In this document: positions 1 through 64,000 of the stretch, one piece after another | How positions within the stretch are numbered: position 1 is the first letter of the stretch | How the letters are laid out: each line of letters begins with the position of its first letter | Virus record (IMG/VR): IMGVR_UViG_3300020045_008999 | Location: 192,001 to 256,000 of that record | DNA length: 64,000 bases | From: a virus | Taxonomy: Duplodnaviria; Heunggongvirae; Uroviricota; Caudoviricetes | Reading direction: 5' to 3' (one strand) | The notes under the pieces: generated by a model | Databases searched by the model: none | What the model was told of the DNA's origin: nothing | What the model saw: only the letters and a program-made list of their open reading frames with translations | Position numbers and translations under genes: made by a program

Positions 1-236
1 ATGTCTTAGGGGTTGATTCGCGTTCATGGGACTGGTTTCCTAACCAGGTGGGTGGTTGTGTTAGTATTATTTATGATAAAATAAACAATTCTAATTATGA
101 TGTTTCAATTTTCAATACTTTATACCGCTATAACCTCAGACAGGTTCAGATAAACAATGGGATATCATCAGAATACCTTACATATTATCAGAACCGAAAG
201 CGTATTGATACAATTAATAAAATATTAGATGACTAA
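1..236 (+). CDS. LRR-like repeat family protein, 5'-truncated by window edge
   Basis: Frame is open from the left edge (..WFPNQVGGCVSI..), matching the family repeat; ends RIDTINKILDD. Confidence 0.6.
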   Translation, partial: VLGVDSRSWDWFPNQVGGCVSIIYDKINNSNYDVSIFNTLYRYNLRQVQINNGISSEYLTYYQNRKRIDTINKILDD

Positions 237-238
237 CG

Positions 239-628
239 ATGGATAGAGATGACATTATAACGTTCTGTAAAAGACACAGGATAGCAAATTATAGTATTCG
301 ACCGGATGGGGTTATTGATGTAGATGGTGATGTAGTTATGTTTGTCGAAACACTGAACTTAGGTGGTATAAAGTTTGGCAATGTAAGTGGTGATTTTTTC
401 GTTAACTGGTCTAATTTAAGTAGCATGGTTGGGTTTCCGACCTTTGTTGGTAATACGCTTAGTGCGGATTATTGTCACTTAGATAATAGTGATGAAAATT
501 TTTCTATTATATACCAGTGTGATTGTAAAGAAATGAAATTTACCCACGCTTTTATGGAGGGATATCGGCGGTATCAGGTCAAGCGAATGCGTATTGACAA
601 TATTAATGACATATTAAAAAACGAATGA
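239..628 (+). CDS. LRR-like repeat family protein
   Basis: NYSIRPDGVIDVDGDV N-terminal motif, GFPTFVG repeat, ends RIDNINDILKNE. Confidence 0.7.
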   Translation: MDRDDIITFCKRHRIANYSIRPDGVIDVDGDVVMFVETLNLGGIKFGNVSGDFFVNWSNLSSMVGFPTFVGNTLSADYCHLDNSDENFSIIYQCDCKEMKFTHAFMEGYRRYQVKRMRIDNINDILKNE

Positions 629-1088
629 AACAGCATGAAATTGCCACGCTATTTATAAAATTAGGGATTATTAAATATGATATAAGGGATGATGGTTTAA
701 TTGACATCTACCATAGTGTGCCTTTAGACAAAATAATTTATATCCAACGCGAGACACAGCTTCGCATTGGTAGGATCATCGGAGATGTTCATGGAACATG
801 GTCTACTGAAAATTATGTTGAGAAATTACCATACAGTGTTAGTGGTAATATTTATCTTAAATATGCATCATTGCATGCTACCGATGCGAATTTCGAAGTC
901 TTATACAATTGTCAATGTAATCAAGTATTAACCACTGGCCAATTTAAAGTTAGGTATGAGGGATACTGTAGAGTGAGAAAGCGAAGTGAAACTATTAATG
1001 ACATATTAAAAAACGAATGAATCAGCATGAAATTGCCACGCTATTTATAAAATTAAGGATTATTAACTATGATATAAGGGATGATGGT
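601..1088 (+). repeat. 96-bp direct repeat (601-696 and 993-1088) spanning gene junctions
   Basis: tattaatgacatattaaaaaacgaatga...gatataagggatgatggt occurs twice with 3 mismatches. Confidence 0.9.
625..1020 (+). CDS. LRR-like repeat family protein (divergent)
   Basis: KYDIRDDGLIDI, LPYSVSGN; ends RSETINDILKNE. Confidence 0.65.
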   Translation: MKQHEIATLFIKLGIIKYDIRDDGLIDIYHSVPLDKIIYIQRETQLRIGRIIGDVHGTWSTENYVEKLPYSVSGNIYLKYASLHATDANFEVLYNCQCNQVLTTGQFKVRYEGYCRVRKRSETINDILKNE

Positions 1089-1412
1089 GCAATTGAAATA
1101 AGGGGTGGCATAAACTTATCCACATTATTAAAAATATACCACTATTATCCAACGATCACCATTGGTAGTGTTTCGGGAAATATATATGGTTCAGGGTGTA
1201 CAGAAACCAAACTATTGGGATTTCCATCTCATGTAGGTGGTTTAGTACATCTCATGTACAGTTCACTGGAAGCTACTATTGAAAATTTTGAATTATTGTA
1301 CAAGTGTAATTATTTATCGGTAGTACTCCCACGCTATTTCGAATATGGGTATGTTAGATATTGTAAAATGAGAAAACGAAGTGAGTCTATTGTTGAATTG
1401 TTATATGAATAA
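1017..1412 (+). CDS. LRR-like repeat family protein (divergent)
   Basis: N-terminus nearly identical to 625..1020; GFPSHVGG; ends RSESIVELLYE. Confidence 0.65.
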   Translation: MNQHEIATLFIKLRIINYDIRDDGAIEIRGGINLSTLLKIYHYYPTITIGSVSGNIYGSGCTETKLLGFPSHVGGLVHLMYSSLEATIENFELLYKCNYLSVVLPRYFEYGYVRYCKMRKRSESIVELLYE

Positions 1413-1489
1413 TATTCTCCAGACCTGATCCAAATCGATGTTGTGAAAACTTTAGAACATTCGGTATTGCTTTTTAAGTTATAATGTTG

Positions 1490-1497
1490 TATGTTTG
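1490..1497 (+). promoter_or_regulatory. Bacteroidota-type -7 promoter box TAnnTTTG
   Basis: tatgtttg, intergenic, about 25 bp upstream of ORF 1524; the motif recurs before about 20 genes. Confidence 0.65.
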
Positions 1498-1523
1498 TAT
1501 CATAATAAGTAATACACTGAACT

Positions 1524-1967
1524 ATGGAAGCGATCTACTACACGACAACTGCTGCTGGACAATTGCATTTAGCTGAATTACAATCCCGTATTAAAGATGC
1601 CAAATCTGAAAAAATAATCGTAGACTGTCCCCGATGCAATGGTGAGGGTGGTATAGTTGAATTTGCACATGTATCTAATGGAATTTGTTTTTTATGCAAG
1701 GGTAGTAAACAAACCTATTCATATCGCACGCCGAAACAGCAAAACCTCAACCGTCTTATCAAAGAACAGATCCTAGAATTATCAAAACGTTTGGTTGTTC
1801 CACAAGAAATTATAATTGAATTTGGGACTAACCCAAAGCACCACACACCGATGTTTCATTCTTTTGTGCGCAATTTTATGGCAACCAATGGATTTTTGGG
1901 TGATAGTTATGATTTTCATGACATATTATACAGAATCAATTGCTTGGACCACTTTATGTATGAATAA
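1524..1967 (+). CDS. hypothetical protein with DnaJ-like CxxCxGxG zinc finger
   Basis: CPRCNGEGG...CFLCKGS. Confidence 0.6.
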   Translation: MEAIYYTTTAAGQLHLAELQSRIKDAKSEKIIVDCPRCNGEGGIVEFAHVSNGICFLCKGSKQTYSYRTPKQQNLNRLIKEQILELSKRLVVPQEIIIEFGTNPKHHTPMFHSFVRNFMATNGFLGDSYDFHDILYRINCLDHFMYE

Positions 1968-1985
1968 TTATCTAACTCAAAATTA

Positions 1986-2432
1986 ATGGAATTGCCAAAC
2001 CCCGGAAGCGACGACCTAATAAAAGAAAGCAACACCGCTTATCATACTTTTGTACATCTAACACTCACTCAATGGGGTGTAAAAGATTACACCATTAATA
2101 CTGATATGACTGTCGATATAAATACTGATGTGTCCTTATTAGGTATACCTAATTTAGAAGTACCATTCCAAATAGGCATCGTGTGGGGTTATTTTTCTTG
2201 TTTGATCTGTGGGTTTGAATCATTCAAGGGATTTCCACGTAAAGTATATGGTACGTTTCGTTGTATTAGTAATGAAATAATACATTCCCAAGAAAATTTT
2301 GATTACTTATATACATTGGAACCATCTAAGATAGATATTGGGGATCGTGGCGACCCGTTTCACGACGCGTACCAACAGTATGTCAAGGGCCGGATGAGAT
2401 GTGATAACATTAATGAAATATTAAACCCATAA
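1986..2432 (+). CDS. LRR-like repeat family protein
   Basis: DYTINTDMTVDI, GFPRKVYGTFRC; ends RCDNINEILNP. Confidence 0.7.
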   Translation: MELPNPGSDDLIKESNTAYHTFVHLTLTQWGVKDYTINTDMTVDINTDVSLLGIPNLEVPFQIGIVWGYFSCLICGFESFKGFPRKVYGTFRCISNEIIHSQENFDYLYTLEPSKIDIGDRGDPFHDAYQQYVKGRMRCDNINEILNP

Positions 2433-2435
2433 CAG

Positions 2436-2843
2436 ATGCAGAAAAGAACAACACCGGAATATATTAGCAACCTACCAAAGAACCACATTTTTGTATTTGG
2501 ATCAAATTTATCGGGAAGACATGGTAAGGGGGCAGCGAAAACGGCTCTGAGATGGGGTGCGCGCTATGGCCGGGCAAATGGTCCACAAGGAAGAACCTAT
2601 GCATTACCAACCAAAGATGCCCAAATTAAGCACGCTTTGTCCATTGATATAATTAGACCATTTGTAGATGAATTCATAGCATTTGCAAAAGAGAATGTCG
2701 GTCTGGTGTTTTTAGTAACCGAAGTCGGTTGCGGTCTGTCTGGTTTAAAACCTAGTGCTGTTGCACCACTATTCATCGATGCCATTGGTGTGGAAAACAT
2801 TCATTTACCGGAACGATTTTGGAATATTCTTAATAAAATATAA
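2436..2843 (+). CDS. macrodomain-like phage protein (A1S_2505-type)
   Basis: IFVFGSNLSGRHGKGAA...YALPTK...FLVTEVGCGLSG signature. Confidence 0.7.
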   Translation: MQKRTTPEYISNLPKNHIFVFGSNLSGRHGKGAAKTALRWGARYGRANGPQGRTYALPTKDAQIKHALSIDIIRPFVDEFIAFAKENVGLVFLVTEVGCGLSGLKPSAVAPLFIDAIGVENIHLPERFWNILNKI

Positions 2844-2848
2844 AACAT

Positions 2849-3328
2849 ATGGATTTAACTACATTAATTCCGGAAATTGATTACCAACAAACCTACACAT
2901 ATGAGCAAAGGGTCGATATTTTTAATAAGTATCTGATTTCACCGGCCACTAAAATGATGTGTCCGATTTGGCAATTATCACAATTTATAATTAGTAATAC
3001 CATGCCCAATAAAAATACTTACGTATATAGATTTGGACATGGTCAGAACTTATTAAACAACTCAAGAGATATAGCGATACAAAACCGCAAAGAGATGCAA
3101 GTTTCAATGACTTCTTCTAATAAATCAATCATGATACGTAGTTATGATCCAGATGCGAAAGAAATGCCAAAATATGGGAAGTATCGTAATGCGATTCGAT
3201 TTGATTTAACGATGCGTACGATTTCACTATGTACTAGTTTAACACAATTAGGACCGTATCAGGTTAGTCGTGATTTATATGATCAAATTGACCAGTGGTT
3301 AATAGATTTTGGGTATAGTAAGTGGTAG
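2849..3328 (+). CDS. hypothetical protein
   Basis: 159-aa ORF tightly packed in operon. Confidence 0.6.
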   Translation: MDLTTLIPEIDYQQTYTYEQRVDIFNKYLISPATKMMCPIWQLSQFIISNTMPNKNTYVYRFGHGQNLLNNSRDIAIQNRKEMQVSMTSSNKSIMIRSYDPDAKEMPKYGKYRNAIRFDLTMRTISLCTSLTQLGPYQVSRDLYDQIDQWLIDFGYSKW

Positions 3329-3334
3329 ATTACA

Positions 3335-3392
3335 TTAAATTTAATACAACGAATAGTGCATTAAATTACACTATTCGTTGTATTAAATTTAA
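3335..3392. repeat. perfect 24-bp inverted repeat with 10-nt loop
   Basis: ttaaatttaatacaacgaatagtg / cactattcgttgtattaaatttaa. Confidence 0.9.
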
Positions 3393-3421
3393 AAATCATA
3401 CGTAAGTATGGAAATAGTGCA

Positions 3422-3637
3422 ATGAATGGCACTTTTAAAAATAAAAAAGAACATAGCATGTCAGAAAATTTAAACGAAGCACCCAAAGACTCACAAGTAA
3501 CCGGGGTATTTATTCAATTTCAGGATCGAGGAATGGTGAATATCGCTGATTTATCCAGAGTAGAATATGAAGAATTTTTGGATATGATGCATATGGTCCG
3601 AACATCTTATTTAGTAGCGATAAATCGAACCGAATAA
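3422..3637 (+). CDS. hypothetical protein (start may be the internal MSENL)
   Basis: ORF track, co-directional packing. Confidence 0.5.
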   Translation: MNGTFKNKKEHSMSENLNEAPKDSQVTGVFIQFQDRGMVNIADLSRVEYEEFLDMMHMVRTSYLVAINRTE

Positions 3638-3641
3638 TCAT

Positions 3642-4232
3642 ATGGAAATATATGAAAAGATGAAGTCTTTGAAGAATAAAAGAAATAAGGAAAAAGTAGT
3701 TGATAAAGATATCAAAAAAATTAAATCATTTTGTGATCTGGTTGTGATTGGTACTTATGTGATCAATTTGGATAATACCGTATCTGTAACTGGAATGGTA
3801 AATATGGCTGGTCATGGGTTGAAATCTATACCGGTTAAATTTAAAGAGGTAAGTGAAGGGTTTAATTGTTCGGGAAACACACTAACTAATTTAATTGGTG
3901 CCCCGGATTCTATTGGTACATATTTTAATTGTTCTGACAATTTACTAACATCATTGGTTGGATTACCATGTTACATTCATGATTTTCTCATGTGTCATAC
4001 CAACCGCCTTGAAAGTTTCCAAGGATTAGAGAGTAGTACTTATAGCCCAACATGTAGGCTGCATGTCTATAACAATCCAACTATGAAACAAGAAGATAGG
4101 TTGGATAATTTTAAACGATTAGATAATTTTAATTCAAATTGTGTTTATTTGGATTCGGATTTAAACCATAGTTATCAACTATATTTACGTGCTAAAGACC
4201 GTATTAAAAACATTGCCGACATACTTAAATAA
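3642..4232 (+). CDS. LRR-like repeat family protein
   Basis: 22-aa repeats FNCSGNTLTNLIGAP / FNCSDNLLTSLVGLP; ends RIKNIADILK. Confidence 0.8.
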   Translation: MEIYEKMKSLKNKRNKEKVVDKDIKKIKSFCDLVVIGTYVINLDNTVSVTGMVNMAGHGLKSIPVKFKEVSEGFNCSGNTLTNLIGAPDSIGTYFNCSDNLLTSLVGLPCYIHDFLMCHTNRLESFQGLESSTYSPTCRLHVYNNPTMKQEDRLDNFKRLDNFNSNCVYLDSDLNHSYQLYLRAKDRIKNIADILK

Positions 4233-4237
4233 AAAAT

Positions 4238-4438
4238 ATGATGAATAATAAAGAAATTAAACAAGAATGTGACTTAATATACAACGAAATTAAGAGTGCC
4301 GAACAACGACTGCGCAAATTGCGAGACCTTTGTGAGCATGATGATACCGATATTGGAAATTATTCCTATCGAGTTGGGGTTGTTGAGCGCGCAGAAATTT
4401 GTAATTCATGCGGCGAAATCATAAAACGCATGAGTTAA
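4238..4438 (+). CDS. small zinc-ribbon protein
   Basis: CEH...CNSCG. Confidence 0.55.
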   Translation: MMNNKEIKQECDLIYNEIKSAEQRLRKLRDLCEHDDTDIGNYSYRVGVVERAEICNSCGEIIKRMS

Positions 4439-4454
4439 TTAATAATGTATAGAT

Positions 4455-4985
4455 ATGACCCAAGAAGAATTAATTCGCGGAATATGTAGTACGTGTATTA
4501 CCGGAACTTATGATCTGGGCCCAGATTTGTCGGTAAATGTAAATGGTTCGGTAAATTTAGCTCATAGAAATTTATTATGTTTGCCTATTAATTTTAATAC
4601 TGTGAGTGGTAATTTTTACTGCGAAGGTAATAGGTTGACCACACTACATGGTGCTCCACACTACGTTGGTGGCGTATTTGATTGTTCCTTTAATAGATTG
4701 ATCAATTTAAATGGATTGCCTAAAGAGATATCTGGTAATTTAATTTGTAGTAATAATTCCTTTATTACATTTGAGGGTATGGACAAATCGATGATCAGTG
4801 GTGATCTGGCATGTTTTGATAATTTCGCATTAAGAAGCGATAAAAGTTCAGATATGATCAATTTTAAAATATTTGATCAATTTATGCCCGCACAAATCTA
4901 CGTCGATCATTCAATTACTGAACGATATAAACAATATTTACGCATTAAAAACCGTATTGACATCATTAAAAATATTTTAAACTAA
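4455..4985 (+). CDS. LRR-like repeat family protein
   Basis: FYCEGNRLTTLHGAPHYVGGVFDCSFNRLINLNGLP; ends RIDIIKNILN. Confidence 0.8.
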   Translation: MTQEELIRGICSTCITGTYDLGPDLSVNVNGSVNLAHRNLLCLPINFNTVSGNFYCEGNRLTTLHGAPHYVGGVFDCSFNRLINLNGLPKEISGNLICSNNSFITFEGMDKSMISGDLACFDNFALRSDKSSDMINFKIFDQFMPAQIYVDHSITERYKQYLRIKNRIDIIKNILN

Positions 4986-4996
4986 ACAACACGCAT

Positions 4997-5395
4997 ATGG
5001 ACAATATGGACAAAATATTAACAAACGAAGCTTATATATCCTTTTCAAATTGGCTTATTCATTCAGATTGTGCAACGCGTTGCTGGGGTGGGTTAGGTAA
5101 TGGTAATGATAATGGTGGCATTGGTTTTGAATTTTTACCAGAAGAATTCCAAGTTGAAATGCTCATTATGTGGTTTGATGCAATGGAAATATTCATTGGT
5201 AGTGAGATTTGTTTCGATAGTGGATCACAATATGTTCGTGGGTTTGATGCATCCGTTTGGTCGAGTACTATTATTTTGGTCGAGAGTATATCCGGATACA
5301 ATAACCTAGATGTGTATCAAAGTCGTTTGGAATCCAAAAAGGACGCAATTGTATATGCGAATAATTACTACAATACCATTAAGTCTAAGCGATGA
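4997..5395 (+). CDS. hypothetical protein
   Basis: ORF overlaps the start of the next gene. Confidence 0.6.
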   Translation: MDNMDKILTNEAYISFSNWLIHSDCATRCWGGLGNGNDNGGIGFEFLPEEFQVEMLIMWFDAMEIFIGSEICFDSGSQYVRGFDASVWSSTIILVESISGYNNLDVYQSRLESKKDAIVYANNYYNTIKSKR

Positions 5396-5931
5396 AGATC
5401 AATCGAAGTACCATCATACACAAATGTCTTAGATATAACATCAATAATTATTCAATAAATTTAGATGGTTCGATTGATGTGCATGGTGATGTAAATTTAT
5501 TTCAGATTAAATTAGAAAAACTACCATTAAATTTTGGTAAGGTCAGTGGTAATTTTTCATGTGCATTTAATAAATTAACTACACTAGAGGGTTCCCCGGT
5601 TACGGTGGGTGGTTTTTTTGATTGTTCCTATAATACGTTAACATCCTTGGAGGGTGCTCCACATACAGTGGGACGTTTTTTCGATTGTAGTATGAATAGT
5701 TTGACAAATATATTAGGTGGACCCACATTAGTTCGCGATGAATTTAAACTTTCGAAACTATTTGATGGGACACATGTTAGTATTGATGACAATTATGCCT
5801 ATTTATATGATCTCATGTTGCAAAATACTGATATTTTTTTCAGAAGCCAGCCCATGCGTGATTATTTCATAAAATATGTCAAAGCCCGTAAAAGACTAGA
5901 TGTGATAAAATCAATTTTGGATACGGATTGA
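5392..5931 (+). CDS. LRR-like repeat family protein
   Basis: NYSINLDGSIDVHGDVNL; three FxCxxNxLTxLEGxP repeats; ends RLDVIKSILDTD. Confidence 0.8.
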   Translation: MKINRSTIIHKCLRYNINNYSINLDGSIDVHGDVNLFQIKLEKLPLNFGKVSGNFSCAFNKLTTLEGSPVTVGGFFDCSYNTLTSLEGAPHTVGRFFDCSMNSLTNILGGPTLVRDEFKLSKLFDGTHVSIDDNYAYLYDLMLQNTDIFFRSQPMRDYFIKYVKARKRLDVIKSILDTD

Positions 5932-6038
5932 TTCTAATACAATCATCGATATTATATCAATTTACACATAGATAAAAAACATTGAATTGAAATGCAATTT
6001 TTAGAAATAAAAATTATATATTTGTTAAAAAAAATCAC

Positions 6039-6320
6039 ATGAATAGTTATACGAAAGAATTTGTACACAATGGTCAACGCTTTAGCATTATTGTAAACTT
6101 AAACACTAAAGTTGAAAAACGAATAAATGGGGACCGATGGCATACCATTCAGTGCAACAACACAGGGCCAGGGAACTATTATGAAAAAATAGAAGTGTTA
6201 GATGCTAATTTAGAAAAATCAATAATGGATATAGAGTCCAGTGCCAAGGCGAGTGTTGATAAAATCTTGCCTAACGAAACTGAACAAGAAATCTTATTAA
6301 AGAAATTGGGATTTAAATAG
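6039..6320 (+). CDS. hypothetical protein
   Basis: Follows TAnnTTTG at 6017-6024. Confidence 0.6.
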   Translation: MNSYTKEFVHNGQRFSIIVNLNTKVEKRINGDRWHTIQCNNTGPGNYYEKIEVLDANLEKSIMDIESSAKASVDKILPNETEQEILLKKLGFK

Positions 6321-6326
6321 TAAATT

Positions 6327-6977
6327 ATGAAAATAGCTAAACAAGATATTCAAATAGGGATGCAGTTCGCACTGACTGAAAATTCCATAAATGTATTCAA
6401 TTATGATCCTAGTGGATATTATTCAATGGACAATGCAGTTGAAATATTTTCATCAGTTGGCAATATTTCGATTACGTCATTAGTGTATAGGAATAAAGGA
6501 AATGGTGACATGATTCGTTTCAATATTTCTAATTCGCCAAAAGAATTCACTACATGGTGGGCAGCATTTAAGAGAAGTACTAAATATGTCCCAACGGATT
6601 CAATCATATTGAACCCGGTAACAAAAATACCCAAATTGAAAAAGACAAAATGGTCGGAGATGCAAGCAGCCCGATTAGGTGCCCCGGGATACTACATTGA
6701 GTATTATGGAAAACCTAATGAGTATCCAAGCGAATATTCAGTGATTTACATCGGTGTTGGAAAATGCAGATACATTCATTATAATTCGCCACCTAATCGT
6801 CAAGATTGGGCATCTCTTTTATGGTCTTGTGCCCCGACAAAGCGCAAAATCAATACATCAATTACCGATATAGAAAACGTGATATATCGATATCACTTTT
6901 TCGAAACACATGAAGATTTGATTAAATATAAAGGAATTTATCATAAACCAGGTGCAATGATACCGGTAGTCGAATAA
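6327..6977 (+). CDS. hypothetical protein
   Basis: 216-aa ORF in operon. Confidence 0.6.
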   Translation: MKIAKQDIQIGMQFALTENSINVFNYDPSGYYSMDNAVEIFSSVGNISITSLVYRNKGNGDMIRFNISNSPKEFTTWWAAFKRSTKYVPTDSIILNPVTKIPKLKKTKWSEMQAARLGAPGYYIEYYGKPNEYPSEYSVIYIGVGKCRYIHYNSPPNRQDWASLLWSCAPTKRKINTSITDIENVIYRYHFFETHEDLIKYKGIYHKPGAMIPVVE

Positions 6978-6980
6978 TTT

Positions 6981-7223
6981 ATGGAGTTCAAACCTAAATA
7001 TGGCAACAGTACCAAACCTTTACAATATGACTTGGAATCACTTGTAGAGGATTCATACTATCGCATCAATGACACCAAAAAAATTCTACAATGGAATGGT
7101 GTTGAATTTCTCAAACCTTTGAAAGACCAACAAGGGCGATATGGTAGTTGGTTGGAACGAATAGAATCGCAGCCAAATGTTAAATTCGTACAAGAAGTGG
7201 ATCTATTAGAACTCTACTTATGA
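6981..7223 (+). CDS. hypothetical protein
   Basis: ORF in operon. Confidence 0.55.
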   Translation: MEFKPKYGNSTKPLQYDLESLVEDSYYRINDTKKILQWNGVEFLKPLKDQQGRYGSWLERIESQPNVKFVQEVDLLELYL

Positions 7224-7555
7224 TTTATCTAATTACCGTAGAAGCTAATTACGATCATCTTGAAATTGAATTTCTGGCAAATTTTGAAATCATTGCAGAC
7301 ATTTGTGAAAGTACTAATGCATCAAGGGGTACTATTGAGGCTGAGCTTACTAAATATAATCCGGACATTTATACCGTATTTTCATCGTTTATACATCTAA
7401 AACAACGAGGATATGTAGTGCTTCATACTCGATCAGTTTCGTACTTTAATAATGCGGTGTGGAAACCTGATTTAAGTTACATGCTAATAAATACCGACAA
7501 TTCGGCGATAAAACCGTTATTTCGAAAAAAAATGATTGCGGAAATACTTAAATAA
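7220..7555 (+). CDS. hypothetical protein with C-terminal R-x3-I-x2-IL tag
   Basis: Ends RKKMIAEILK. Confidence 0.6.
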   Translation: MIYLITVEANYDHLEIEFLANFEIIADICESTNASRGTIEAELTKYNPDIYTVFSSFIHLKQRGYVVLHTRSVSYFNNAVWKPDLSYMLINTDNSAIKPLFRKKMIAEILK

Positions 7556-7604
7556 ATTACATTCGTATTATATAATTGTATATATTTGTAGAAAATATTA
7601 TATT

Positions 7605-7892
7605 ATGAAAACATTATATTATAACGAAATAGGGAATGCGATCTCGGATTATATGGTATCCAAATGGTTGGATAATTTCCTCAGTGGTGATGCATCCCAT
7701 GTTTATTTCTCATCTGCTATCGTATTGGATGAACTTCGCGCTCGAATTAAGGAGGGTAGTATCGCTCATGATGCGGTGTGTATTGATATCGATGGTAAAG
7801 AATTCTTCATTGATTCAGATGGTAGATCGAGTGATTGGGACAACTGTTCGGAATTGTTGGTTCATGAGCGCATAATGATGCGTTTATTTTAG
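7605..7892 (+). CDS. hypothetical protein (start moved to MKTLYY)
   Basis: TAnnTTTG at 7581-7588 lies inside the longer ORF call, so the internal ATG is favoured. Confidence 0.55.
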   Translation: MKTLYYNEIGNAISDYMVSKWLDNFLSGDASHVYFSSAIVLDELRARIKEGSIAHDAVCIDIDGKEFFIDSDGRSSDWDNCSELLVHERIMMRLF

Positions 7893-8116
7893 CTTTAATA
7901 TTGATGAGAAATACTATAGACAAAAGTCGTATATGCATAGGATCGCGTTTAAGAATTTGGAGCAGTAAGTATCAATGTGAGAAAGTAATTACAGTAATTC
8001 ACATACGGTTAGTCGTGATTTTCTTTTTGTATGATAATGATCCGGAAGAAGATTGGTTACCAATGGGAAGTTATATAATAGAAACTGCTACATTCGAGTA
8101 GTATAAATCACTTATT

Positions 8117-8461
8117 ATGATAAAAGTTATAATTAAAGTAGAAACCGATTCCGATTTCACCTTATCATTTCCTAAAAACATCACCGGATTTTATGATATA
8201 AAATATGATGGTAATTATTTTATAAAGATATGTTACGAAGAAAAAAACGCGCTGGATGGTTTAGTTGCACTATTAAGTGAAATTGAGATTAGTTCGTGTA
8301 AAGATTGGCACAGTGCTGATTTGAAAAAGGGTATAAGTGGTTACATCAACCAACTAAACACATTGGGACTTTCTAGTTCAATCTATGATTTAATAGGTGG
8401 TGGTAATTGGTCATTCACTATTGATGTTTTGAGAATAACCGAACAATACGTAACAGCATAA
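8117..8461 (+). CDS. hypothetical protein
   Basis: ORF track. Confidence 0.55.
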   Translation: MIKVIIKVETDSDFTLSFPKNITGFYDIKYDGNYFIKICYEEKNALDGLVALLSEIEISSCKDWHSADLKKGISGYINQLNTLGLSSSIYDLIGGGNWSFTIDVLRITEQYVTA

Positions 8462-8576
8462 CGCTTTACTGACAAACGAAGGTAGTTATTTGATACAAAA
8501 TAATCTTTAAATTAATCTAAAAATGAAAATATTCTTCGCATTCAAGGCCCAAATAATTGTTTATGTGGTGTTAGTT
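8456..8576 (+). other. attC-like imperfect inverted repeat
   Basis: GCATAAC at the upstream stop codon, inner arms agttatttg/caaataatt, closing GTTAGTT. Confidence 0.4.
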
Positions 8577-8792
8577 GTAGTACTTTCTGCTTGTAGAAAT
8601 TCAGATAAAAAATATCCAAGCGAAACTTCAAAATTTATCGTTACCAGAATAGAACCTAACACATTTGCCACAAGTATTTATTTGTTGGAACCAATTGATA
8701 AACAAGACTTAAATATGAATCATACTTGGATAGTTGATAGTATTGGTAAATTTACCGCTGGCGATACGCTGTCTTTTCAACATTATCGCTAA
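8523..8792 (+). CDS. putative lipoprotein
   Basis: Hydrophobic signal plus LSAC lipobox; VDSIGKF motif shared with 63206..63472. Confidence 0.65.
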   Translation: MKIFFAFKAQIIVYVVLVVVLSACRNSDKKYPSETSKFIVTRIEPNTFATSIYLLEPIDKQDLNMNHTWIVDSIGKFTAGDTLSFQHYR

Positions 8793-8919
8793 CATACACG
8801 GTTTGTTTTTCGACTGTGCAATAAATCAAATACAAGATGTTCAATAAATTGAACACAGATGGAAAGCTGGAAATCATAATTGGATAGTTGATAATATTGA
8901 AATAATTAAAAAAATAAAT

Positions 8920-9168
8920 ATGTCGAAAATTAAAGAAGAGCATCTAGTGTTCATGACGGATGATATGTATACACCTATATCATACAAAGGAGTGTCTGTA
9001 AGTCCACCATTATACAAAGGAAATGGTGAGCATAGCGTTCGTGATTTAGAAAAAATTTGTAACCAATACAAAGAATACGTGAGTCAGCAGCAAATAATTA
9101 AGCAAAATTGCATGAAACATATTGTTGAGCTTAAATTTGGAATTAAATTCGAATCTAATGACCATTGA
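8920..9168 (+). CDS. hypothetical protein
   Basis: ORF track. Confidence 0.5.
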   Translation: MSKIKEEHLVFMTDDMYTPISYKGVSVSPPLYKGNGEHSVRDLEKICNQYKEYVSQQQIIKQNCMKHIVELKFGIKFESNDH

Positions 9169-9502
9169 TATGGAATTTATAGGCACAACCAAATATCAAC
9201 ATGCCGCTGTGTTGCGGAATAATACTAGGCGAAGTATTATGTTGTATTTCGTCAATGGTATTCAAATTTTCAAAGAGAAGATTCCATTTGATGAAAATTA
9301 TGAACAAGGTACCGGTAAATGGGTTTTTACAAACGTATACCTATTAAATGGGAAGTTGTACCAAACCAGATCCAATGATCGGTGGTGTAATCATACATCT
9401 ACCTACATAATAAAATCTAGAGATGTTAAATTTCCATTATCAAAACGGATATTAGAACAGGTAAATATACCAGTCGATTTGAAAATAATCTTCAAGAAGT
9501 AA
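9122..9502 (+). CDS. hypothetical protein (true start likely internal)
   Basis: ORF track. Confidence 0.5.
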   Translation: MLSLNLELNSNLMTIDMEFIGTTKYQHAAVLRNNTRRSIMLYFVNGIQIFKEKIPFDENYEQGTGKWVFTNVYLLNGKLYQTRSNDRWCNHTSTYIIKSRDVKFPLSKRILEQVNIPVDLKIIFKK

Positions 9503-9528
9503 TTATTCGATAAAAGTAAGTTACATAC

Positions 9529-9867
9529 ATGATAATAATCGCTATAGTGCGTAATTGTACATTACCACTTACCCAGAATGGACTTGAGATGATTATGTCC
9601 AGCATCAATCTGATAGATATTGATATATTAATGGAAATTGATTCAGCACTAGGAATGACAGATGATAAAGATGTAATTAATTTTTTTAGAAGTCGTGGTA
9701 TTAAACATTTTCGCGATTCATATATCTCATACTTAAATCGGTATGGTGTTGTTCAATTGTATTCCGGAAAATTGGCATTACAACCTATAGTGATTGTCGA
9801 TTGTATGCATTCTAAATTCAGACATATTGAAAGACTTATTTCTATTCGTAAAATTTTAAGTAGCTAA
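9529..9867 (+). CDS. hypothetical protein with C-terminal tag
   Basis: Ends RLISIRKILSS. Confidence 0.6.
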   Translation: MIIIAIVRNCTLPLTQNGLEMIMSSINLIDIDILMEIDSALGMTDDKDVINFFRSRGIKHFRDSYISYLNRYGVVQLYSGKLALQPIVIVDCMHSKFRHIERLISIRKILSS

Positions 9868-9927
9868 TAAATTAATATTTTTTTCACAATATAAACCCTT
9901 GTAAAATTTTACATAATATTTACATTA

Positions 9928-9962
9928 AAAAATAGGAAATTATAAACTAATTTCCTATTTTT
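9928..9962. terminator. 15-bp inverted repeat overlapping a TAnnTTTG box
   Basis: aaaaataggaaatta / taatttcctattttt; tatttttg at 9956-9963. Confidence 0.55.
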
Positions 9963-9986
9963 GTATTTATATAAACCACTTTTCTC

Positions 9987-10271
9987 ATGACACAGATCGA
10001 AATTAACTTAATGAATTTAAAACAAGTTGGAATAATAGATTTCGTATCTACATTAGATTGGATGGACCCATATTTGGATGTATTGAAAAATGATGAGTTG
10101 GGTGAAGTATTTCCGGTTTTCCCAGAACGAATTTACGAATGGGGAACCAAAGAATACATTGCTTCATTATCAATTTCGTGTTTCTTTGGCACCAAATCAT
10201 TGGATAGAGAAATTGCTTTCAGTGCACAATCCAGACTTAATTACAACATTGTCCGTTGGACAGAACTTTAA
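9987..10271 (+). CDS. hypothetical protein
   Basis: First ORF after promoter box. Confidence 0.55.
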   Translation: MTQIEINLMNLKQVGIIDFVSTLDWMDPYLDVLKNDELGEVFPVFPERIYEWGTKEYIASLSISCFFGTKSLDREIAFSAQSRLNYNIVRWTEL

Positions 10272-10571
10272 CATGGAAGTATCTGAAATACAAACTATCT
10301 TGGTGGGTCAGTTTACCGAATATTCATTTCGGGTCGTAAATGATGATCATAGTTATATCAATTACATTGCATTAGTAACTAAATATGATTTGAGGACCTA
10401 CACTGTTTCATTTATAGGATTGGAATGTATCGAACTTAATTTCGAAGATGACTACAGGGCGGCACACCAGTATGCAATAAATTGTATTACTGCAGCAAGA
10501 AACACTTAGATGAAGAATCCTTAGGGATGTAGAAGTATTAAAAAATCATAACTCATATAAATCTCACACAG

Positions 10572-10832
10572 ATGGCAACCAACCAAAGAAATCAAAAGTG
10601 CATCGATACTATAAAAGAATCGCTAAAATCAAGATTCAACATCTCTTCTGATCGAGATTTATTAGTACAACTGGGAATTAAACCAGAGGATAAAGAAAAA
10701 TTATTCTTGTGGATTAAATACCAAAATGCATTTTCATATGCTGAGGGATATGAAAACGGACAAGAGAATTTGAAATTTGAAATTAATAATCAAATTGGCG
10801 ATTTGCTTAAATCCGAACGAGATTATTTTTAA
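10572..10832 (+). CDS. hypothetical protein
   Basis: ORF track. Confidence 0.55.
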   Translation: MATNQRNQKCIDTIKESLKSRFNISSDRDLLVQLGIKPEDKEKLFLWIKYQNAFSYAEGYENGQENLKFEINNQIGDLLKSERDYF

Positions 10833-10876
10833 CATAATTCTATACTAAAACAACTGTTTAATTTTAATATAAACTA

Positions 10877-11386
10877 ATGACTAATCCAATAATAAATAAT
10901 AGAATAGTATCATCCAAAACGTTCGCAGTTCGTTTTAAATCATTTGTCGAAAGTGTGACGGTACAAGATGCATGCGGCGAAGATGAAAAAGAAGCAATGT
11001 TAAATGTTGCCAATTCGTTATTAGTTTATCAATTACACACTATTGATGCTAATGATACGGAAGAGACTGAATATTTAGAAAGAATCGGGATATACCCATT
11101 ACTACCAATATTAGTAACTCATGATGGTGTAGAATTACATGCGAGTGAGACTGGTGCGATGGTATATTCTAGTATGATCATCCCAAGACTGGGTGATGAA
11201 GTACGCCAGCACACGGTAAAAAATTCGGATGATATTAAACGAATTAATCCAAAACGAATTATTTTTTGGAATAAAAAAGAGGCGGAATCTTATATAGAAT
11301 TCAACACTAAATCCATTTCAATACAAGATTTAATTAATGCTAATTTATACCAGGCATATGAGCAATCCAAATCCAAAGGACATTAA
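10877..11386 (+). CDS. hypothetical protein
   Basis: 169-aa ORF. Confidence 0.6.
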   Translation: MTNPIINNRIVSSKTFAVRFKSFVESVTVQDACGEDEKEAMLNVANSLLVYQLHTIDANDTEETEYLERIGIYPLLPILVTHDGVELHASETGAMVYSSMIIPRLGDEVRQHTVKNSDDIKRINPKRIIFWNKKEAESYIEFNTKSISIQDLINANLYQAYEQSKSKGH

Positions 11387-11729
11387 ATACTTAGGGGTAC
11401 CCAATGTTTGCTTTTCACTTATCGATGCCAATGATAAACGCGATGAATTGTATGCTAACCAAAGAATTGATAGAGGGTTTGACGATAGTGAGACATGGTC
11501 ATTGTCTGGAACAATGGCATCTTTTTTGTTACCAAGACTAATCCGTTTTATAAAATTGGATAATAGTGTTAGAGATGCTGAATTTATGGAAGACTTGAAT
11601 AATTTTAGAAAATTATTAGAGTTAGAAATTCGAGATAATGGTGCAAGAAATTTTACAATAGAAGAAAAAAATACAGTATCCAAAGGACTAAAGGCATTTG
11701 AGAAAATATTTTTATTATTGTGGTGGTAG
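11337..11729 (+). CDS. conserved phage hypothetical protein
   Basis: RGFDDSETWSL...FLLPRL...W motif familiar from large phages. Confidence 0.55.
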   Translation: MLIYTRHMSNPNPKDIKYLGVPNVCFSLIDANDKRDELYANQRIDRGFDDSETWSLSGTMASFLLPRLIRFIKLDNSVRDAEFMEDLNNFRKLLELEIRDNGARNFTIEEKNTVSKGLKAFEKIFLLLWW

Positions 11730-11894
11730 AAATTAGGTTATTTCCCTAATTTATATTAGATTTGTGTATAGTTTAAAAATCAGAAAATGAGCAATGTAGT
11801 AAATCACAAAGAAATATTTATAAGTGCATTATATGTATCACCAGAACAGGTGAGACATTATTTCACAAATGGTCATATAAAAGTATAATCAAAA

Positions 11895-12015
11895 GAGAAT
11901 TTTATAAAGTGATGCTGGATTTATTCGTCAGGGTTTATACAGATGCAAGTAGCTTTTTGATAACGATAAGGTAGCTATAGATGCCTATGGGTCGGTTCGA
12001 TTCCGACAATTCTCA
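11895..12015 (+). ncRNA. tRNA-like RNA with expanded core
   Basis: Acceptor stem GAGAATT (11895-11901)/AATTCTC (12008-12014) plus A; perfect T-arm GTCGG-TTCGATT-CCGAC (11991-12007); 89 nt between the 5' acceptor strand and the T-arm; no clear D or anticodon arm. Confidence 0.6.
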
Positions 12016-12034
12016 CTATTAAAAAATATAAAGT

Positions 12035-12244
12035 ATGTTTATAATACAAGTAATTGTTTTGCTCGCGATCATATTATATGTGGTGGGAAGTTGTATAAAT
12101 ATAATAGATAATCACATACCTGAATCACGTACTAGTTTAAACGCGGATCTTATGTTTAATATTGTGGGTGCAATATGCATATTTGTATTACTTTATTTCT
12201 GTGGTGCCTTTGATCAAATTTTTCCAAAAATTCACGTGTTATGA
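12035..12244 (+). CDS. small two-TM membrane protein
   Basis: Two hydrophobic stretches. Confidence 0.55.
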   Translation: MFIIQVIVLLAIILYVVGSCINIIDNHIPESRTSLNADLMFNIVGAICIFVLLYFCGAFDQIFPKIHVL

Positions 12245-12543
12245 AATCCACCACAGCTATGATAAAATATATAGTAAAATTGCATATGACTTCCACACAA
12301 GATTGTGTAAGACCTTACGTAAAAGAAGTTGTTAAAGAATCGCTAAAAGAAGCGAGAATTTTAATCAAAGACTTAAAAGTAGATTATAAAAAAGCATTCA
12401 ATATACACCAATTAGGATTTGAATATGATTATGATGGAGTTGAGAATAAAGTTTATAAAGTCATTTCAAAAACTATTGAATACGTTGGGTTAAATGACGT
12501 ACCACTAGATACTATAACTAATACACAAATAACTAATACATAA
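12241..12543 (+). CDS. hypothetical protein
   Basis: ORF track. Confidence 0.55.
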   Translation: MKSTTAMIKYIVKLHMTSTQDCVRPYVKEVVKESLKEARILIKDLKVDYKKAFNIHQLGFEYDYDGVENKVYKVISKTIEYVGLNDVPLDTITNTQITNT

Positions 12544-12548
12544 ATGTT

Positions 12549-12974
12549 ATGATTAATAAGCTGGAAAAATTGAAAGCATTTGACTTAGAACGAAAAGTAA
12601 TTTGTTCTGTGTTATCTATTGAATTATCGAGTTTGAATGGTCGCAATTTGGGAAATGTAGAACTGAACAATGGTTTGGTGACTTTTTACAAAAATTATAC
12701 CAAAGGGGATTGTGTGTTGTTGGAATTCACCGGTTATCAAGATTCAGATAAAGAAGATATTTATGATTCTGATATATTGGTCGGGGATGACATAATTTAT
12801 TTAGTGCAATGGAATCAAAACCAAACTAGTTGGTGGCTATCACCGATCCAATCACGATCTGGAGTAGATGAGATGATTTATGTAATTGACAATCAGACAC
12901 TTGGGAATGGGTATTTATCTCGCCGAGATTTAACTAAAATTGGTAACAAATATACCCATGCACATTTATTGTAA
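12549..12974 (+). CDS. YopX family protein
   Basis: LLEFTGYQDSDKEDIYDSDIL...KIGNKYTHAHLL matches YopX QxTGLxDxxGxEIYEGDI...IGNxxENPELL. Confidence 0.7.
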   Translation: MINKLEKLKAFDLERKVICSVLSIELSSLNGRNLGNVELNNGLVTFYKNYTKGDCVLLEFTGYQDSDKEDIYDSDILVGDDIIYLVQWNQNQTSWWLSPIQSRSGVDEMIYVIDNQTLGNGYLSRRDLTKIGNKYTHAHLL

Positions 12975-13006
12975 CAACACTCACCGGTATAACGGGTGGT
13001 TGGCAT

Positions 13007-13140
13007 AAACAACGTCCTGTGGCTTTGTCTTGTGCCGAAAAAAATAAGACCTAATATTTAAATTAAAAACTATTATGCCAAGTACAAAACAAAATGAAAA
13101 TTTAACCGAAAGTGACAATAAGTCAAAACCACTGTTATGT
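13007..13140 (+). other. attC-like imperfect inverted repeat
   Basis: AAACAAC...gtggctttgtcttgt (13019-33) / acaataagtcaaaaccac (13115-32)...GTTATGT. Confidence 0.5.
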
Positions 13141-13293
13141 GAGGTTATTACTTTAAAAGTAATGGATATATGGCACCCATTTATAAAAAATAGTCAACGA
13201 TGGGTTTACTCAAATGAATTTGAATCAACAACCGAATTTATAAATTGGGTAATGCAGCACCAAAAAGATTTATCAGGAGTGGTTCGTGGGTAA
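13075..13293 (+). CDS. hypothetical protein starting inside attC-like site (cassette gene)
   Basis: Body bracketed by gttatgtgaggtta (13134-47) and taatctcacataac (13291-304), 13/14 complementary. Confidence 0.55.
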   Translation: MPSTKQNENLTESDNKSKPLLCEVITLKVMDIWHPFIKNSQRWVYSNEFESTTEFINWVMQHQKDLSGVVRG

Positions 13294-13328
13294 TCTCACA
13301 TAACTTCTAAATAACTAACACATAAATT

Positions 13329-13694
13329 ATGTTATACTGTATAAACCCAGTGGAATGCCCGAATGATTCACAATGCTTAGAAGTATTGTTATTCCAAGAT
13401 CTGAATGATTTGGGGTGGAAGATCTATAGAACTCATGATTCGTTCATTATTGAATATTTAGGCAATGCCTATTTTTCCGAAAAATACTTTTCATGTTATC
13501 TCAAGTCCGGTGTTAATATTACGTTTATTAATACCAATTGTATTTTATTTAAATGTACCAGGGTTGAAGTCTTTTTAAACATAAGAGACGCAATCACCAA
13601 TAATTACACAGATGATATCTGGGAATTTTTACAAAATTTATTTACAGAACGTCTTGATCTCGACCCAACACTTATGAGCACTGAATATATGTAA
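13329..13694 (+). CDS. hypothetical protein
   Basis: ORF track. Confidence 0.55.
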   Translation: MLYCINPVECPNDSQCLEVLLFQDLNDLGWKIYRTHDSFIIEYLGNAYFSEKYFSCYLKSGVNITFINTNCILFKCTRVEVFLNIRDAITNNYTDDIWEFLQNLFTERLDLDPTLMSTEYM

Positions 13695-13706
13695 AACCCA
13701 CAATAT

Positions 13707-14264
13707 ATGAAAGATTTAATAACAATTACTACTGTACTTCATTTAGATAATCAATACGTATCATCTGATGGATTTTATGAAATAAATAAACACAGAGACT
13801 CTTTTGTTTATGATGGTATTGTATACACCTATTTATCGTCAGGGATGGCAAGAAGGGTTTATAAATCAGCATGTGGTGAATTTGTGATCAAAGTTCCAAT
13901 TGGTGGTTATTATATAGACACCGCTGAGGAAATAAAAGACTTCATAATGTCTGATATGAAAAACGTGGACCCTAGTATATCACATAACTATGGTGAAGCT
14001 AAAGCATATGAAGAATGTCCCGAGGAATTGAAAATATTTTTAGCACACACTGAGTTACTACCAAATTGTTGGGTAAAACAAGAATTTGTGGAAGTATTAA
14101 ATTGTGTATTCACCGGCCGCCACGACCTTCGAGAAATAGGCCGACGTAAAGACGGTACTCTTTGTATTTTTGATTTTGACCCATTGTTAGATGATTTTAA
14201 ATTTGATGGTTATTACTGGCCAAGACTACCAATAATCATTTCAGAAATTGAGAGTAAAATATAA
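13707..14264 (+). CDS. protein-kinase-like fold protein
   Basis: LSSGMARRVY (G-loop-like), VIKVP, N-x2-EA, DL...IG, IFDF. Confidence 0.5.
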   Translation: MKDLITITTVLHLDNQYVSSDGFYEINKHRDSFVYDGIVYTYLSSGMARRVYKSACGEFVIKVPIGGYYIDTAEEIKDFIMSDMKNVDPSISHNYGEAKAYEECPEELKIFLAHTELLPNCWVKQEFVEVLNCVFTGRHDLREIGRRKDGTLCIFDFDPLLDDFKFDGYYWPRLPIIISEIESKI

Positions 14265-14446
14265 ATACTAACAAGTAATTAAGTTACTAATACGATCATC
14301 TGTATGGAAAAAATCAGCGGTACAAATGCCTATAATCGGATTCTATACGGTTTGAAAATATACGAATATCCCGTATCGTTTTCTAATTACATGTAAGAAA
14401 TAGGTAATGGATATTTTTAAATCTAAATATTAAATAAAATTCAAAA

Positions 14447-14896
14447 ATGGAAGAACAAAAACTATCAATTAGTGGGTTGTATTACAGATATAAACAAACT
14501 TCGGATAACGATATAGAAAAACATTTAAAAACTATTAAGATAGTTGTGTTGAAAGATAATGGAATTGGTACCACTTATGGGTATTACCCACTCTCACAAA
14601 ATTCAATGGACAAAATCTTAGAAAGTCCAAGAAGTGTTTCGTTAAGTTATGATGCAACTGAAACAGATCCGGATTGTCTGGAAGGATTAAGTGAATATAA
14701 AACAATCCGTTATTTAGTTAAGTCAACATCTAGGTTTTTTCTAAAACCTGATATTGGTGAGATTTTTGATCAGATACATTATCGTGATTTATTGTCGGAC
14801 AAAATAAAGGCGATTCAATACATACCATCCGCATTGGAAACACTAGATGATACTCAAGGGGAGCATTTCATCTTGGAAGCTAAGTTACTAATATAA
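14447..14896 (+). CDS. hypothetical protein
   Basis: 149-aa ORF. Confidence 0.6.
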   Translation: MEEQKLSISGLYYRYKQTSDNDIEKHLKTIKIVVLKDNGIGTTYGYYPLSQNSMDKILESPRSVSLSYDATETDPDCLEGLSEYKTIRYLVKSTSRFFLKPDIGEIFDQIHYRDLLSDKIKAIQYIPSALETLDDTQGEHFILEAKLLI

Positions 14897-14908
14897 TCAG
14901 TAATTAAA

Positions 14909-15160
14909 ATGGAAAATAAAACTATCCCGGATAAATCTGATAAATCTGATAAATTGACTAAGGCCCGTAATGAATTCATACAGAATATGTTAGCTTGGTC
15001 AATATATTTTGTAATAACTATGATACTTTTATATCCGGTATTTACCGATGAAATCTGGATGCATATTAGTATAAGTACTATTATTAGTTTTGTGTTAGGC
15101 ATGTTTAATAAAATAATTCAATTGTTAATATGTATTGATAATAAAATCGATCCAAAATAG
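14909..15160 (+). CDS. small membrane protein
   Basis: Two TM segments; DKSDKSDK from a 9-bp tandem repeat. Confidence 0.55.
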   Translation: MENKTIPDKSDKSDKLTKARNEFIQNMLAWSIYFVITMILLYPVFTDEIWMHISISTIISFVLGMFNKIIQLLICIDNKIDPK

Positions 15161-15222
15161 TAGCCATTTATGTTGCTATTTTGGATTTTATTTATTATAT
15201 TTGTGTTCTAAATAAGTAAATT

Positions 15223-15597
15223 ATGGACACAAATACAATCAATATTGAATTGGCAAAATTTTTAGGATGGTTCCAAGACCCTGATAGTTTACCAGGTACT
15301 TGGTTTGTGATAAATGCCAATGCTAAAATAGTTATATATTCTCAGCACAATGACATCTACCAAGAACTACCATTCCACAGGAATATTAAATACCAAATTG
15401 AAATTATTGACAAAATCGAAAGTCTTGGATATGATTTCATTATAGGTGGTGGTGTGGTATCTATTAAAGTTACTAGCACAAGCCCTAAATTTTATGAAAG
15501 TTGTACTTTGTATCGAGATCGCGATCTTAGTAGATTAGATGGTATTTATTCCGAGATAGATAAATTTATTAAATTCTATAACAAAAATATCATCTAA
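15223..15597 (+). CDS. hypothetical protein
   Basis: After TAnnTTTG at 15196-15203. Confidence 0.6.
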   Translation: MDTNTINIELAKFLGWFQDPDSLPGTWFVINANAKIVIYSQHNDIYQELPFHRNIKYQIEIIDKIESLGYDFIIGGGVVSIKVTSTSPKFYESCTLYRDRDLSRLDGIYSEIDKFIKFYNKNII

Positions 15598-15598
15598 T

Positions 15599-16198
15599 AT
15601 GTCACGATTTGAATTTGTGTCGGATTTCAATAAACTAGACAATCGAAGTATTTCGATTAACGAAACATTGAAAAAAATTTATGAAAATAATGGTGGCGAT
15701 CTAAATGCCTCTATTGTAGAGGCATCGTCTTATTTAAAGACAGTAGACGAAACTATTCGAAATGTTTACGAAGTTGTTGAATCTGAGATTCCGCTATACG
15801 CATATCATAACTTAATGACTTTAGGGGCTGATAATTATGGTTTTACCGATGCTGAACATGAAACGGCATTATCCAATACTATAACGGCATGTCGAGATTA
15901 TTATGGTGATCCTATACCAAATGAGTACATTTTATGTGCCGCCATTAATTACAGAGGTATCATTGTAAGTGGAAAGCGTCACGGTGATTGTTATGATACT
16001 CTATATGGGATTCTAGGTAGTCGAGACATTAAAGATAATCCATGTAGGGAACAACAAGGATTTCTAACATCATATAATCGCTATGTTGATCGCAAAGAAG
16101 GGTGGGTGATCGCCAAGAAAAATAACCAAATAAAATACGGTTTAGAAGCATCAGAAAATGGACCTGAATCTACATTAATTAGCGAAAATCTTTATTAA
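15599..16198 (+). CDS. conserved phage protein
   Basis: ILCAAI...GKRHGDC...QGFLTSYNRYVDRKE...LISENLY, a common phage domain of unknown function. Confidence 0.65.
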   Translation: MSRFEFVSDFNKLDNRSISINETLKKIYENNGGDLNASIVEASSYLKTVDETIRNVYEVVESEIPLYAYHNLMTLGADNYGFTDAEHETALSNTITACRDYYGDPIPNEYILCAAINYRGIIVSGKRHGDCYDTLYGILGSRDIKDNPCREQQGFLTSYNRYVDRKEGWVIAKKNNQIKYGLEASENGPESTLISENLY

Positions 16199-16206
16199 AA
16201 ATTATT

Positions 16207-16650
16207 ATGAAAAACTTATCAAAAATATTCACATTGTTGATCCTCAGTACATTATTATTTTCATGTGATGTACCACCCGAACGTTATACCATAAATAGAA
16301 CCAGTTCGACATTCGAATTAAGACAGCTCATACAAAATGAACGAACCACTACCTCTTCAAGTGCTATGTATTTCTTGGTAATCGGAAGCTATGCTTCTAA
16401 CACCACAACAACAGAAGAAGTTAAAGTATTTGCAAAAGTAAATGGTGATTACCGCATGCTTACAATGCCTTTAGAGGATGTGCGCATTCGAATAAATAAT
16501 AAATTAACAAAACCAACTTTGTTGATTACCTATAGGGATGCGCTTCATACAGACGAAGAGATATGTGATTCCAAGTGGGTTAGTAAAAAATACATCATAT
16601 CATGTCCGGAAAAATACATTCCCGAAAAATTGTTGCCTATAAATTTGTAG
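16207..16650 (+). CDS. putative lipoprotein
   Basis: MKNLSK plus hydrophobic stretch plus LFSC lipobox. Confidence 0.65.
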   Translation: MKNLSKIFTLLILSTLLFSCDVPPERYTINRTSSTFELRQLIQNERTTTSSSAMYFLVIGSYASNTTTTEEVKVFAKVNGDYRMLTMPLEDVRIRINNKLTKPTLLITYRDALHTDEEICDSKWVSKKYIISCPEKYIPEKLLPINL

Positions 16651-16676
16651 GAAACAATTTTTCAAATTTGTAAAAA

Positions 16677-16685
16677 TAATATATA
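16677..16685 (+). promoter_or_regulatory. putative late promoter TAATATATA
   Basis: Same 9-mer sits just upstream of KxF-x-E-tagged genes at 41949, 48506, 52961 and 63545. Confidence 0.55.
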
Positions 16686-16703
16686 GTTTAAACTAATTTA
16701 CAA

Positions 16704-17216
16704 ATGGACCATCTTAAAAAATTTGAAGAATTTTCATTTAGCGAAACTGAAAATTTAAAAAATATATCACCACAGCAACCTCGTTCAAAAGGACAATTTC
16801 AAAAGGGCCATGTCCCATTCAACAAAGATAGGAAGCGAGAAGAATATTTATCACCCGAACAAATTGCAAAGATGCAACAAACTGAGTTCAAAGAGGGCGA
16901 AACCACAGGTGCTGCACATCCCAGTTGGAAAGGCGGGATTCAATCAAATAAGCGCGATGGTAAATTCATTAGCACCGGGAACAAGGAACGAAAGAGAATT
17001 TCACGATATAATTATGAAATGCGTCACGGTAAAATACCAACCGGTTGGATAATATATCATTTAGATCAGGATAAAGAAAACGATGATATTGATAATTTAA
17101 TAGCAGTACCCAGAGCAATTTTGATGCAATTAAATTCAAATCGAATGAACTCAAATTATCATGAGATCAAAACCGCGGTTGATATGCATCTCGCAAATAT
17201 TGAATCGAAAAAATAA
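16704..17216 (+). CDS. HNH endonuclease with NUMOD-like motifs and N-terminal KKFEEF tag
   Basis: FQKGHVPFNK, HPSWKGG, IYHLDQDKENDDIDNL (HNH_3-like). Confidence 0.7.
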   Translation: MDHLKKFEEFSFSETENLKNISPQQPRSKGQFQKGHVPFNKDRKREEYLSPEQIAKMQQTEFKEGETTGAAHPSWKGGIQSNKRDGKFISTGNKERKRISRYNYEMRHGKIPTGWIIYHLDQDKENDDIDNLIAVPRAILMQLNSNRMNSNYHEIKTAVDMHLANIESKK

Positions 17217-17224
17217 TTCATAAT

Positions 17225-17251
17225 AAAAAACCATCAGATAGATGGTTTTTT
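17225..17251 (+). terminator. rho-independent terminator
   Basis: aaaaaaccatc-agata-gatggtttttt directly after the HNH gene. Confidence 0.8.
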
Positions 17252-17343
17252 TGTTTTTCATATATATTTACATGATAAATATACACATTACATCAAAACC
17301 TATTGTTTTTTTAACTATATTTGTCAATGATAATTAAAATAGT

Positions 17344-17865
17344 ATGGAAGATCTTAAAAATAATATTGATGCAATCAGTCTAGAAAGATATATATTACTT
17401 TCTAAGTATTTGGCATATGGTTTAGTGGTACAATATAAAGAATTTCGTTACGAGGTTGATTCACTTGGACTAGAGTGGATATTTATTGCAAATGAAAATG
17501 GTTTGGCCACTAGGTACGGTGATGTGCGGCCAGTTTTTCGACCAAATTCAGACATAGTGAAAGAAATCGAGATTAATGGGAACCGATTAATACCAATTGT
17601 GGAACTTGCTAAATTATTCCACACCACCAAAGGAAATGATATAAGTCATTATACTAATATCAAAATAGATGATCGAAAGCGATATTCGGTAAATTGTTGT
17701 GTTGATAATGACGACTCTAGATATATGTATTTCCAAATAAATTTCGACATTTTATCCGAGTCATATCAATTAGTGGATAAGTTAATTGAATGGGGATTTG
17801 ATGTATTTGATCAAATTGGGTTGTACGCAGTATCTTATAACAGTAAAATAATTGACAATGAGTAA
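17344..17865 (+). CDS. hypothetical phage protein
   Basis: After TAnnTTTG at 17316-17323. Confidence 0.6.
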   Translation: MEDLKNNIDAISLERYILLSKYLAYGLVVQYKEFRYEVDSLGLEWIFIANENGLATRYGDVRPVFRPNSDIVKEIEINGNRLIPIVELAKLFHTTKGNDISHYTNIKIDDRKRYSVNCCVDNDDSRYMYFQINFDILSESYQLVDKLIEWGFDVFDQIGLYAVSYNSKIIDNE

Positions 17866-18070
17866 ATCAAACACCCAAGCGAAATTGACTGATTATCAAA
17901 TTAAAATATTAGACACAATCAAAGATGAGTCTAAAACCTGTGATGATATTGCATGGGAAATCAATTCCCATAAAATGCATGTAGGTAGATCAATGAAAAC
18001 ACTAATAGGTAGAAATGTGGTCGGAGTATATCACGCAGATTGGTCAAACCCAAGGTATTATAAATTATAA
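17852..18070 (+). CDS. winged-helix HTH DNA-binding protein
   Basis: LTDYQIKILDTI...TCDDIAWEI...VGRSMKTLIGRNVV. Confidence 0.6.
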   Translation: MTMSKSNTQAKLTDYQIKILDTIKDESKTCDDIAWEINSHKMHVGRSMKTLIGRNVVGVYHADWSNPRYYKL

Positions 18071-18097
18071 CCAAACCAAACCAAACAAATATTTTTT

Positions 18098-18853
18098 ATG
18101 TATTATATAGTACAGGATAAAATTTTCAAAAATGAAAATTACAACAAACTTTTTGTTGCATTGGACCGCTTAGGTGTTGAATATAAAACAATTGATATGG
18201 ATTCAATTGACACGTCAATATTAACTACTGATAGAAAGGATGTATTCGTATTTGGTTCAGTTCGTTTAGCAAAACATTCCGCTGAAAATGGCTGGATACC
18301 CGGATCATTCTACGGTGGTAACCATGATTATTCAATATACAAAGACTATTATAAAGAGAATTTACTTAATTATGATAGTATTGTTCAGAAAATTTCAGAT
18401 CCTATTGACTGGACACCCAATGAAATTAAATTCATACGACCATGTAAAGATAATAAAGCTTTTAATGGCGGTCGTTATACCTGTACAAAATGGCTTGACC
18501 AGATGGTAATGAATAACATACATTTTGATATATTAATTCAAATTTCTACCATCAAAAAAATATACAAAGAAGCCAGGGTATGGGTTGTGGGTGGTAAGGT
18601 GGTGACCAGCTCATATTATTTATTTAATGGTGATATCCCATATGAAGAAAGTGTTGAACCATCTGGCCTTGATTTTGCACAGTCAATGGCTAATATCTAT
18701 CAAGTTGCGGAAGCATTTGTTATTGATATTTGTCTGACACCCGATGGGTGGAAAATTGTGGAAGTAAATTGCATCAATTGTTCGGGGTTTTATAACGGTG
18801 ATTTACAAAAACTAATTATATCTTTAGAAGATCATTTTAATCCAATAAAATAA
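18098..18853 (+). CDS. ATP-grasp domain protein (DUF4343/R2K-like)
   Basis: KFIRPCKDNKAFNG, EARVWVVGGKVV, FVIDIC...KIVEVNCINCSGFY. Confidence 0.8.
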   Translation: MYYIVQDKIFKNENYNKLFVALDRLGVEYKTIDMDSIDTSILTTDRKDVFVFGSVRLAKHSAENGWIPGSFYGGNHDYSIYKDYYKENLLNYDSIVQKISDPIDWTPNEIKFIRPCKDNKAFNGGRYTCTKWLDQMVMNNIHFDILIQISTIKKIYKEARVWVVGGKVVTSSYYLFNGDIPYEESVEPSGLDFAQSMANIYQVAEAFVIDICLTPDGWKIVEVNCINCSGFYNGDLQKLIISLEDHFNPIK

Positions 18854-18859
18854 GTAACT

Positions 18860-19594
18860 ATGAAATATTCAAATGATTATTTGGCTGAAATTTATTCAAA
18901 TACATTAGCGCATGCTGCCACTATTAGCAAAATTTCATCAGCTAGTTTATGTACGATGGGTGAATTTACAAAAATACCTAATGGGGGTTCGCATAATATC
19001 GAAGTAGTCAGTAGTGATACAGTATCCGCAATTATAGCACTACGCGAACATGGTACAGTATGTGCCTTAAATATGGCTTCTTATAGAAGACCAGGGGGTG
19101 GTGTCATAAATGGTGCAAAGGCACAAGAAGAATGTTTATACAGATGTTCCAATTTAGGAACCTTAGATACCAATATGTACTACCCGCTATCGGACGAGGC
19201 GGCGGTATATACCAAAAATGCAGTATTTTTCAAGGACGTTAATTATGATTACATGCCTGAGGTTATCTGTGATGTGGTTACAATTGCTGCGTATAATTTC
19301 AATGAAAAAGGTCTGAGCCGGTTGGAATTCACGGACTATGAAGCACAAACGAAGCGAAAAATAAGATTTATGCTAAAACTTGCAAATGAGAATCAAATAG
19401 ACTCGGTAGTTTTAGGCGCATGGGGGTGCGGCGTATTTGATAATGATCCATTTGAAATGGCCACTATGTTTAAAGAAGTTTTAATTGGTGAAAATTATGC
19501 ATCATTATTCAAATTGGTAAGATTTGCGGTAATAAATGATCATAATTCGGTTGGTGACAACTACGATGTTTTTAATAAGGTATTAACGTTTTAA
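18860..19594 (+). CDS. bacterial-type PARG macrodomain (TIGR02452-like)
   Basis: LNMAS-RRPGGGVINGAKAQEECLYRCS and VLGAWGCGVFDN. Confidence 0.88.
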   Translation: MKYSNDYLAEIYSNTLAHAATISKISSASLCTMGEFTKIPNGGSHNIEVVSSDTVSAIIALREHGTVCALNMASYRRPGGGVINGAKAQEECLYRCSNLGTLDTNMYYPLSDEAAVYTKNAVFFKDVNYDYMPEVICDVVTIAAYNFNEKGLSRLEFTDYEAQTKRKIRFMLKLANENQIDSVVLGAWGCGVFDNDPFEMATMFKEVLIGENYASLFKLVRFAVINDHNSVGDNYDVFNKVLTF

Positions 19595-19603
19595 TAAATA
19601 ATC

Positions 19604-19798
19604 ATGGTAAATAAATTTAGAAATATCATTTTAATTTATGTCAATGATACTTTGTGTAATATTGGGTTACACAAATGGGTGAATATTGATAGACATACAC
19701 CAATACCAACTGATGGTGAACGAATATATTTTTCCAATCTACACGAATGTAGCCACTGCAAAAAAAAAGAATATAAACCAATGGGGTCTATTATATAA
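19604..19798 (+). CDS. small zinc-ribbon protein
   Basis: LCNIGLHKW...CSHC. Confidence 0.5.
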   Translation: MVNKFRNIILIYVNDTLCNIGLHKWVNIDRHTPIPTDGERIYFSNLHECSHCKKKEYKPMGSII

Positions 19799-19867
19799 AT
19801 ATTTATTTGGATTGTAATGTATTTTCACATATATTTGTATATCTAAAAATGATAAATATTAAAAATA

Positions 19868-20242
19868 ATGGATTTAACAGCACAAAATGTCCACCAGGTT
19901 TTTTTAAATTGTATGTTCGAAGAGGGTGAAAGCACTGATAACTATATTTTGGCAGAGGGTTTGCACTTGAGTGTTGGCTTTAAACCGGAACGGTTAGAAG
20001 ATAATGCCGATAATATTACTGAATTATTAAATAGTCTGCCAGATAGCTTTAAAAATGATGGGGCTGGAATGACATTTCTCAATATGTGTAATGATAATTT
20101 AGGCAATCAATGGACTGATAGACATCAAACAATGGATGAATTAGTATGTTTAGGAATAGCTATTGGTAAATTATCGTATTCAAGTCCTAGAGAATTATGG
20201 ATAACATTCCCTGGAGGTATGCCATTTTTATCAATCAAATAA
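19868..20242 (+). CDS. conserved hypothetical protein
   Basis: After TAnnTTTG at 19830-19837; GMTFLNMC..G.QWT...PGGMP. Confidence 0.6.
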   Translation: MDLTAQNVHQVFLNCMFEEGESTDNYILAEGLHLSVGFKPERLEDNADNITELLNSLPDSFKNDGAGMTFLNMCNDNLGNQWTDRHQTMDELVCLGIAIGKLSYSSPRELWITFPGGMPFLSIK

Positions 20243-20257
20243 CTAATCTATAGTATT

Positions 20258-20446
20258 ATGAATACATATACACTTTTTTGGATGACCGGTGAGGTACAAA
20301 TAATAACCGGTGACACCCCTAGTGAGGCGATGAATAATGCGGGAATAGGGCAAGGCGCATTGCGAGCACTTGACTTTTATAGCAGTGGTGATAAGCAAAA
20401 TGAATATACCTGGAATCGTGAGGATCGTAAATGGGATAAGGTATAA
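20258..20446 (+). CDS. hypothetical protein
   Basis: AGIGQGALRALDFY motif. Confidence 0.55.
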   Translation: MNTYTLFWMTGEVQIITGDTPSEAMNNAGIGQGALRALDFYSSGDKQNEYTWNREDRKWDKV

Positions 20447-20758
20447 ACCATTTCATATCGCATAGTATATTAATCAAATTTGTAAAATTATAATAAAAAA
20501 GTTGATATGAAAAAAATACTGGTTTTAGGCACAACTCATATAATGTGCACACTGGTTTCAAATAAATCATTCGTATTTGACAATAATGGGAGTGATGAAT
20601 CAGTAGTAAATACAAATGACCCATTTGCTCCGGAAAGTATCCCATTTATCAATTCAAGAAAGGATCATTTCGAAGGTTTACAGTTTTATGAAAAAACCCC
20701 AAATAAATTTATTGGGAAACCGTTGAGAAATTATAAATAAATATCGGTAACATCAAGA

Positions 20759-21046
20759 ATGAAGAATGGAAAAAACATAATTCCCCAGGAATTAGATTTA
20801 GTAGCTAGATTAGTATTGGGTGCTTATGGATATGAAACTATATGGGTTCGTATCGCTAAAATTAATAGTGATGGAACCTTTTTTGGTATAGCTGAGAATG
20901 TAGATAGGCGTAATGATAGATATATAAAGGGTGACCAGTACCTATTTGATTATGATGACAGTATGATTATTTACACCGACCAACAATTGTGTTATTCAGA
21001 TAATGTATCTATATGTGACTGCCCAGGTCTTTGTAGAGACAAATAA
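20759..21046 (+). CDS. hypothetical protein
   Basis: ORF with Cys-rich tail. Confidence 0.55.
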   Translation: MKNGKNIIPQELDLVARLVLGAYGYETIWVRIAKINSDGTFFGIAENVDRRNDRYIKGDQYLFDYDDSMIIYTDQQLCYSDNVSICDCPGLCRDK

Positions 21047-21348
21047 AGCGTCATATGAAACCAACTTCTAATAATGTGAATATTTCAGAGTTTCGCTTAA
21101 CCGGGTTAAGTAGAAAAAAATCATTCACATTACAATTGCTACATACTGATCGCGAAATATTTTGGGCAACACCTGAAATGTCACAACATTCGTTTGATAC
21201 TTTTTGGAATTATTATATTCCGTCTAATAAATATATTGCGGAGGTACAACACAACGGATTAACTGGTGATGGAATACCCATTGATCCAATAGTGATTTCT
21301 ATAAGAGAAATACATTTATAATTTTTTTAATATTCTAAAAAAACCTAT

Positions 21349-21618
21349 ATGATAAATCCTGAAACTTTAATAGAAGCTAATAAATTCAAAACACAAATGT
21401 TGGTATGTTCAATAATGTGTTGGCTACTTATTATTTTCTTAGAAATATTAAACCCTGATCGGCCATTAGAATTTGTGATTTTATTCGCAGCGGTTGTACT
21501 AACATTTATTTATGTTAAAATGAAATGTATGATTGCTAGGTACAACAGTGAAGACATACTCAATCAAAATGCGGAATTCGCTAGAGTAATTACTAAATCT
21601 ATAACAAAAAGCAAATGA
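21349..21618 (+). CDS. small membrane protein
   Basis: Two TM segments. Confidence 0.55.
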   Translation: MINPETLIEANKFKTQMLVCSIMCWLLIIFLEILNPDRPLEFVILFAAVVLTFIYVKMKCMIARYNSEDILNQNAEFARVITKSITKSK

Positions 21619-22295
21619 TTAATAGTATATCAGTGAAACTAAATAAAATAGAAATACCACACTTTGATGGCGAAATTTCTATGCTACCATTTGACCTGTG
21701 TGATACTAGCACGTTGCCTGATAATTTTCACAACACTGTTAATGATATGGTCAATAATTTACCAATTTTATATGGGGAAGCATTTTTCACAATACATGGT
21801 AAATTCGTCAGTAAAGACAGGACTATGCGTCGAGGTGCCCCACACATTGATGGTAATTATATCAATGGCCCTAGTATTAAGGGATATAAGAGACAATTAT
21901 CAGGCTGGTCAAACCCGAATCCTAATCCAGGTTGGTCAACCCCGAATCCTAATCCAGGTTGGGAAAATTCTAATCCTAATCATAATCCAGGCTGGAGTTC
22001 ACATCAGCCGCTAGTGAACGGACACAAAATTTCATATGAAAGTGCCACGGGAGGGATGCTTATATCGTCAAATTATTCAGCATGCAAAGGCTGGAACGGT
22101 GTATTTGATGGAATTCCTAACATTGGCGGCGATTGTTCACATATCAAATTAGATGATGGATTTATGCTAGAGGCAAATGAGGTATATTACGGAAATTCAC
22201 AATTTATACATGAAAGTTTACCATCTGATAAAGACATTCATAGAGTAATGATAAGAATTACGCTACCGATTGAATATCCAGCATTAGTATTTTAA
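21615..22295 (+). CDS. 2OG-Fe(II) oxygenase-like protein with GW-x-(NP)n repeat insertion
   Basis: RRGAPHIDG (HxD)...FIHES (H)...RVMIR (R). Confidence 0.55.
   Translation: MINSISVKLNKIEIPHFDGEISMLPFDLCDTSTLPDNFHNTVNDMVNNLPILYGEAFFTIHGKFVSKDRTMRRGAPHIDGNYINGPSIKGYKRQLSGWSNPNPNPGWSTPNPNPGWENSNPNHNPGWSSHQPLVNGHKISYESATGGMLISSNYSACKGWNGVFDGIPNIGGDCSHIKLDDGFMLEANEVYYGNSQFIHESLPSDKDIHRVMIRITLPIEYPALVF
21901..21995 (+). repeat. 27-bp in-frame tandem repeat (about 3.3 units)
   Basis: caggctggtcaaacccgaatcctaatc units encode GWSNPNPNP GWSTPNPNP GWENSNPNHNP GW. Confidence 0.9.
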
Positions 22296-22615
22296 ATTCA
22301 CACATTTTATGCAAATTATAGTTATAGAAAATACGGTTTATAAAATAACAGAAAGTCTTTATAGTGAATTAATGTTAAAGTATAAAGAAATCTCTGATAA
22401 AGAATACTATCATTCACAACAGATGGAGATCTCGGATTACATTGATAGTATTTTACCTAAATTAACACTTGTCGGATCAATAGCATTTGATTATAGACTA
22501 TAAATTATATTCGTTGTTAGTAATTTGATATTTAATATGTAAATTTCAATGAGTAATATTTTGAATTAATTATTTTTTTGATTATATTTGTTTAATATTA
22601 TTTAATAACACTATT

Positions 22616-22765
22616 ATGGAATTTACCAAAAAAACATACGAATTGCTTAAAAAACAGTACAATGAAGCAGTGGCCGCTAATCAAACTTCATTCATATTCG
22701 AAGGGAATGAGTTGTTGGTTTCGTACGCAAAGTATCTGATAGAATATCTAAGTACTAAATTTTAA
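22616..22765 (+). CDS. small conserved phage protein (49 aa, below ORF-track cutoff)
   Basis: MEFTKKTYELLKKQYNEAVAANQTSFIFEGNELLVSYAKYLIEYLSTKF; after TAnnTTTG at 22583-22590. Confidence 0.7.
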   Translation: MEFTKKTYELLKKQYNEAVAANQTSFIFEGNELLVSYAKYLIEYLSTKF

Positions 22766-22778
22766 TAAAGAAACTTCT

Positions 22779-23270
22779 ATGGAACAGTTTAGTATTTCAG
22801 AATTGAAGCTAATTGCACATTCACTTGGCATAGATCTTTTCAATGCTGTAATGTCACATAAGAGAATTGATAAAATATTACCAAATACATTTTATCGAAA
22901 TTATTACCAAAGTAATGACGAAGCGTTATTTGGAAGTTTGTTACAAGATGGGTTTGTTCATAAAATGTATAGAAGCAATTTGTGCTACTTCCACATAACT
23001 GAATCCGGTATTGTGAAGTTTAAAAAAGAGTTTGAAAAACTGGTAAATTACCAGAAACAATCTAACCGAGATGTATCGTACTTGAAAAGTAGAATTGAAT
23101 TCTATTGTACCTGGAGTAACTACAACTTTGGAGCCGGGAATGCTGAACACGTAATATCAGTATATCTCAATGACTACAAACAAGGACACAATATATCACA
23201 TACAACTAGGGATTGTATAAGAAGGTTTTCGAATGAATTGAAAACAATCGATACATTAATCGTTAATTAG
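22779..23270 (+). CDS. hypothetical protein
   Basis: HSLG...YRNYY...FHITESG motif. Confidence 0.6.
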   Translation: MEQFSISELKLIAHSLGIDLFNAVMSHKRIDKILPNTFYRNYYQSNDEALFGSLLQDGFVHKMYRSNLCYFHITESGIVKFKKEFEKLVNYQKQSNRDVSYLKSRIEFYCTWSNYNFGAGNAEHVISVYLNDYKQGHNISHTTRDCIRRFSNELKTIDTLIVN

Positions 23271-23284
23271 TAAAACTACACATA

Positions 23285-23881
23285 ATGTCAGAATCAAATT
23301 CCGAGACACACTTGGCTATAACTGCTACCAAAGGCGGGATGCTACAACTAAATAAAATAGATGTTAAAGGTGAATATCTTAGCGAATGGAATGAACATTC
23401 AAAAGATTTTTACGCATTGGCTATGAATGGTGAAATTATACGAAACACTCTTTATCGAAAGGGTGGACTTAATTTCAACTTAAAAGTTGGTATCGATAAG
23501 TATTTTATGCTTTTAAAATACACGGAATGTATTTATGATTTAGATTTTATTCAAAAGTGTTATCCGGAAAAAAGTAAAACCGAACAAGAGGTATTGCGAA
23601 AACATTTGAAATCACAATGGGTAATAATTGACTCATATGGTGACGAAAAAGTAATTTTTGATCAATTCAAACACGCTAATCTCGTAAATTCAATGTCCCC
23701 TATTTATTTCATTGATGGGAATTATTATAATATTGATACCGGATATTTTTATTGTAATGCTTCATCTAGCATGAGTACCAAGACTGTTTTGATTTTGGAA
23801 AATAAATATGATAGTGACGAAGCTAAAAAAGGAATAATGAAAATAAATCTAAATGATGGGACTTGGGAAGTTTTCAAATAA
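23285..23881 (+). CDS. hypothetical protein
   Basis: 198-aa ORF. Confidence 0.6.
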   Translation: MSESNSETHLAITATKGGMLQLNKIDVKGEYLSEWNEHSKDFYALAMNGEIIRNTLYRKGGLNFNLKVGIDKYFMLLKYTECIYDLDFIQKCYPEKSKTEQEVLRKHLKSQWVIIDSYGDEKVIFDQFKHANLVNSMSPIYFIDGNYYNIDTGYFYCNASSSMSTKTVLILENKYDSDEAKKGIMKINLNDGTWEVFK

Positions 23882-23914
23882 CCACGAAGTAGACCAGCAT
23901 TATATCGCCTTCAA

Positions 23915-24002
23915 ATGTTACCATTGAGAATTCGTAATTACTGCGAAAAAATGGTCATATACAAAGTACCGTAGTTTAACAATATTGAAATTATTAGAAT
24001 GA
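23915..24002 (+). pseudogene. internally deleted remnant of LRR-like family gene
   Basis: MLPLRIRNYCEKMVI (family-like N-terminus) joined out of frame to KYRSLTILKLLE* (C-terminal tag); the stop overlaps the next ATG. Confidence 0.55.
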
Positions 24003-24421
24003 CAATAGAAGAAATTGATTTTTTTTGTGAAAACGTACATATAATAAGATATGTTCATAATAATGATGGTACAATCGATGTCAATCAGCACGTATCATTA
24101 CCTCATTGGGTTCATGAAGTACCTCCAATATTTAACGTGGTCCATGGTTTTTTTGAGTGTATGAGTAGTCAATTAACTAGTTTGATTGGATCACCAAATG
24201 AAGTATTTGGGGGTATATGGCTGTCAAATTGTGAAAAATTATCGTCATTGGTGGGACTGCCTAACAATTTCACATCGTTAACTATAAACGACTCAGTTGA
24301 AGGTTCACTTGAAAATTTTCAAATATTAATGAATTGCGTAAAAGTGGATAAGATTCATGCCCCACGAGAATTTCTGCGTAAATATAATAGATATAAAAGC
24401 ATAGTTTCAATTTTAAAATAA
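23999..24421 (+). CDS. LRR-like repeat family protein
   Basis: NNDGTIDVN, LTSLIGSPNEVFG; ends RYKSIVSILK. Confidence 0.75.
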   Translation: MTIEEIDFFCENVHIIRYVHNNDGTIDVNQHVSLPHWVHEVPPIFNVVHGFFECMSSQLTSLIGSPNEVFGGIWLSNCEKLSSLVGLPNNFTSLTINDSVEGSLENFQILMNCVKVDKIHAPREFLRKYNRYKSIVSILK

Positions 24422-24428
24422 TATCAAT

Positions 24429-24989
24429 ATGAAATACCAATACTTTGGCAAAACACCAACACCAACACCAACACCAAATAATATACAATTGGGATTTTAT
24501 ATAGATTGTGGTGGAAATTTGATCATATATCATGAAATGAAACCATCTAGTTTTGCAATAAAAAAATATGGATATAGTGATTCCGATAAGATAGTATGTT
24601 CACATACTATCAAACAATCCAAATTACGACAAATACCAAAAAGTATCAAAACTAGGTTTCGAAATCGATTTGAATCAGAACACCAATGGGTGTTATTTTT
24701 CAAAGACCTAAATAAATATATAGGAATGTATAGAGTATCTGGGAAAAATTGGGTGGATACGGTACCATTACCTGTTTCAAATTGGTTACTTGGCCGCTTA
24801 GAACAATATAAGAATGAAATGGATGAACATTGTGTTGATAATTACAGAGCAGCCAATGTACGCAAATCATCGCAGATGCGTCGTTATCGCAGAGATCAAA
24901 AATCAGGATGTTGTGGTTTTTTTGATGTCAAGGAAGTATGTCCTATTGACCACAACGAATATATAATGGGATTTAATTATGGGCATTAA
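24429..24989 (+). CDS. hypothetical protein
   Basis: TPTPTP microrepeat; DNYR...GCCGFFD...GFNYGH C-terminal domain. Confidence 0.6.
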   Translation: MKYQYFGKTPTPTPTPNNIQLGFYIDCGGNLIIYHEMKPSSFAIKKYGYSDSDKIVCSHTIKQSKLRQIPKSIKTRFRNRFESEHQWVLFFKDLNKYIGMYRVSGKNWVDTVPLPVSNWLLGRLEQYKNEMDEHCVDNYRAANVRKSSQMRRYRRDQKSGCCGFFDVKEVCPIDHNEYIMGFNYGH

Positions 24990-25488
24990 GGTTTACATGA
25001 AGATCCTACAATTTGTTAACAGTCTTCTATTTGGGAAAAAACGTACATTGGCAATTGAAGTATTTTGTAATCATCTTAATATAGTAAAATATGAAGTCAA
25101 TGATGATTATTCAATAGATGTTTTTAGTGATGTGTGGTTAGTAAACAGCAATTTAAAGAAAATACCCATAACTTTCAACCGAATTTATGGGTCGTTTAAT
25201 TGTTATTCATGTGTTCAGCTGAAAACACTTGATGGTTTTCCGAAATATATTTATGGAAAATTCGATATGCCAGATAACATATCTTTAAAATCTTTAAAAG
25301 GATTACCGTTATTCGTAGGTGGTTATGTTAACTTAGAGGGATCATTTAATTTAGTCAACAGTAATGAAAATTGTGAAATTCTAGAAAGATGTGAAATTCT
25401 TGGTGGTGTTTTCCTACCAAATAAATTCAATATTTTCTACAAAATTTTTAAACGTTCATCCACAATACAACAAATGTTAAATGAATAA
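24979..25488 (+). CDS. LRR-like repeat family protein
   Basis: YEVNDDYSIDV, LKTLDGFPKYIYG, LKSLKGLPLFVGG; ends RSSTIQQMLNE. Confidence 0.75.
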   Translation: MGIKVYMKILQFVNSLLFGKKRTLAIEVFCNHLNIVKYEVNDDYSIDVFSDVWLVNSNLKKIPITFNRIYGSFNCYSCVQLKTLDGFPKYIYGKFDMPDNISLKSLKGLPLFVGGYVNLEGSFNLVNSNENCEILERCEILGGVFLPNKFNIFYKIFKRSSTIQQMLNE

Positions 25489-25945
25489 ATTTAAAAGAAA
25501 AATAATATCCAAGTGCATTAAGCTAAGAAATGAAGGCATAATTAAAGGGTCTTTTCATGTGAATGATAATTTAGAGGTAGATGTTATAGGTAGTGTAGTT
25601 TTTGATTTCACCACACATGAAACAATTCCGGTTCAGTTTGGATCAATATCTAATGACTTCGAATGTTATTCAATCCACCTTAAGTCAATTAGCGGTTTTC
25701 CAAAATTATTAGGTGGTGCATTTAGATTCACGTCCAATAATTTTGAACAAACTGATGAAAATTTCTTAGTAATCAGAAACATATACAATTTACCTGACTT
25801 GGTTACGCAATTTGGTGAGATTACACACTTACGAACATCATGTGTCCACTTGGATTCAGAATGTAGAATTGCATATTATTCGTGGTTAAAAAGATATACC
25901 CGGATTGAAACTATAAATGATATTATAAGTGATATTATAACTTAA
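25481..25945 (+). CDS. LRR-like repeat family protein
   Basis: FHVNDNLEVDV, LKSISGFPKLLGG; ends RIETINDIISDIIT. Confidence 0.7.
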   Translation: MNKFKRKIISKCIKLRNEGIIKGSFHVNDNLEVDVIGSVVFDFTTHETIPVQFGSISNDFECYSIHLKSISGFPKLLGGAFRFTSNNFEQTDENFLVIRNIYNLPDLVTQFGEITHLRTSCVHLDSECRIAYYSWLKRYTRIETINDIISDIIT

Positions 25946-26139
25946 TTTGTATTATCCACTGGTGGAACTAAGCTCAATAAAAGTTTCCCAGCATCCCAAT
26001 CAAACCCCATAGTAGCTGACGCAATAGCAGTGGTATTGGACCATCTAAACTTCTGTTCGCTGTTAAGTACAACAATTTCCACACCATCATATACTGGATC
26101 TAAATTGTTTAGCAATTCTCTCATTTCTTTTATATTCAT
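25942..26139 (-). CDS. hypothetical protein
   Basis: ORF in minus-strand operon. Confidence 0.55.
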   Translation of the reverse strand: MNIKEMRELLNNLDPVYDGVEIVVLNSEQKFRWSNTTAIASATMGFDWDAGKLLLSLVPPVDNTN

Positions 26140-26150
26140 ATTTTATATTG

Positions 26151-26540
26151 TTATGTGTTATTATTTACCAATCTTTGAATTATTGGGGCATTACTTTGAT
26201 CATCTAAATCATATATAAATCGATATGTAATTTCCTCTATATTAAATTGTTCTTCATACAAGTAGGCGGAAAAACAAGTATAGAATGGCTCCAAATATGA
26301 TGATTTATTATATATAATTTTAGACTCTTCTTTGTCAATATTTTCGAATTGTGGTAGTGAATTTATATATTCCATTATTTGACCAGCAACAGTTGACTTA
26401 ATAGACACAAATTGTTCATGGTCTTCTACAATTTTAGTGAGATTTGATGCAATATCATACACATCAATCGAGTTCCCGAGTATCGAATTAGTACTCAAAT
26501 ATTCAACAAATTTATCAAGTAATAAATTTTTGGATTCCAT
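26151..26540 (-). CDS. hypothetical protein
   Basis: ORF in minus-strand operon. Confidence 0.55.
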   Translation of the reverse strand: MESKNLLLDKFVEYLSTNSILGNSIDVYDIASNLTKIVEDHEQFVSIKSTVAGQIMEYINSLPQFENIDKEESKIIYNKSSYLEPFYTCFSAYLYEEQFNIEEITYRFIYDLDDQSNAPIIQRLVNNNT

Positions 26541-26547
26541 ATTTATA

Positions 26548-27087
26548 TCAGTTAATTAAATTACAAATGAGTTTCACGATCAATTCGCGATCACTCGGTG
26601 CACTTTGAGCGATTAGAATTGTCAAAGATACTAAAGTTGCCTTATTTATTTTATTATTATTGTTACTTATTAAATTATTATTCATTGATAGATACCATAC
26701 AAACATAAGTGCTCCAATACGCTTATTACCATCGCTAAATGGGTGGTTTTTGACAATGAAATAGAAAAGATTAGTTGCCCTTTCCTCAACACTGGGATAT
26801 AAGTATTGTCCACCGAATGATTGCTCTACACTTTTCAATATGCCCTCGAATGATTCATCCCGCTTATTACCAAACAACTGAGTTGCTTCACCTAATCCAA
26901 TTAAGGTACCTTTTAAGCGATCAATTATGCCCATGGCATTACTAATATCTATTTGATATAAATCGGCCTCCTCAAGTGCCAATGTAGGGATTCGATCGGA
27001 ATCAAATTGATTTAATAATACAAAACTATCTAGGTATTCATTTATGATGTCGTTTTTTTTCATAATTTGATATTTAATATTTGACAT
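26548..27087 (-). CDS. Fic/Doc family protein
   Basis: HPFSDGNKRIG motif (Doc-type Lys); LYPSVEERA; after minus-strand TAnnTTTG at 27096-27103. Confidence 0.85.
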   Translation of the reverse strand: MSNIKYQIMKKNDIINEYLDSFVLLNQFDSDRIPTLALEEADLYQIDISNAMGIIDRLKGTLIGLGEATQLFGNKRDESFEGILKSVEQSFGGQYLYPSVEERATNLFYFIVKNHPFSDGNKRIGALMFVWYLSMNNNLISNNNNKINKATLVSLTILIAQSAPSDRELIVKLICNLIN

Positions 27088-27120
27088 TTAATGTACAAAT
27101 GTAAGTTATTTTAAGTATAT

Positions 27121-27372
27121 TTGTATTTTAAATATCATATTATGCAAAATAAAACGTTAATAGCAGCTGCTCGTTTAATTCTAACGGAATTGGTCATTCA
27201 ATGTAGCGAAAAAGAACAAATTTTCTTCAAAAAGATGTATTCGCATCAAAATTCAACGCTTAGCATAACTGATATAGTGGATAATCTAGACCCATCTAAA
27301 TTAGACACGGCCATAACACAATGCGAAAATACTATACGCAAAAATGCACAAATAGATAAATCTATTATTTAG
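27121..27372 (+). CDS. hypothetical protein (start likely MQNKT)
   Basis: After TAnnTTTG at 27116-27123. Confidence 0.55.
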   Translation: MYFKYHIMQNKTLIAAARLILTELVIQCSEKEQIFFKKMYSHQNSTLSITDIVDNLDPSKLDTAITQCENTIRKNAQIDKSII

Positions 27373-27423
27373 TTAAAATGTTCGTAAAGGGAACTGATGT
27401 GAAGTATTTCAATAAGTTTTCTG

Positions 27424-28245
27424 GTGGATTTTACTATAACTTATATCAAATTCAATGATAAAAATGATAAAAATAAAATAAAAATGGCAAAAGTTAGAAC
27501 GGAACATTTAAGTATACATAATCCACACTCTGGTGGTGATAGATCTGATTCATTAGTTCTTAAATTTAACATCAATGTTTCAGTGAATGGACTGTTTTAT
27601 ACGTTATTGAATAATGATGATGTGGTTAAAATAGAAGCGACCGGTGTAATATTTGAATTTGATAAAAAAGGCAACAGTGGTTACTTCTGTGCGAACAATA
27701 TAGATGATTTGACATATAAAATTAAATCACACTGTGTTGATTACTTCAATAGAGTAATAATTGAGGATGTAATTGTGATTAAATATTCAATCGAAACCAA
27801 TTGTAGTTATGTACTTAATGAAGATGGTATTACCTGTCCAAATGGAACATCTAAATATGTCGGTACTGGCGAATCATGGTCATGGGAATCCGGTACCCTA
27901 AAGCCATCAGTTACATCCAAATTCCCGTTTGGTGTGAAAATTTATGCAAAACCATTCCATAAAGTAGTGAGTAAATATAATAGTGGTGCGATTAAATCAG
28001 TTTATAGTGGAATTGAACATAACGATAATTATTATTTAAATTGGTTAAACGATATTATACACATTTCTCCGCCATCAAATGGTATCAATGGTGAGGTTAT
28101 ATATAGCGAAGAAAATGCAAAATTTTTCGTGGATATGTTAAAATGGGTGTGTTCCACCAACGAAAACATAAAACATATGTTTAGTAGTCCCGAGAAATTA
28201 TTGGACACAATACAATCTAGACCAAATATTTTATCTCTGCGGTAA
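27424..28245 (+). CDS. hypothetical protein
   Basis: 273-aa ORF. Confidence 0.6.
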   Translation: MDFTITYIKFNDKNDKNKIKMAKVRTEHLSIHNPHSGGDRSDSLVLKFNINVSVNGLFYTLLNNDDVVKIEATGVIFEFDKKGNSGYFCANNIDDLTYKIKSHCVDYFNRVIIEDVIVIKYSIETNCSYVLNEDGITCPNGTSKYVGTGESWSWESGTLKPSVTSKFPFGVKIYAKPFHKVVSKYNSGAIKSVYSGIEHNDNYYLNWLNDIIHISPPSNGINGEVIYSEENAKFFVDMLKWVCSTNENIKHMFSSPEKLLDTIQSRPNILSLR

Positions 28246-28767
28246 ATGGATTTTATTAAAGAAAAATGCGAGAAATATAAAATACGCAATTACTCTATTA
28301 GACAAAATGGTGAGGTTGATGTGAGGGGTGACGTAGATTTAACCTCTAGAAATTTACACAAACTCCCAATTGTATTCAATCATGTCACCGGGATATTTAA
28401 TTGTAGTAATAATCGACTAACTACCCTAATGGGTTCACCCAAATATGTTGGTCATGACTTCATTTGTTCATTGAATGAATTACCAAATTTGGTAGGAGCA
28501 CCAGAATATATAGGTGGTAATTTTATATGCAGCCACAATTTAAAATTGAATAGTACATATTCCGGAAATAATGATATAGACGTAAAGGGATTTATGCGAA
28601 ATATAAATTTCAATTGTCGTTTACCGCATGAGATTATGAAATATAAACAATACCATACTCAGATATTAAAATATCAACGCTATTTTGACATATGGAATGT
28701 TGATTTATCATTAAATGAAGAAAATTTTAAACTATTAATTACAGAGTGCTCCGATGGTTTATTGTAA
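28246..28767 (+). CDS. LRR-like repeat family protein (alternative C-terminus)
   Basis: NYSIRQNGEVDVRGDV; FNCSNNRLTTLMGSP repeats; ends IWNVDLSLNEENFKLL like 41368..41949. Confidence 0.8.
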   Translation: MDFIKEKCEKYKIRNYSIRQNGEVDVRGDVDLTSRNLHKLPIVFNHVTGIFNCSNNRLTTLMGSPKYVGHDFICSLNELPNLVGAPEYIGGNFICSHNLKLNSTYSGNNDIDVKGFMRNINFNCRLPHEIMKYKQYHTQILKYQRYFDIWNVDLSLNEENFKLLITECSDGLL

Positions 28768-28812
28768 CCATTACTTCCGGTAATTAATAGTTTAAAAATC
28801 CTGATCAAATAA

Positions 28813-29202
28813 TTAGTGTTGGTACATTATTCCCATATCATCTAATGATTTCGATAACATTTTATTATAATCACCAAAGGTTCCATTAAGTAATTCTATA
28901 AATGGAATCCACTTCACTAAATGTGGTTCATCATGGGAAATTATACCACTATACTTCGCGATATAAGTAAAACACATGCTACCATCTTTGTGTATTGCAA
29001 ATGCCAGAATCAAATCATCTATGTCTAGACCAGTTTCTTCCTTACATTCGCGTATAGCGGTTGTTTTTGAGTCAAGTAAATCTTCTGGTTCCATTTTACC
29101 TCCGGGTAACCCCATCTTACTATGATCATCTTTACGCGAAACACCCAAAACTAAGCCTTGTTCATTAATTAGCACTACACATGCTGATACATTTTTATAC
29201 AT
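28813..29202 (-). CDS. Nudix hydrolase
   Basis: GLPGGKMEPED...AIRECKEETGL Nudix box with catalytic Glu intact. Confidence 0.85.
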   Translation of the reverse strand: MYKNVSACVVLINEQGLVLGVSRKDDHSKMGLPGGKMEPEDLLDSKTTAIRECKEETGLDIDDLILAFAIHKDGSMCFTYIAKYSGIISHDEPHLVKWIPFIELLNGTFGDYNKMLSKSLDDMGIMYQH

Positions 29203-29279
29203 AATTTTATTTAATTTAAACTCATTTTATACAAATGTAGTAATTTTATCAATATGTTAATATGATCGAACAATTAATA

Positions 29280-29708
29280 TTATAATTTAGTTGTTTCATC
29301 TCCATTTTTTTTATCAATTACTTTTCTACCCCAAGCATACTTTACCCAGGTTTTTGTATCATGGAAATATTCCCACCAATAAGGTATCCATTTACCAAAA
29401 AACACAATGGTCCATGTATTTGGCTCAGCTTTAAGTATTCTATGGCAATAATTTTCAGGAAGATAGCGAGGTTTGAACAGTTGATTTACATTTTTGGTTA
29501 ATATAGTACCATCTTCAATCACTTCTTCCACGTAGCTTCCGCTTAATAAAAATGCATATGCATTAAACGCATGTGTATGGAATCGGTTTTGTAATATGGT
29601 TTGCCAGTTGTAAACCCATATTCCACCAAAATGCTTACTTTCAAAGATGGTATATTGGATTATACCTCCCTCACCTAATTCTACTCTTTTCTTTTTGAAA
29701 AATATCAT
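29280..29708 (-). CDS. cupin-fold protein
   Basis: RFHTHAF...LSGSYVEE...CHRI. Confidence 0.65.
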   Translation of the reverse strand: MIFFKKKRVELGEGGIIQYTIFESKHFGGIWVYNWQTILQNRFHTHAFNAYAFLLSGSYVEEVIEDGTILTKNVNQLFKPRYLPENYCHRILKAEPNTWTIVFFGKWIPYWWEYFHDTKTWVKYAWGRKVIDKKNGDETTKL

Positions 29709-29710
29709 AT

Positions 29711-30475
29711 TTATTGTTTTTTATTTATATCTATTATTCGATTAACCGCCATGTTAAAATAACGTTCTTCCATTTCAATACCGATCGAGTGGCGATTTAA
29801 TTTTACGGCAGCGAGATTTGTAGTTCCTGAACCCATTGTATTATCTAGTATTAAATCACCATCATTTGTATATGTTTTTACTAACATTTCTAATAATGCC
29901 AATGGTTTTTGGGTTGGGTGGGCTTCTTCACCTTTTTTGGTTTTTTGTTTATCCGTTGCGAAAATTTGCACGCTTCGTGGATAACGTTCCGTGCTATCAT
30001 ATGACGTTAAACCATGATCACCATATACTTCGGTTTTCTTACTATTACGTTTGTGGTTAGCAGAACTCACTTTACGTTCGTGTCCTATCGTTTTTTGTGG
30101 GTTATATGTTGGAATTTTATCGTAAAAAACCAATATATTCTCATGAGCTTTCATTGGCATTTTCTTAGCATTAAGATGACCGGTTGCCGATGTTTTTTCC
30201 CAAATCCATTCGTATCGCAACCACTCTAAATTAGAACACCCCAATACCTTGTCAAATGGAGTTTGTGCAAATAGAATAATAACACCATTTGGTTTCAATA
30301 CTCGTTTATATTCAGCCCATAACTTATCTAAATCTAGCACAGTATCCCAACGATTCCTAGTTGTACCATATGGTAAATCACATATAATCGCATCAACGCT
30401 ATTATCAACAATTAATGGAAATATATCAAAACAATCGGCATTATATAAAGTAGTGTTCCCTATTATTTTCTTCAT
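29711..30475 (-). CDS. beta-class DNA amino-methyltransferase (m6A/m4C)
   Basis: DLPYG catalytic motif precedes HPTQKP...LDNTMGSGTT SAM-binding motif. Confidence 0.9.
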   Translation of the reverse strand: MKKIIGNTTLYNADCFDIFPLIVDNSVDAIICDLPYGTTRNRWDTVLDLDKLWAEYKRVLKPNGVIILFAQTPFDKVLGCSNLEWLRYEWIWEKTSATGHLNAKKMPMKAHENILVFYDKIPTYNPQKTIGHERKVSSANHKRNSKKTEVYGDHGLTSYDSTERYPRSVQIFATDKQKTKKGEEAHPTQKPLALLEMLVKTYTNDGDLILDNTMGSGTTNLAAVKLNRHSIGIEMEERYFNMAVNRIIDINKKQ

Positions 30476-30479
30476 ATGT

Positions 30480-30770
30480 CTAATGTGTAATTCTCTTTAA
30501 TGTCTGTTTTGTAAATTCTTTACAAAGTCCCCATTTGGTCCCTCTTCCTGTATAATTATGTTGCTCAATATCCAGGATTTCAACGTACCCAGACCAATTA
30601 CATTTTTCCATTTTAGACCAAGTCGAAAATAATTTAATATAAGGTGTGTCCTGTCCGAATTTGTATAAATACCACTTTCCACCATATAACTTGCGATACC
30701 ACCGACTGTATAAAAAATCAGAATTCCAGTAAATATTTTCTTGTTTTTGTAAGTATTTACTATCTTCCAT
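30480..30770 (-). CDS. hypothetical protein
   Basis: ORF in operon. Confidence 0.5.
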   Translation of the reverse strand: MEDSKYLQKQENIYWNSDFLYSRWYRKLYGGKWYLYKFGQDTPYIKLFSTWSKMEKCNWSGYVEILDIEQHNYTGRGTKWGLCKEFTKQTLKRITH

Positions 30771-31224
30771 AATGATTTTCTCGCTTATTAGTAATGTGAT
30801 TAAATGTATCCAGCGATCGTAGTAAATAATTTGCTAATATATGATCAGGTGTATTACTAGCATTTTCTTTACAATATTTGTTCAGTAATAAAGTTAATTC
30901 TTTTTCAAAACTGATATCAGATGATTCCAATTCAAAATTAGTCGCAGTAGATTCTATTTGATCGCAAGGCAACACATTAGGATTAGTATCAAGTAAGTCA
31001 AATGCCTTATTTATAATTATATTCATATCGTCTTCGATCATCGAAATCAGTCTATAATTATCCCAGATAAATGTGTTGCCGTCATATTCAACATAGTCAA
31101 TTCGAAATCCACCAGCCATTAGCGCACTATATGTAAGTTTGTAATATACATTATTATACCTGACTAAATCTGGTAATTCTACTTCACACCTATTATTAAA
31201 TTCAATTTCAATATTCATGTCCAT
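30760..31224 (-). CDS. hypothetical protein
   Basis: C-terminal ENASNTPDHILANYL motif familiar from phages. Confidence 0.6.
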   Translation of the reverse strand: MDMNIEIEFNNRCEVELPDLVRYNNVYYKLTYSALMAGGFRIDYVEYDGNTFIWDNYRLISMIEDDMNIIINKAFDLLDTNPNVLPCDQIESTATNFELESSDISFEKELTLLLNKYCKENASNTPDHILANYLLRSLDTFNHITNKRENHYGR

Positions 31225-31463
31225 TATATAGTTATTAATTTTTTAATATTTTTCATTTTTTCTCTACTTATTGTTTTTCCATGTTCGGTTATTTTAAATG
31301 GTGATTTATATATAACAATTTTAAAAAAATAGGACCCAAACTCATCATCATTTACGATGACACTTACCACAATCTGATTCCCATTATCATCACACTCGAT
31401 CTCTCCACCAACACCATATAAAAACTCAACAACTTTTTGAATATTTTCTGTACTAAAATCCAT
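31224..31463 (-). CDS. hypothetical protein
   Basis: ORF in operon. Confidence 0.5.
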   Translation of the reverse strand: MDFSTENIQKVVEFLYGVGGEIECDDNGNQIVVSVIVNDDEFGSYFFKIVIYKSPFKITEHGKTISREKMKNIKKLITI

Positions 31464-31496
31464 ATTTACCTATTATTTAATTTGTGTATTAAATTG

Positions 31497-31529
31497 AAAA
31501 AACCCTACTATGTTATAGTAGGGTTTTTT
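31497..31529. terminator. intrinsic terminator (bidirectional shape)
   Basis: aaaaaaccctactat-gtt-atagtagggtttttt. Confidence 0.85.
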
Positions 31530-31544
31530 AAAAAAGTTTGTTTT

Positions 31545-31943
31545 TTAATATTTCATTTGATACATTTCAGTGAAATCCAATATCACTTTATTACGATCTG
31601 GAATTATATTAAAGTCCGTAAAGCCATTTTTACCTAACATCGATTGTAATATATCGTTTAGTTTATCCCAGGTTGAATGAGTTATGCTATCATTTTCACG
31701 CGCAACAAATTCAACAATTACCTCATTGGCCCACTCATTGGAAGATTTGTTGAATACCGATGAGTATTTAATATCTCGAATACTACTACCCACAAATGAA
31801 AAAAGTTCTCTAATTCGAAAAGTGTTTACCAATACTTTAGATCCATCATCATCCAAAAATGAAATCATGTCAAATTTATCATCCGAAATATAATGTTCGG
31901 ATATAAAATCACCGATCTTTACTTTTATATTTTTACCATTCAT
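31545..31943 (-). CDS. hypothetical protein
   Basis: 132-aa ORF preceded by TTATATATA and followed by the terminator. Confidence 0.55.
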   Translation of the reverse strand: MNGKNIKVKIGDFISEHYISDDKFDMISFLDDDGSKVLVNTFRIRELFSFVGSSIRDIKYSSVFNKSSNEWANEVIVEFVARENDSITHSTWDKLNDILQSMLGKNGFTDFNIIPDRNKVILDFTEMYQMKY

Positions 31944-32045
31944 TTAATATATTTCATTTTTCATTATATATAAAATATATGTTATGATAATGATATAATT
32001 AATTTAAAAGATATATATTTGTATTGTATAATTTAAAATCCAATT

Positions 32046-32177
32046 ATGGAAAATCCAATAAAATGTAATGCAGTGTTATGTTCTTACTGCAGTAGAGAAA
32101 AACCAATAGTACACCACAACGGAAATGTTTTGATTTGTGCAGAATGTCAAGAGCTATTAATCGATAGAGGGATGTAA
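32046..32177 (+). CDS. small zinc-finger protein (43 aa)
   Basis: CSYC...CAEC; after TAnnTTTG at 32014-32021. Confidence 0.55.
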   Translation: MENPIKCNAVLCSYCSREKPIVHHNGNVLICAECQELLIDRGM

Positions 32178-32178
32178 T

Positions 32179-32556
32179 ATGATAGAATTATTTTATAGCT
32201 TCGGTATATTTGCTTTAGTTTACGAATTATGCACACTATGGGGCATCATTAAGTCACTCTGGTTAAGAGAACAATCTAGCATTAAAGCATTCATTAAACC
32301 AAGAATGCTTTGGATAAAAATGTCATTTGGTATAATATATTGGGTTTGGATATATATTGGGTTATTCACATCTCAATGGTTATTATTTATTGCCATATTG
32401 ATATTATCACTTATTAATAAGAAGCATCCGGTAATCAGGATTATAGATGCAATACTATCGATGATGGTCATAGTGATAATTTTATTAAATAAATATTATT
32501 TACACCTCGAACTTTTTGATTATATTTTAGTATATGTTGATAAAATATTATTATAA
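32179..32556 (+). CDS. membrane protein
   Basis: 3-4 TM segments. Confidence 0.6.
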   Translation: MIELFYSFGIFALVYELCTLWGIIKSLWLREQSSIKAFIKPRMLWIKMSFGIIYWVWIYIGLFTSQWLLFIAILILSLINKKHPVIRIIDAILSMMVIVIILLNKYYLHLELFDYILVYVDKILL

Positions 32557-32836
32557 AATGAAGCAACTTATTAGATTATTAGCCAGTATCATAATACTAG
32601 CACTTATTACATCATGTGCCGATAGTAAAGAATTTAAAATTGATGGTGAAGACGTTATAGTAGAACCATACGGTTGGGCAAATTCAGCGATAAAGAACGA
32701 TAGTATTGTTTATACAATAAATGTTGGAAATTTGGTATGGGATATTCTTTTATCGGAAACTATTATCGTACCGGTGGTATTAACTGCTGATCAATTTTAT
32801 GAACCAAGTCATAAAAAACCAAAGACTAATGAGTAA
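32534..32836 (+). CDS. putative lipoprotein
   Basis: MKQLIRLL...ITSC lipobox; VEPYGWAN. Confidence 0.6.
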   Translation: MLIKYYYKMKQLIRLLASIIILALITSCADSKEFKIDGEDVIVEPYGWANSAIKNDSIVYTINVGNLVWDILLSETIIVPVVLTADQFYEPSHKKPKTNE

Positions 32837-33251
32837 TACACCGGTTGTGTCTAATTGTGAGATAATACCATATAAGAAAAGAGATTTAGACCCTCATACT
32901 ATAATAGAAGTGTATAAAAATTTACACAAAAATTGTTATTCGATTCGACAGTTAGGTAAAGTCATCGGACACACCACATCATTGTGCATGACCAGCTGCT
33001 ATTTTGTTGTTAATATAAATGGGAAACAGCGAGCAATTGCTACCAATCAAAAAAATGTACATGCATTCATAAAAGGATATTTTTTAGAAATAAGCAACTA
33101 TAATACAACGAACCAAACTTTATATAAAATAACATACGATCCTTATACTAATTCAACTTTTATGCTTGTTGATGGAGATAAAGAAGTCCCTATTCATAAG
33201 GCAACCTATTGCTTTTTTACCAAATCTGGTGCATATACTCACATCACATAA
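32799..33251 (+). CDS. conserved phage protein
   Basis: VYKNLHKNCYSIR...KNVHAFIKG...ITYDPY motif. Confidence 0.6.
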   Translation: MNQVIKNQRLMSNTPVVSNCEIIPYKKRDLDPHTIIEVYKNLHKNCYSIRQLGKVIGHTTSLCMTSCYFVVNINGKQRAIATNQKNVHAFIKGYFLEISNYNTTNQTLYKITYDPYTNSTFMLVDGDKEVPIHKATYCFFTKSGAYTHIT

Positions 33252-33306
33252 TTTTATTTAAAACTTTATTTAAATATTTCGATATAATTAACAACACTAA
33301 ATTAAA

Positions 33307-33873
33307 ATGAATAATTTCGGGAAAAAGAAACTCTCTACATCATTAGAACGCGAATGTATTGATGGATTTATATCTAGGTATAAGTATACGTTCAATACGA
33401 ATGTATTGATTGAAAATATTGAAAGAGAAGCATATTATAAAATTGATAACAATGCATCTAACGATATTTTAATCGAAGAACTTGTGAATCAATTTAGGAT
33501 AACATTAAAAAATGTTATAAAAATTGAAGCTAACGAAAAAATAACCACAGACGAAATAAGTAATATGAAGAAAATAAATATAGCAAACTCTGAAAATGTG
33601 AAAAATAATACGACCAAGTCAACGGATACTAGTATTCGACCAGAGCTAGTTTCAGCATTACATGAACTGATTTCAAATGCACCAGATGCGATTGAAATAG
33701 ACAAATGCAATAATACAAAGTCGACTGAATGCACGGCAGTGTTAGATAAAATTGATCAAATGCTCCAGCAGTATTATACACATTTAAAAATGCACCCAGA
33801 TGATAGTAATAAATTTACACGTGGCTCAATTGATGCGGTAGTAACATTGAGATCATTCATTGAGAAGATGTAA
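33307..33873 (+). CDS. hypothetical protein
   Basis: 188-aa ORF. Confidence 0.55.
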   Translation: MNNFGKKKLSTSLERECIDGFISRYKYTFNTNVLIENIEREAYYKIDNNASNDILIEELVNQFRITLKNVIKIEANEKITTDEISNMKKINIANSENVKNNTTKSTDTSIRPELVSALHELISNAPDAIEIDKCNNTKSTECTAVLDKIDQMLQQYYTHLKMHPDDSNKFTRGSIDAVVTLRSFIEKM

Positions 33874-33875
33874 AA

Positions 33876-34526
33876 TTATTTGATGAGTACACCCATATTA
33901 TTGTATTTTAGTATTTCATTAATACTCACAACATCAGTAGTAATTATCTCACCATTAATATTAGAACCAATCCATGCATACGTTGCACCGTTAATAGTTA
34001 CTATTTTATAATAAGCAATCGGAATTCTAATTTTACTACCTGGAAGAAATTGTGGATCATTATAATTGTAAACTACACCGGTGATAATAATTGCTTTTAC
34101 TTTATTACTTTTTATCAAATCTTCTACCTGCTTTTCTAAACGGGCCCACTTTCCGCGATTAAAAGCTGCTAGTTGTGGTGATTGATTGAATAGACTAAAG
34201 GACATGTGGTTCAAAGTGTTGTCATAAGATGTAATGTGCGAAGGGGTTAAATGACCTAGATCATACCCACTTCTATTGAACTTAGATTTGGTATATTTGC
34301 CCTTATAAGTATCTTGGAACCATTGATCATTGCGTTCGTTATCCAATTTTCGATATTTAGAATAAGTAATTGTATGTTTGGAAACTGATGTACAAGTATC
34401 GTTGGTTAGGTACAAAATAATATCACCGTGATCTATGATCAATTTGTTAGATGTGACTACGCGGGTTTGTGCTAACAAAACGACCGGTGAAAATAATAAT
34501 AAAAATAATAATAGTAAGTGTTTCAT
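33876..34526 (-). CDS. secreted DNA/RNA non-specific endonuclease
   Basis: Signal peptide; SGYDLGHLTP...NQSPQLAAFNRGKWARLE (NucA/Serratia family). Confidence 0.85.
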   Translation of the reverse strand: MKHLLLLFLLLFSPVVLLAQTRVVTSNKLIIDHGDIILYLTNDTCTSVSKHTITYSKYRKLDNERNDQWFQDTYKGKYTKSKFNRSGYDLGHLTPSHITSYDNTLNHMSFSLFNQSPQLAAFNRGKWARLEKQVEDLIKSNKVKAIIITGVVYNYNDPQFLPGSKIRIPIAYYKIVTINGATYAWIGSNINGEIITTDVVSINEILKYNNMGVLIK

Positions 34527-34862
34527 TTACTATATATAAAAAAAGAAAATAATATGAACACAAAAATAAATATCGATGATTATTCATCATACTCAAGTGT
34601 AGTCAGTACATTGCAAGGCGATAAAATATTAGGGAAAAATGCAATTGTCGAATTAGTAGATTTGTATTTTTCGAAAAAAACAGAACAATCACAACTTGAA
34701 GCTGCTTCAACTCGAGCATTGCTCGAAGCTGCCAGTTTAAAACATAGCATTGGTCATATTGCCTCTCACCTAAATATGACATATCCATTTACAATCGTCT
34801 TTGAGGATAGAGTTATACAATTTGACAAAGATGGCATTGTGGAAGTGAACAATGTATTTTAA
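34518..34862 (+). CDS. hypothetical protein (start likely MNTKI)
   Basis: ORF track. Confidence 0.5.
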   Translation: MFHLLYIKKENNMNTKINIDDYSSYSSVVSTLQGDKILGKNAIVELVDLYFSKKTEQSQLEAASTRALLEAASLKHSIGHIASHLNMTYPFTIVFEDRVIQFDKDGIVEVNNVF

Positions 34863-35028
34863 ATTACCACAATGGGAATGAAAATAACTGATTTGACCGG
34901 TGATGTATTACTAGATATAGAAGTATCTATTGAACTTATTGAATATTTTATAGATTGTAATGAAAAAAGTCACTCAGTGAATATAATTCATTTAAGTGAC
35001 CTTTAATATGTTATAATTTTACTTTTTT

Positions 35029-35313
35029 CTACAAGAGATTGAGCTCTTTCACCCGGCGGTATGTTTCCAAATAACACTCGCGGGATTCATGCTGAATGTC
35101 TCCAAATGTACCAGATAAATAGTTATTATCATTGTGACCATAAACAATTGCCGCAACCGGTGGTAATGAACCGTCTGGTAAATATATACCGAGATCATAA
35201 TTTTTCCCGGAACTATCAGTGAATGGACCTAAATAAATACAATATGACCACATCCACTCCCGAGCAGTTGGATAGAATAATTTAGCACCACACAATAAAT
35301 TTACACTTTTCAT
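35029..35313 (-). CDS. hypothetical protein
   Basis: ORF track. Confidence 0.55.
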   Translation of the reverse strand: MKSVNLLCGAKLFYPTAREWMWSYCIYLGPFTDSSGKNYDLGIYLPDGSLPPVAAIVYGHNDNNYLSGTFGDIQHESRECYLETYRRVKELNLL

Positions 35314-35346
35314 AGATCAATTTGTTTATATACATTAAAGGGCCTA

Positions 35347-35874
35347 TTATTGGCCTTTCACTACCTCGTAATTGAATTTAACAACAGGCTTGATTTTGGC
35401 GATTACACCGAGTATTTTCACTTCCTCCTTAGTTACCCCACATAGTCGTATTGCTTCGGTCTCGGCAATTTTATAAGAATTGTGACGTACTTTAGATCCC
35501 ACACTACCATCTACAGAAATCATATAGAAATCACAACGATGTATATCGAAATCCACAACTGGACTAAGATGTTTAGATGGAAGTAACGTTTCACGCACAA
35601 TGTCCTGAAAACCATTGCTATAATCCAAAATTGGAAATTTATCAGAATCCAACATTTCAAGACTAGAACGCTCGGTCTTTTTTAAATACAGTAAGTGTTG
35701 TTCAACATCTTTATCGGATGCCAAAATGAATTTAGCAAACTCTGTATTTGGTATAAGTTTAGTTCCACCAAATCGACTTAAAACAATAGTAGTAGCAGAA
35801 TGATTTACATATTGATAGTACTCATTCCCAGGTGCAATTACCCATATACCGTATTTAATTGTATTCAAATTCAT
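35347..35874 (-). CDS. hypothetical protein
   Basis: C-terminal H-x5-A-x2-EA-x-RL motif. Confidence 0.55.
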   Translation of the reverse strand: MNLNTIKYGIWVIAPGNEYYQYVNHSATTIVLSRFGGTKLIPNTEFAKFILASDKDVEQHLLYLKKTERSSLEMLDSDKFPILDYSNGFQDIVRETLLPSKHLSPVVDFDIHRCDFYMISVDGSVGSKVRHNSYKIAETEAIRLCGVTKEEVKILGVIAKIKPVVKFNYEVVKGQ

Positions 35875-35884
35875 ATATTCAAGT

Positions 35885-36259
35885 TTATATAGTTATTGAA
35901 ATTAGTTTAGATAAATTTTCAAGTTCACCTAATATAAGTTTTCCTAGTTCGTTTGGATCATCCAAGGTTTCAGTGGGATGGAATGACTTCAGTGAATATT
36001 TATCGCCGCTATATTTTGATCGGGGATCTAATTTATCCAAAGTTTTGTCATAGCTAACTGCTAGATTATAGTGTCGACCATCGTATGTTTTAACTTTCCA
36101 CTTCTCCAATAAAACAACGCGAAACCCCTTTTGTAAATAATCATTTATTTTTTTATAATAATAACTTTGATTATTTTTTGAGCGGTACACTGAGTTTTTA
36201 CAAATATCTTGAATTGATTTGAATTGAACCGTTTCTATATTTTTTTGGATGGTTTCCAT
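35885..36259 (-). CDS. hypothetical protein
   Basis: After minus-strand TAnnTTTG at 36282-36289. Confidence 0.55.
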   Translation of the reverse strand: METIQKNIETVQFKSIQDICKNSVYRSKNNQSYYYKKINDYLQKGFRVVLLEKWKVKTYDGRHYNLAVSYDKTLDKLDPRSKYSGDKYSLKSFHPTETLDDPNELGKLILGELENLSKLISITI

Positions 36260-36659
36260 TTACTAAAAGTTTTAGACAATACAAACGTATGAAAAAAAAA
36301 TGATTAAAACAAGAAATATTTTAATTTAATACACCCGATTAGTTATCGGCGGGTAAAATTTTGATAGTATTTAAATGCATCAAGAGCATTGGAAATAAAT
36401 GGATCATTTATTTCTCTAGTCGGTATTGGCAATAGACTAGATTTCAAATTAGGTTTAAAATGAACCGTGATGTTAGCAACACAATCCACCATTACTGAAT
36501 TTATATACTTAATTATAAATTCATGTTGTAGTGCTTTTAATTTTACCAAAAGTATTTTAAGCTGTTTCATATTTATTTTTTATCAAATATAATCATTAGA
36601 ATGTTAAAATTATATGATTTTAACATTTTTAACATTCAATTTGGTTAAGCTATTCTAAG

Positions 36660-36872
36660 TCAGAATTTAATATTTCCATTTTTATCAGCTCTTAACATCC
36701 CGCTCTTTAAGTACATTCGCTCGCCACATTTCGCACACAGTATTTCATTTGTATCGCCATGATGATTACATGGACCACACATCAAATAAAATCGTTTGTT
36801 ACTGACACGCGTCTTTTTATTACTACCACCGAAGTCGTAATCATTGCGTCCACCTTTTCCTTCGTATTCCAT
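36660..36872 (-). CDS. small zinc-ribbon protein
   Basis: CGPC...CAKCG. Confidence 0.55.
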   Translation of the reverse strand: MEYEGKGGRNDYDFGGSNKKTRVSNKRFYLMCGPCNHHGDTNEILCAKCGERMYLKSGMLRADKNGNIKF

Positions 36873-36922
36873 ATTACGGATTTTAGTTTTTTGAAAATCA
36901 ACACATTAGAACAATCTTGTAG

Positions 36923-37477
<555 letters not shown>

Positions 37478-37484
37478 CTATATA

Positions 37485-37991
37485 TTATTTTAATATTTTA
37501 CCAATGTTTTCTAGACGAAGTGAATCTTGGTCCAAATATCCATCCCAATTATGTAGGGAGAAGTGAGCATCATGTTGCTTAATAAGTTGTTCGATGAGTG
37601 ATTTTATCATATCGATGTTATTTGGATTTCCATCAAAAGTCATTGACTTACCATCAGAATAATAAGTAAAAGAGTTGTTGAAATAAACTGCGACTAATAT
37701 ACCCGGTCTATAAGCAATTAAATATTTGCTACCTTTATAAACTACCCATTTACCATATAATAAATAGGTATATATAACTCGTGGTGTGTCAAACAACGAA
37801 CCCAATTTAGTATTATGATAATAAATATTGCTAAATAAACCAAATATACCATATGTAATAATGCCAAAAAGCATCGCATAAAGGTATGACGTACCGTAAT
37901 AATTACATATTAATAAAAGTGCCAGTGCTATCATAAAATGAGCTAGAACACCAAATATTATAAATGTATATAATTTATTTTTCTGTGACAT
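37485..37991 (-). CDS. membrane protein with C-terminal tag
   Basis: Two N-terminal TMs; ends RLENIGKILK. Confidence 0.6.
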   Translation of the reverse strand: MSQKNKLYTFIIFGVLAHFMIALALLLICNYYGTSYLYAMLFGIITYGIFGLFSNIYYHNTKLGSLFDTPRVIYTYLLYGKWVVYKGSKYLIAYRPGILVAVYFNNSFTYYSDGKSMTFDGNPNNIDMIKSLIEQLIKQHDAHFSLHNWDGYLDQDSLRLENIGKILK

Positions 37992-37996
37992 AATTA

Positions 37997-38599
37997 TTAT
38001 CCCATTTTAGGTCGGAATGATGTTTTCAAATCAAATCCTTTGTTGATAATTTTATTTGAATTTGTAATTGGTGCAATATTTGATTGTTTCTCATCAATCA
38101 TACTAGAAATGTAATTGGAAATCATGTGATATACTTTTTCGGCATCTAAATAACTAAAAAGATTGAAATCAGTGAGACGAGGATATTTCGTATAATCACT
38201 AATTTGTCCATTCCATCTATAAAACCCAACTAAAATTGGTGCGCCTTCAATTTTATTAATATTAGATTTGTCTTCCACAATAAGCCCACTAACTCTATAA
38301 CAATCATTATCCACACGGACATTATAATACAAATCTGACCTAATATCAGCATGACTAAATGGTAGTGGACGCTTTGTTGGTATTTCACCAATTAGTGCCA
38401 GGTCATCGCCATAATAAAAATTTCCATTGATACACATCCCATCAATTTTAAATCCACCTATAATTAAACAGAAATGACGTGTGCTAGACGACAGGTCCGA
38501 AACACTACCAGTTGTACGATCAAGTACTATTAGTGGGTCAATGCCATAAATACCCATTAGGTAGTCGTAGCCATCTTTGTATTTTGATATGATTTTCAT
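37997..38599 (-). CDS. conserved phage protein
   Basis: MKIISKYKDGYDY...KGFDLKTSFR terminal motifs. Confidence 0.6.
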   Translation of the reverse strand: MKIISKYKDGYDYLMGIYGIDPLIVLDRTTGSVSDLSSSTRHFCLIIGGFKIDGMCINGNFYYGDDLALIGEIPTKRPLPFSHADIRSDLYYNVRVDNDCYRVSGLIVEDKSNINKIEGAPILVGFYRWNGQISDYTKYPRLTDFNLFSYLDAEKVYHMISNYISSMIDEKQSNIAPITNSNKIINKGFDLKTSFRPKMG

Positions 38600-38666
38600 A
38601 AAAATAATATTTGCTTACAAATATAGTATTTTTCAACACATAAAGAGTAAAAATATACAAAAATAT

Positions 38667-39002
38667 TTATATTTTCTTTTCAACATATGTAACCACTTCA
38701 CCCGTTGCAAATCCTTTTTCGATTAATAATGGTAGAGAGGTGTTTTTACACCAGGCATATACCAAATAATTTTTGTAATTATCACAGACATATTCCCATC
38801 GAGTATCCCACAACATGCGATAAATTCCTTGGCGGCGATAATCTATCGAAACCCAAGCATCCATTAATTTTAATCGGTTGTTTGGTTCGATATTCATGAA
38901 CACATGGCCAACAGTTTCATTAGTGGACAAATCTATGGCAAACCACATTTCTACATTTTGAGCGTTAGGTTTCAGATGGGATATTATTATTTGGGATTTC
39001 AT
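38667..39002 (-). CDS. GNAT acetyltransferase
   Basis: WVSIDYRRQGIY motif A. Confidence 0.75.
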   Translation of the reverse strand: MKSQIIISHLKPNAQNVEMWFAIDLSTNETVGHVFMNIEPNNRLKLMDAWVSIDYRRQGIYRMLWDTRWEYVCDNYKNYLVYAWCKNTSLPLLIEKGFATGEVVTYVEKKI

Positions 39003-39080
39003 AGCGTATATATTATTTTTATTAACATCAAAAATACATCAAAATAATTAATTATTTGTTACATTTGTAAAAAATATAAT

Positions 39081-39878
39081 ATGAATATTCACTTTACTGA
39101 CGTTAAATTATTTGAAAACTTAAAAAAGGCAACCTTAGCCAAAGTTATCATCGGAAGTAAGATGTATGGGACCAGTGTAGATGGTCACTCAGATACTGAT
39201 TATCTATACATTTATGCTACCTCGGAAACCGAATTATTATCATGTATTCAAAGTCACCACCAATTACAGTTCAGTGAAAATAAAGTCGATCATATTTTTG
39301 TATCATTACACAGTTTTATCAAAAATACATTAAGTGGTGATTCCACTATAAATTTCGAAGTAATACATTCGAATTCGTTAAATGGGACTGTCCTAGAATG
39401 GATTTCAGAGAAGCGAAATATGTTTTTAACGTATAGTGTGATCCGAAGTTATATTGGATTATGTAGGCGTGATATTAAGCATTTTGGTAAATATTCATCA
39501 GAGTATGAAAAACGAAAACGATTTGGACATATTATCCGCGGGGTAATTTACACAAGATCATTTTTAAATGGTTCTTTTGATTTTCTTAAATCAAACTTAG
39601 AATTGGTTAATACATTAAAAGAAATCGATTTCAATTCCGGAAAATTACTTCGCGAATATACATCAGAAGTATCAAAATTTCGCGAATTACTTACCTCATA
39701 TTACAATGACAACACATTATTGATTGCTAAGAATGTAAATGTCGAAGATGCAATAATATTCAATAAATTATTGATCAAAATGTGCGAGTCTGAAGTATTT
39801 AAATCGAAACAACTCATATTAACTAATTTCGATATGAGACCATTCATCAACAGTTATGAAAACTGGATTTCCTATTAG
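39081..39878 (+). CDS. Pol-beta superfamily nucleotidyltransferase (RlaP-like)
   Basis: GSKMYGT...SDTDY. Confidence 0.75.
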   Translation: MNIHFTDVKLFENLKKATLAKVIIGSKMYGTSVDGHSDTDYLYIYATSETELLSCIQSHHQLQFSENKVDHIFVSLHSFIKNTLSGDSTINFEVIHSNSLNGTVLEWISEKRNMFLTYSVIRSYIGLCRRDIKHFGKYSSEYEKRKRFGHIIRGVIYTRSFLNGSFDFLKSNLELVNTLKEIDFNSGKLLREYTSEVSKFRELLTSYYNDNTLLIAKNVNVEDAIIFNKLLIKMCESEVFKSKQLILTNFDMRPFINSYENWISY

Positions 39879-40080
39879 CTACATGAACCAATAAATATCA
39901 AGTATTCCGAGCTGCAATCGTCGATGATTTCCATCATAGTAAAGTGATTGATAAGAGAAATTAAAACAAAATGATATGTCAAGAATCACAATGTTTGTCA
40001 AATCAGTTACCCAGGTAGAATGTGGGGTGGGATTTGTTGAATCACATATTTCCAACCCATATTTATATAGTTTCATAATT

Positions 40081-41175
40081 TTAATCTTTTATTTTTCTTT
40101 TAAATTTTTTTCGCATTTTCACAACCGCCTCATTGAGTTCAGATATGTTAACAATTTTAACAGATGGGTATAATTTGTAAACCCATCTCCAGTCTAAAAA
40201 AACATCATATACTAGTAGTGTAGGCTTACCCATCATCCCAGATAAATGGGCGGTCACTGTATCTACGGTGATGACAAAGTCAACTTTTTCAATTTCGTCA
40301 AATGTCTTTTCAAAATTAGAAATATCGGGATTCGACATCCATGGCAAGGAACTATCCATTTGTAATGATACAATTTCAGTATTACCATCATCGATTGCTA
40401 ATTTAAATGCATCTACTGATAATGTTCGAAGACCGGAACTTTTGGATATGGCATTAGCAGCCCATGTAATTCCAATTCGGAACCTATCTGTATTGAAATG
40501 TTTAGTTTTGAATGTTTTTAGCTCCATACCATTCGATTTCAAATATGATGAAAATACGTCACCACTACTAATCCAACAGTCATATTGCATCACCATTTCG
40601 TAACTAAGTTTATCAGAAGCGGTGAATGTAACATTATCACATTGATATTGAGAACTAAATAAATTTTGCATTTTTTCATATACCTGATACTGCACACGAG
40701 TGGCTACTTCGGCAAGTGCATAGATTCCCCTTGAGAACATAATTTCATCGCCATATCCTTGTTCATTCATTACTAAAACGTTCTTACCTCGACATTCCTC
40801 TATACTCAACACGTGCTCAATTGGTAGGTTAGGGAAATTATTACGATTGCCATAATAACGATACTGATAAAGATTCATCCCTTCTCTTAGCTTATTATTG
40901 TGTAGCATAGACATAGACAATTCATAACCGCAATTATGGTTGAAATAATTATAAAAGCCCGTCGCGAATGCAATTTCAGCATCTTCATAATTCATTAGCG
41001 AAAAGTGACATAATCCTATATTATAATAAATTATGCCCTTATCAGTAAATGAAGTATTTCTCAATGTTGATTCGTATAAGGTCTTGGCTATATTGTAATT
41101 CCCTCGTTCGTATTCAGATATTGCATTTGCTACTATATCGGATACTGACAATTTAGTTTCAATGTTATTTGACAT
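40081..41175 (-). CDS. TPR plus GT-B glycosyltransferase (GT9-like)
   Basis: N-terminal TPR (YYNIGLCHF); EQGYGDEIMFSR; VITVDTVTAHLSGMMGKPT...DWRW. Confidence 0.75.
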   Translation of the reverse strand: MSNNIETKLSVSDIVANAISEYERGNYNIAKTLYESTLRNTSFTDKGIIYYNIGLCHFSLMNYEDAEIAFATGFYNYFNHNCGYELSMSMLHNNKLREGMNLYQYRYYGNRNNFPNLPIEHVLSIEECRGKNVLVMNEQGYGDEIMFSRGIYALAEVATRVQYQVYEKMQNLFSSQYQCDNVTFTASDKLSYEMVMQYDCWISSGDVFSSYLKSNGMELKTFKTKHFNTDRFRIGITWAANAISKSSGLRTLSVDAFKLAIDDGNTEIVSLQMDSSLPWMSNPDISNFEKTFDEIEKVDFVITVDTVTAHLSGMMGKPTLLVYDVFLDWRWVYKLYPSVKIVNISELNEAVVKMRKKFKRKIKD

Positions 41176-41367
41176 AATATTATTTTATCGATTTCAATTC
41201 TTTTAATACATCCTTTAATATCATTATTCGCACTTTAAACGAAGTGATGTTCTCATAGGCAGAAAGATATTCAATCTTATCTTCAATTATTTTTATAGCA
41301 GCTTCCATATATGATATTTTTTACAAATATATGGTATTTACAACAATTATCCAAATCAACTATATTT

Positions 41368-41949
41368 TTATTTAACCGTATCCATAAGACGTTTGAAATT
41401 AGATAAATTCAATTGATCACCGTGCCAAATTGATGTACCATATTGTTTATTGATTATCTCACTTATATATTTACGGTTGTTCAATATTTCTACCGGTATA
41501 TTCTCACTCATAAGATATGATTTACATCCTGATGTGGCATATTTAGTGGTTTTAAGATATGGGTTATATCGAAAGTTATAATAACCTTTGACCTTAAATG
41601 GGCTATGTTCAAGAGTGTGCAACGAATTCGCAGAACAGTTGAAATTACCACCAACATTCTGGGGACAGCCCCAAAGTGTTGTTAAATTATTATCGTTCAC
41701 ATATACATTACCAACAACGGTATGTGGCATCCCAACCAAATCAATCAGTTGATTACCGGAACAGTCAAAATCGCCATTTACTTTACGAAATTTAATTGGA
41801 ATTTTTGTAAGGCCTTTACTATTCAGCCAAACACTCCCATTCACATCAATACTATAATCACCATTTATGGTATAATTTTGTATTTTATATTCAGTACATA
41901 ATTTTTCTATTTCTAAAATATCTTTAGTAAATTTCTCGAACATTTTCAT
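41368..41949 (-). CDS. LRR-like repeat family protein with N-terminal KMFEKF tag
   Basis: NYTINGDYSIDVNGSV; FDCSGNQL repeats; TAATATATA at 41974-41982. Confidence 0.8.
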   Translation of the reverse strand: MKMFEKFTKDILEIEKLCTEYKIQNYTINGDYSIDVNGSVWLNSKGLTKIPIKFRKVNGDFDCSGNQLIDLVGMPHTVVGNVYVNDNNLTTLWGCPQNVGGNFNCSANSLHTLEHSPFKVKGYYNFRYNPYLKTTKYATSGCKSYLMSENIPVEILNNRKYISEIINKQYGTSIWHGDQLNLSNFKRLMDTVK

Positions 41950-42089
41950 CTATTAAGATTATATTTAATTCACTATATATTAAATGTGTATATGTTGTTT
42001 TTAATACGATAACATACAATTGAAGAAATGTTAATAAAAATATTCATTACACATGGTAGTTGTATTGTTTTTATTATTATATTTGTAGT

Positions 42090-42818
42090 ATGAATTATAC
42101 AATAGTAAAAGATGTCGATGAGTTGAAGCAGTTCATCGAATGGCTCCCAGATTTGAAGCGCACACAGAAATACTACGTATCTCTTTTTGCACGCAATAAA
42201 TACAAAGGTACCGAGGGACTTAAACAGGATAAAGCACAATTGAAACGTTTCACTAGTGATAAGGAAATGTTGTTGGAAAAAATTCTCAAATTAGAAGTAA
42301 GAGAGGGTTTATATACGATAGACGGCTTGGTGATAAACGAAAAATCTCTTGCACTATACATAACACCGAACCCACGTGACATGACACTCGCTACAAAACG
42401 TTTGGCAACTAAAATTGCAAAAAAAGTAGAAATGGATTATGTACTTGATAACCCACATTCATTAGCAATGAATGAAATTCAAACAGCTGGTACCAAATAT
42501 AGTAAATATTTCCAAGATGTAGATATTGACTTAACGGTAACTGGATTGGAGTGTGATCGTGGATTAATACATGCCGAAATTTTGGAATCTGTATTAAAAT
42601 TCATTAACACAGAGGCAATTACCGTTATAGAGACTCATGGTGGGTATCATTATTTAGTAAATAAATCCAAAGTTTCCAGCGAATTTAAAAACAAATGGTT
42701 TATGGGATTTAAATCTATGGAAACCACTTTGTATAAAATTACTATGAATGGCGATAATTTAATACCGGTTCCCGGATGTACTCAAGGTGGTAAATCTCCT
42801 AAAATACTATTCAAATAA
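42090..42818 (+). CDS. AEP/primase-polymerase-like protein
   Basis: DVDID and ETHGGYHYL motifs; start moved downstream of TAnnTTTG at 42078-42085. Confidence 0.45.
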   Translation: MNYTIVKDVDELKQFIEWLPDLKRTQKYYVSLFARNKYKGTEGLKQDKAQLKRFTSDKEMLLEKILKLEVREGLYTIDGLVINEKSLALYITPNPRDMTLATKRLATKIAKKVEMDYVLDNPHSLAMNEIQTAGTKYSKYFQDVDIDLTVTGLECDRGLIHAEILESVLKFINTEAITVIETHGGYHYLVNKSKVSSEFKNKWFMGFKSMETTLYKITMNGDNLIPVPGCTQGGKSPKILFK

Positions 42819-42830
42819 AAATATCATATT

Positions 42831-43325
42831 ATGACTAATGCCGAAATTTGTGTAATTTTTTTAGCTGGGTGTATAGTTGTTTTATTATACCTGTTGATCA
42901 AGAATATTAATAGTAATAGTGTTATCAAAGATTTAATTAATGATAATGTGAAATTGAAACGAGAAAACGATGATTTAAATCTGAAAATATTAAATTCTAA
43001 AAATAAAAAAATACTAGATAAATGGAGAACCGGTGCATCCTGTATTCACTCAATGGATTTAGTCAACAACAAAGGTACCGATACAGAAGTATGCTTCATT
43101 GCATCATACACATCCGAAATAATAGAAATATCCGAAACAAAACTTAAAATAGCACCAATCAGTGTAATAACCAATGTGAGCTCACAAAATACCCCCAGTA
43201 CACTTGCTGGTATTCTGGCTTATGGAAATGGTTTATGGATTAATAAATACGACGCTGAGTTAATATTAGATAATGCACAAAACCGAATTTCAAAAATACA
43301 CGATATACTATCAAATGATGAATAA
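42831..43325 (+). CDS. membrane-anchored protein with C-terminal tag
   Basis: N-terminal TM, coiled coil; ends RISKIHDILSNDE. Confidence 0.6.
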   Translation: MTNAEICVIFLAGCIVVLLYLLIKNINSNSVIKDLINDNVKLKRENDDLNLKILNSKNKKILDKWRTGASCIHSMDLVNNKGTDTEVCFIASYTSEIIEISETKLKIAPISVITNVSSQNTPSTLAGILAYGNGLWINKYDAELILDNAQNRISKIHDILSNDE

Positions 43326-43860
43326 ATTAGAAAAAACAAGTAGGTATTTAGCAAAATTACTGCGACACAAACCGGAAGATTTACTAATGGATGTTGATGG
43401 TTATGTAGTAGTTAGTGATTTGTTGAGAAAGTTGTCAATTAATAATGCCGACCTTGATTGGATCGTAGAAAATAATGATAAAAAACGATTTGTTTATAAT
43501 ATTGACAAAACACTAATTAGGGCCGCTCAGGGACACAGTAAAGGTTTGGACATTGATATAAAAATGCAAGAATCATCAAGAGTAAATGTTCTATACCATG
43601 GTACGGCAGCCATAAATGTCAAGTCCATTATAAGTCTTGGTTTGGTACCAAAAAGTCGAAAACATGTTCACCTATCATCTGATGCAGAAACGGCACGGAA
43701 AGTCGGGCTAAGACACGCAAATGACGTTGTGGTGTTACAAGTAAACAGTGCTCAGATGCGAGCGGATGGTATTAAAATTTTCATTTCGGAAAATAACGTA
43801 TATCTCACTAATCATGTTGACTCCAAATACATTACATTTCCAAAAAAACCGAGCAATTAA
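43273..43860 (+). CDS. kptA: RNA 2'-phosphotransferase Tpt1/KptA
   Basis: LLRHKP...NDKKRF...IRAAQGHS...LYHGT...RKHVHLS...VGLRH; true start probably MMNKL. Confidence 0.92.
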   Translation: MHKTEFQKYTIYYQMMNKLEKTSRYLAKLLRHKPEDLLMDVDGYVVVSDLLRKLSINNADLDWIVENNDKKRFVYNIDKTLIRAAQGHSKGLDIDIKMQESSRVNVLYHGTAAINVKSIISLGLVPKSRKHVHLSSDAETARKVGLRHANDVVVLQVNSAQMRADGIKIFISENNVYLTNHVDSKYITFPKKPSN

Positions 43861-43874
43861 TGTTCGGTTTTTTT
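43842..43874. terminator. bidirectional terminator between convergent units
   Basis: aaaaaaaccgagca-attaa-tgttcggttttttt. Confidence 0.8.
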
Positions 43875-44285
43875 TATTTTATGTCTAAGCATTACTACGT
43901 AATCGTAAATATGCCCATATCCATCACTGATGTCTATTCGATGACAATCTTCCTCAAAATTAGCATCACCACTTTCATCAATATAACCAGAATGCGACAT
44001 TAGTATATACAACCAATAATCGTGTATGAATATTTCAATTTGATCGCATTCACCGTCATCTATATCAGTACTAATATATAAATTATTGTCAACTAATTCA
44101 AATGGTACCACATCCACCACACCCTTCAAATTTTTAAGTATATTGTAAATATCATTAATTTCATCATCAGATAGAGCATCGGTTTCGTTTCCATGCGCCT
44201 CTGAAAATTCCTCATAGGATATTTGTTCAACATTTTGAGTATGTAAATTTTCAATAAACATTTTGAATTTTTGTATCATTGCCAT
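43857..44285 (-). CDS. acidic array paralog 11 (KxF-x-E tag)
   Basis: MAMIQKFKMFIEN...HDYWLYI...HRIDISDG. Confidence 0.75.
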   Translation of the reverse strand: MAMIQKFKMFIENLHTQNVEQISYEEFSEAHGNETDALSDDEINDIYNILKNLKGVVDVVPFELVDNNLYISTDIDDGECDQIEIFIHDYWLYILMSHSGYIDESGDANFEEDCHRIDISDGYGHIYDYVVMLRHKIKKTEH

Positions 44286-44295
44286 TTTATATATG

Positions 44296-44709
44296 TTATA
44301 GTTTATTTTCGCTACGATGCATATATGCCCGATATTCATCATCAATTATATCATGATATTTTAATAAAACATCAAATATGTCATTAGATATATCAATTTT
44401 ATAATATACTGATTCTGGATCGTAATCTGAGGTAAATATGTATTCTACATATAACCAATAATCATCATCAATAAAAATTACCATTCGATCATCGTTATTG
44501 GCTGTTATATCAAACCAAATTTCTGAATATCCCGAATACTCATGCGGGTCCTCGATATCATATAAATCACATATTGTGGCTGTAATTTCATCCGGGATAA
44601 TAATATCATTGAAACCAATGCTCTTATATTCAACATACTCAGGTTCCGTTAATTTAACTATTACTTCATTTTCTACGCTCTCGGTAAATAATTTAAATTT
44701 TTTTATCAT
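44296..44709 (-). CDS. acidic array paralog 10
   Basis: MIKKFKLFTES...DDDYWLYV...YKIDIS. Confidence 0.8.
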   Translation of the reverse strand: MIKKFKLFTESVENEVIVKLTEPEYVEYKSIGFNDIIIPDEITATICDLYDIEDPHEYSGYSEIWFDITANNDDRMVIFIDDDYWLYVEYIFTSDYDPESVYYKIDISNDIFDVLLKYHDIIDDEYRAYMHRSENKL

Positions 44710-44712
44710 GTA

Positions 44713-45120
44713 TTATATATTAACAATTATTGTTTGCAATTCGGTGTCTAAGAATTTAGACAAAAATTCCAGCGATTCACTAACATCAATTTGCGCATAT
44801 GTTGTCAAATATTCATCATAATATTGTTGTAAAGATTCTAACTTCACATATAAATAATAATCATCATCACTAAAAATGTACCCGGTTATTGTATGATTAT
44901 ACGTAAATATCATCAACTTACCACTAGGGATATATTTTAAACCGGGCGGAACACCTGCATTTTCAAAACTTTGTTTCACAATATCAAATAACGGGCGGAA
45001 CAATTTAGATTTCGCTGATCGTGCACTAGCTTTGAATATGCTTTCATATTCGGACTGTGTTATTATGGTGATATTTTCACTATTTACACTCTCTGTAAAC
45101 CGTATGTATTTTTTAATCAT
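44713..45120 (-). CDS. acidic array paralog 9
   Basis: MIKKYIRFTES...DDDYYLYV...AQIDVS. Confidence 0.8.
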   Translation of the reverse strand: MIKKYIRFTESVNSENITIITQSEYESIFKASARSAKSKLFRPLFDIVKQSFENAGVPPGLKYIPSGKLMIFTYNHTITGYIFSDDDYYLYVKLESLQQYYDEYLTTYAQIDVSESLEFLSKFLDTELQTIIVNI

Positions 45121-45135
45121 TAGAATATTTTAGTT

Positions 45136-45546
45136 TTATAAAAATTGTATTGGGGGTATAGAGTTTATAAATTTCTCAACATTAATTACACCCTCACTAA
45201 TATCAATTTTAGCACAATCTGATTCATAGTGAGCATCATTACCATTATCAATTTTCCTTTCAACATTTACATAGATATAATAATCGGAATCCGAGAAAAT
45301 ATATACATAAATACTACGATCAGTTACCATGAATGTTATTCTTTCACCATCGCCAAATTCCATAACAGACATAGTTAATCCCTGCCGTTCTACGTAATCA
45401 GTGATAATGGAAAGTATAGCAGCACACAGATCACTATCGATTACTATCCGTGAATTTTGATAAAAATCGTCAAACTCTTGTTCAGATATTATCTCAATTT
45501 CATCATTACTTATGCTTTCAACAAATCTTATAAATTTTTTAATCAT
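45136..45546 (-). CDS. acidic array paralog 8
   Basis: MIKKFIRFVES...DSDYYIYV...AKIDIS. Confidence 0.8.
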   Translation of the reverse strand: MIKKFIRFVESISNDEIEIISEQEFDDFYQNSRIVIDSDLCAAILSIITDYVERQGLTMSVMEFGDGERITFMVTDRSIYVYIFSDSDYYIYVNVERKIDNGNDAHYESDCAKIDISEGVINVEKFINSIPPIQFL

Positions 45547-45943
45547 TTATTTCGTTTATAATTTCGTTTATAATCACTGAAGCCTTTTTTACTGAATCGA
45601 ATCCATCACCTATGTCAATTTTATATGAATACTGAACTGCACTTGATGACGTGATTGAGATAACATACATCAGATATGCCCAATAGTCATCATCAACGCA
45701 CAGAAGAAGCATATCATCGGTTTCATTTATAAATGAAGATAATCTACTACCAACCCGCGTACTAGTACCAGACAATCTACATGCACTATATTCCGAGAAC
45801 ACTGCAATTACTTCATCACATAAGCTCTCAGGTATTATCACACCGTTTTGTATAGCATCTGAAAATTCCTGGTTAGTTATTTCAATTACTTCATCATCAC
45901 CTTTAGACTCTAAAAACATTTTAAATTTCTTAATCATTATCAC
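45539..45943 (-). CDS. acidic array paralog 7
   Basis: MIKKFKMFLES...DDDYWAYL...YKIDIG. Confidence 0.8.
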   Translation of the reverse strand: MIMIKKFKMFLESKGDDEVIEITNQEFSDAIQNGVIIPESLCDEVIAVFSEYSACRLSGTSTRVGSRLSSFINETDDMLLLCVDDDYWAYLMYVISITSSSAVQYSYKIDIGDGFDSVKKASVIINEIINEIND

Positions 45944-46361
45944 TTATCAATTTTTTCAGGATATTCCAATATTCACTCATATTGCTATACCCGTCGGAGA
46001 TGTCTATTTTGTGATACCAGGCTCTCACACCCGGTTGTGGAACAAAACGTACATAACCATCAGATGTGGTGATGATTTTATATTCTGGGATAGTATAAGT
46101 AATATACAACCAATAGTCATCATCTATGAATAAGTAAATATTTTCCATCGTTTTAGATTCACCATGTAATTCACAATCACTATTGTCATAGTATAATACA
46201 ATTTTATTCATTTCACTAGTTATATCGACAAACATATCATGTTCAATTTTGACTTGAATATTGCCTCGGGCACGATCCCAATCATCGCGAGTGATTTGTA
46301 CTACATTTTCTTCGGGATTGTTATTTTCTAAAAATAGTTTAAACTTAGTAATCATCATCAA
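45930..46361 (-). CDS. acidic array paralog 6
   Basis: MITKFKLFLEN...DDDYWLYI...HKIDIS. Confidence 0.8.
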   Translation of the reverse strand: MMMITKFKLFLENNNPEENVVQITRDDWDRARGNIQVKIEHDMFVDITSEMNKIVLYYDNSDCELHGESKTMENIYLFIDDDYWLYITYTIPEYKIITTSDGYVRFVPQPGVRAWYHKIDISDGYSNMSEYWNILKKLISDND

Positions 46362-46782
46362 TATTTAATTTATCTCTAATAGCTTCTATAATATTTAAAT
46401 ATTCCGGAACGTTATCATAACCATTACCAATATCTATTTTGTGATACAATTCGGTTGGTTCGATAATCTCATCTAATCGGAATCCTGGTTTATACGACAT
46501 TGAATAATTTACATATAACCAGTAATCATTATCCATAAACAAATTCAGCTGGTCATAAAAATTCGATTCAGCGCTAATGCTAAACCTAGTATCATCATAA
46601 TCAAAATAAAATTCTCTTCTTGGATTAAAAACAGCACGAATTCCAATTAGTGAATTTTCTGGGAATACTATGCGATCATTAAGCCATGCATAATTCCAAT
46701 CACTTAAAGTGATCTCTATTACGACATCATCTGTATTAATATTTTCCAAAAATAATTTGAAATTAGTTATCATTTTGATCAT
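46345..46782 (-). CDS. acidic array paralog 5
   Basis: MITNFKLFLEN...DNDYWLYV...HKIDIG. Confidence 0.8.
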   Translation of the reverse strand: MIKMITNFKLFLENINTDDVVIEITLSDWNYAWLNDRIVFPENSLIGIRAVFNPRREFYFDYDDTRFSISAESNFYDQLNLFMDNDYWLYVNYSMSYKPGFRLDEIIEPTELYHKIDIGNGYDNVPEYLNIIEAIRDKLNIDDDY

Positions 46783-46792
46783 TTTATAAAAT

Positions 46793-47170
46793 TTAGTTCT
46801 CGGCTGTTATGTTAATAATCTCACAGTATTTCTCAGTATACTCATATCCATTAGCAATATCTATTTTGTGATATTGGTAATTCGGGGACTCTTGACAATA
46901 TTTTACCCACATATAATAGTCTGTATCAATAAATATATACAGATTAATGTTACGATACTCGAATGACATTGAATTCGTTGCATCGCTTTCACATGGTGTG
47001 TATTTTATATCAATATACGGCCTGAATGCGTCGATTATTACATCAACATCAGATTGACCAAATGAAACACTTGATTCTTCAAAAGTTTCATAATATTCAT
47101 ACTCACTAACTTCTTCGACATACTCGTTTGCGTTATTATTTTCCAGAAATAATTTAAAATTAGTTATCAT
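46793..47170 (-). CDS. acidic array paralog 4
   Basis: MITNFKLFLEN...DTDYYMWV...HKIDIA. Confidence 0.8.
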   Translation of the reverse strand: MITNFKLFLENNNANEYVEEVSEYEYYETFEESSVSFGQSDVDVIIDAFRPYIDIKYTPCESDATNSMSFEYRNINLYIFIDTDYYMWVKYCQESPNYQYHKIDIANGYEYTEKYCEIINITAEN

Positions 47171-47594
47171 CCTCTCCCATTAATTTATATTCTTCCTCTA
47201 ACATCACTTTGGTTTTATCTAACAGCTGCATGTAATCCGAAATATAATTATACCCATCAGAAATATCAATTTTATGATAAAGCTCACATGGTTCATAATA
47301 AAAATCAAACTCATATCTTACCCACAAATAATAATCTGAATCAAAAAACATTTCATACCTACCCGGGTCATTTCCTATATCGAAGTTCAACATATGGACA
47401 ATATCCCCACCATCGTCATCATCGCGATTAAGTATGTGATATTTACTAAAACCGGATATGATTTTATCACAATCATCATCATTAATATGGATACTATTAG
47501 TTTTAAACTCATCCCAAAATTCTGCGATATTCACTTCAACAACATTATCTGAATCTGCGATACTTTCTAAAAATAATTTATATTTTTTTATCAT
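47160..47594 (-). CDS. acidic array paralog 3
   Basis: MIKKYKLFLES...DSDYYLWV...HKIDIS. Confidence 0.8.
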   Translation of the reverse strand: MIKKYKLFLESIADSDNVVEVNIAEFWDEFKTNSIHINDDDCDKIISGFSKYHILNRDDDDGGDIVHMLNFDIGNDPGRYEMFFDSDYYLWVRYEFDFYYEPCELYHKIDISDGYNYISDYMQLLDKTKVMLEEEYKLMGEDDN

Positions 47595-48091
47595 TATTCT
47601 CTATTTCTTTTTTGATCCACTATTTCTAAATATTCTGCAATATGGATAAACCCTTCACTAATATCGATTTTGTGGTAAATTGATAAGTAATTATCAGAAT
47701 CTTCATAATCCTCGTCGTCATATATTTGATCGTCATCCCAATAATCACCATCACCATCACCATCACCATCACCATCACCATCAATTTGATCGACATCCCA
47801 GTACTCGCGATCTACCATTCTAATATCATAATTTATATATAACCAATAATCACTATCCAAGAATAAATAAACACTGTCGTCTGGTCCGTTCATGGATGCC
47901 TCTTTACCACTACGCGCCCTAGAAAAGATTAAATCTGATTCAACAAGTGTATTGTTTATATCATCAACAAATGATTGATCTATGTGAATAGCATACAGAT
48001 TATATTGATCATTATACTCATCTGCACTAATTTCAACAATATTATCCTCGGTGTCTATACTTTCTAAAAATAGTTTATATTTTGTTATCAT
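47594..48091 (-). CDS. acidic array paralog 2 (with DG-repeat insertion)
   Basis: MITKYKLFLES...DSDYWLYI...DGDGDGDGDGDGD...HKIDIS. Confidence 0.8.
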   Translation of the reverse strand: MITKYKLFLESIDTEDNIVEISADEYNDQYNLYAIHIDQSFVDDINNTLVESDLIFSRARSGKEASMNGPDDSVYLFLDSDYWLYINYDIRMVDREYWDVDQIDGDGDGDGDGDGDYWDDDQIYDDEDYEDSDNYLSIYHKIDISEGFIHIAEYLEIVDQKRNRE

Positions 48092-48095
48092 TACT

Positions 48096-48506
48096 CTACT
48101 CTATGTTTCTTTTTTGATCCACTATTTTCAAATATTTTTCAATGTGAATGAGACCTTCACTGATGTCTATTTTGTGATATAATGAACTGTAATTTTCGTT
48201 GGGAGCACCACTAGCGGATACCGGCATAATATCGTAATTTACATATAACCAATAATCATTATCAATAAAAACGCTCATCAGCTCATCATTATGTGAATAA
48301 TTAAATGCGCTTATTTCACTGCTAGATATTTTCAAAATTGAATCAGATGAAGTTCTACCCAATGCAATATTCAATTCATGTAAAAAACCCGGATCCATAC
48401 AAATACTATCTAACTCAAACTGTGCATCGTATTCATCTACACTAATTTCAATGATATTATCTTCGGTGTCTATACTTTCCAAAAATAATTTAAATTTTTT
48501 TATCAT
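48096..48506 (-). CDS. acidic array paralog 1
   Basis: MIKKFKLFLES...DNDYWLYV...HKIDIS. Confidence 0.8.
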   Translation of the reverse strand: MIKKFKLFLESIDTEDNIIEISVDEYDAQFELDSICMDPGFLHELNIALGRTSSDSILKISSSEISAFNYSHNDELMSVFIDNDYWLYVNYDIMPVSASGAPNENYSSLYHKIDISEGLIHIEKYLKIVDQKRNIE

Positions 48507-48510
48507 AATC

Positions 48511-48531
48511 TATATATTAATAATATCTTTG
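48511..48531. promoter_or_regulatory. back-to-back promoters: TAATATATA (minus, 48511-48519) and TAnnTTTG (plus, 48524-48531)
   Basis: A 30-bp divergent intergenic gap holds both motifs. Confidence 0.6.
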
Positions 48532-48536
48532 TAAAT

Positions 48537-48875
48537 ATGAAAATAGTTAGATCTAAAGAACATCGTATATACCAAAAACATTTTTGGATAAAAAAACGGT
48601 TAGTTAGATTTCACCAAACATCACTAAGCAAATACCCCTCAAAAGATGCCTCTTCTATTTTACGAGATATGCATTGTTGGTATTTTCGAATAGGCACTAT
48701 ACCATATTTTATATTCAAATCTAATAAATGGGATAGTAAATTTGAAGATAAACCTAGATACGGTAAGAAGAAACGATCACACTATGTCGATAACCGGGAT
48801 TATGGTAAAACTTCGTCAAGAATATTAGATAAAAAAGAATTTAATCAGTTATTGAAATACTATGGACTTATGTAA
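48537..48875 (+). CDS. basic hypothetical protein
   Basis: K/R-rich ORF. Confidence 0.55.
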   Translation: MKIVRSKEHRIYQKHFWIKKRLVRFHQTSLSKYPSKDASSILRDMHCWYFRIGTIPYFIFKSNKWDSKFEDKPRYGKKKRSHYVDNRDYGKTSSRILDKKEFNQLLKYYGLM

Positions 48876-49407
48876 TATAATAAAAAATCTAGACGGTATG
48901 CTAGTCCTAAATAACCAAGTATTTGCATATACTCATTTCTCAAATATTAGAATATGCCATGTACATGATGATAATATATGGGTCACTCTTAATTTTAGCG
49001 TTATAAATGACATAAAGCGATTGGTGCGAATGTTGGACCGATTAAAAATAGAATATTATTACACATCTGTTGGTATTGATTTTAATGATGATCCACTGAG
49101 CAAAAAATCAATTGTGTTGCTAACCGAAAATGTAATAAATATTTTATGTATTGAAAAAAAGTTCAACAACATTCGATTTGGTGACATATCAAATGATCTT
49201 AGCATATATAAAAAATTCTTGGAAGTGTGTGTTAAATTTGACAAAGTACGATATGCAATCGAGACTATTGATGCAATGTTATATATTGACATAAAAAATA
49301 AGTCATCATCGGTAAGAAGGCGAATTCATCCTGTTTTAACATTAGAAAATATCAATGATTTAAAGGCAATTAGACGGCCGCTTGTTATACAAAGTTTATT
49401 AATATAA
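48862..49407 (+). CDS. hypothetical protein with C-terminal tag
   Basis: Ends RPLVIQSLLI. Confidence 0.55.
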   Translation: MDLCNIIKNLDGMLVLNNQVFAYTHFSNIRICHVHDDNIWVTLNFSVINDIKRLVRMLDRLKIEYYYTSVGIDFNDDPLSKKSIVLLTENVINILCIEKKFNNIRFGDISNDLSIYKKFLEVCVKFDKVRYAIETIDAMLYIDIKNKSSSVRRRIHPVLTLENINDLKAIRRPLVIQSLLI

Positions 49408-49449
49408 ACTTTCCTCGTAAATATTTGTATAATTACAAATATTTGATTT

Positions 49450-50433
49450 ATGAAAACAGTACTTATTGTCGATGGCAATTATATTTTAACTAAAAATGTA
49501 TTTAGTCTCGCTAAAAATAATGCATTATATCCATACTTAGAAATGACTTTGGATCAGGCCATTAAAAATTACCAAAGTTGGTATCATTTTGATAAAATTT
49601 TCGTAGTTTCGGATTCTAGAGAAAAGTCTTGGCGAAAAAGAATTGATGATTCCTATAAGGGAACTCGTAAAAAAGATACCACAATAGACTGGGATTTTGT
49701 ATATCAAACATATGCGACGTTCAAAGATAATGTTTCCAATGTAAGGAACGTTACTGTTCTTGAGGCACCTACGGTTGAGGGCGATGACTGGATTTCGTAT
49801 TTAGTACATGAGAATAATGCTAAAGGAATTTCCACCGTTACTATTACCAATGATTATGACATCAAGCAGTTGGTAAAATTCCAAATGAATCCTCGCTACA
49901 TTAATGTAATAACAAATGAAATGATGTCAAGACAACTTATTTTTCTACCTAAGAATTATGAAATATTCTTAGATAAAATAAGAAATGACTTCGATCCATA
50001 TGATATTTTCAATCAAAACACTGATATGAATTTTGTGAAAATGATCGACGGTTTGCTCCAAAAATGTAACTTAGTTGAAATAAACCCAATAGAATGTTTG
50101 TTGCTTAAAGTTATATCTGGTGATAAAAGTGATAATATATCATCTGTGCACGAAACATATAACAATGGAAAGAAACGCGGAATTGGTGATGCAGGGGCTA
50201 AAACAATTTTAGGATTATATATTGATGAATTTGGTGAACCAGATGGTTTGTCTGACGATTTAATTGATAATTTATCCGACGTTATTCTGGAAAAGAAAAA
50301 GTTAAATCGCCATGAATTCGGTGACATTGTGAAAAATATTAAAAAAAATATATCAATGGTCGATTTAAGTATGGAATCCATTCCAACCGATATAATCAAT
50401 ATAATGAAAGACGTCTATGATCAAAATAAATAA
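49450..50433 (+). CDS. 5'-3' exonuclease / T4 RNase H-like flap nuclease
   Basis: IVDGN, SWRK...YKGTRK, EGDD, DYDIKQL, GDKSDNI, RGIG. Confidence 0.88.
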   Translation: MKTVLIVDGNYILTKNVFSLAKNNALYPYLEMTLDQAIKNYQSWYHFDKIFVVSDSREKSWRKRIDDSYKGTRKKDTTIDWDFVYQTYATFKDNVSNVRNVTVLEAPTVEGDDWISYLVHENNAKGISTVTITNDYDIKQLVKFQMNPRYINVITNEMMSRQLIFLPKNYEIFLDKIRNDFDPYDIFNQNTDMNFVKMIDGLLQKCNLVEINPIECLLLKVISGDKSDNISSVHETYNNGKKRGIGDAGAKTILGLYIDEFGEPDGLSDDLIDNLSDVILEKKKLNRHEFGDIVKNIKKNISMVDLSMESIPTDIINIMKDVYDQNK

Positions 50434-50872
50434 AGAGCATGCCAAATTCATGGAATTACATGGTGGGGAAATAATAAAAAAAAACATGCCAATCCAAGAT
50501 CCATTGAAAATAGCGAATCGTTTTTCAAATTATGAAATAGTTAGTTGGTTTTATGAAATATTAATGCTATATTTGAATCATAATTTAAATTCACATCGAA
50601 ATCAAGATCCTAGTTATCATCATAACGTTATGATTGACCTAAATAAGGCTATTCAAATACAACAACCAACAAGATCAAAAGTAATTGGTAAACATTTTAA
50701 TTATGATTTAAATGTATATGAATATGAACTGGAAAATGGCGATTTCATTCCAGTAGTACCTCAGAAAACATATAAATCAATTATTGATATTCGTATTTTT
50801 CCACTAGAGTTCATTAAACTTATAGATGTGGCAACCTATCGATCATTATCAATCGAACAAATAATTATATAA
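50417..50872 (+). CDS. hypothetical protein with C-terminal tag
   Basis: Ends RSLSIEQIII. Confidence 0.55.
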   Translation: MIKINKEHAKFMELHGGEIIKKNMPIQDPLKIANRFSNYEIVSWFYEILMLYLNHNLNSHRNQDPSYHHNVMIDLNKAIQIQQPTRSKVIGKHFNYDLNVYEYELENGDFIPVVPQKTYKSIIDIRIFPLEFIKLIDVATYRSLSIEQIII

Positions 50873-50874
50873 AA

Positions 50875-51288
50875 ATGGCAGAATTACTAAAGGTATTCAA
50901 AGCAATGACGGAATACGGTGATGGGGACTGGAATAGTCTGGAAGATATTCACAAAGTGGAATGTTTTTTTATATTCAACCGATATTTCACCAAGATGTAT
51001 CCAGAAAAGGCACAATTGTTAAATGATAAAGAAATCGATAAAGTAGTTGCAATGGATTTATGGAGATTATTCATCAAAAGTGAAAAATATCCTAAAAATT
51101 TCTGGAGTAAGACATCCGATGTTAAAATAAAATTAGAAAAAGGGGAATACACGGAAAAGGACATTCAATTAATAATCAACAAATTGGATATCAAGATAGA
51201 TGAATTTAATTTATTGTATAACAACCATAAAGACATTCTTGACGAAGAATTAAAATATTATAAAAATTTAGAAAAAAATGACAAATAG
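50875..51288 (+). CDS. possible clamp-loader small subunit (T4 gp62-like)
   Basis: FFIFNRYF...AQLLN motif, size and replication-gene context. Confidence 0.35.
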   Translation: MAELLKVFKAMTEYGDGDWNSLEDIHKVECFFIFNRYFTKMYPEKAQLLNDKEIDKVVAMDLWRLFIKSEKYPKNFWSKTSDVKIKLEKGEYTEKDIQLIINKLDIKIDEFNLLYNNHKDILDEELKYYKNLEKNDK

Positions 51289-51826
51289 AATAGCCGAAGA
51301 AAAAAACGTGTGGTATACAATCCAAGTACAACCTAATCGCGAAAAAGGAATTGCCGAAAAAATAAATAATGAAATCGAAAAAGGTTTCTTAAAAGGGGTA
51401 AGTCAGACTTTGGTACCCACCGAAGTATCCATGACTATAAAAGATAATAAGCGTGTTAAACGTGAAAAAATCTTATATCCCGGTTATGTTTTCGTAGAAG
51501 CATCTTCATTGGGTGAATTACAATATGTAATTAAAAATACACCAGGTGCGAGTTCACTACTCAAAGACAGAAGTGGGGCGATATTACCAATCAGACAAAG
51601 TGAGATTGATCGCATGTCAGTTTATATGAAAACAGAAGAAGCCGCTATAAGTTCTATAAAATTCATAAAAGATGAGAAGGTATCGATCATAAGTGGTCCA
51701 TTTAACTCATTTAAAGGCACTATAAGCGAAGTACTCAATAATAAAGTAAAAGTATCTGTTTCCATATTCGGGCGTGTAACAGAAGTCGAATTAGACTCTA
51801 TACAGATTCAGAAATGTATTGATTAA
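51278..51826 (+). CDS. nusG: transcription elongation/antitermination factor NusG
   Basis: NGN WYTIQVQPNRE...LYPGYVFVE; KOW VSIISGPFNSFKGTI...VSIFGRVTEVEL. Confidence 0.92.
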   Translation: MTNRIAEEKNVWYTIQVQPNREKGIAEKINNEIEKGFLKGVSQTLVPTEVSMTIKDNKRVKREKILYPGYVFVEASSLGELQYVIKNTPGASSLLKDRSGAILPIRQSEIDRMSVYMKTEEAAISSIKFIKDEKVSIISGPFNSFKGTISEVLNNKVKVSVSIFGRVTEVELDSIQIQKCID

Positions 51827-51831
51827 TATTA

Positions 51832-52056
51832 CTAAGAACGATCCATGTTTAATATATCATGGATCGCTTCTTTTCGATTATATTCTACCATGTAAATTTC
51901 AAAAAGTTTCAGATCCTCGATCTGAAAGCGAGACACTTGATATTCACTGCCGCATATCCATCCACATAATACTACTTCGCCTTCAATACTCAATACTCGC
52001 ATCCTATTACCACCAGTATTTTTAATCACAATATCTTGTATATTAATACTAACCAT
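51832..52056 (-). CDS. YodC/DUF2158-like small protein with C-terminal tag
   Basis: DIVIKNTGGNRMRV...VLCGW...F-x3-DL; then RKEAIHDIL. Confidence 0.55.
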   Translation of the reverse strand: MVSINIQDIVIKNTGGNRMRVLSIEGEVVLCGWICGSEYQVSRFQIEDLKLFEIYMVEYNRKEAIHDILNMDRS

Positions 52057-52381
52057 TCCGATCTATATAATACGTATTGGTGGTTGATAACAACTCTAAA
52101 TTATCATGATGTAGTTGGCAGTTGTTAATAAATTGATCAACATCATCATTATTAAGATCAAACCACTCACCGGATACTCGCTTACTCGAATACAATCTAT
52201 GTAATGTAGATTCAATTTTAATTGCCCATACCGAGTTAAAAATGTTTACTATTTTAATCTCACATGCATTTCCGGTTTTAAGTTCGTTTAATCTCTTTTC
52301 AACTGGTCTTTTTGAGAATCCGATTTTATATAGTAGGTGATCACCAAAATCACATTTCAATAAATATACATTGCATTTCAT
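52049..52381 (-). CDS. GIY-YIG (T5orf172-like) protein
   Basis: VYLL...YKIGFS...RLNELKTGN...IESTLH...GEWF. Confidence 0.8.
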   Translation of the reverse strand: MKCNVYLLKCDFGDHLLYKIGFSKRPVEKRLNELKTGNACEIKIVNIFNSVWAIKIESTLHRLYSSKRVSGEWFDLNNDDVDQFINNCQLHHDNLELLSTTNTYYIDRNG

Positions 52382-52409
52382 TATCTATATATAAAGACAG
52401 TAGACTTCC

Positions 52410-52961
52410 CTATTCCAATTCTAATTCGAATTCATCTTCATCAGAATCTTCATCACCAAACATTTCATCTAGTTCAATTTTTAATTCAATTAAAAGTTCT
52501 TCGTTTATATCTTTAAGTGATATTTTCTTAGTAAATTGGCCAACTAGTACAGAGTCTGTATATTTTTTGAATTTCACCGTACAATCTTTCACATCATCCA
52601 TATTAAATGTTTCTTCAATATCTTCCGGGATCGCACTTGCTAAATCAATGATGATTATTAAATCGTAACGCGATTTATCATCGCTAAAAATTACCTTTAC
52701 ACTATCGTTTAATTTAGAATACCTGGTAAGTTCGGATGTTTGTAATACTAGACCCATATCAGCAAATGACATCCCACCATCCTTCTTCCTAGATTTGTTA
52801 TTTGCATCATTAAATGTATCAATTGTACCATCTTCTATTGAATTCGCAAACATTCGATCAATGTTTCGCTTCACCACACTCAAGGCTTGGTGAATCACTT
52901 CTTCCGGTGCATCATTAACAATTCCTTCAGTGATATATTGATCAAATTTAATTATTTTCAT
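52410..52961 (-). CDS. probable late/virion protein with N-terminal tag and acidic tail
   Basis: MKIIKFDQYITE; TAATATATA at 52980-52988. Confidence 0.6.
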   Translation of the reverse strand: MKIIKFDQYITEGIVNDAPEEVIHQALSVVKRNIDRMFANSIEDGTIDTFNDANNKSRKKDGGMSFADMGLVLQTSELTRYSKLNDSVKVIFSDDKSRYDLIIIIDLASAIPEDIEETFNMDDVKDCTVKFKKYTDSVLVGQFTKKISLKDINEELLIELKIELDEMFGDEDSDEDEFELELE

Positions 52962-53038
52962 ATAGAAGATTCTTTTTACTATATATTAAAAAACTTTATA
53001 TACTATTTATTATATAAAGAATAAAATAAAATAGTATT

Positions 53039-53299
53039 ATGCAATCATTAAAAGAAGAAGCTATACGTAGTTACATCGAACAAATAGATTTTAATGGCGA
53101 TTGGTCTTATGAAGTTATAGAAAAAGAAATTTCTAAATTTATAGGCGAACGTCCATCATTAGATGTGAAATATAAAAAAGATGTTCTATTAGTAGAGGGT
53201 AGTAAGAAAGCTAAAGAAATTCAAAAATTAGAAAAAATATCAATCATTTATACTGACTTGGATAATCAGATTAAGAAAATTGAAATTTTAATAGATTAA
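53039..53299 (+). CDS. hypothetical protein
   Basis: ORF track. Confidence 0.6.
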   Translation: MQSLKEEAIRSYIEQIDFNGDWSYEVIEKEISKFIGERPSLDVKYKKDVLLVEGSKKAKEIQKLEKISIIYTDLDNQIKKIEILID

Positions 53300-53301
53300 T
53301 T

Positions 53302-53565
53302 ATGTTAAATGTTAAAAATATAATAGAAACACACTCACTAGACTTAACCAAACTTTTTTTGGATATTAAGAATGGTATTATACTTGAATATCAGTTTACA
53401 ACAATTATTAATTTTTATGAACTAATGTTAAATAATAATACAAACTGTGTTCCTAGCGCAACCAAATCATATATGAATTCGTTATTAGCATCTGGATATT
53501 ACATCGATTATGCATCAATACACCGATCCAATGCGATAACTAAAATTTTGAAAGATGAGATTTAG
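53302..53565 (+). CDS. hypothetical protein with C-terminal tag
   Basis: Ends RSNAITKILKDEI. Confidence 0.6.
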   Translation: MLNVKNIIETHSLDLTKLFLDIKNGIILEYQFTTIINFYELMLNNNTNCVPSATKSYMNSLLASGYYIDYASIHRSNAITKILKDEI

Positions 53566-53845
53566 TGTAAGTATTCTTGACTATTTGGGGAAATACCAAG
53601 ATGGGGTTTTAGTTCTGTTGACAATTAAGTATAATGATGTATATTATGATGCAACTTATTATTATAATAAAGAACACTTGTTATTGACTATCAATGAGAA
53701 TTTCGAAATCGAGCTGGGACATTTAATCACCGATGATTCAGATTATGTAGAACTTATCAGATACATTATCACAAAGGTAGTACCATACGATGAAATTTTC
53801 AACAGATTAGATGAATATGTGCCAAAAGAAAATCCACTTGATTAA
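53555..53845 (+). CDS. hypothetical protein
   Basis: ORF in operon. Confidence 0.6.
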   Translation: MRFSVSILDYLGKYQDGVLVLLTIKYNDVYYDATYYYNKEHLLLTINENFEIELGHLITDDSDYVELIRYIITKVVPYDEIFNRLDEYVPKENPLD

Positions 53846-53868
53846 TATAATTTAATCAAGTGGATTTT
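53829..53868. terminator. 17-bp inverted repeat between convergent genes
   Basis: aaaatccacttgattaa-tataat-ttaatcaagtggatttt. Confidence 0.8.
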
Positions 53869-54074
53869 TATAATCCGCTTTCTACAACCCAACCGTCATT
53901 TAGATAAGACTCTACCCAATCCATATATCTACCCTGTGTTACTAAACTAGTTCTTGTAACTTTTCCATTTTTCATAACATGGTTAATATTGATAAACCAA
54001 TCATCGGTTTGATCAGTTTCAAAATAAATTTTAGTACGGGCTTTAGGTTTGGTTAATATTATTTCTATTTTCAT
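53868..54074 (-). CDS. hypothetical protein
   Basis: ORF track. Confidence 0.55.
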   Translation of the reverse strand: MKIEIILTKPKARTKIYFETDQTDDWFININHVMKNGKVTRTSLVTQGRYMDWVESYLNDGWVVESGL

Positions 54075-54092
54075 AGAATATATATTGAGTTT

Positions 54093-55229
54093 CTAAATCA
54101 CGATTTCATTAAGAAATTTACGAGCATTCTCTAAACGGATTGTTTCCGATAGTATTCGTTCTTCGATTTTTATATTAATATCAAACCCATTAATTACCGA
54201 CATGACATAATTAAAAGATACGTCTTTGTTATTTGCTCTGGCAAAGGCACCAATATCATATCCAGTTGCAACATATTTTTCATACAATATATTGATAGAT
54301 TTAAGACAGTTGGATTTGTATGTATTTATTTTATCAACAATTAAATCAACTTCTTTATTTTTCATTGGATCATTTAACACAGACAATATATCGTCAATCT
54401 CACCGGATAATATCAATCGGATTAAATCATTTTCACGATACAATGAATCAGTATATAAACCATGTCTATCAAAATACCATTGTGTCTTTTGCTTAACCAT
54501 TAATCCATTTGTGAATATTACCACAAATCCTTCAGAATCTACTTCGGTTTTAGCTAATTGTATAATCTCGTCTAATGTATAATCAAATGAAAGTCTGGTT
54601 TTTATAAAGGACGGGACCGAATCGAGTGACATATATTCACCACTTATATTATTACGAAGTTGTAGTAAAATAAGACTTCTACCTTTGTATTGTAGTACAA
54701 TTCTATTATCAATTGAAACATATTCAAATATTGGTATAATATTGTTGTCAATTGAGTTCTTAACAAATTCATATAAGTGGGCATCCGAATTGATTATATC
54801 ATTTGCGGCCACTGCTGGATCGGATATAAATGATCCCTTAGACTTAGCTACTATATTTCCATTTGGTAATTTTATGAACGAGGCTAATGAACCATCTTCT
54901 TTATAACTAACCGTATCAATTGTGAGATTTTTTATAATATCATACTGGGTTAATTCACTTTGATTAATATTAAAAAATTTTTTCAAAAGTAAATAACGAT
55001 TGTATAAAGTCCCGTCAGAATTCCACACAAAAGTAAGACCACGAAGTTCATGTGCTTTATAAGATTTACCAGGCACCGGCTCTTCAAAAGTATTTGGTGA
55101 TGCTAATTTATAATCAAAAATGGACACGTTAAACCCCTGTACTACATATTTCATTTCATAGAATAAAAACCCGTCAGTAACGGCACATATTTCTAAACAT
55201 TCTTCATAAGTTGGTAAAAACTGCACCAT
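54093..55229 (-). CDS. RNA ligase 1 (T4 RnlA family)
   Basis: ELRGLTF, KFFNINQ, KEDGSL (motif I), FEYVS..NRIVL, EGFVV, VKQK. Confidence 0.9.
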   Translation of the reverse strand: MVQFLPTYEECLEICAVTDGFLFYEMKYVVQGFNVSIFDYKLASPNTFEEPVPGKSYKAHELRGLTFVWNSDGTLYNRYLLLKKFFNINQSELTQYDIIKNLTIDTVSYKEDGSLASFIKLPNGNIVAKSKGSFISDPAVAANDIINSDAHLYEFVKNSIDNNIIPIFEYVSIDNRIVLQYKGRSLILLQLRNNISGEYMSLDSVPSFIKTRLSFDYTLDEIIQLAKTEVDSEGFVVIFTNGLMVKQKTQWYFDRHGLYTDSLYRENDLIRLILSGEIDDILSVLNDPMKNKEVDLIVDKINTYKSNCLKSINILYEKYVATGYDIGAFARANNKDVSFNYVMSVINGFDINIKIEERILSETIRLENARKFLNEIVI

Positions 55230-55759
55230 TATTCTTTTAAAATATTTCTTAAATTAGACATTCTCATTATGTATTTATCATCTAAGCCAAGTCGGGCTCC
55301 TTCGTATGTAGTTGCAAACGTCGTCCCATCCTTATTGCGAATGAGTATCGGAAATGCTTTATTGGTTAAAACAACATCAATTATGTGACAACTCTCACCC
55401 ATGCAGTCAAAATCCAATCCCACTACATTATCCGGAAATCCTAACCGCATCGAATCACGCGTATGCATTTCATAGTTTTTATCAGCAAGTGATTGTGATA
55501 TTAGGGTAATCACAATGTGCCCACTATACATAACCCTAAAATCATTTACATCAGCTTTAATCTTTTCTTCAATTTCTAAGATCCGAAAAAAATCTCGTAT
55601 CTCAGATAATAGATCTGGTTTAAATTTTTTTGGCAAAGTCAAATACACAGTTAAACATCCGGATTGTGTTCTAATTTTCAAAGATATATCGGTTTGCTCA
55701 AGTTTTGATAAGTCCTCAATATATTTAAATATTTTATCGTTTACTTTCTTCCGATTCAT
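55229..55759 (-). CDS. hypothetical protein with C-terminal tag
   Basis: Ends RMSNLRNILKE. Confidence 0.6.
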   Translation of the reverse strand: MNRKKVNDKIFKYIEDLSKLEQTDISLKIRTQSGCLTVYLTLPKKFKPDLLSEIRDFFRILEIEEKIKADVNDFRVMYSGHIVITLISQSLADKNYEMHTRDSMRLGFPDNVVGLDFDCMGESCHIIDVVLTNKAFPILIRNKDGTTFATTYEGARLGLDDKYIMRMSNLRNILKE

Positions 55760-55771
55760 CGCTTTGTTAGT

Positions 55772-56044
55772 TTAGTAATAGTCGCCACCATTATTATCGT
55801 CATCATCTTCGTCATCATCTTCGTCATCATCGATATCCGTACATTCCAAAACATCATACTTACTAAGTTTATTGATCAGTGATTTAGTTTCGGCAATTGA
55901 AAGCCCAGTATCTTGAATCATAATTACATCAGTGTCAACCCCCTCGTAAGTAATTTTCGCATCTGACATCAAATCGTTCAATAACGCATATACCGTTTCA
56001 GGTTCGGTACACTCATCTAATGAGTAATATTTAAATAATTTCAT
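55772..56044 (-). CDS. small highly acidic protein
   Basis: DDDEDDDEDDDD tail. Confidence 0.6.
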   Translation of the reverse strand: MKLFKYYSLDECTEPETVYALLNDLMSDAKITYEGVDTDVIMIQDTGLSIAETKSLINKLSKYDVLECTDIDDDEDDDEDDDDNNGGDYY

Positions 56045-56050
56045 TTATTT

Positions 56051-57058
56051 TCATTTATTTTTAATATGATTACACTTATATTTTTCTTTTAATTCTTCAT
56101 AACTAAGGCTGTTATTAATTGATGCTATAACTAATCCTATTTGTGGTGCAACTGATACAATATGAAATTTATTAGCACTTGATCCAAAGTCCGCATTTGA
56201 TCCTTTCAATGAGTTACTAATGATAACTTTGGTCAATTGTGAATTAGAAATTCGTACAATTGCTGGCCCAGATAATACACCGTGTGTAATAACTGCAGTA
56301 ACACTTTTTGCTCCATCCGATATCAATGTGTCCGCGGCCCTGCACAGAGTTCCGGCGGTATCTAAAATGTCATCCATTATAATAACATCTTTCCCAACAA
56401 CATCACCAAGTACGAACATTTCATCTACTACATTAGCTTTAGATCTTGTTTTAGATATAGTCACATAGCGAATATTAATATCATAATCACATTTAAGTTG
56501 ATTAACCATACGCTTTACTCGTTTTGCTCCTCCAGGATCTGGACTACAAAGAATTTTATTTAAATCATATAGATTAGCAATATAATCCACAAATACATTT
56601 TTTCCCTCGATGTGATCAACAGGTATATTAAAAAACCCTTGAATTTGATCAGCATGGAAATCAAACCCTATAATAGAAGTTGCACCGGAATTTTCCAACA
56701 TCGATGCCATTAATTTAGCACCAATTGGTCCTCTAATTTGGTCTCGTTTATCACCACGACCATAAATGAAGTATGGGAGAATGGGAATTATTTCAACCGC
56801 CCTTGCTCTTTTAGCAGCATCTATTGCCAGATTCAAACGAATAATTTCATCAGAGTTATCAAAACTAGACAATAAGTATACTCGCTTCCCTTTAACATAA
56901 TCCTTAAAGGATGAGCTCATTTCATTGTCAGAAAATGTTTCATTTAAAATCTCACCACGTTTCAAACTATTAGCCAATCCTAATGAGTTAGTAGCATATA
57001 AAATTTCAGTAAGCAAATCTTCTCGGGATTCGCTTAATAAGTAAATAGTTGATTCCAT
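56051..57058 (-). CDS. prs: ribose-phosphate pyrophosphokinase (PRPP synthetase family)
   Basis: FSDNE, PYFIYGRGDK, DFHADQIQGFF, SPDPGGAKR, IIMDDILDTAGTL, THGVLS. Confidence 0.92.
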   Translation of the reverse strand: MESTIYLLSESREDLLTEILYATNSLGLANSLKRGEILNETFSDNEMSSSFKDYVKGKRVYLLSSFDNSDEIIRLNLAIDAAKRARAVEIIPILPYFIYGRGDKRDQIRGPIGAKLMASMLENSGATSIIGFDFHADQIQGFFNIPVDHIEGKNVFVDYIANLYDLNKILCSPDPGGAKRVKRMVNQLKCDYDINIRYVTISKTRSKANVVDEMFVLGDVVGKDVIIMDDILDTAGTLCRAADTLISDGAKSVTAVITHGVLSGPAIVRISNSQLTKVIISNSLKGSNADFGSSANKFHIVSVAPQIGLVIASINNSLSYEELKEKYKCNHIKNK

Positions 57059-57169
57059 TATTTGATTTTTAGATTACAAAAGTAAGCTTTTTTATAATAC
57101 ACATCAAACTATTTATACATTATTATATGTTTTTCTTGACATAAATACCCACATTAAATATATAGTCAT

Positions 57170-58492
57170 ATGGGAAAGGGGAAATTAAAAACTACTACGC
57201 AATTTATAGAAGATTGCATACTAAAACATGGAAATAAATACGAATATGATAATACAATATATATTAATAGTCACACTAATATAATTATATTCTGTCCAAT
57301 ACATGGTTATTTTAACCAGACCCCAACAAATCATTTAAGAGGAAGTGGGTGTTATCAATGTAGTATAGCATCAAGTTATAAAAATAATGAAGAATTTATA
57401 GATGACTTGGTGAAAATACACAATAACAAATATGATTATTCTAAGACCATATACAAAGGTGGCAGAAATAAAATAATTATAATATGCCCCACTCATGGTG
57501 ATTTTGAACAAAATGCATATAACCACTCACTAGGATTTGGGTGCAGATCTTGTAAAAAAACAAATAAACGCAACGATAATAAATCACCTAAGGAAACTAA
57601 TACATTTAATGAATTTATAGTAGAGGCAACTGCTAAACATGACAATAAATATGATTATAGCAAAGTTGATTATAAATCAAAACATAAAAAAATTATTATT
57701 ATTTGTAAAGAACATACTCATTTTGAAATGACAGCGTTAACACACCTCAATGGTGGTGGTTGTAAATTATGCATCAATGAAGATAAGCGGAAAATAAGGG
57801 AAAATAAGTTCATTAATAAATCCCATATAATACATAATAATACATATGACTATTCTAAAGTTATATATAAAACCTCAGAGGAAAGGGTGATTATTATTTG
57901 TAAAACTCATAAAGAATTTGAACAGCTACCATACACACATCTACATGGGAAAGGCTGTCCGGAATGTCTCCATGAAGAAACGGGAATAAGTTATCAAAAA
58001 ACAATTCATCAATTCATTACCGATGCTAATAAAATTCACTTAAATCGGTACGTATACCCACACGAATATATCACATCGACAACTAAAATTCCTATATTTT
58101 GTATTAAGGGATCGCATACTTTCAAGCAATCACCTAAAGATCATTTAAGGGGTCATGGTTGTCCGTATTGTAAAATTTCAAAGGGTGAATATAAAATTTT
58201 AGATTTATTAACAACATACAAAATTAAGAACATACCACAATATTCATTTAAGGATTGTCTAAATATTGGTAGATTGTTTTTTGATTTTTATTTACCCGAT
58301 ATAAATACATGTATAGAATTTGATGGTATACAACATTTCAAGGTAATTGATTTTTTTGGTGGTGAAAAGGGATTTTTAGATAGACAGAAAAATGATCAAA
58401 TAAAAAACGACTATTGTTATAAAAATAATATTATCTTAATTAGAATTCGTTACGATGAGGACATAATAGAAAAATTAAAAGTCATATTATAA
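57170..58492 (+). mobile_element. free-standing homing endonuclease: 5 zinc-binding repeats plus C-terminal PD-(D/E)xK domain
   Basis: Five H-x2-KYDYS...C-x2-H...HL-x-G-x-GC-x2-C repeats; FDFYLP...IEFDGIQHF; antisense inside the NAD locus. Confidence 0.75.
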
Positions 58493-58509
58493 TATGACTT
58501 TTAATTTTT
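58470..58509. terminator. perfect 40-bp palindrome at convergent junction
   Basis: aaaaattaaaagtcatattataatatgacttttaattttt is its own reverse complement. Confidence 0.8.
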
Positions 58510-58521
58510 ATAAAAAATTTA

Positions 58522-60159
58522 TTAAATTATTTTATTTGGTGCATACTCAATTAATAATGCTTTTTTAAGATCCATTACAGCATCACTACAAGGGAAATTA
58601 TGATTTTCAGGGGTTTCTAAAGTCAGAGGCATAGTCCTCATTTGTTCTTTAATGCGATTTTTAATTTCCAGAAACGTATCCGATTGACCTACACCAAAGG
58701 GTTCCCATATATTATTACCATCGAAATACGGAACTAAATTGTCATCACCATCTTCATGTGCAAATACAATGGTTTTGCATTCTTTGATGGATTTTGGATC
58801 ACGCAACAGCTTAAATGGTCCAGGTAATGTACCTTTGCCTATAGTTTCACTAAATTTAACCACCCCACGATCATCTGCACCCACCGCAGATAGTGCAAAC
58901 TTGGCAGATAAGTCATCACGTTTGTTGTTTCTTAGTGTACCACCCATGCCGAACAATCCCCAAGTATAAAAAGCATATCTGTTGGCAATCAATTCATCGA
59001 TGATATCAAACATTCCTTCAAATTTCTCACCATCACCATCAAGGAATTTTAAATAAGTACCGGTTTTCCATGTACCAGTGCTTGTTTCCATAATATCACT
59101 TAGACCATTTTCATGAGCCAAATTACAAATTTCTAGAACTTGATGTTTCATGGTATATTCCGGAGTACTAGAGTCTGGTCGGGCCACAACAATCTTACCA
59201 TTACCTTCATTCTTACTTCTTAATGCAAGAGGCAATATCATGGTTTTGGTACTATTTTTAGCATCATAACAATCATTTACCAATGAACATATTTCGTTAT
59301 CACCAATCGAATTATAAATAGCTTGATAGCAATCATTCTCTGATTTATACGATTGTACATTTCTATGAGCAAGTGCATTCACCGATGAAAAAATTCCAAT
59401 TTCTTCATTTGAATTTTTCCATGCCTGATAAGCTCCAGAGAACGTATCGGTCCCATTGAATGAATACAAGTGTACCATTCCTAGAATTTCAGATTCTTCA
59501 CTAGTTACCCCTGCACGATCACCAAAATCAGTTAACATGATAGATGCATACATATCAAGATCGGCTTCGGACATATCCGGATCCACTAATTTTATTTTTT
59601 GTTTTAATTTAACAATCACATGCTCTCCCTGTGTTGCTCTCTGAGTAGTAGCCCAGACATGCAATAACTTTGATTCAAACCAAGCACCAAGCACTCCCAT
59701 TCCCTTAACCGCCGAAATAACTTCAATTGCTGGTTCATTTGGATATATAACAGATCCTTCTCGAACTGCTCTAATTGAAATCGGTGGTCTTCCATTAAAC
59801 TCATCCACGACACGTCGCCATATTTCTTCGGGAAATTGATATTCAGTGAATCCGTTGCCGGAAACCTTGGCATGTGCCAAGAATCTCTTAGCTTCATCAA
59901 TTTCAGCATGAGTAATAGGCTCGTAAAATAGTTTTTCTAGTATATTGGGAAGACTCGTAAATACAATACGATCATCACCCTCATCATAAATAGTAGCATT
60001 TATTGCATGTAGTTTTCTACGAAATGTTAGATAATAAGTAGATTTTTCCCTGGCCTCTTCACTCTCGAATTTATCTGATCCAATTGTATATGCATCACCT
60101 TGAAGTAATCTAGGGGTTTTGTGTATTTTTCTTTTTGGTAATATTACTTTTTTACTCAT
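58522..60159 (-). CDS. nicotinamide phosphoribosyltransferase family (NAMPT/NadV-like, divergent)
   Basis: DAY, DFGDRAG, GTDTFSG, ARPDS, DGDG, FGMGG motifs. Confidence 0.85.
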   Translation of the reverse strand: MSKKVILPKRKIHKTPRLLQGDAYTIGSDKFESEEAREKSTYYLTFRRKLHAINATIYDEGDDRIVFTSLPNILEKLFYEPITHAEIDEAKRFLAHAKVSGNGFTEYQFPEEIWRRVVDEFNGRPPISIRAVREGSVIYPNEPAIEVISAVKGMGVLGAWFESKLLHVWATTQRATQGEHVIVKLKQKIKLVDPDMSEADLDMYASIMLTDFGDRAGVTSEESEILGMVHLYSFNGTDTFSGAYQAWKNSNEEIGIFSSVNALAHRNVQSYKSENDCYQAIYNSIGDNEICSLVNDCYDAKNSTKTMILPLALRSKNEGNGKIVVARPDSSTPEYTMKHQVLEICNLAHENGLSDIMETSTGTWKTGTYLKFLDGDGEKFEGMFDIIDELIANRYAFYTWGLFGMGGTLRNNKRDDLSAKFALSAVGADDRGVVKFSETIGKGTLPGPFKLLRDPKSIKECKTIVFAHEDGDDNLVPYFDGNNIWEPFGVGQSDTFLEIKNRIKEQMRTMPLTLETPENHNFPCSDAVMDLKKALLIEYAPNKII

Positions 60160-60217
60160 GATATTGTTTACTATTTAATGTTATTATTTATTTTTAGTCT
60201 ATTTGGTAAGAATTTAA

Positions 60218-61192
60218 TCACTTAACACTGTCAATAATGCCAGGTATCTTGTTATCGATATTACTCGAATAAATTTTACTAATTAATGTATTCATCATAT
60301 CACGATACTGTGGCATAATATTTTTATTGACCCCATCCAAATTACTAAACATATTAACGGGGAACCATCCCACCTCAGATATTCCATCACCAGCGTCTGC
60401 ACGTCCAAAAGCCATTTCCGCTAAATATACAGATGACAATAATACGTCGGTCTCTTTTGCATATCTTGGTTCATTTAAACGTTGACTGAATAAATACATA
60501 CATGAATTAATTTCACAATTAATTCCCACTTTTTCAGAAAACACACGCTTAGCACCTTGTTCATAATTCTCATCAGTTGTAACAATGTTTCCAGATGGAA
60601 GTCCCCATTGTTTTTCATGTGGTTTTTTCACCAATAATATTTCACCGGCAGAATTATAGGTACATATGTTCACAACCGGATACACATTTGGATCCTTGGC
60701 ATAGATTTCGTGAATAATACCTGATCGAAAATCCGGACTGTTTATTATTTCGCGAGAAACCATATCTCTTTTTTCGGTACCATTATCAGTGAGGCTTGCT
60801 GCTAATTCAATTGTTTTATACTTACCACTATAGTAAGGTATAAATGAATCCCGGCTTCCATATAAAACCGCCGCTTTATCACCAAATGGGATTGGAATTG
60901 ACGAATCTAATACCTGACTCCACATTTCATTGGAATCTTGATCTACTAATGGCAATATAACCGCATTTGGATATTTCTCTTGACACATTGCTTGTCTATT
61001 TGCATAATCAAGCGGATTGCGTCTGGTGTTTTGTATAGTTGATACACCTAAAAAAATGATTATTTTTTTGTGTCTACTCATTATATAATCAACTAATTCC
61101 ATGTGACCATTAGATAATTCAGGAACCTGAAATCTTGCTATCAGTACCCCGATATGGATGTCACTTACGTCTGTTTCCTCTTTTACTGCCAT
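60218..61192 (-). CDS. bifunctional NMN adenylyltransferase-Nudix (NadM-Nudix-like)
   Basis: ARFQ...NGH, RNPL, LYGSRDSF, SPDFRSGII; C-terminal Nudix fold WGLPSG with degenerate box. Confidence 0.85.
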   Translation of the reverse strand: MAVKEETDVSDIHIGVLIARFQVPELSNGHMELVDYIMSRHKKIIIFLGVSTIQNTRRNPLDYANRQAMCQEKYPNAVILPLVDQDSNEMWSQVLDSSIPIPFGDKAAVLYGSRDSFIPYYSGKYKTIELAASLTDNGTEKRDMVSREIINSPDFRSGIIHEIYAKDPNVYPVVNICTYNSAGEILLVKKPHEKQWGLPSGNIVTTDENYEQGAKRVFSEKVGINCEINSCMYLFSQRLNEPRYAKETDVLLSSVYLAEMAFGRADAGDGISEVGWFPVNMFSNLDGVNKNIMPQYRDMMNTLISKIYSSNIDNKIPGIIDSVK

Positions 61193-61343
61193 TGTGTTTT
61201 TCTTTGTTTACGTTTCTTTAGTCCTAATAACTTCTCGCGATATTCAGTAATAATATGTTCAGGGATATGGTCTTTACTTAACCATTCGCGATATTCTTCA
61301 AATATCACAATCTCCGCTTTACTTTTGGGTTTCATAATGTATT

Positions 61344-62081
61344 TTATAGATTTTCAAATTTACGATAGATTATGGTATGTGATAATGTTGGTATTTTTCC
61401 GTTAGACTCCCATACATTACTGATCACTATTTCGTCATCAATTAAAGTAATTCCAATATATTTATTATCACCAACTTTAAAATGGGCTCTACTATCACCG
61501 ATGAATGTTGCGGAAATTCTACCATCATCACCCGGATGTTTTGGAATATCACGGATGAATGAAAAACTATCACCACATTCAGTAAAACATTTGAATAATT
61601 TGGATTTAAATTTATTGGATTTTACCATCACTTCATTTTTTCGCACACCATGTACATCAGAATGCTTGAAACCTATGGTGATATGAAGATCAGTGTGGGA
61701 TAATCCTAAAATTTCCTTTGTTTCATCTATTTGTTCCGACTTTACCACTACAAAATATGATGTATTTTCATTTTTACAAGCTTTGCCCAATCCAAGTAAT
61801 TTAATATCATCAAACGAAATTTCAAACAATTCATTTACAATTTCGATAAATTTTTCAGGCCCCATCTGCTTCATCATTTTACCAACTTGGATTGTATTGC
61901 AAAAAGTCATGTGATATGTGCCCATATCTCGGTTAGTCTGATTTAAAACATATTCGGCATATTCATTACCCAAAATGTCTTTAAGTTCATTAAGGTATTT
62001 ACTCAACACATACATTGGGAATTCAATTCCAATGTAATTTTGTCCAAATACGTCTTTAATGTAATTTAGTTTATATTCCAT
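61344..62081 (-). CDS. 2H phosphoesterase (RNA-repair type)
   Basis: Two HxT motifs: YHMTF and LHITIGF...DVHGV. Confidence 0.7.
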   Translation of the reverse strand: MEYKLNYIKDVFGQNYIGIEFPMYVLSKYLNELKDILGNEYAEYVLNQTNRDMGTYHMTFCNTIQVGKMMKQMGPEKFIEIVNELFEISFDDIKLLGLGKACKNENTSYFVVVKSEQIDETKEILGLSHTDLHITIGFKHSDVHGVRKNEVMVKSNKFKSKLFKCFTECGDSFSFIRDIPKHPGDDGRISATFIGDSRAHFKVGDNKYIGITLIDDEIVISNVWESNGKIPTLSHTIIYRKFENL

Positions 62082-62088
62082 TACTGTG

Positions 62089-63198
62089 TTAGATTTTTTT
62101 AAATTGAATACTTTCTAAACGACGTTGCTCATTACCCAATTCTTTACCAAGGAAGCCATTAATGATTAATGTTTCACATGAAACGCTTGGTCGGTATTTA
62201 ACAAATGCATCTAGATATGATGGGTAATTATCAAAAAGTGATAACCATTCACTTAACAACTCATCAGTGATATTTTTTGCGTTTCTAAATTTATAAATGT
62301 CTAACACATTATCCGGGTCAAAGTTAAAGATGTTATTCAAAAATATAATTTTATGAACCATAGAAGAATCCATTTTATGAACCTTTACCAAGTCATTTTC
62401 GATAGTGGTGTTGGTTTCAATATGTTGTAACAAAAACGCAAGATGAATTTCCAAAAATGTTGATTTTATTGGAAATTTATGTAGTTCGTATCCAGGGAAT
62501 ATGACTTCAAATATATTCAATTCCATCATTAATGACATGAATATACTAAAATCCCCACAATCATCAAATGCCGATTTAATTTCTTTTACGATTCGTTCTT
62601 TTACGATGATACTAAGCATATGTGAATTTTCACGAATAAGTGATTTAGTATCATCTGGTATTGTGAAATCATATCGTGCTGCAAATCGGATAATTCGCAT
62701 AATACGTAGCGGATCTTCGGTAATTCTCAATAATGATTCACCCACAAATTTACATATCCCCAATTCAATATCAGATTTGCCGCCGACATAATCAATGATT
62801 TCACCAAGTTCAATATCATAAAACATCGCATTTATTGTCAAGTCCCGGCGTGCACAATCATCTTCAATTGTTGTGAATTTTACTTTGGGATTTCTACTAA
62901 GACCAAGTTTCCCATCATATATGTCACTACGAAATGTCGCAATTTCAAATCCATCTGGGTAGTCCGGTGGAAAAACCACTACCACACCAAAATCCTTTCC
63001 GCGCTCATTACACTTATATCTGCCTTTAACAATCTTAATTATTTCATCGGGCAATGCATTTGTAGACAAGTCAAAATCTTTAGGAATGTGGCCGATCATG
63101 AAATCGCGCACCGCACCGCCAACCACATATAGTTTGCGATCATTGTCATTGAATAGTTTATTCAATGACAATATAGATGATGGTATAACTGTTTTCAT
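62089..63198 (-). CDS. cca: CCA-adding tRNA nucleotidyltransferase / poly(A) polymerase family
   Basis: VGGAVRD...KDFDL, EIATFR, RRDLTINAM, EDPLRIMRIIRFAAR, ERI. Confidence 0.88.
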   Translation of the reverse strand: MKTVIPSSILSLNKLFNDNDRKLYVVGGAVRDFMIGHIPKDFDLSTNALPDEIIKIVKGRYKCNERGKDFGVVVVFPPDYPDGFEIATFRSDIYDGKLGLSRNPKVKFTTIEDDCARRDLTINAMFYDIELGEIIDYVGGKSDIELGICKFVGESLLRITEDPLRIMRIIRFAARYDFTIPDDTKSLIRENSHMLSIIVKERIVKEIKSAFDDCGDFSIFMSLMMELNIFEVIFPGYELHKFPIKSTFLEIHLAFLLQHIETNTTIENDLVKVHKMDSSMVHKIIFLNNIFNFDPDNVLDIYKFRNAKNITDELLSEWLSLFDNYPSYLDAFVKYRPSVSCETLIINGFLGKELGNEQRRLESIQFKKI

Positions 63199-63205
63199 TT
63201 TTATA

Positions 63206-63472
63206 CTATTTAATTGTATCTTTGATTATTCTATTTGTGCTAAACTTTAGTTCTTCACCGACTTCAAATTTACCAATACTATCAACAAATACCATATACG
63301 TGACACCGTTCATATGATTATTAATGTCAACATAATAAGTTGATAGAAGTTTACTATTAGTTATAATTTTAGTCACTGTATATTTAGTCACTTTAGTGGG
63401 TTGCGACTCCGCACAACTATTAAAAAATATAAAGCAAATCGTTAATATAAATGCCCTGATAATATTTCGCAT
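63206..63472 (-). CDS. putative lipoprotein, paralog of 8523..8792
   Basis: FNSC lipobox; VDSIGKF; TAnnTTTG at 63493-63500. Confidence 0.65.
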   Translation of the reverse strand: MRNIIRAFILTICFIFFNSCAESQPTKVTKYTVTKIITNSKLLSTYYVDINNHMNGVTYMVFVDSIGKFEVGEELKFSTNRIIKDTIK

Positions 63473-63544
63473 GATATTTTATTTTATATCAACAAAAGTA
63501 TTTAAAATATATCATATAACCAAATTATTTTTAATATATAGTTT

Positions 63545-63769
63545 ATGAAATACTTAAGACTTTTCGAATCCGTATCGATCGAAGATATTATACGTTCGAT
63601 CGAATCAAATACGGCAATATATGTTACCGCGATAAAGACTCTGCCAGATCACAATCCAGAAGAGCCAGTTCGCGTAGTTTCGGTGGCTAATGACGGCACT
63701 ACTACCATTGAAGTAAATGGGGAATACTATGATGTTTCACTACGAAACGTAACTAAAATAGAAAGATAA
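63545..63769 (+). CDS. small late protein with KxF-x-E-type tag
   Basis: MKYLRLFES; TAATATATA at 63532-63540. Confidence 0.6.
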   Translation: MKYLRLFESVSIEDIIRSIESNTAIYVTAIKTLPDHNPEEPVRVVSVANDGTTTIEVNGEYYDVSLRNVTKIER

Positions 63770-63773
63770 TCTA

Positions 63774-63989
63774 TTAATTATTACGAGTTTCATGACTACA
63801 CATGACTATTCTAGCGTTACTCGGCAGCGTTTCGCTAATTTTTCTTATTTTATGATAATAAACTGATTCAATTTTATTTTCAGCACTTTTACTATCAACT
63901 CTAGTATAAATATAAGCAGATGCATAATAATCAGATGGTTCGTATACTTTTACTATTTCATGCCATACATCACCAAACTCACCCTTCAT
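63774..63989 (-). CDS. hypothetical protein
   Basis: ORF track. Confidence 0.45.
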   Translation of the reverse strand: MKGEFGDVWHEIVKVYEPSDYYASAYIYTRVDSKSAENKIESVYYHKIRKISETLPSNARIVMCSHETRNN

Positions 63990-64000
63990 ATTTACCCACA

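Follow-up and report, generated by a model that had tools for sequence, protein, structure and literature searches.

Tagged genes in the window

The question raised by this region of a huge-phage genome is why so many of its proteins, of several unrelated types, should end in nearly the same short peptide. An earlier note on the window (the whole stretch of 64,000 nucleotides analysed, positions 192,001 to 256,000 of IMG/VR record IMGVR_UViG_3300020045_008999) had listed about 20 proteins with the C-terminal pattern R-x3-[IL]-x2-[ILM]-[LI], and had taken it for an address label read by one phage hub. All 20 of the quoted tails were recovered where the note had placed them, 19 at the ends of complete ORFs and one at the end of a partial ORF at the left edge. 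The motif was scored when it lay no more than six residues from the C-terminus, and by this definition 19 of the 132 non-overlapping ORFs in the window matched, against a mean of 0.27 and a maximum of 3 in 1000 residue shuffles.

On the forward strand, short-LRR paralogs are encoded at 3..236 (the 3' part of a gene that starts left of the window, genome 191772-192236; tail RIDTINKILDD), 239..628 (129 aa; tail RIDNINDILKNE), 625..1020 (RSETINDILKNE), 1017..1412 (RSESIVELLYE) and 1986..2432 (RCDNINEILNP), and other tagged LRR paralogs at 3642..4232 (RIKNIADILK), 4455..4985 (RIDIIKNILN), 5392..5931 (RLDVIKSILDTD), 23999..24421 (RYKSIVSILK), 24979..25488 (RSSTIQQMLNE) and 25481..25945 (RIETINDIISDIIT). 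Tagged orphans are found on the same strand at 7220..7555 (111 aa; RKKMIAEILK; without a Pfam, NCBIfam or PHROG match), 9529..9867 (112 aa; RLISIRKILSS), 48862..49407 (181 aa; RPLVIQSLLI; directly 5' of a 5'-3' exonuclease gene), 50417..50872 (151 aa; RSLSIEQIII; overlapping the end of the exonuclease gene) and 53302..53565 (87 aa; RSNAITKILKDEI), and on the complementary strand at 51832..52056 (74 aa; RKEAIHDILNMDRS) and 55229..55759 (176 aa; RMSNLRNILKE; directly upstream of an RNA ligase gene).

The two remaining tagged proteins, already described as membrane proteins, were confirmed to have a hydrophobic stretch at the N-terminus: residues 6-33 of the 168-aa product of 37485..37991 (complementary strand; RLENIGKILK) and residues 1-28 of the 164-aa product of 42831..43325 (forward strand; RISKIHDILSNDE), whose homolog in LR745206 ends in RDAKLRKLGIE. 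An N-terminal anchor was present in eight tagged proteins, and since the basic residues mostly follow directly after the anchor, the tail of these proteins is probably cytoplasmic.

Enrichment and codon usage of the tag

The scan was extended to the whole genome of 596,785 bp (approximately 597 kb) and 899 ORFs, 75 of which carried the tag at the C-terminus, about one protein in twelve, as also in its closest huge-phage relatives. Residue shuffles of the same ORFs gave 1.7 +/- 1.4 matches with a maximum of 8, and 46 internal matches in 170,639 positions correspond to a 44-fold per-position enrichment at the C-terminus. The comparison of C-terminal with internal and shuffled counts, which the earlier note had proposed as a check, thus came out in favour of the tag, and its figure of about 20 proteins was too small in scale, the total being about 75-80 in the genome and hundreds in relatives. 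Few matches were obtained with control motifs (3 for the reversed motif, 6 for the motif at the N-terminus), and the arginine is specific, as a lysine in its place was found in 6 cases only. The motif is followed by one to six residues of variable identity; its end was separated from the stop codon by one residue in 36 cases, two in 21 and three in 8. Such an ending differs from classical C-terminal degrons, which are read at the free carboxylate, and is a point against the mechanism favoured below.

The tag arginine was encoded by AGA in 31 of the 75 genes, CGA in 20, CGT in 15, CGC in 5 and CGG in 4, and the Ile and Leu codons of the tag match genome usage. Because codons at the fixed positions track those of the genome, selection acts on the peptide, and the claim that conservation lies at the protein level held. 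We consider it scarcely credible that the pattern is instead a signal in the DNA or RNA where genes end, such as a promoter, translation-initiation region or terminator for the next gene, or a product of I/K/N-rich composition. The codons of the tag are AT-rich, and 39% of tagged genes overlap the start codon of the next gene compared with 17% of untagged genes, as such a signal might require. Against it, arginine is encoded by five codons, drawn from the AGR as well as the CGN box, third positions are free, 19 of the 75 tagged genes have no downstream gene on the same strand, stop-codon usage is ordinary, and the shuffles described above kept composition. The signal explanation is already contradicted by the codon analysis.

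Bodies of the tagged proteins

After removal of the last 16 residues, the 75 tagged proteins fell into 50 BLAST families, and the 96 tagged proteins of LR745206 into 95. The bodies include short LRR proteins, SH3-like barrels, N-anchored membrane proteins and many orphans; 72 of the 75 are 60-200 aa in size, and none of the 73 searched contained a Pfam domain. Within an LRR family of 122 members, 20 carry the tag and approximately 100 have a different conserved tail, so that the two are alternative C-terminal modules of one family. These results support a modular, protein-level C-terminal label on unrelated bodies.

Distribution and genome-specific dialects

The tag was present in all five Mahaphage-type relatives examined. 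It was counted in 96 of 962 ORFs of LR745206, 45 of 606 in the first 400 kb of LR756504, 9 of 561 in LR756501 and 15 of 421 in IMG/VR 3300023174_000033, and in 47 of 1631 ORFs located beside the capsid gene in 80 IMG/VR relatives. An unbiased triplet scan ranked the arginine tag first among C-terminal patterns in four relatives. Counts were close to chance in LR756500 (3 observed and 0.8 expected, 696 ORFs) and in Tenacibaculum phage PTm1 (1 observed and 0.7 expected, 319 ORFs), and no tag was found among the 456 ORFs of Lak-C1. The survey of relatives supports retention of the tag across one clade of huge phages.

Each genome was found to use its own form of the tag. Numbering from the arginine as 0, position +1 is D, E or N in 84 of 95 families in LR745206, compared with 9 of 49 in the studied genome and 8 of 36 in LR756504 (p = 3e-19), while position +3 is K or R in 72 of 95, 6 of 49 and 14 of 36, respectively (p = 1e-12). 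Two further contigs have dialects of their own, RN[KN]RINEILEDE in contig L230, where it occurs on SH3-like and other bodies, and RNEKINKLLE in contig L232. Positions +1 and +3 thus co-vary over dozens of independent proteins per genome, exactly as a common reader would produce. For two proteins of the studied genome, the homolog that is the best BLAST hit to the body in LR745206 ends in the LR745206 dialect. Homologs in another genome could be detected for a few tagged proteins only, and in just three of these pairs do both partners end in a tag or something like it, so the direct evidence for a change of dialect on one protein amounts to two or three pairs.

Structural and evolutionary alternatives

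In AlphaFold2 models the tag lies within helix 103-127 of the LRR paralog encoded at 239..628 (pLDDT 95.8) and within helix 56-68 of an SH3-like member (pLDDT 94.2), and in both families the C-terminal helix is a high-confidence prediction that runs on from the fold without a break. The tag may therefore pack on its own body rather than be free to dock, and a partly structural role may apply. A fully structural account, in which the helix packs on its body or self-associates as a short coiled coil and is reused as a good way to end a small domain with no common reader, strikes us as rather improbable. It would be consistent with the models, with the 3-4 spacing of hydrophobic positions that continues upstream of the arginine in the studied genome, and with the resemblance of R-h-x-x-h-[D/E/N] to R-h-x-x-h-E, which is reportedly a trimerisation motif of short coiled coils. 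However, intramolecular packing would not be expected to give an invariant arginine and a single fixed spacing on approximately 50 unrelated bodies, and a purely structural helix offers no reason for the joint change to D/E/N at +1 and K at +3 on 95 independent proteins of one genome. A coiled-coil core would also be broken in LR745206, where 88% of families have D, E or N at +1, a position that should belong to the core, and where S or Q predominates at -3.

A second alternative starts from the SH3-like family, which ends in the tag and comprises 3,643 metagenomic representative clusters (E <= 0.001). Among its 150 best hits, 90 of the 106 small proteins (<=130 aa) are tagged, as are 27 of the 52 neighbouring genes in SH3-like arrays. 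The tag could be the helix of this ancient, hugely expanded barrel-plus-helix family, copied to other genes by recombination in tandem arrays, with the dialects arising by gene conversion within each genome and no reader involved; the more frequent overlap of tagged genes with the next gene also fits. We regard this as unlikely, since the barrel is found in only 6 of the 75 tagged proteins here and 2 of the 96 in LR745206, and since the codons used for the conserved residues vary as much as those of the whole genome, so that no recent copying or conversion of the DNA has taken place. A peptide kept over the long term against synonymous drift needs a selected function, and copying from the barrel family would account for the origin of the tag, not its maintenance, and it is compatible with a docking motif.

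Expression class and the N-terminal label

A late-type motif, AATATATA[GAC], is found in front of the genes for capsid, terminase and portal. In the studied genome it stands directly upstream of 3 of 75 tagged genes and 131 of 767 others (OR 0.20, p = 0.0015), and in LR745206 of 1 of 96 and 128 of 753 (OR 0.05, p = 1e-6). Tagged genes are biased to the non-late class. Genes that have the late motif are enriched for a separate N-terminal peptide resembling the T4 capsid-targeting sequence (CTS), and no protein of the studied genome or LR745206 carries both labels, in agreement with the observation that none of the tagged proteins has the N-terminal KxF-x-E tag.

Import into a capsid or scaffold had been among the functions first proposed, and in this form the tag would bind the scaffold or capsid interior so that its carriers are packaged and injected, in the manner of the T4 CTS or of the cargo peptides of encapsulins. 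HK97-fold shells such as encapsulins load cargo by short C-terminal peptides, and some tagged genes adjoin the capsid gene in many relatives. The avoidance of the late motif shared by the capsid, portal and terminase genes, together with the existence of a distinct N-terminal label on late genes, makes such import unlikely; eight tagged proteins are membrane-anchored, and the glutamate that a T4-type protease site (I-x-E) would need at +6 is found in no more than about one tag in five. We would assign head loading a very small probability.

Comparison with known systems

Several known peptide systems share features with the tag. One set is formed by the adaptor tethers and C-terminal degrons of bacterial AAA+ proteases, which include the XB tail of SspB that docks on the ClpX N-domain and the C-terminal signals of ssrA and MuA type. 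As proposed here for the phage, one machine recognises a short C-terminal peptide on unrelated proteins, whose bodies may be binders, that of SspB being a small beta-barrel, and the phage clade encodes its own Clp-type ATPase. These signals are, however, extended, are read at or next to the free carboxylate and are unrelated in sequence, whereas the phage motif is helical, is followed by its variable residues, and its docking is putative. In MIM1 helices of ESCRT-III, (D/E)xxLxxRLxxL(K/R), a C-terminal amphipathic helix with a key arginine and Leu/Ile is likewise present on a set of proteins, and is read by the MIT domain, the N-terminal domain of the AAA+ ATPase Vps4, but the spacing differs and MIM1 clients form one homologous family.

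In poxviruses, the F-box-like PRANC module at the C-terminus of ankyrin-repeat paralogs connects large families of variable viral repeat-protein binders through one docking element to a degradative machine, and in the phage LRR and SH3-like binder scaffolds similarly have the tag in common. PRANC is a fold of 30-40 residues that binds eukaryotic Skp1, while the phage tag has 9-14 residues and is also found on non-repeat and membrane proteins; to our knowledge, bacteria have no SCF ligase. Sliding-clamp-binding peptides, such as the PIP-box and the C-terminal tails of T4 gp43, gp33 and gp55, have the same spacing h(+4)-x-x-h(+7)-h(+8), lie at the extreme C-terminus often with basic residues after them, and bring several unrelated proteins to one hub. 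Unlike the PIP-box, the tag has no Gln or aromatic residues, and its invariant arginine is one position earlier. The clade's gp55-like late sigma factor has another conserved tail, ...GQGLHSI, neither gp45 sliding-clamp family was matched, and approximately 80 orphan early proteins are not plausible as clamp clients. The T4 CTS, which is N-terminal and is cut by the prohead protease, is also a phage-wide short label on unrelated proteins, and has a counterpart in the CTS-like label of the same genome, but it differs from the tag in terminus and in gene class (late, as against a non-late bias).

Proposed mechanism and candidate reader

We favour, at about an even chance, a portable helical docking motif whose reader is a single partner that co-evolves with it and may be an AAA+ unfoldase or protease. 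The last 9-14 residues are predicted to form the end of an amphipathic helix with Arg(0), Ile/Leu(+4), Ile/Leu/Met(+7) and Leu/Ile(+8) on one face; the three aliphatic side chains would enter a hydrophobic groove and the invariant arginine would pair with an acidic residue. Positions +1, +3 and +9 would touch the rim of the groove, and a rim that differs by phage lineage would give rise to the genome-specific dialects. Each carrier would in this way be docked on the same partner, and the most likely consequence would be its hand-over to an AAA+ unfoldase or protease.

The leading candidate for the reader is a ClpC-like ATPase that the clade itself encodes and that was found in all five tag-bearing genomes; it is built of two AAA modules and a ClpB_D2-small domain. 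It lacks the Clp_N domain in four of them, the LR756501 copy retaining an N-terminal domain, and it had no match in LR756500 or PTm1 and a weak AAA hit only in Lak-C1. Its link with the tag is one of co-occurrence over eight genomes only, and for 28 others of the 73 core proteins compared, BLAST likewise found nothing in the three outgroups without the tag. LR756501 bears the tag but has no ClpP, and Lak-C1 has ClpP but no tag. A host protein might just as well be the reader. Of the address label read by one phage hub, the modular, clade-wide label with its dialects has thus stood, and the single reader, its identity and the outcome of docking are what we infer.

No published description of the tag was found in the literature. 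At the C-terminus of roughly a tenth of the proteins in a clade of huge T4-like phages, the helix would serve as a portable recognition tag for small, fast-evolving, non-late accessory proteins; these early proteins might themselves be removed on schedule, or, as adaptors, might carry with them the host proteins that they bind. Placed on unrelated small non-late bodies and written in a dialect particular to each genome, the tag looks like an undescribed address label.

A C-terminal tag on unrelated proteins

Gene calling over the whole 596,785-bp genome selected non-overlapping ORFs greedily, giving a set of 899 genes (92.7% genome coverage) in which the call of a C-terminus is independent of the start codon chosen. 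All twenty tails quoted in the earlier note, which had proposed a common C-terminal tag R-x3-[IL]-x2-[ILM]-[LI] on proteins of several unrelated types, were found in this set. When the motif was counted within 6 residues of the stop and, as that note had suggested, C-termini were compared with internal sites and shuffled sequences, the proposal held for the whole genome: 75 proteins end in the tag, shuffles gave 1.7 +/- 1.4 (maximum 8), and only 46 internal matches occurred in 170,639 positions, which amounts to a 44-fold C-terminal enrichment per position. The window alone has 19 tagged proteins among its 132 ORFs, against 0.27 in shuffles. Three controls stayed at background, with 3 matches for the reversed motif, 6 for the motif placed at N-termini and 6 when lysine replaced arginine. 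A position-weight scan added only about five near misses, a few more lay in ORFs rejected by the gene caller, and the class is sharp, with about 80 members in this genome.

With the tag arginine as position 0, the logo reads R-x-x-x-I(97%)-N(37%)-[DE](45%)-[IL]-[LI]-K(31%)-stop, with weaker preferences for K/R at -4 and A at -3. Between the motif and the stop come 1-6 residues of no fixed identity (at +9, K in 31% and N in 17%), and this distance varies, being most frequently 1 residue (36 cases) or 2 (21 cases). An 83-aa protein encoded at window 27121-27372 (+) ends in ...IRKNAQIDKSII, which resembles the tag but has one extra residue and may be a decaying tag; its homolog in the relative LR745206 has a regular tag (...LREYKLNKLL), and that in LR756504 has none.

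The tag arginine is encoded by AGA, CGA, CGT, CGC and CGG in roughly genome-wide proportions, the isoleucine and leucine codons match genome usage, and third positions are nearly uninformative, which bears out the earlier claim that the tag is conserved at the protein level. AGG was used for none of the 75 tag arginines, against 10% of arginine codons genome-wide, with the other arginine codons in normal proportions. Since the codons are diverse, 19 tagged genes have no same-strand gene downstream and stop-codon usage in tagged genes is ordinary, a promoter, ribosome-loading or terminator signal does not explain the tag; a nucleic-acid signal or chance is poorly supported or contradicted.

Distribution among relatives and genome-specific dialects

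The source genome (31.9% G+C) uses stop codons in the standard way and encodes 18 tRNAs and one tmRNA, and its major capsid protein is of the T4 Gp23 type. Capsid identity to this genome is 67% for LR745206 (635 kb), 66% for LR756502 (642 kb), 53% for LR756504 (636 kb) and 51% for LR756501 (735 kb), then 35% for LR756500, about 30% for the Lak phages and 27% for Tenacibaculum phage PTm1. Bacteroidetes are the predicted hosts of the largest 'Mahaphage' genomes (Al-Shayeb et al. 2020; PMC7162821). At the right end of the window, a cluster for NAD salvage and RNA repair (54093-63198) comprises PRPP synthetase, a NAMPT-like protein, NUDIX, a T4-type RNA ligase, a CCA-adding enzyme, a 2H phosphoesterase and a treble-clef zinc-finger protein, and a 5'-3' exonuclease gene is also found there.

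Counting with the same expression was extended to the relatives, and there too the tag proved C-terminal, with enrichments of 16- to 49-fold over the internal rate in four genomes: 96 of 962 ORFs in the whole of LR745206 (45-fold), 45 of 606 in the first 400 kb of LR756504 (49-fold), 15 of 421 in the first 400 kb of IMG/VR 3300023174_000033 (29-fold) and 9 of 561 in the first 400 kb of LR756501 (16-fold). In the 20-kb neighbourhoods of the capsid gene from 80 IMG/VR relatives, 47 of 1631 ORFs were tagged. When gapped residue triplets enriched in the final 16 residues were sought without a preset motif, the tag ranked first in four relatives (for example R...I..L in 71 of 569 LR756504 proteins, p = 3e-89), and nothing comparable emerged in LR756500 or PTm1. 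Counts in the outgroups were 3 among 696 ORFs of the whole LR756500 genome (0.8 expected), 0 among 456 ORFs in 400 kb of Lak-C1 with TAG read as sense (0.55 expected), and 1 among 319 ORFs of the whole PTm1 genome (0.7 expected). As the relatives are enriched and the outgroups are at or near chance, the tag is a trait of the subclade with a capsid identity of at least 50% to this genome.

The search imposes only the arginine and positions +4, +7 and +8, but sharp differences between genomes are seen at other positions. The resulting dialects are R-[STI]-x-[TINV]-I-N-[DE]-I-L-K in this genome, R-[DEN]-x-K-[IL]-[ND]-x-[IL]-L in LR745206, [EY/H]-R-K-x-I-I-x-[DE]-L-L, usually ending at the stop, in LR756504, and R-T-[KE]-L-I-D-K-M-L-N in LR756501. 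With one protein taken per body family (the 96 tagged proteins of LR745206 fall into 95 families), D, E or N stands at +1 in 84 of 95 families of LR745206 but in 9 of 49 of this genome and 8 of 36 of LR756504 (p = 3e-19), and K or R stands at +3 in 72 of 95, 6 of 49 and 14 of 36, respectively (p = 1e-12). Two tagged proteins of this genome have best BLAST matches in LR745206 that carry the LR745206 dialect (RSYVISKLL versus RNYKLEKLGI, and RISKIHDIL versus RDAKLRKLGI). On a helical wheel the face formed by positions 0, +4, +7 and +8 is flanked by +1, +3 and +5, which fits a lineage-specific rim around a fixed core.

Proteins that carry the tag

Without their last 16 residues the 75 tagged proteins fall into 50 BLAST families. 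The sole large one is a 122-member LRR family (genome positions 33-180 kb; window 1-5931, 23999-25945 and 28246-28767), in which 20 short members are tagged and about 100 end in another, nearly invariant tail, ...KYQRHFEIWNDDLTLNEENF..LL.EI.DGLE; one scaffold thus bears either of two C-terminal modules, of which the tag is one. LR745206 seemingly has only one or a few homologs of this family. Another 6 of the 75 are SH3-like mini-proteins, and 8 tagged proteins are anchored by an N-terminal hydrophobic segment; in most of them basic residues come next, which would place the tail in the cytoplasm. The remaining tagged proteins are orphans. Nearly all (72 of 75) are 60-200 aa long, a range in which about one protein in seven is tagged, and the tag is absent from every protein above 350 aa.

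Pfam searches in alignment mode found no domain in 73 tagged proteins, F-box and PRANC being among the models not matched, and Pfam, NCBIfam and PHROGs gave nothing usable for ten window proteins or for ten larger tagged proteins from LR745206 and this genome. A homolog search with one 69-aa tagged protein returned only itself, and ESM Atlas look-ups gave no named family. The bodies turn over fast, as only 19 of the 75 have any BLAST relative in other genomes, 16 of these in the LR family.

A profile built from 16 SH3-like tagged mini-proteins matched 3,643 of 1.84 billion representative proteins at E <= 0.001; the best 150 of these matches include 106 small proteins of 130 aa or less, and 90 of the 106 carry the tag at their end (consensus tail F-K-x-L-S-E-[IY]-R-N-E-K-I-N-K-L-L). 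Long proteins of 270-1217 aa (P0002-P0010) contain 4-10 tandem SH3-like barrels with the tag part of the profile unmatched, and their weak Pfam matches are to DUF6501 (YozC-like). A tblastn search of 50,697 phage records with a typical SH3-like member found no match. On two metagenomic contigs, SH3-like genes form tandem arrays (L230:10001-16574 and L232:8742-10894) of 8-25 mini-genes encoding 64-95 aa, nearly all ending in a contig-specific dialect: R-N-[KN]-R-I-N-E-I-L-E-D-E in L230 and R-N-E-K-I-N-K-L-L-E in L232. In L230, 27 of 52 genes within one 20-kb stretch are tagged, including proteins of 55-198 aa with apparently other bodies. This array is adjoined by a TnpB/IS605 OrfB gene and a GIY-YIG homing endonuclease. 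Historically, the tag may plausibly have originated in the SH3-like family and then spread as arrays recombined, but a functional explanation is still needed. As a general description of tagged proteins, a DUF6501/YozC-like barrel upstream of the tag fails, being found in only 6 of 75.

AlphaFold2 models made with paralog alignments placed the tag of a 129-aa LRR paralog within a 25-residue terminal helix (residues 103-127; pLDDT 95.8), and a Foldseek search of the PDB with this model gave only weak short-LRR matches. A 69-aa SH3-like member was modelled as five strands followed by a terminal helix (residues 56-68; pLDDT 94.2). Its barrel matches SH3 and KOW domains with Z scores of 6-8; as most of these matches cover residues 1-57, the helix is an addition to the barrel. 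Such confident helices are what would be expected if the tag were purely a structural or self-association element, the main rival to a docking function, but a structural helix leaves both the invariant arginine on unrelated folds and the dialects unexplained, and a coiled-coil core would not tolerate the D, E or N found at +1 in LR745206, so that we regard this rival as rather unlikely. Co-folding of an LRR-tagged with an SH3-like tagged protein, to see whether tags associate with each other, gave a score of 0.10 (mark 0.32), which speaks neither for nor against such association.

Upstream motifs and the N-terminal tag

Two motifs are enriched upstream of genes, a late-type motif AATATATA[GAC] and the Bacteroidetes-type TAnnTTTG. 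The late-type motif precedes the capsid, portal and terminase genes and most large genes; it stands directly upstream of only 3 of 75 tagged genes versus 131 of 767 others in this genome (OR 0.20, p = 0.0015), and of 1 of 96 versus 128 of 753 in LR745206 (OR 0.05, p = 1e-6). Assignment by transcription unit pointed in the same direction, strongly in LR745206 and depending on the motif definition in this genome.

Genes with the late-type motif are enriched for an N-terminal sequence M-x-x-K-[FY]-x-x-F-x-E that resembles the T4 capsid-targeting sequence. The earlier observation that proteins with the C-terminal tag lack this N-terminal one can be generalized, as in this genome and in LR745206 the two never co-occur on one protein. 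The N-terminal tag heads 11 tandem acidic paralogs (window 43857-48506 (-)) and is also found on about 10 unrelated proteins per relative. Since genes with the late motif are enriched for this N-terminal label and genes with the C-terminal tag are depleted of that motif, head loading is seemingly served by the former, whereas the latter marks proteins of a non-late class; capsid loading as the role of the tag is poorly supported or contradicted.

Comparison with known tags

No description of the motif was found in the literature searched. Shared tails that work in a similar way include Clp degrons, the SspB tether, clamp-binding tails, the MIM helices read by the MIT domain of Vps4, and the poxvirus PRANC/F-box module on repeat-protein paralogs, but the tag has the defining features of none of these. 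In ssrA/ClpX-type degrons the last 2-3 residues are conserved and read along with the free carboxylate, whereas here 1-6 variable residues follow the motif; what bears on possible tag-dependent degradation by an AAA+ protease is the co-occurrence of the tag with a phage ClpC-like gene. The PIP-box (Q-x-x-[ILM]-x-x-[FYW]-[FYW], or the T4-type hydrophobic-acidic tail) has the same hydrophobic spacing, but the tag lacks its glutamine and aromatics and has an invariant arginine at position 0. The T4 capsid-targeting sequence is N-terminal, belongs to late, head-packaged proteins and is cut at (L/I)-x-E, whereas the tag is C-terminal with a non-late bias and has E at +6 in only 21% of cases.

The trimeric coiled-coil motif R-h-x-x-h-E requires, within heptads, a hydrophobic residue (a) immediately after the arginine and a glutamate at e, but in LR745206 the residue at +1 is D, E or N in 84 of 95 families and that at +5 is mostly N or D, with E in only 8%. 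Membrane-targeting helices of the MinD/FtsA type are amphipathic and net positive without sequence invariants, unlike the tag, which has D or E at +6 (45%) and often at +1, and an invariant arginine for which lysine does not substitute. C-terminal sorting signals such as LPXTG, PEP-CTERM and T9SS CTD consist of a motif with a transmembrane helix and a basic tail or of a beta-sandwich of approximately 80 aa, whereas no hydrophobic segment follows the motif here, and NCBIfam models, including those for sorting signals, did not match ten tagged proteins at E <= 1. The poxvirus PRANC/F-box module has a 30-40-residue Skp1-binding F-box fold, and the conserved part of the tag spans 9-14 residues. 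Among such systems the motif, a putative short docking or targeting tag, is unusually pervasive and easy to test.

Candidate partners and function

The strict C-terminal position, the arginine that lysine cannot replace, peptide-level selection on unrelated and fast-changing bodies, and the concerted genome-specific changes in the flanks together point to a putative short helical docking motif read by one co-evolving partner, an interpretation to which we give about an even chance. The clade encodes several candidates, namely DnaK (genome positions 275818-277677), a ClpC-like double-AAA ATPase (531557-533656), ClpP (326015-326686) and a MoxR-like ATPase adjoining a DUF2201 VWA/metallopeptidase protein (267521-270371). 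The ClpC-like gene is present in all five tag-bearing genomes; of the outgroups, LR756500 and PTm1 gave no match to it and Lak-C1 a weak one to AAA only. In four of the five tag-bearing genomes it lacks Clp_N and has instead a short acidic N-terminus (S-[IL]-x-DDDD[DE]); the copy in LR756501 keeps the N-terminal domain, and that genome has no ClpP. About 270 proteins of this genome have homologs in two or more of the relatives examined. Phyletic subtraction is too coarse to name the partner, as 28 of the 73 core proteins compared have no BLAST match in any of the three tagless outgroups.

Other candidates were rejected. ClpP is not a co-marker, being absent from LR756501 and present in Lak-C1. 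The MoxR-like and DUF2201 pair is kept in the clade, yet tagless LR756500 has a DUF2201 homolog. A 364-aa protein with N-terminal TPR repeats (window 40081-41175 (-)) has no homolog in the four relatives compared. The phage tmRNA (genome positions 411350-411712, predicted tag ALANILPVKEVAFA) does not supply a related degron, as among the genomes examined only this one and LR756500 (tag GNNAEMRMAA) have a tmRNA, and these tags are unlike the C-terminal motif. As for a sliding clamp, searches detected no gp45 family. In all five genomes the gp55-like late sigma factor (genome positions 387334-387699) has a tail unlike the tag, SNDG.G[LIMF][HY][SN][ILF]; its own conserved GQGLHSI tail (...SNDGQGLHSI) argues against a clamp-binding role of the tag, which this known type of clamp client does not carry. 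The gp55-like tail may be the clade's clamp-binding tail, although a gp45-type clamp gene was not recognised.

Docking would most probably lead to hand-over to an AAA+ unfoldase or protease, which we favour because the tagged proteins are non-late accessory proteins, the tag faces the cytoplasm and the clade has an unusual Clp-type ATPase. LRR and SH3-like domains, two of the recognisable bodies, are classical binding scaffolds, and the tagged proteins are therefore perhaps adaptors and not substrates. They might then form a repertoire of substrate receptors, with fast-diversifying binder bodies (short LRR domains, SH3-like barrels and other small folds) and a constant C-terminal dock to an AAA+ unfoldase or protease, by which host proteins would be destroyed early in infection. 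The enzyme would be either the phage ClpC-like protein without an N-domain or a host enzyme, the targets would be chosen host proteins such as defence proteins, and the dock would co-evolve in each phage lineage. We consider this receptor role a long shot; if true, bacterial viruses would have an equivalent of the ankyrin-PRANC proteins of poxviruses and of cellular F-box systems.

For the putative docking motif itself, a 10-residue peptide with an obvious R-to-A null mutant offers an experimental handle for partner fishing, and the dialect of each genome is a built-in specificity test. The phenomenon is wider than one genome, since thousands of metagenomic SH3-like mini-proteins end in the same way. 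With a protease or unfoldase as the partner, the tag would constitute the first virus-encoded targeting code of proteome scale in bacteria; with the tagged proteins as adaptors, it would explain how a huge phage can target numerous host proteins simultaneously. Almost nothing is known of the hundreds of small orphan genes in the largest phages, and a label common to about 8-12% of proteins groups these orphans into one functional class.

Follow-up and report, generated by a model that had tools for sequence, protein, structure and literature searches.

The locus lies in a phage record of 596,785 bp (32% G+C), within a long series of small ORFs on the + strand. The stretch of DNA that was analysed, here termed the window, comprises 64,000 nucleotides, bases 192,001–256,000 of that record. 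An ORF for a YopX-family protein (12549–12974) is followed by an ORF of 72 aa (gene 72), for which Pfam, PHROGs and the PDB hold no match, and then by neighbours to which protein family searches assigned no family. Gene 72 begins inside an imperfect hairpin, and its stop codon is adjoined by a sequence complementary to the right flank of that hairpin. From these features the first-pass annotation had proposed an integron-like gene cassette, and its landmarks are all in place: AAACAAC at 13007–13013, GTTATGT at 13134–13140, inner arms at 13019–13033 and 13116–13133, the start of the small ORF within the hairpin and, found by repeat search, a 13/14 reverse complement of the sequence at 13134 next to the stop codon.

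Compared with the rest of the genome and with other phage contigs, the locus is best described as one copy of a repeated module, consisting of a structured junction element and a single ORF. Each unit reads, in order, TAAC and a short spacer, a first helix (H1), TGTTA, a 10-nt arm, one ORF, and a complementary arm ending TAAC; the two arms form a second helix (H2). The window's copy of the repeated element occupies 13011–13146, and the features of its unit are collected in Table 1, together with a second unit.

Table 1. Features of the junction element units in the window
Feature	Position	Strand	Evidence or remarks
5′ junction core: AAC and 5-nt unpaired spacer GTCCT	13011–13018	+	Conserved 5′ end in family alignments
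H1 left stem	13019–13033	+	Partner 13118–13132; RNAduplex −14 kcal/mol; covaries across 18 members
H1 loop, AT-rich, with family motifs and ORF start codon at 13075	13034–13117	+	Motifs aligned across members
H1 right stem, within ORF codons 15–20	13118–13132	+	Duplex and 18-member covariation
TGTTA, then variable 10-nt H2 left arm	13133–13147	+	TGTTA invariant; arm complementary to 13291–13304
72-aa orphan ORF, the cargo of the unit	13075–13293	+	
H2 right arm, ending TAAC, the 3′ boundary of the unit	13291–13304	+	13/14 complementary; stop codon is its first three bases
Second, more diverged unit: TAACG, hairpin, TGTTA, ORF, ...GCTAAC	8456–8793	+	

Taken singly, the 134-nt hairpin and the 13/14 repeat at this locus are at chance level. 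Folded as DNA, 13000–13145 has z-scores of −0.27 (+ strand) and −0.16 (− strand) relative to shuffles, a null result explained by the H1 stem of this copy, which at −14 kcal/mol is among the weakest of the family. Clusters of 13/14 inverted repeats at 20–300 nt spacing number 14 in the window, and dinucleotide shuffles yield 11.2 ± 3.6. Genome-wide, the arm's 10-mer is present just twice, both times at this locus. No credible match to Rfam 15 was found for 11000–15500 at E up to 10, and a distant-mode search of the INPHARED phages with 11500–15000 gave no match. Chance inverted repeats flanking an ordinary orphan gene would agree with these fold and repeat statistics, which do not exceed chance at the level of the locus. 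We nevertheless give that reading a vanishingly small probability and count it as already refuted: half of the eight GTT...AAC inverted-repeat pairs found blindly in the genome abut one and the same 136-nt element, and both H1 and H2 covary. Comparative evidence thus confirms that the hairpin and inverted repeat at the locus are real.

The blind genome-wide list, restricted to 13/14 inverted repeats with GTT...AAC ends, contains those eight pairs where 4.9 are expected, and four of them have a common, extended and conserved left context ending CTGTTA. GTTA...TAAC inverted-repeat pairs are not enriched as a class (16, with 12.5 expected); only pairs adjoining an element count. An iterated nhmmer profile of the left context finds eight solid copies in the genome (E ≤ 1e-13), and a covariance model (R1) finds 10–11 in the 597 kb. 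Applied to other phage contigs, R1 detects three to four tandem elements on each of L031 and L034 and one copy on L036. The first-pass annotation had made its reading depend in part on a family of similar AAC...GTT hairpins, and such a family is present in the genome. The second unit of Table 1, with an H1-like duplex of −17.4 kcal/mol, a weak H2 and a lipoprotein-like ORF as cargo, was missed by both the profile and the covariance model; the family therefore probably exceeds 11 copies. A fourth match to the pattern AACC[AG]CTGTTA, at genome position 291,197, has no surrounding element and was rejected as chance.

Elements are about 136–140 nt long, start near (T)AACG and end with TGTTA; those designated L031_C and L034_3 reach ∼200 nt. 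The TGTTA is unchanged in the eight aligned copies and in every later member read, and the junction start is AAC in the window's copy and TAAC in most family members. All 18 of 18 elements have the same orientation as their genes. The terminal TAAC often contains the stop codon of the upstream gene: three units end their ORF at its TAA, and the window's unit at the first TAA of the arm. Copies in the 597-kb genome are mostly solitary and dispersed. Where they form arrays, the TAAC closing one unit doubles as the first four bases of the next; in the arrays of L031 and L034 the spacer and left stem of the following element come directly after the right-arm TAAC. A local array of three consecutive elements, one of them degenerate, is present in the genome at 585,450–586,712 (L014, L020); its ORFs encode 93, 75 and 117 aa, and the one of 75 aa runs through the left stem of the element after it. 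Directly after the terminal TAAC of another unit (m185502) there is a small hairpin, AACTTGC...GCAAGTT with a 16-nt loop (genome ∼185,852–185,899; L011:553–600), which may be a remnant junction.

H1 has a stem of 15–20 bp and an AT-rich loop of 70–150 nt that often contains a start codon; in L031_C and L034_3 the loop contains the first 40–45 codons of the ORF. The bases that immediately follow the 5′ spacer pair, in each of the copies, with those immediately preceding (C)TGTTA, and the duplexes have energies of −10 to −30 kcal/mol. Across 18 members 84.5% of the cells are paired, against 62% in shuffles, a value that none of 500 shuffles reaches, and sliding the 3′ partner columns by 1–3 positions leaves only 29–45% paired. 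Of 15 stem pairs, 14 change on both sides, and one pair is G·U in 15 of the 18 members. The 18-member alignment was fitted by the covariance model and leans to its structure; the slid controls and stems read by hand agree with it. RNAalifold on a MAFFT alignment of the elements predicted no structure, because the stems there are out of register, and a hand-defined structure with a covariance-model alignment was needed. Folding of the bottom strand, which the first-pass annotation had recommended, gave no signal for the single sequence, whereas the helix itself is borne out by the covariation of the 18 members.

Pairing is possible between the AAC at the start of the element and the GTT of TGTTA, and is retained in 13–15 of the 18 members. 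A C·A mismatch recurs after the first four base pairs of H1 (in the window, C13023 opposite A13128), and the departures from pairing seen in the family are this fixed mismatch and fixed G·T wobbles, not bulged bases. H1 has no strand preference, the sense strand being more stable in just 5 of 16. The motifs in its loop are family-specific and are not general motifs or promoter motifs genome-wide; a sigma-70 scan of the + strand found no site, with a consensus that may not be the promoter type of the host.

H2 arises from the ten bases after GTTA, which are complementary to the ten bases before the TAAC at, or just after, the stop of the next ORF. In the window its arms (13134–13147 and 13291–13304) have as their lone mismatch a G·T wobble at pair 11, and this pair is G in the 5′ arm opposite T in the 3′ arm in eight independent helices. 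For the four founder copies the empirical P is ≤0.002 against 600 random GTTA anchors; among copies found without use of their repeat, m282792 gives P = 0.003 and m87411 a helix of −16.1 kcal/mol. H2 is at −16 kcal/mol or below in 9 of 16 units, on three contigs, the first percentile of the background being −15.1, and all nine of these strong helices are more stable on the sense strand. In L031_D (L031:3727–4443) an H2 of −19.7 kcal/mol brackets a 238-aa Mom-like DNA-modification gene (PF25680) whose start lies in the H1 loop. Three orthologous units with the 117-aa cargo are ∼75% conserved in loop, 5′ UTR and ORF and have entirely different stems and arms; as these are nonetheless complementary within each unit, the helices covary between orthologues.

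None of the cargo ORFs searched against Pfam, PHROGs and the PDB gave a match. For gene 72 one homologue, located on an unrelated phage contig, reaches 82% identity, and a family at 42% identity starts at residue 23; its distant homologues (L004–L009) have neither helix. Searches of IMG/VR with the 72-aa protein, both its neighbours and a 345-aa neighbour of another unit found no close relatives, and exact-pattern scans with the gene-72 core found nothing in viral contigs or metagenome contigs. The 117-aa cargo of unit m586172 has homologues 52–80% identical on other assemblies, and on L032 and L035 this ORF is present without any element. Where the ORF starts in the H1 loop, the element adds a polar stretch of ∼20 residues to the N terminus of the protein (window 13075–13140; L011:277–333; L015, − strand). 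Homologues without an element start just past this extension, those of gene 72 at residue 23 and those of the 92-aa protein at M19, whose ATG is part of the GTTATG arm. Elsewhere in the family the ATG in the loop is the start of a short upstream ORF, which crosses the right stem and the arm. After the distant gene-72 homologue on L004, positions 6212–6300 are tRNA-like, with T-loop GGTTCAATTCC and a possible GTA anticodon loop; ARAGORN on L004 called four other tRNAs and did not call this one.

Between the 597-kb genome and other contigs the common sequence is confined to single genes: gene 72 for L003; the 117-aa ORF for L031, L032 and L034, and also for L035, which has one further weak and unrelated match at genome position 221,750; and the 92-aa ORF for L036 and L037. 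Sequence comparison thus shows the units to behave as exchangeable single-gene modules, common to otherwise unrelated phage contigs. Their ends can be read from these comparisons. Gene 72 and its counterpart on L003 are ∼92% identical in DNA from ∼13114 to 13303, and the H1 loop just 5′ of the ATG is still ∼78% identical; identity ends after the TAA of the right arm (13303), the next base being C in the window and T in L003. The 92-aa unit (m185502) can be aligned in three contexts through the TAAC inclusive and is unrelated from the next base on: L036 there has a canonical next element, and the two other contigs have different sequence. At the left edge, L031_B and L034_1 are alike from TAACGG on and unrelated upstream. 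A boundary at TAA/C leaves each unit with one whole ORF, whereas a boundary at G/TT would cut off the start codons.

These boundaries bear directly on the integron reading, in which the hairpin is the attC of an upstream cassette, the following cassette starts at G/TT (13134) and an IntI-type enzyme performs the capture. Several features recommend it. The AAC...GTT hairpin is of attC-like length, the cassette has complementary ends, with a stop codon located at or within the ...TAAC motif, and integrase-less attC clusters have been reported in virulent phages (PMC9892861). If an attC is taken to be an imperfect hairpin of 57–141 nt with conserved structure and variable sequence, the element likewise keeps its structure while its sequence varies, its hairpin spanning 126 nt in the window, but the elements being ∼200 nt long in L031_C and L034_3. 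One-gene units, a closing AAC/GTT and arrays of co-oriented units complete the resemblance. The hairpin, however, belongs to the following ORF and not to an upstream cassette: it lies 5′ of that ORF and contains its start codon, so that the start at 13075 and 20 codons (∼45 codons in the loops of L031_C and L034_3) stand upstream of G/TT. The breakpoint predicted at G/TT is also contradicted by the homology with relatives, which continues well upstream of it, the sharp boundary being at the terminal TAAC. The downstream site, described as truncated after AAC, is not a shortened attC, TAAC being the normal end of a unit, and no hairpin follows the terminal TAAC in the window. The core sites G/TTRRRY and RYYYAAC are poorly matched: AAACAAC has two misfits and GTTATGT one, the bases after GTTA in the family do not follow RRRY, and the family consensus is only TAAC and TGTTA. 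The complementary ends measure 14 nt as opposed to ∼7, and the central spacer is asymmetric (5 nt versus 1–2 nt). The copies, mostly solitary, are scattered over 597 kb and not placed beside an attI. We conclude that this is not an integron, though its layout resembles one in logic; a true integron cassette is highly improbable.

The recombination enzymes of the genome point the same way. No tyrosine recombinase is encoded in the window, where the first-pass annotation had noted no integrase, and the genome's sole match to PF00589, at 108,239–108,661, lies outside the window's span. It belongs to a Xer-like protein of 209 aa, much shorter than usual integrases (L002:1330–1959; genome ∼108,068–108,697), whose best NCBIfam score is 29.7 bits, with cut-offs of at least 220. 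None of the integron-integrase equivalogs reaches its cut-off in the genome, and no IntI was found. The gene for the Xer-like protein is ∼9 kb from the nearest element copy, adjoins a gene with a polyvalent-protein domain (LPD29), and nothing ties the recombinase to the elements. A tyrosine recombinase as the capturing enzyme, which had been suggested, is accordingly left without a link to them. Of the broader idea of cassette capture, one small ORF per hairpin, complementary ends and units common to unrelated phages stand; the integron does not. The genome also has no Y1 transposase (no match to PF01797), and no serine recombinase was found in it.

Some copies bear traces of exchange with one another. 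The element on L003 is a hybrid: its left stem resembles that of m586172, its right half that of the window's copy, part of its loop is duplicated, and H1 no longer forms. On the same contig (L003:4654–5236) the gene-72 unit stands between 89-nt direct repeats (88/89 identical), duplicates of the 3′ end of the 92-aa ORF upstream. Relative to L031, L034 has an extra unit of ∼680 nt between two similar GTTA-arm segments, the switch falling ∼20 nt past GTTA. To judge from their sequences, the hybrid, the 89-nt repeats and the L031/L034 indel look like ordinary homologous recombination. The TAAT of the L003 unit is followed by a G+C-rich 10-bp hairpin and then by the GTTA that opens the second 89-nt repeat; this hairpin looks like a loop-less mini version of the junction.

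The precedent closest to such traces is that of the PeSLs of T4-type phages, repeated composite intergenic stem-loop elements that flank orphan genes in variable regions (PMC2839356, PMC4122927). Single genes are inserted, deleted or replaced when PeSLs recombine with one another, and chimeric elements and mini-circles result (PMC2839356, PMC4122927). Our elements are likewise repeated intergenic stem-loops, often with G-rich/C-rich stem tops, beside orphan genes in variable regions; they show chimerism (the L003 hybrid) and gene gain or loss (the extra L034 unit), and one unit, m185502, has different right-hand neighbours in different contigs. The reading we favour, tentatively, is that they are PeSL-like structured junctions that punctuate the message and shuffle single-gene modules. 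The junctions would be sense-strand structures punctuating a polycistronic message, H1 displaying each start codon in an open loop and the structures closing each cistron; repeated junctions with a conserved TAAC/TGTTA core would serve as the recombination places at which single genes are inserted, deleted or swapped. We favour this reading because of the sense-strand bias of H2, the conserved G·U pairs, the co-orientation with genes, the start codons in open loops and the traces of homologous recombination.

The likeness to PeSLs has limits. In our elements translation starts within a loop of 70–150 nt enclosed by the stem, the entire ORF lies between the arms of a second helix, TAAC/TGTTA forms an invariant core and the TAAC boundaries are exact; the sigma-70 promoter scan of the + strand, with its perhaps unsuitable consensus, was empty, which also weighs against the PeSL-like reading. 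PeSL hosts are T4-type, while the host of these elements is a 597-kb phage that may not be T4-like. Breakpoints are exact to the nucleotide at TAAC in m185502 (three contexts), in gene 72 (two) and at the left edge of L031_B/L034_1, and these count against the PeSL-like reading since general homologous recombination would scatter them. An invariant core, with the rest of both helices free to vary, has the look of a recombination core. The arms of H2 become contiguous with H1 only in an excised circle, H1 lacks the strand preference that H2 has, and the recurrent C·A mismatch is unusual in an RNA helix.

Several of these observations would suit a different, rather less probable explanation, in which the units would be cassettes mobilised by a dedicated, hitherto undescribed system of site-specific recombination that depends on hairpins, integron-like in logic and of a different family. 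Strand exchange would take place at TAA/C, and the enzyme would be a phage or host protein that recognises the folded strand. In the circle the right arm and TAAC would be joined to the spacer and left stem, making H2 and H1 one long imperfect hairpin, which would explain the complementarity of the arms without long-range pairing. Exact TAAC boundaries in independent contexts, a core invariant in all members, a single whole ORF per unit that only the TAA/C boundary provides, and solitary unit insertions in unrelated genomes all argue for such a system; the constancy of the mismatch and wobble positions is reminiscent of the structural features that mark attC, and folded attC sites and attC clusters occur in virulent phages (PMC9892861). 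Against it, the only candidate tyrosine recombinase is the 209-aa Xer-like protein with no tie to the elements, neither Y1 transposases nor serine recombinases were found in the genome, and the L003 and L031/L034 rearrangements suggest homologous recombination. The 117-aa ORF also occurs element-free (L032, L035), H2 favours the sense strand, and all elements are co-oriented with transcription.

Two known arrangements share part of this logic. The CTX-φ attP hairpin used by XerCD is a recombination site formed only by the folding of one strand. A recombination site in our elements could also arise only on strand folding, and the genome encodes a small Xer-like recombinase; unlike the CTX-φ site, the elements have no conserved dif-like arms, and nothing connects the recombinase to them. 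Morons are single accessory genes cleanly inserted between neighbours and common to unrelated phages, and are defined by their own promoter and terminator. The cargo genes are likewise single accessory genes, inserted cleanly and common to otherwise unrelated phages, but they differ from morons in being marked by a conserved covarying hairpin and an ORF-bracketing helix.

Mobility by single-strand transposition was also weighed. On this view the units would be non-autonomous IS200/IS605-type transposons (PATEs), mobilised in trans by a Y1 HUH transposase for which a subterminal hairpin and short cleavage sites serve as recognition signals. In its favour, H2 is more stable on one strand, the imperfect hairpin is subterminal and has a mismatch at a fixed place, one tetranucleotide recurs at left flank and right end, and the junctions are precise. 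We consider it very unlikely all the same: no Y1 transposase (PF01797) is present in the genome, each unit has a single hairpin rather than one per end, and the loop is very large and contains coding sequence. Tandem arrays with a common TAAC are, moreover, not known as a pattern of the IS200/IS605 family. A group I intron, a retron, a ribozyme pair, a rolling-circle origin nonanucleotide in the loop and a dif-like Xer site were each considered and dropped, no feature supporting them.

Firmly established, whichever reading is preferred, are a family of structured junctions with two covarying helices, and single-gene modules with an exact TAAC end that are common to unrelated phages. The means by which phages gain and reshuffle their numerous small orphan genes have long been an open question, and mechanisms with recognisable sequence signatures are few: morons, PeSLs and, rarely, parts of integrons. 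The present elements have a signature that can be searched for, in an invariant TAAC/TGTTA core, two covarying helices and one gene per unit, and the family marks single-gene modules truly common to unrelated phages. It offers a means to delimit accessory genes in very large phage genomes, and the mechanism of exchange, as well as any role in the transcript such as processing or start-codon display, becomes directly testable. Should the dedicated system prove true, it would be an undescribed form of folded-strand recombination in large phages, an integron analogue that is mechanistically separate. Single genes with their own start signals would then travel as small circles between unrelated phages, with a site assembled from the hairpin and the two complementary ends of the unit, and exchange at TAA/C.
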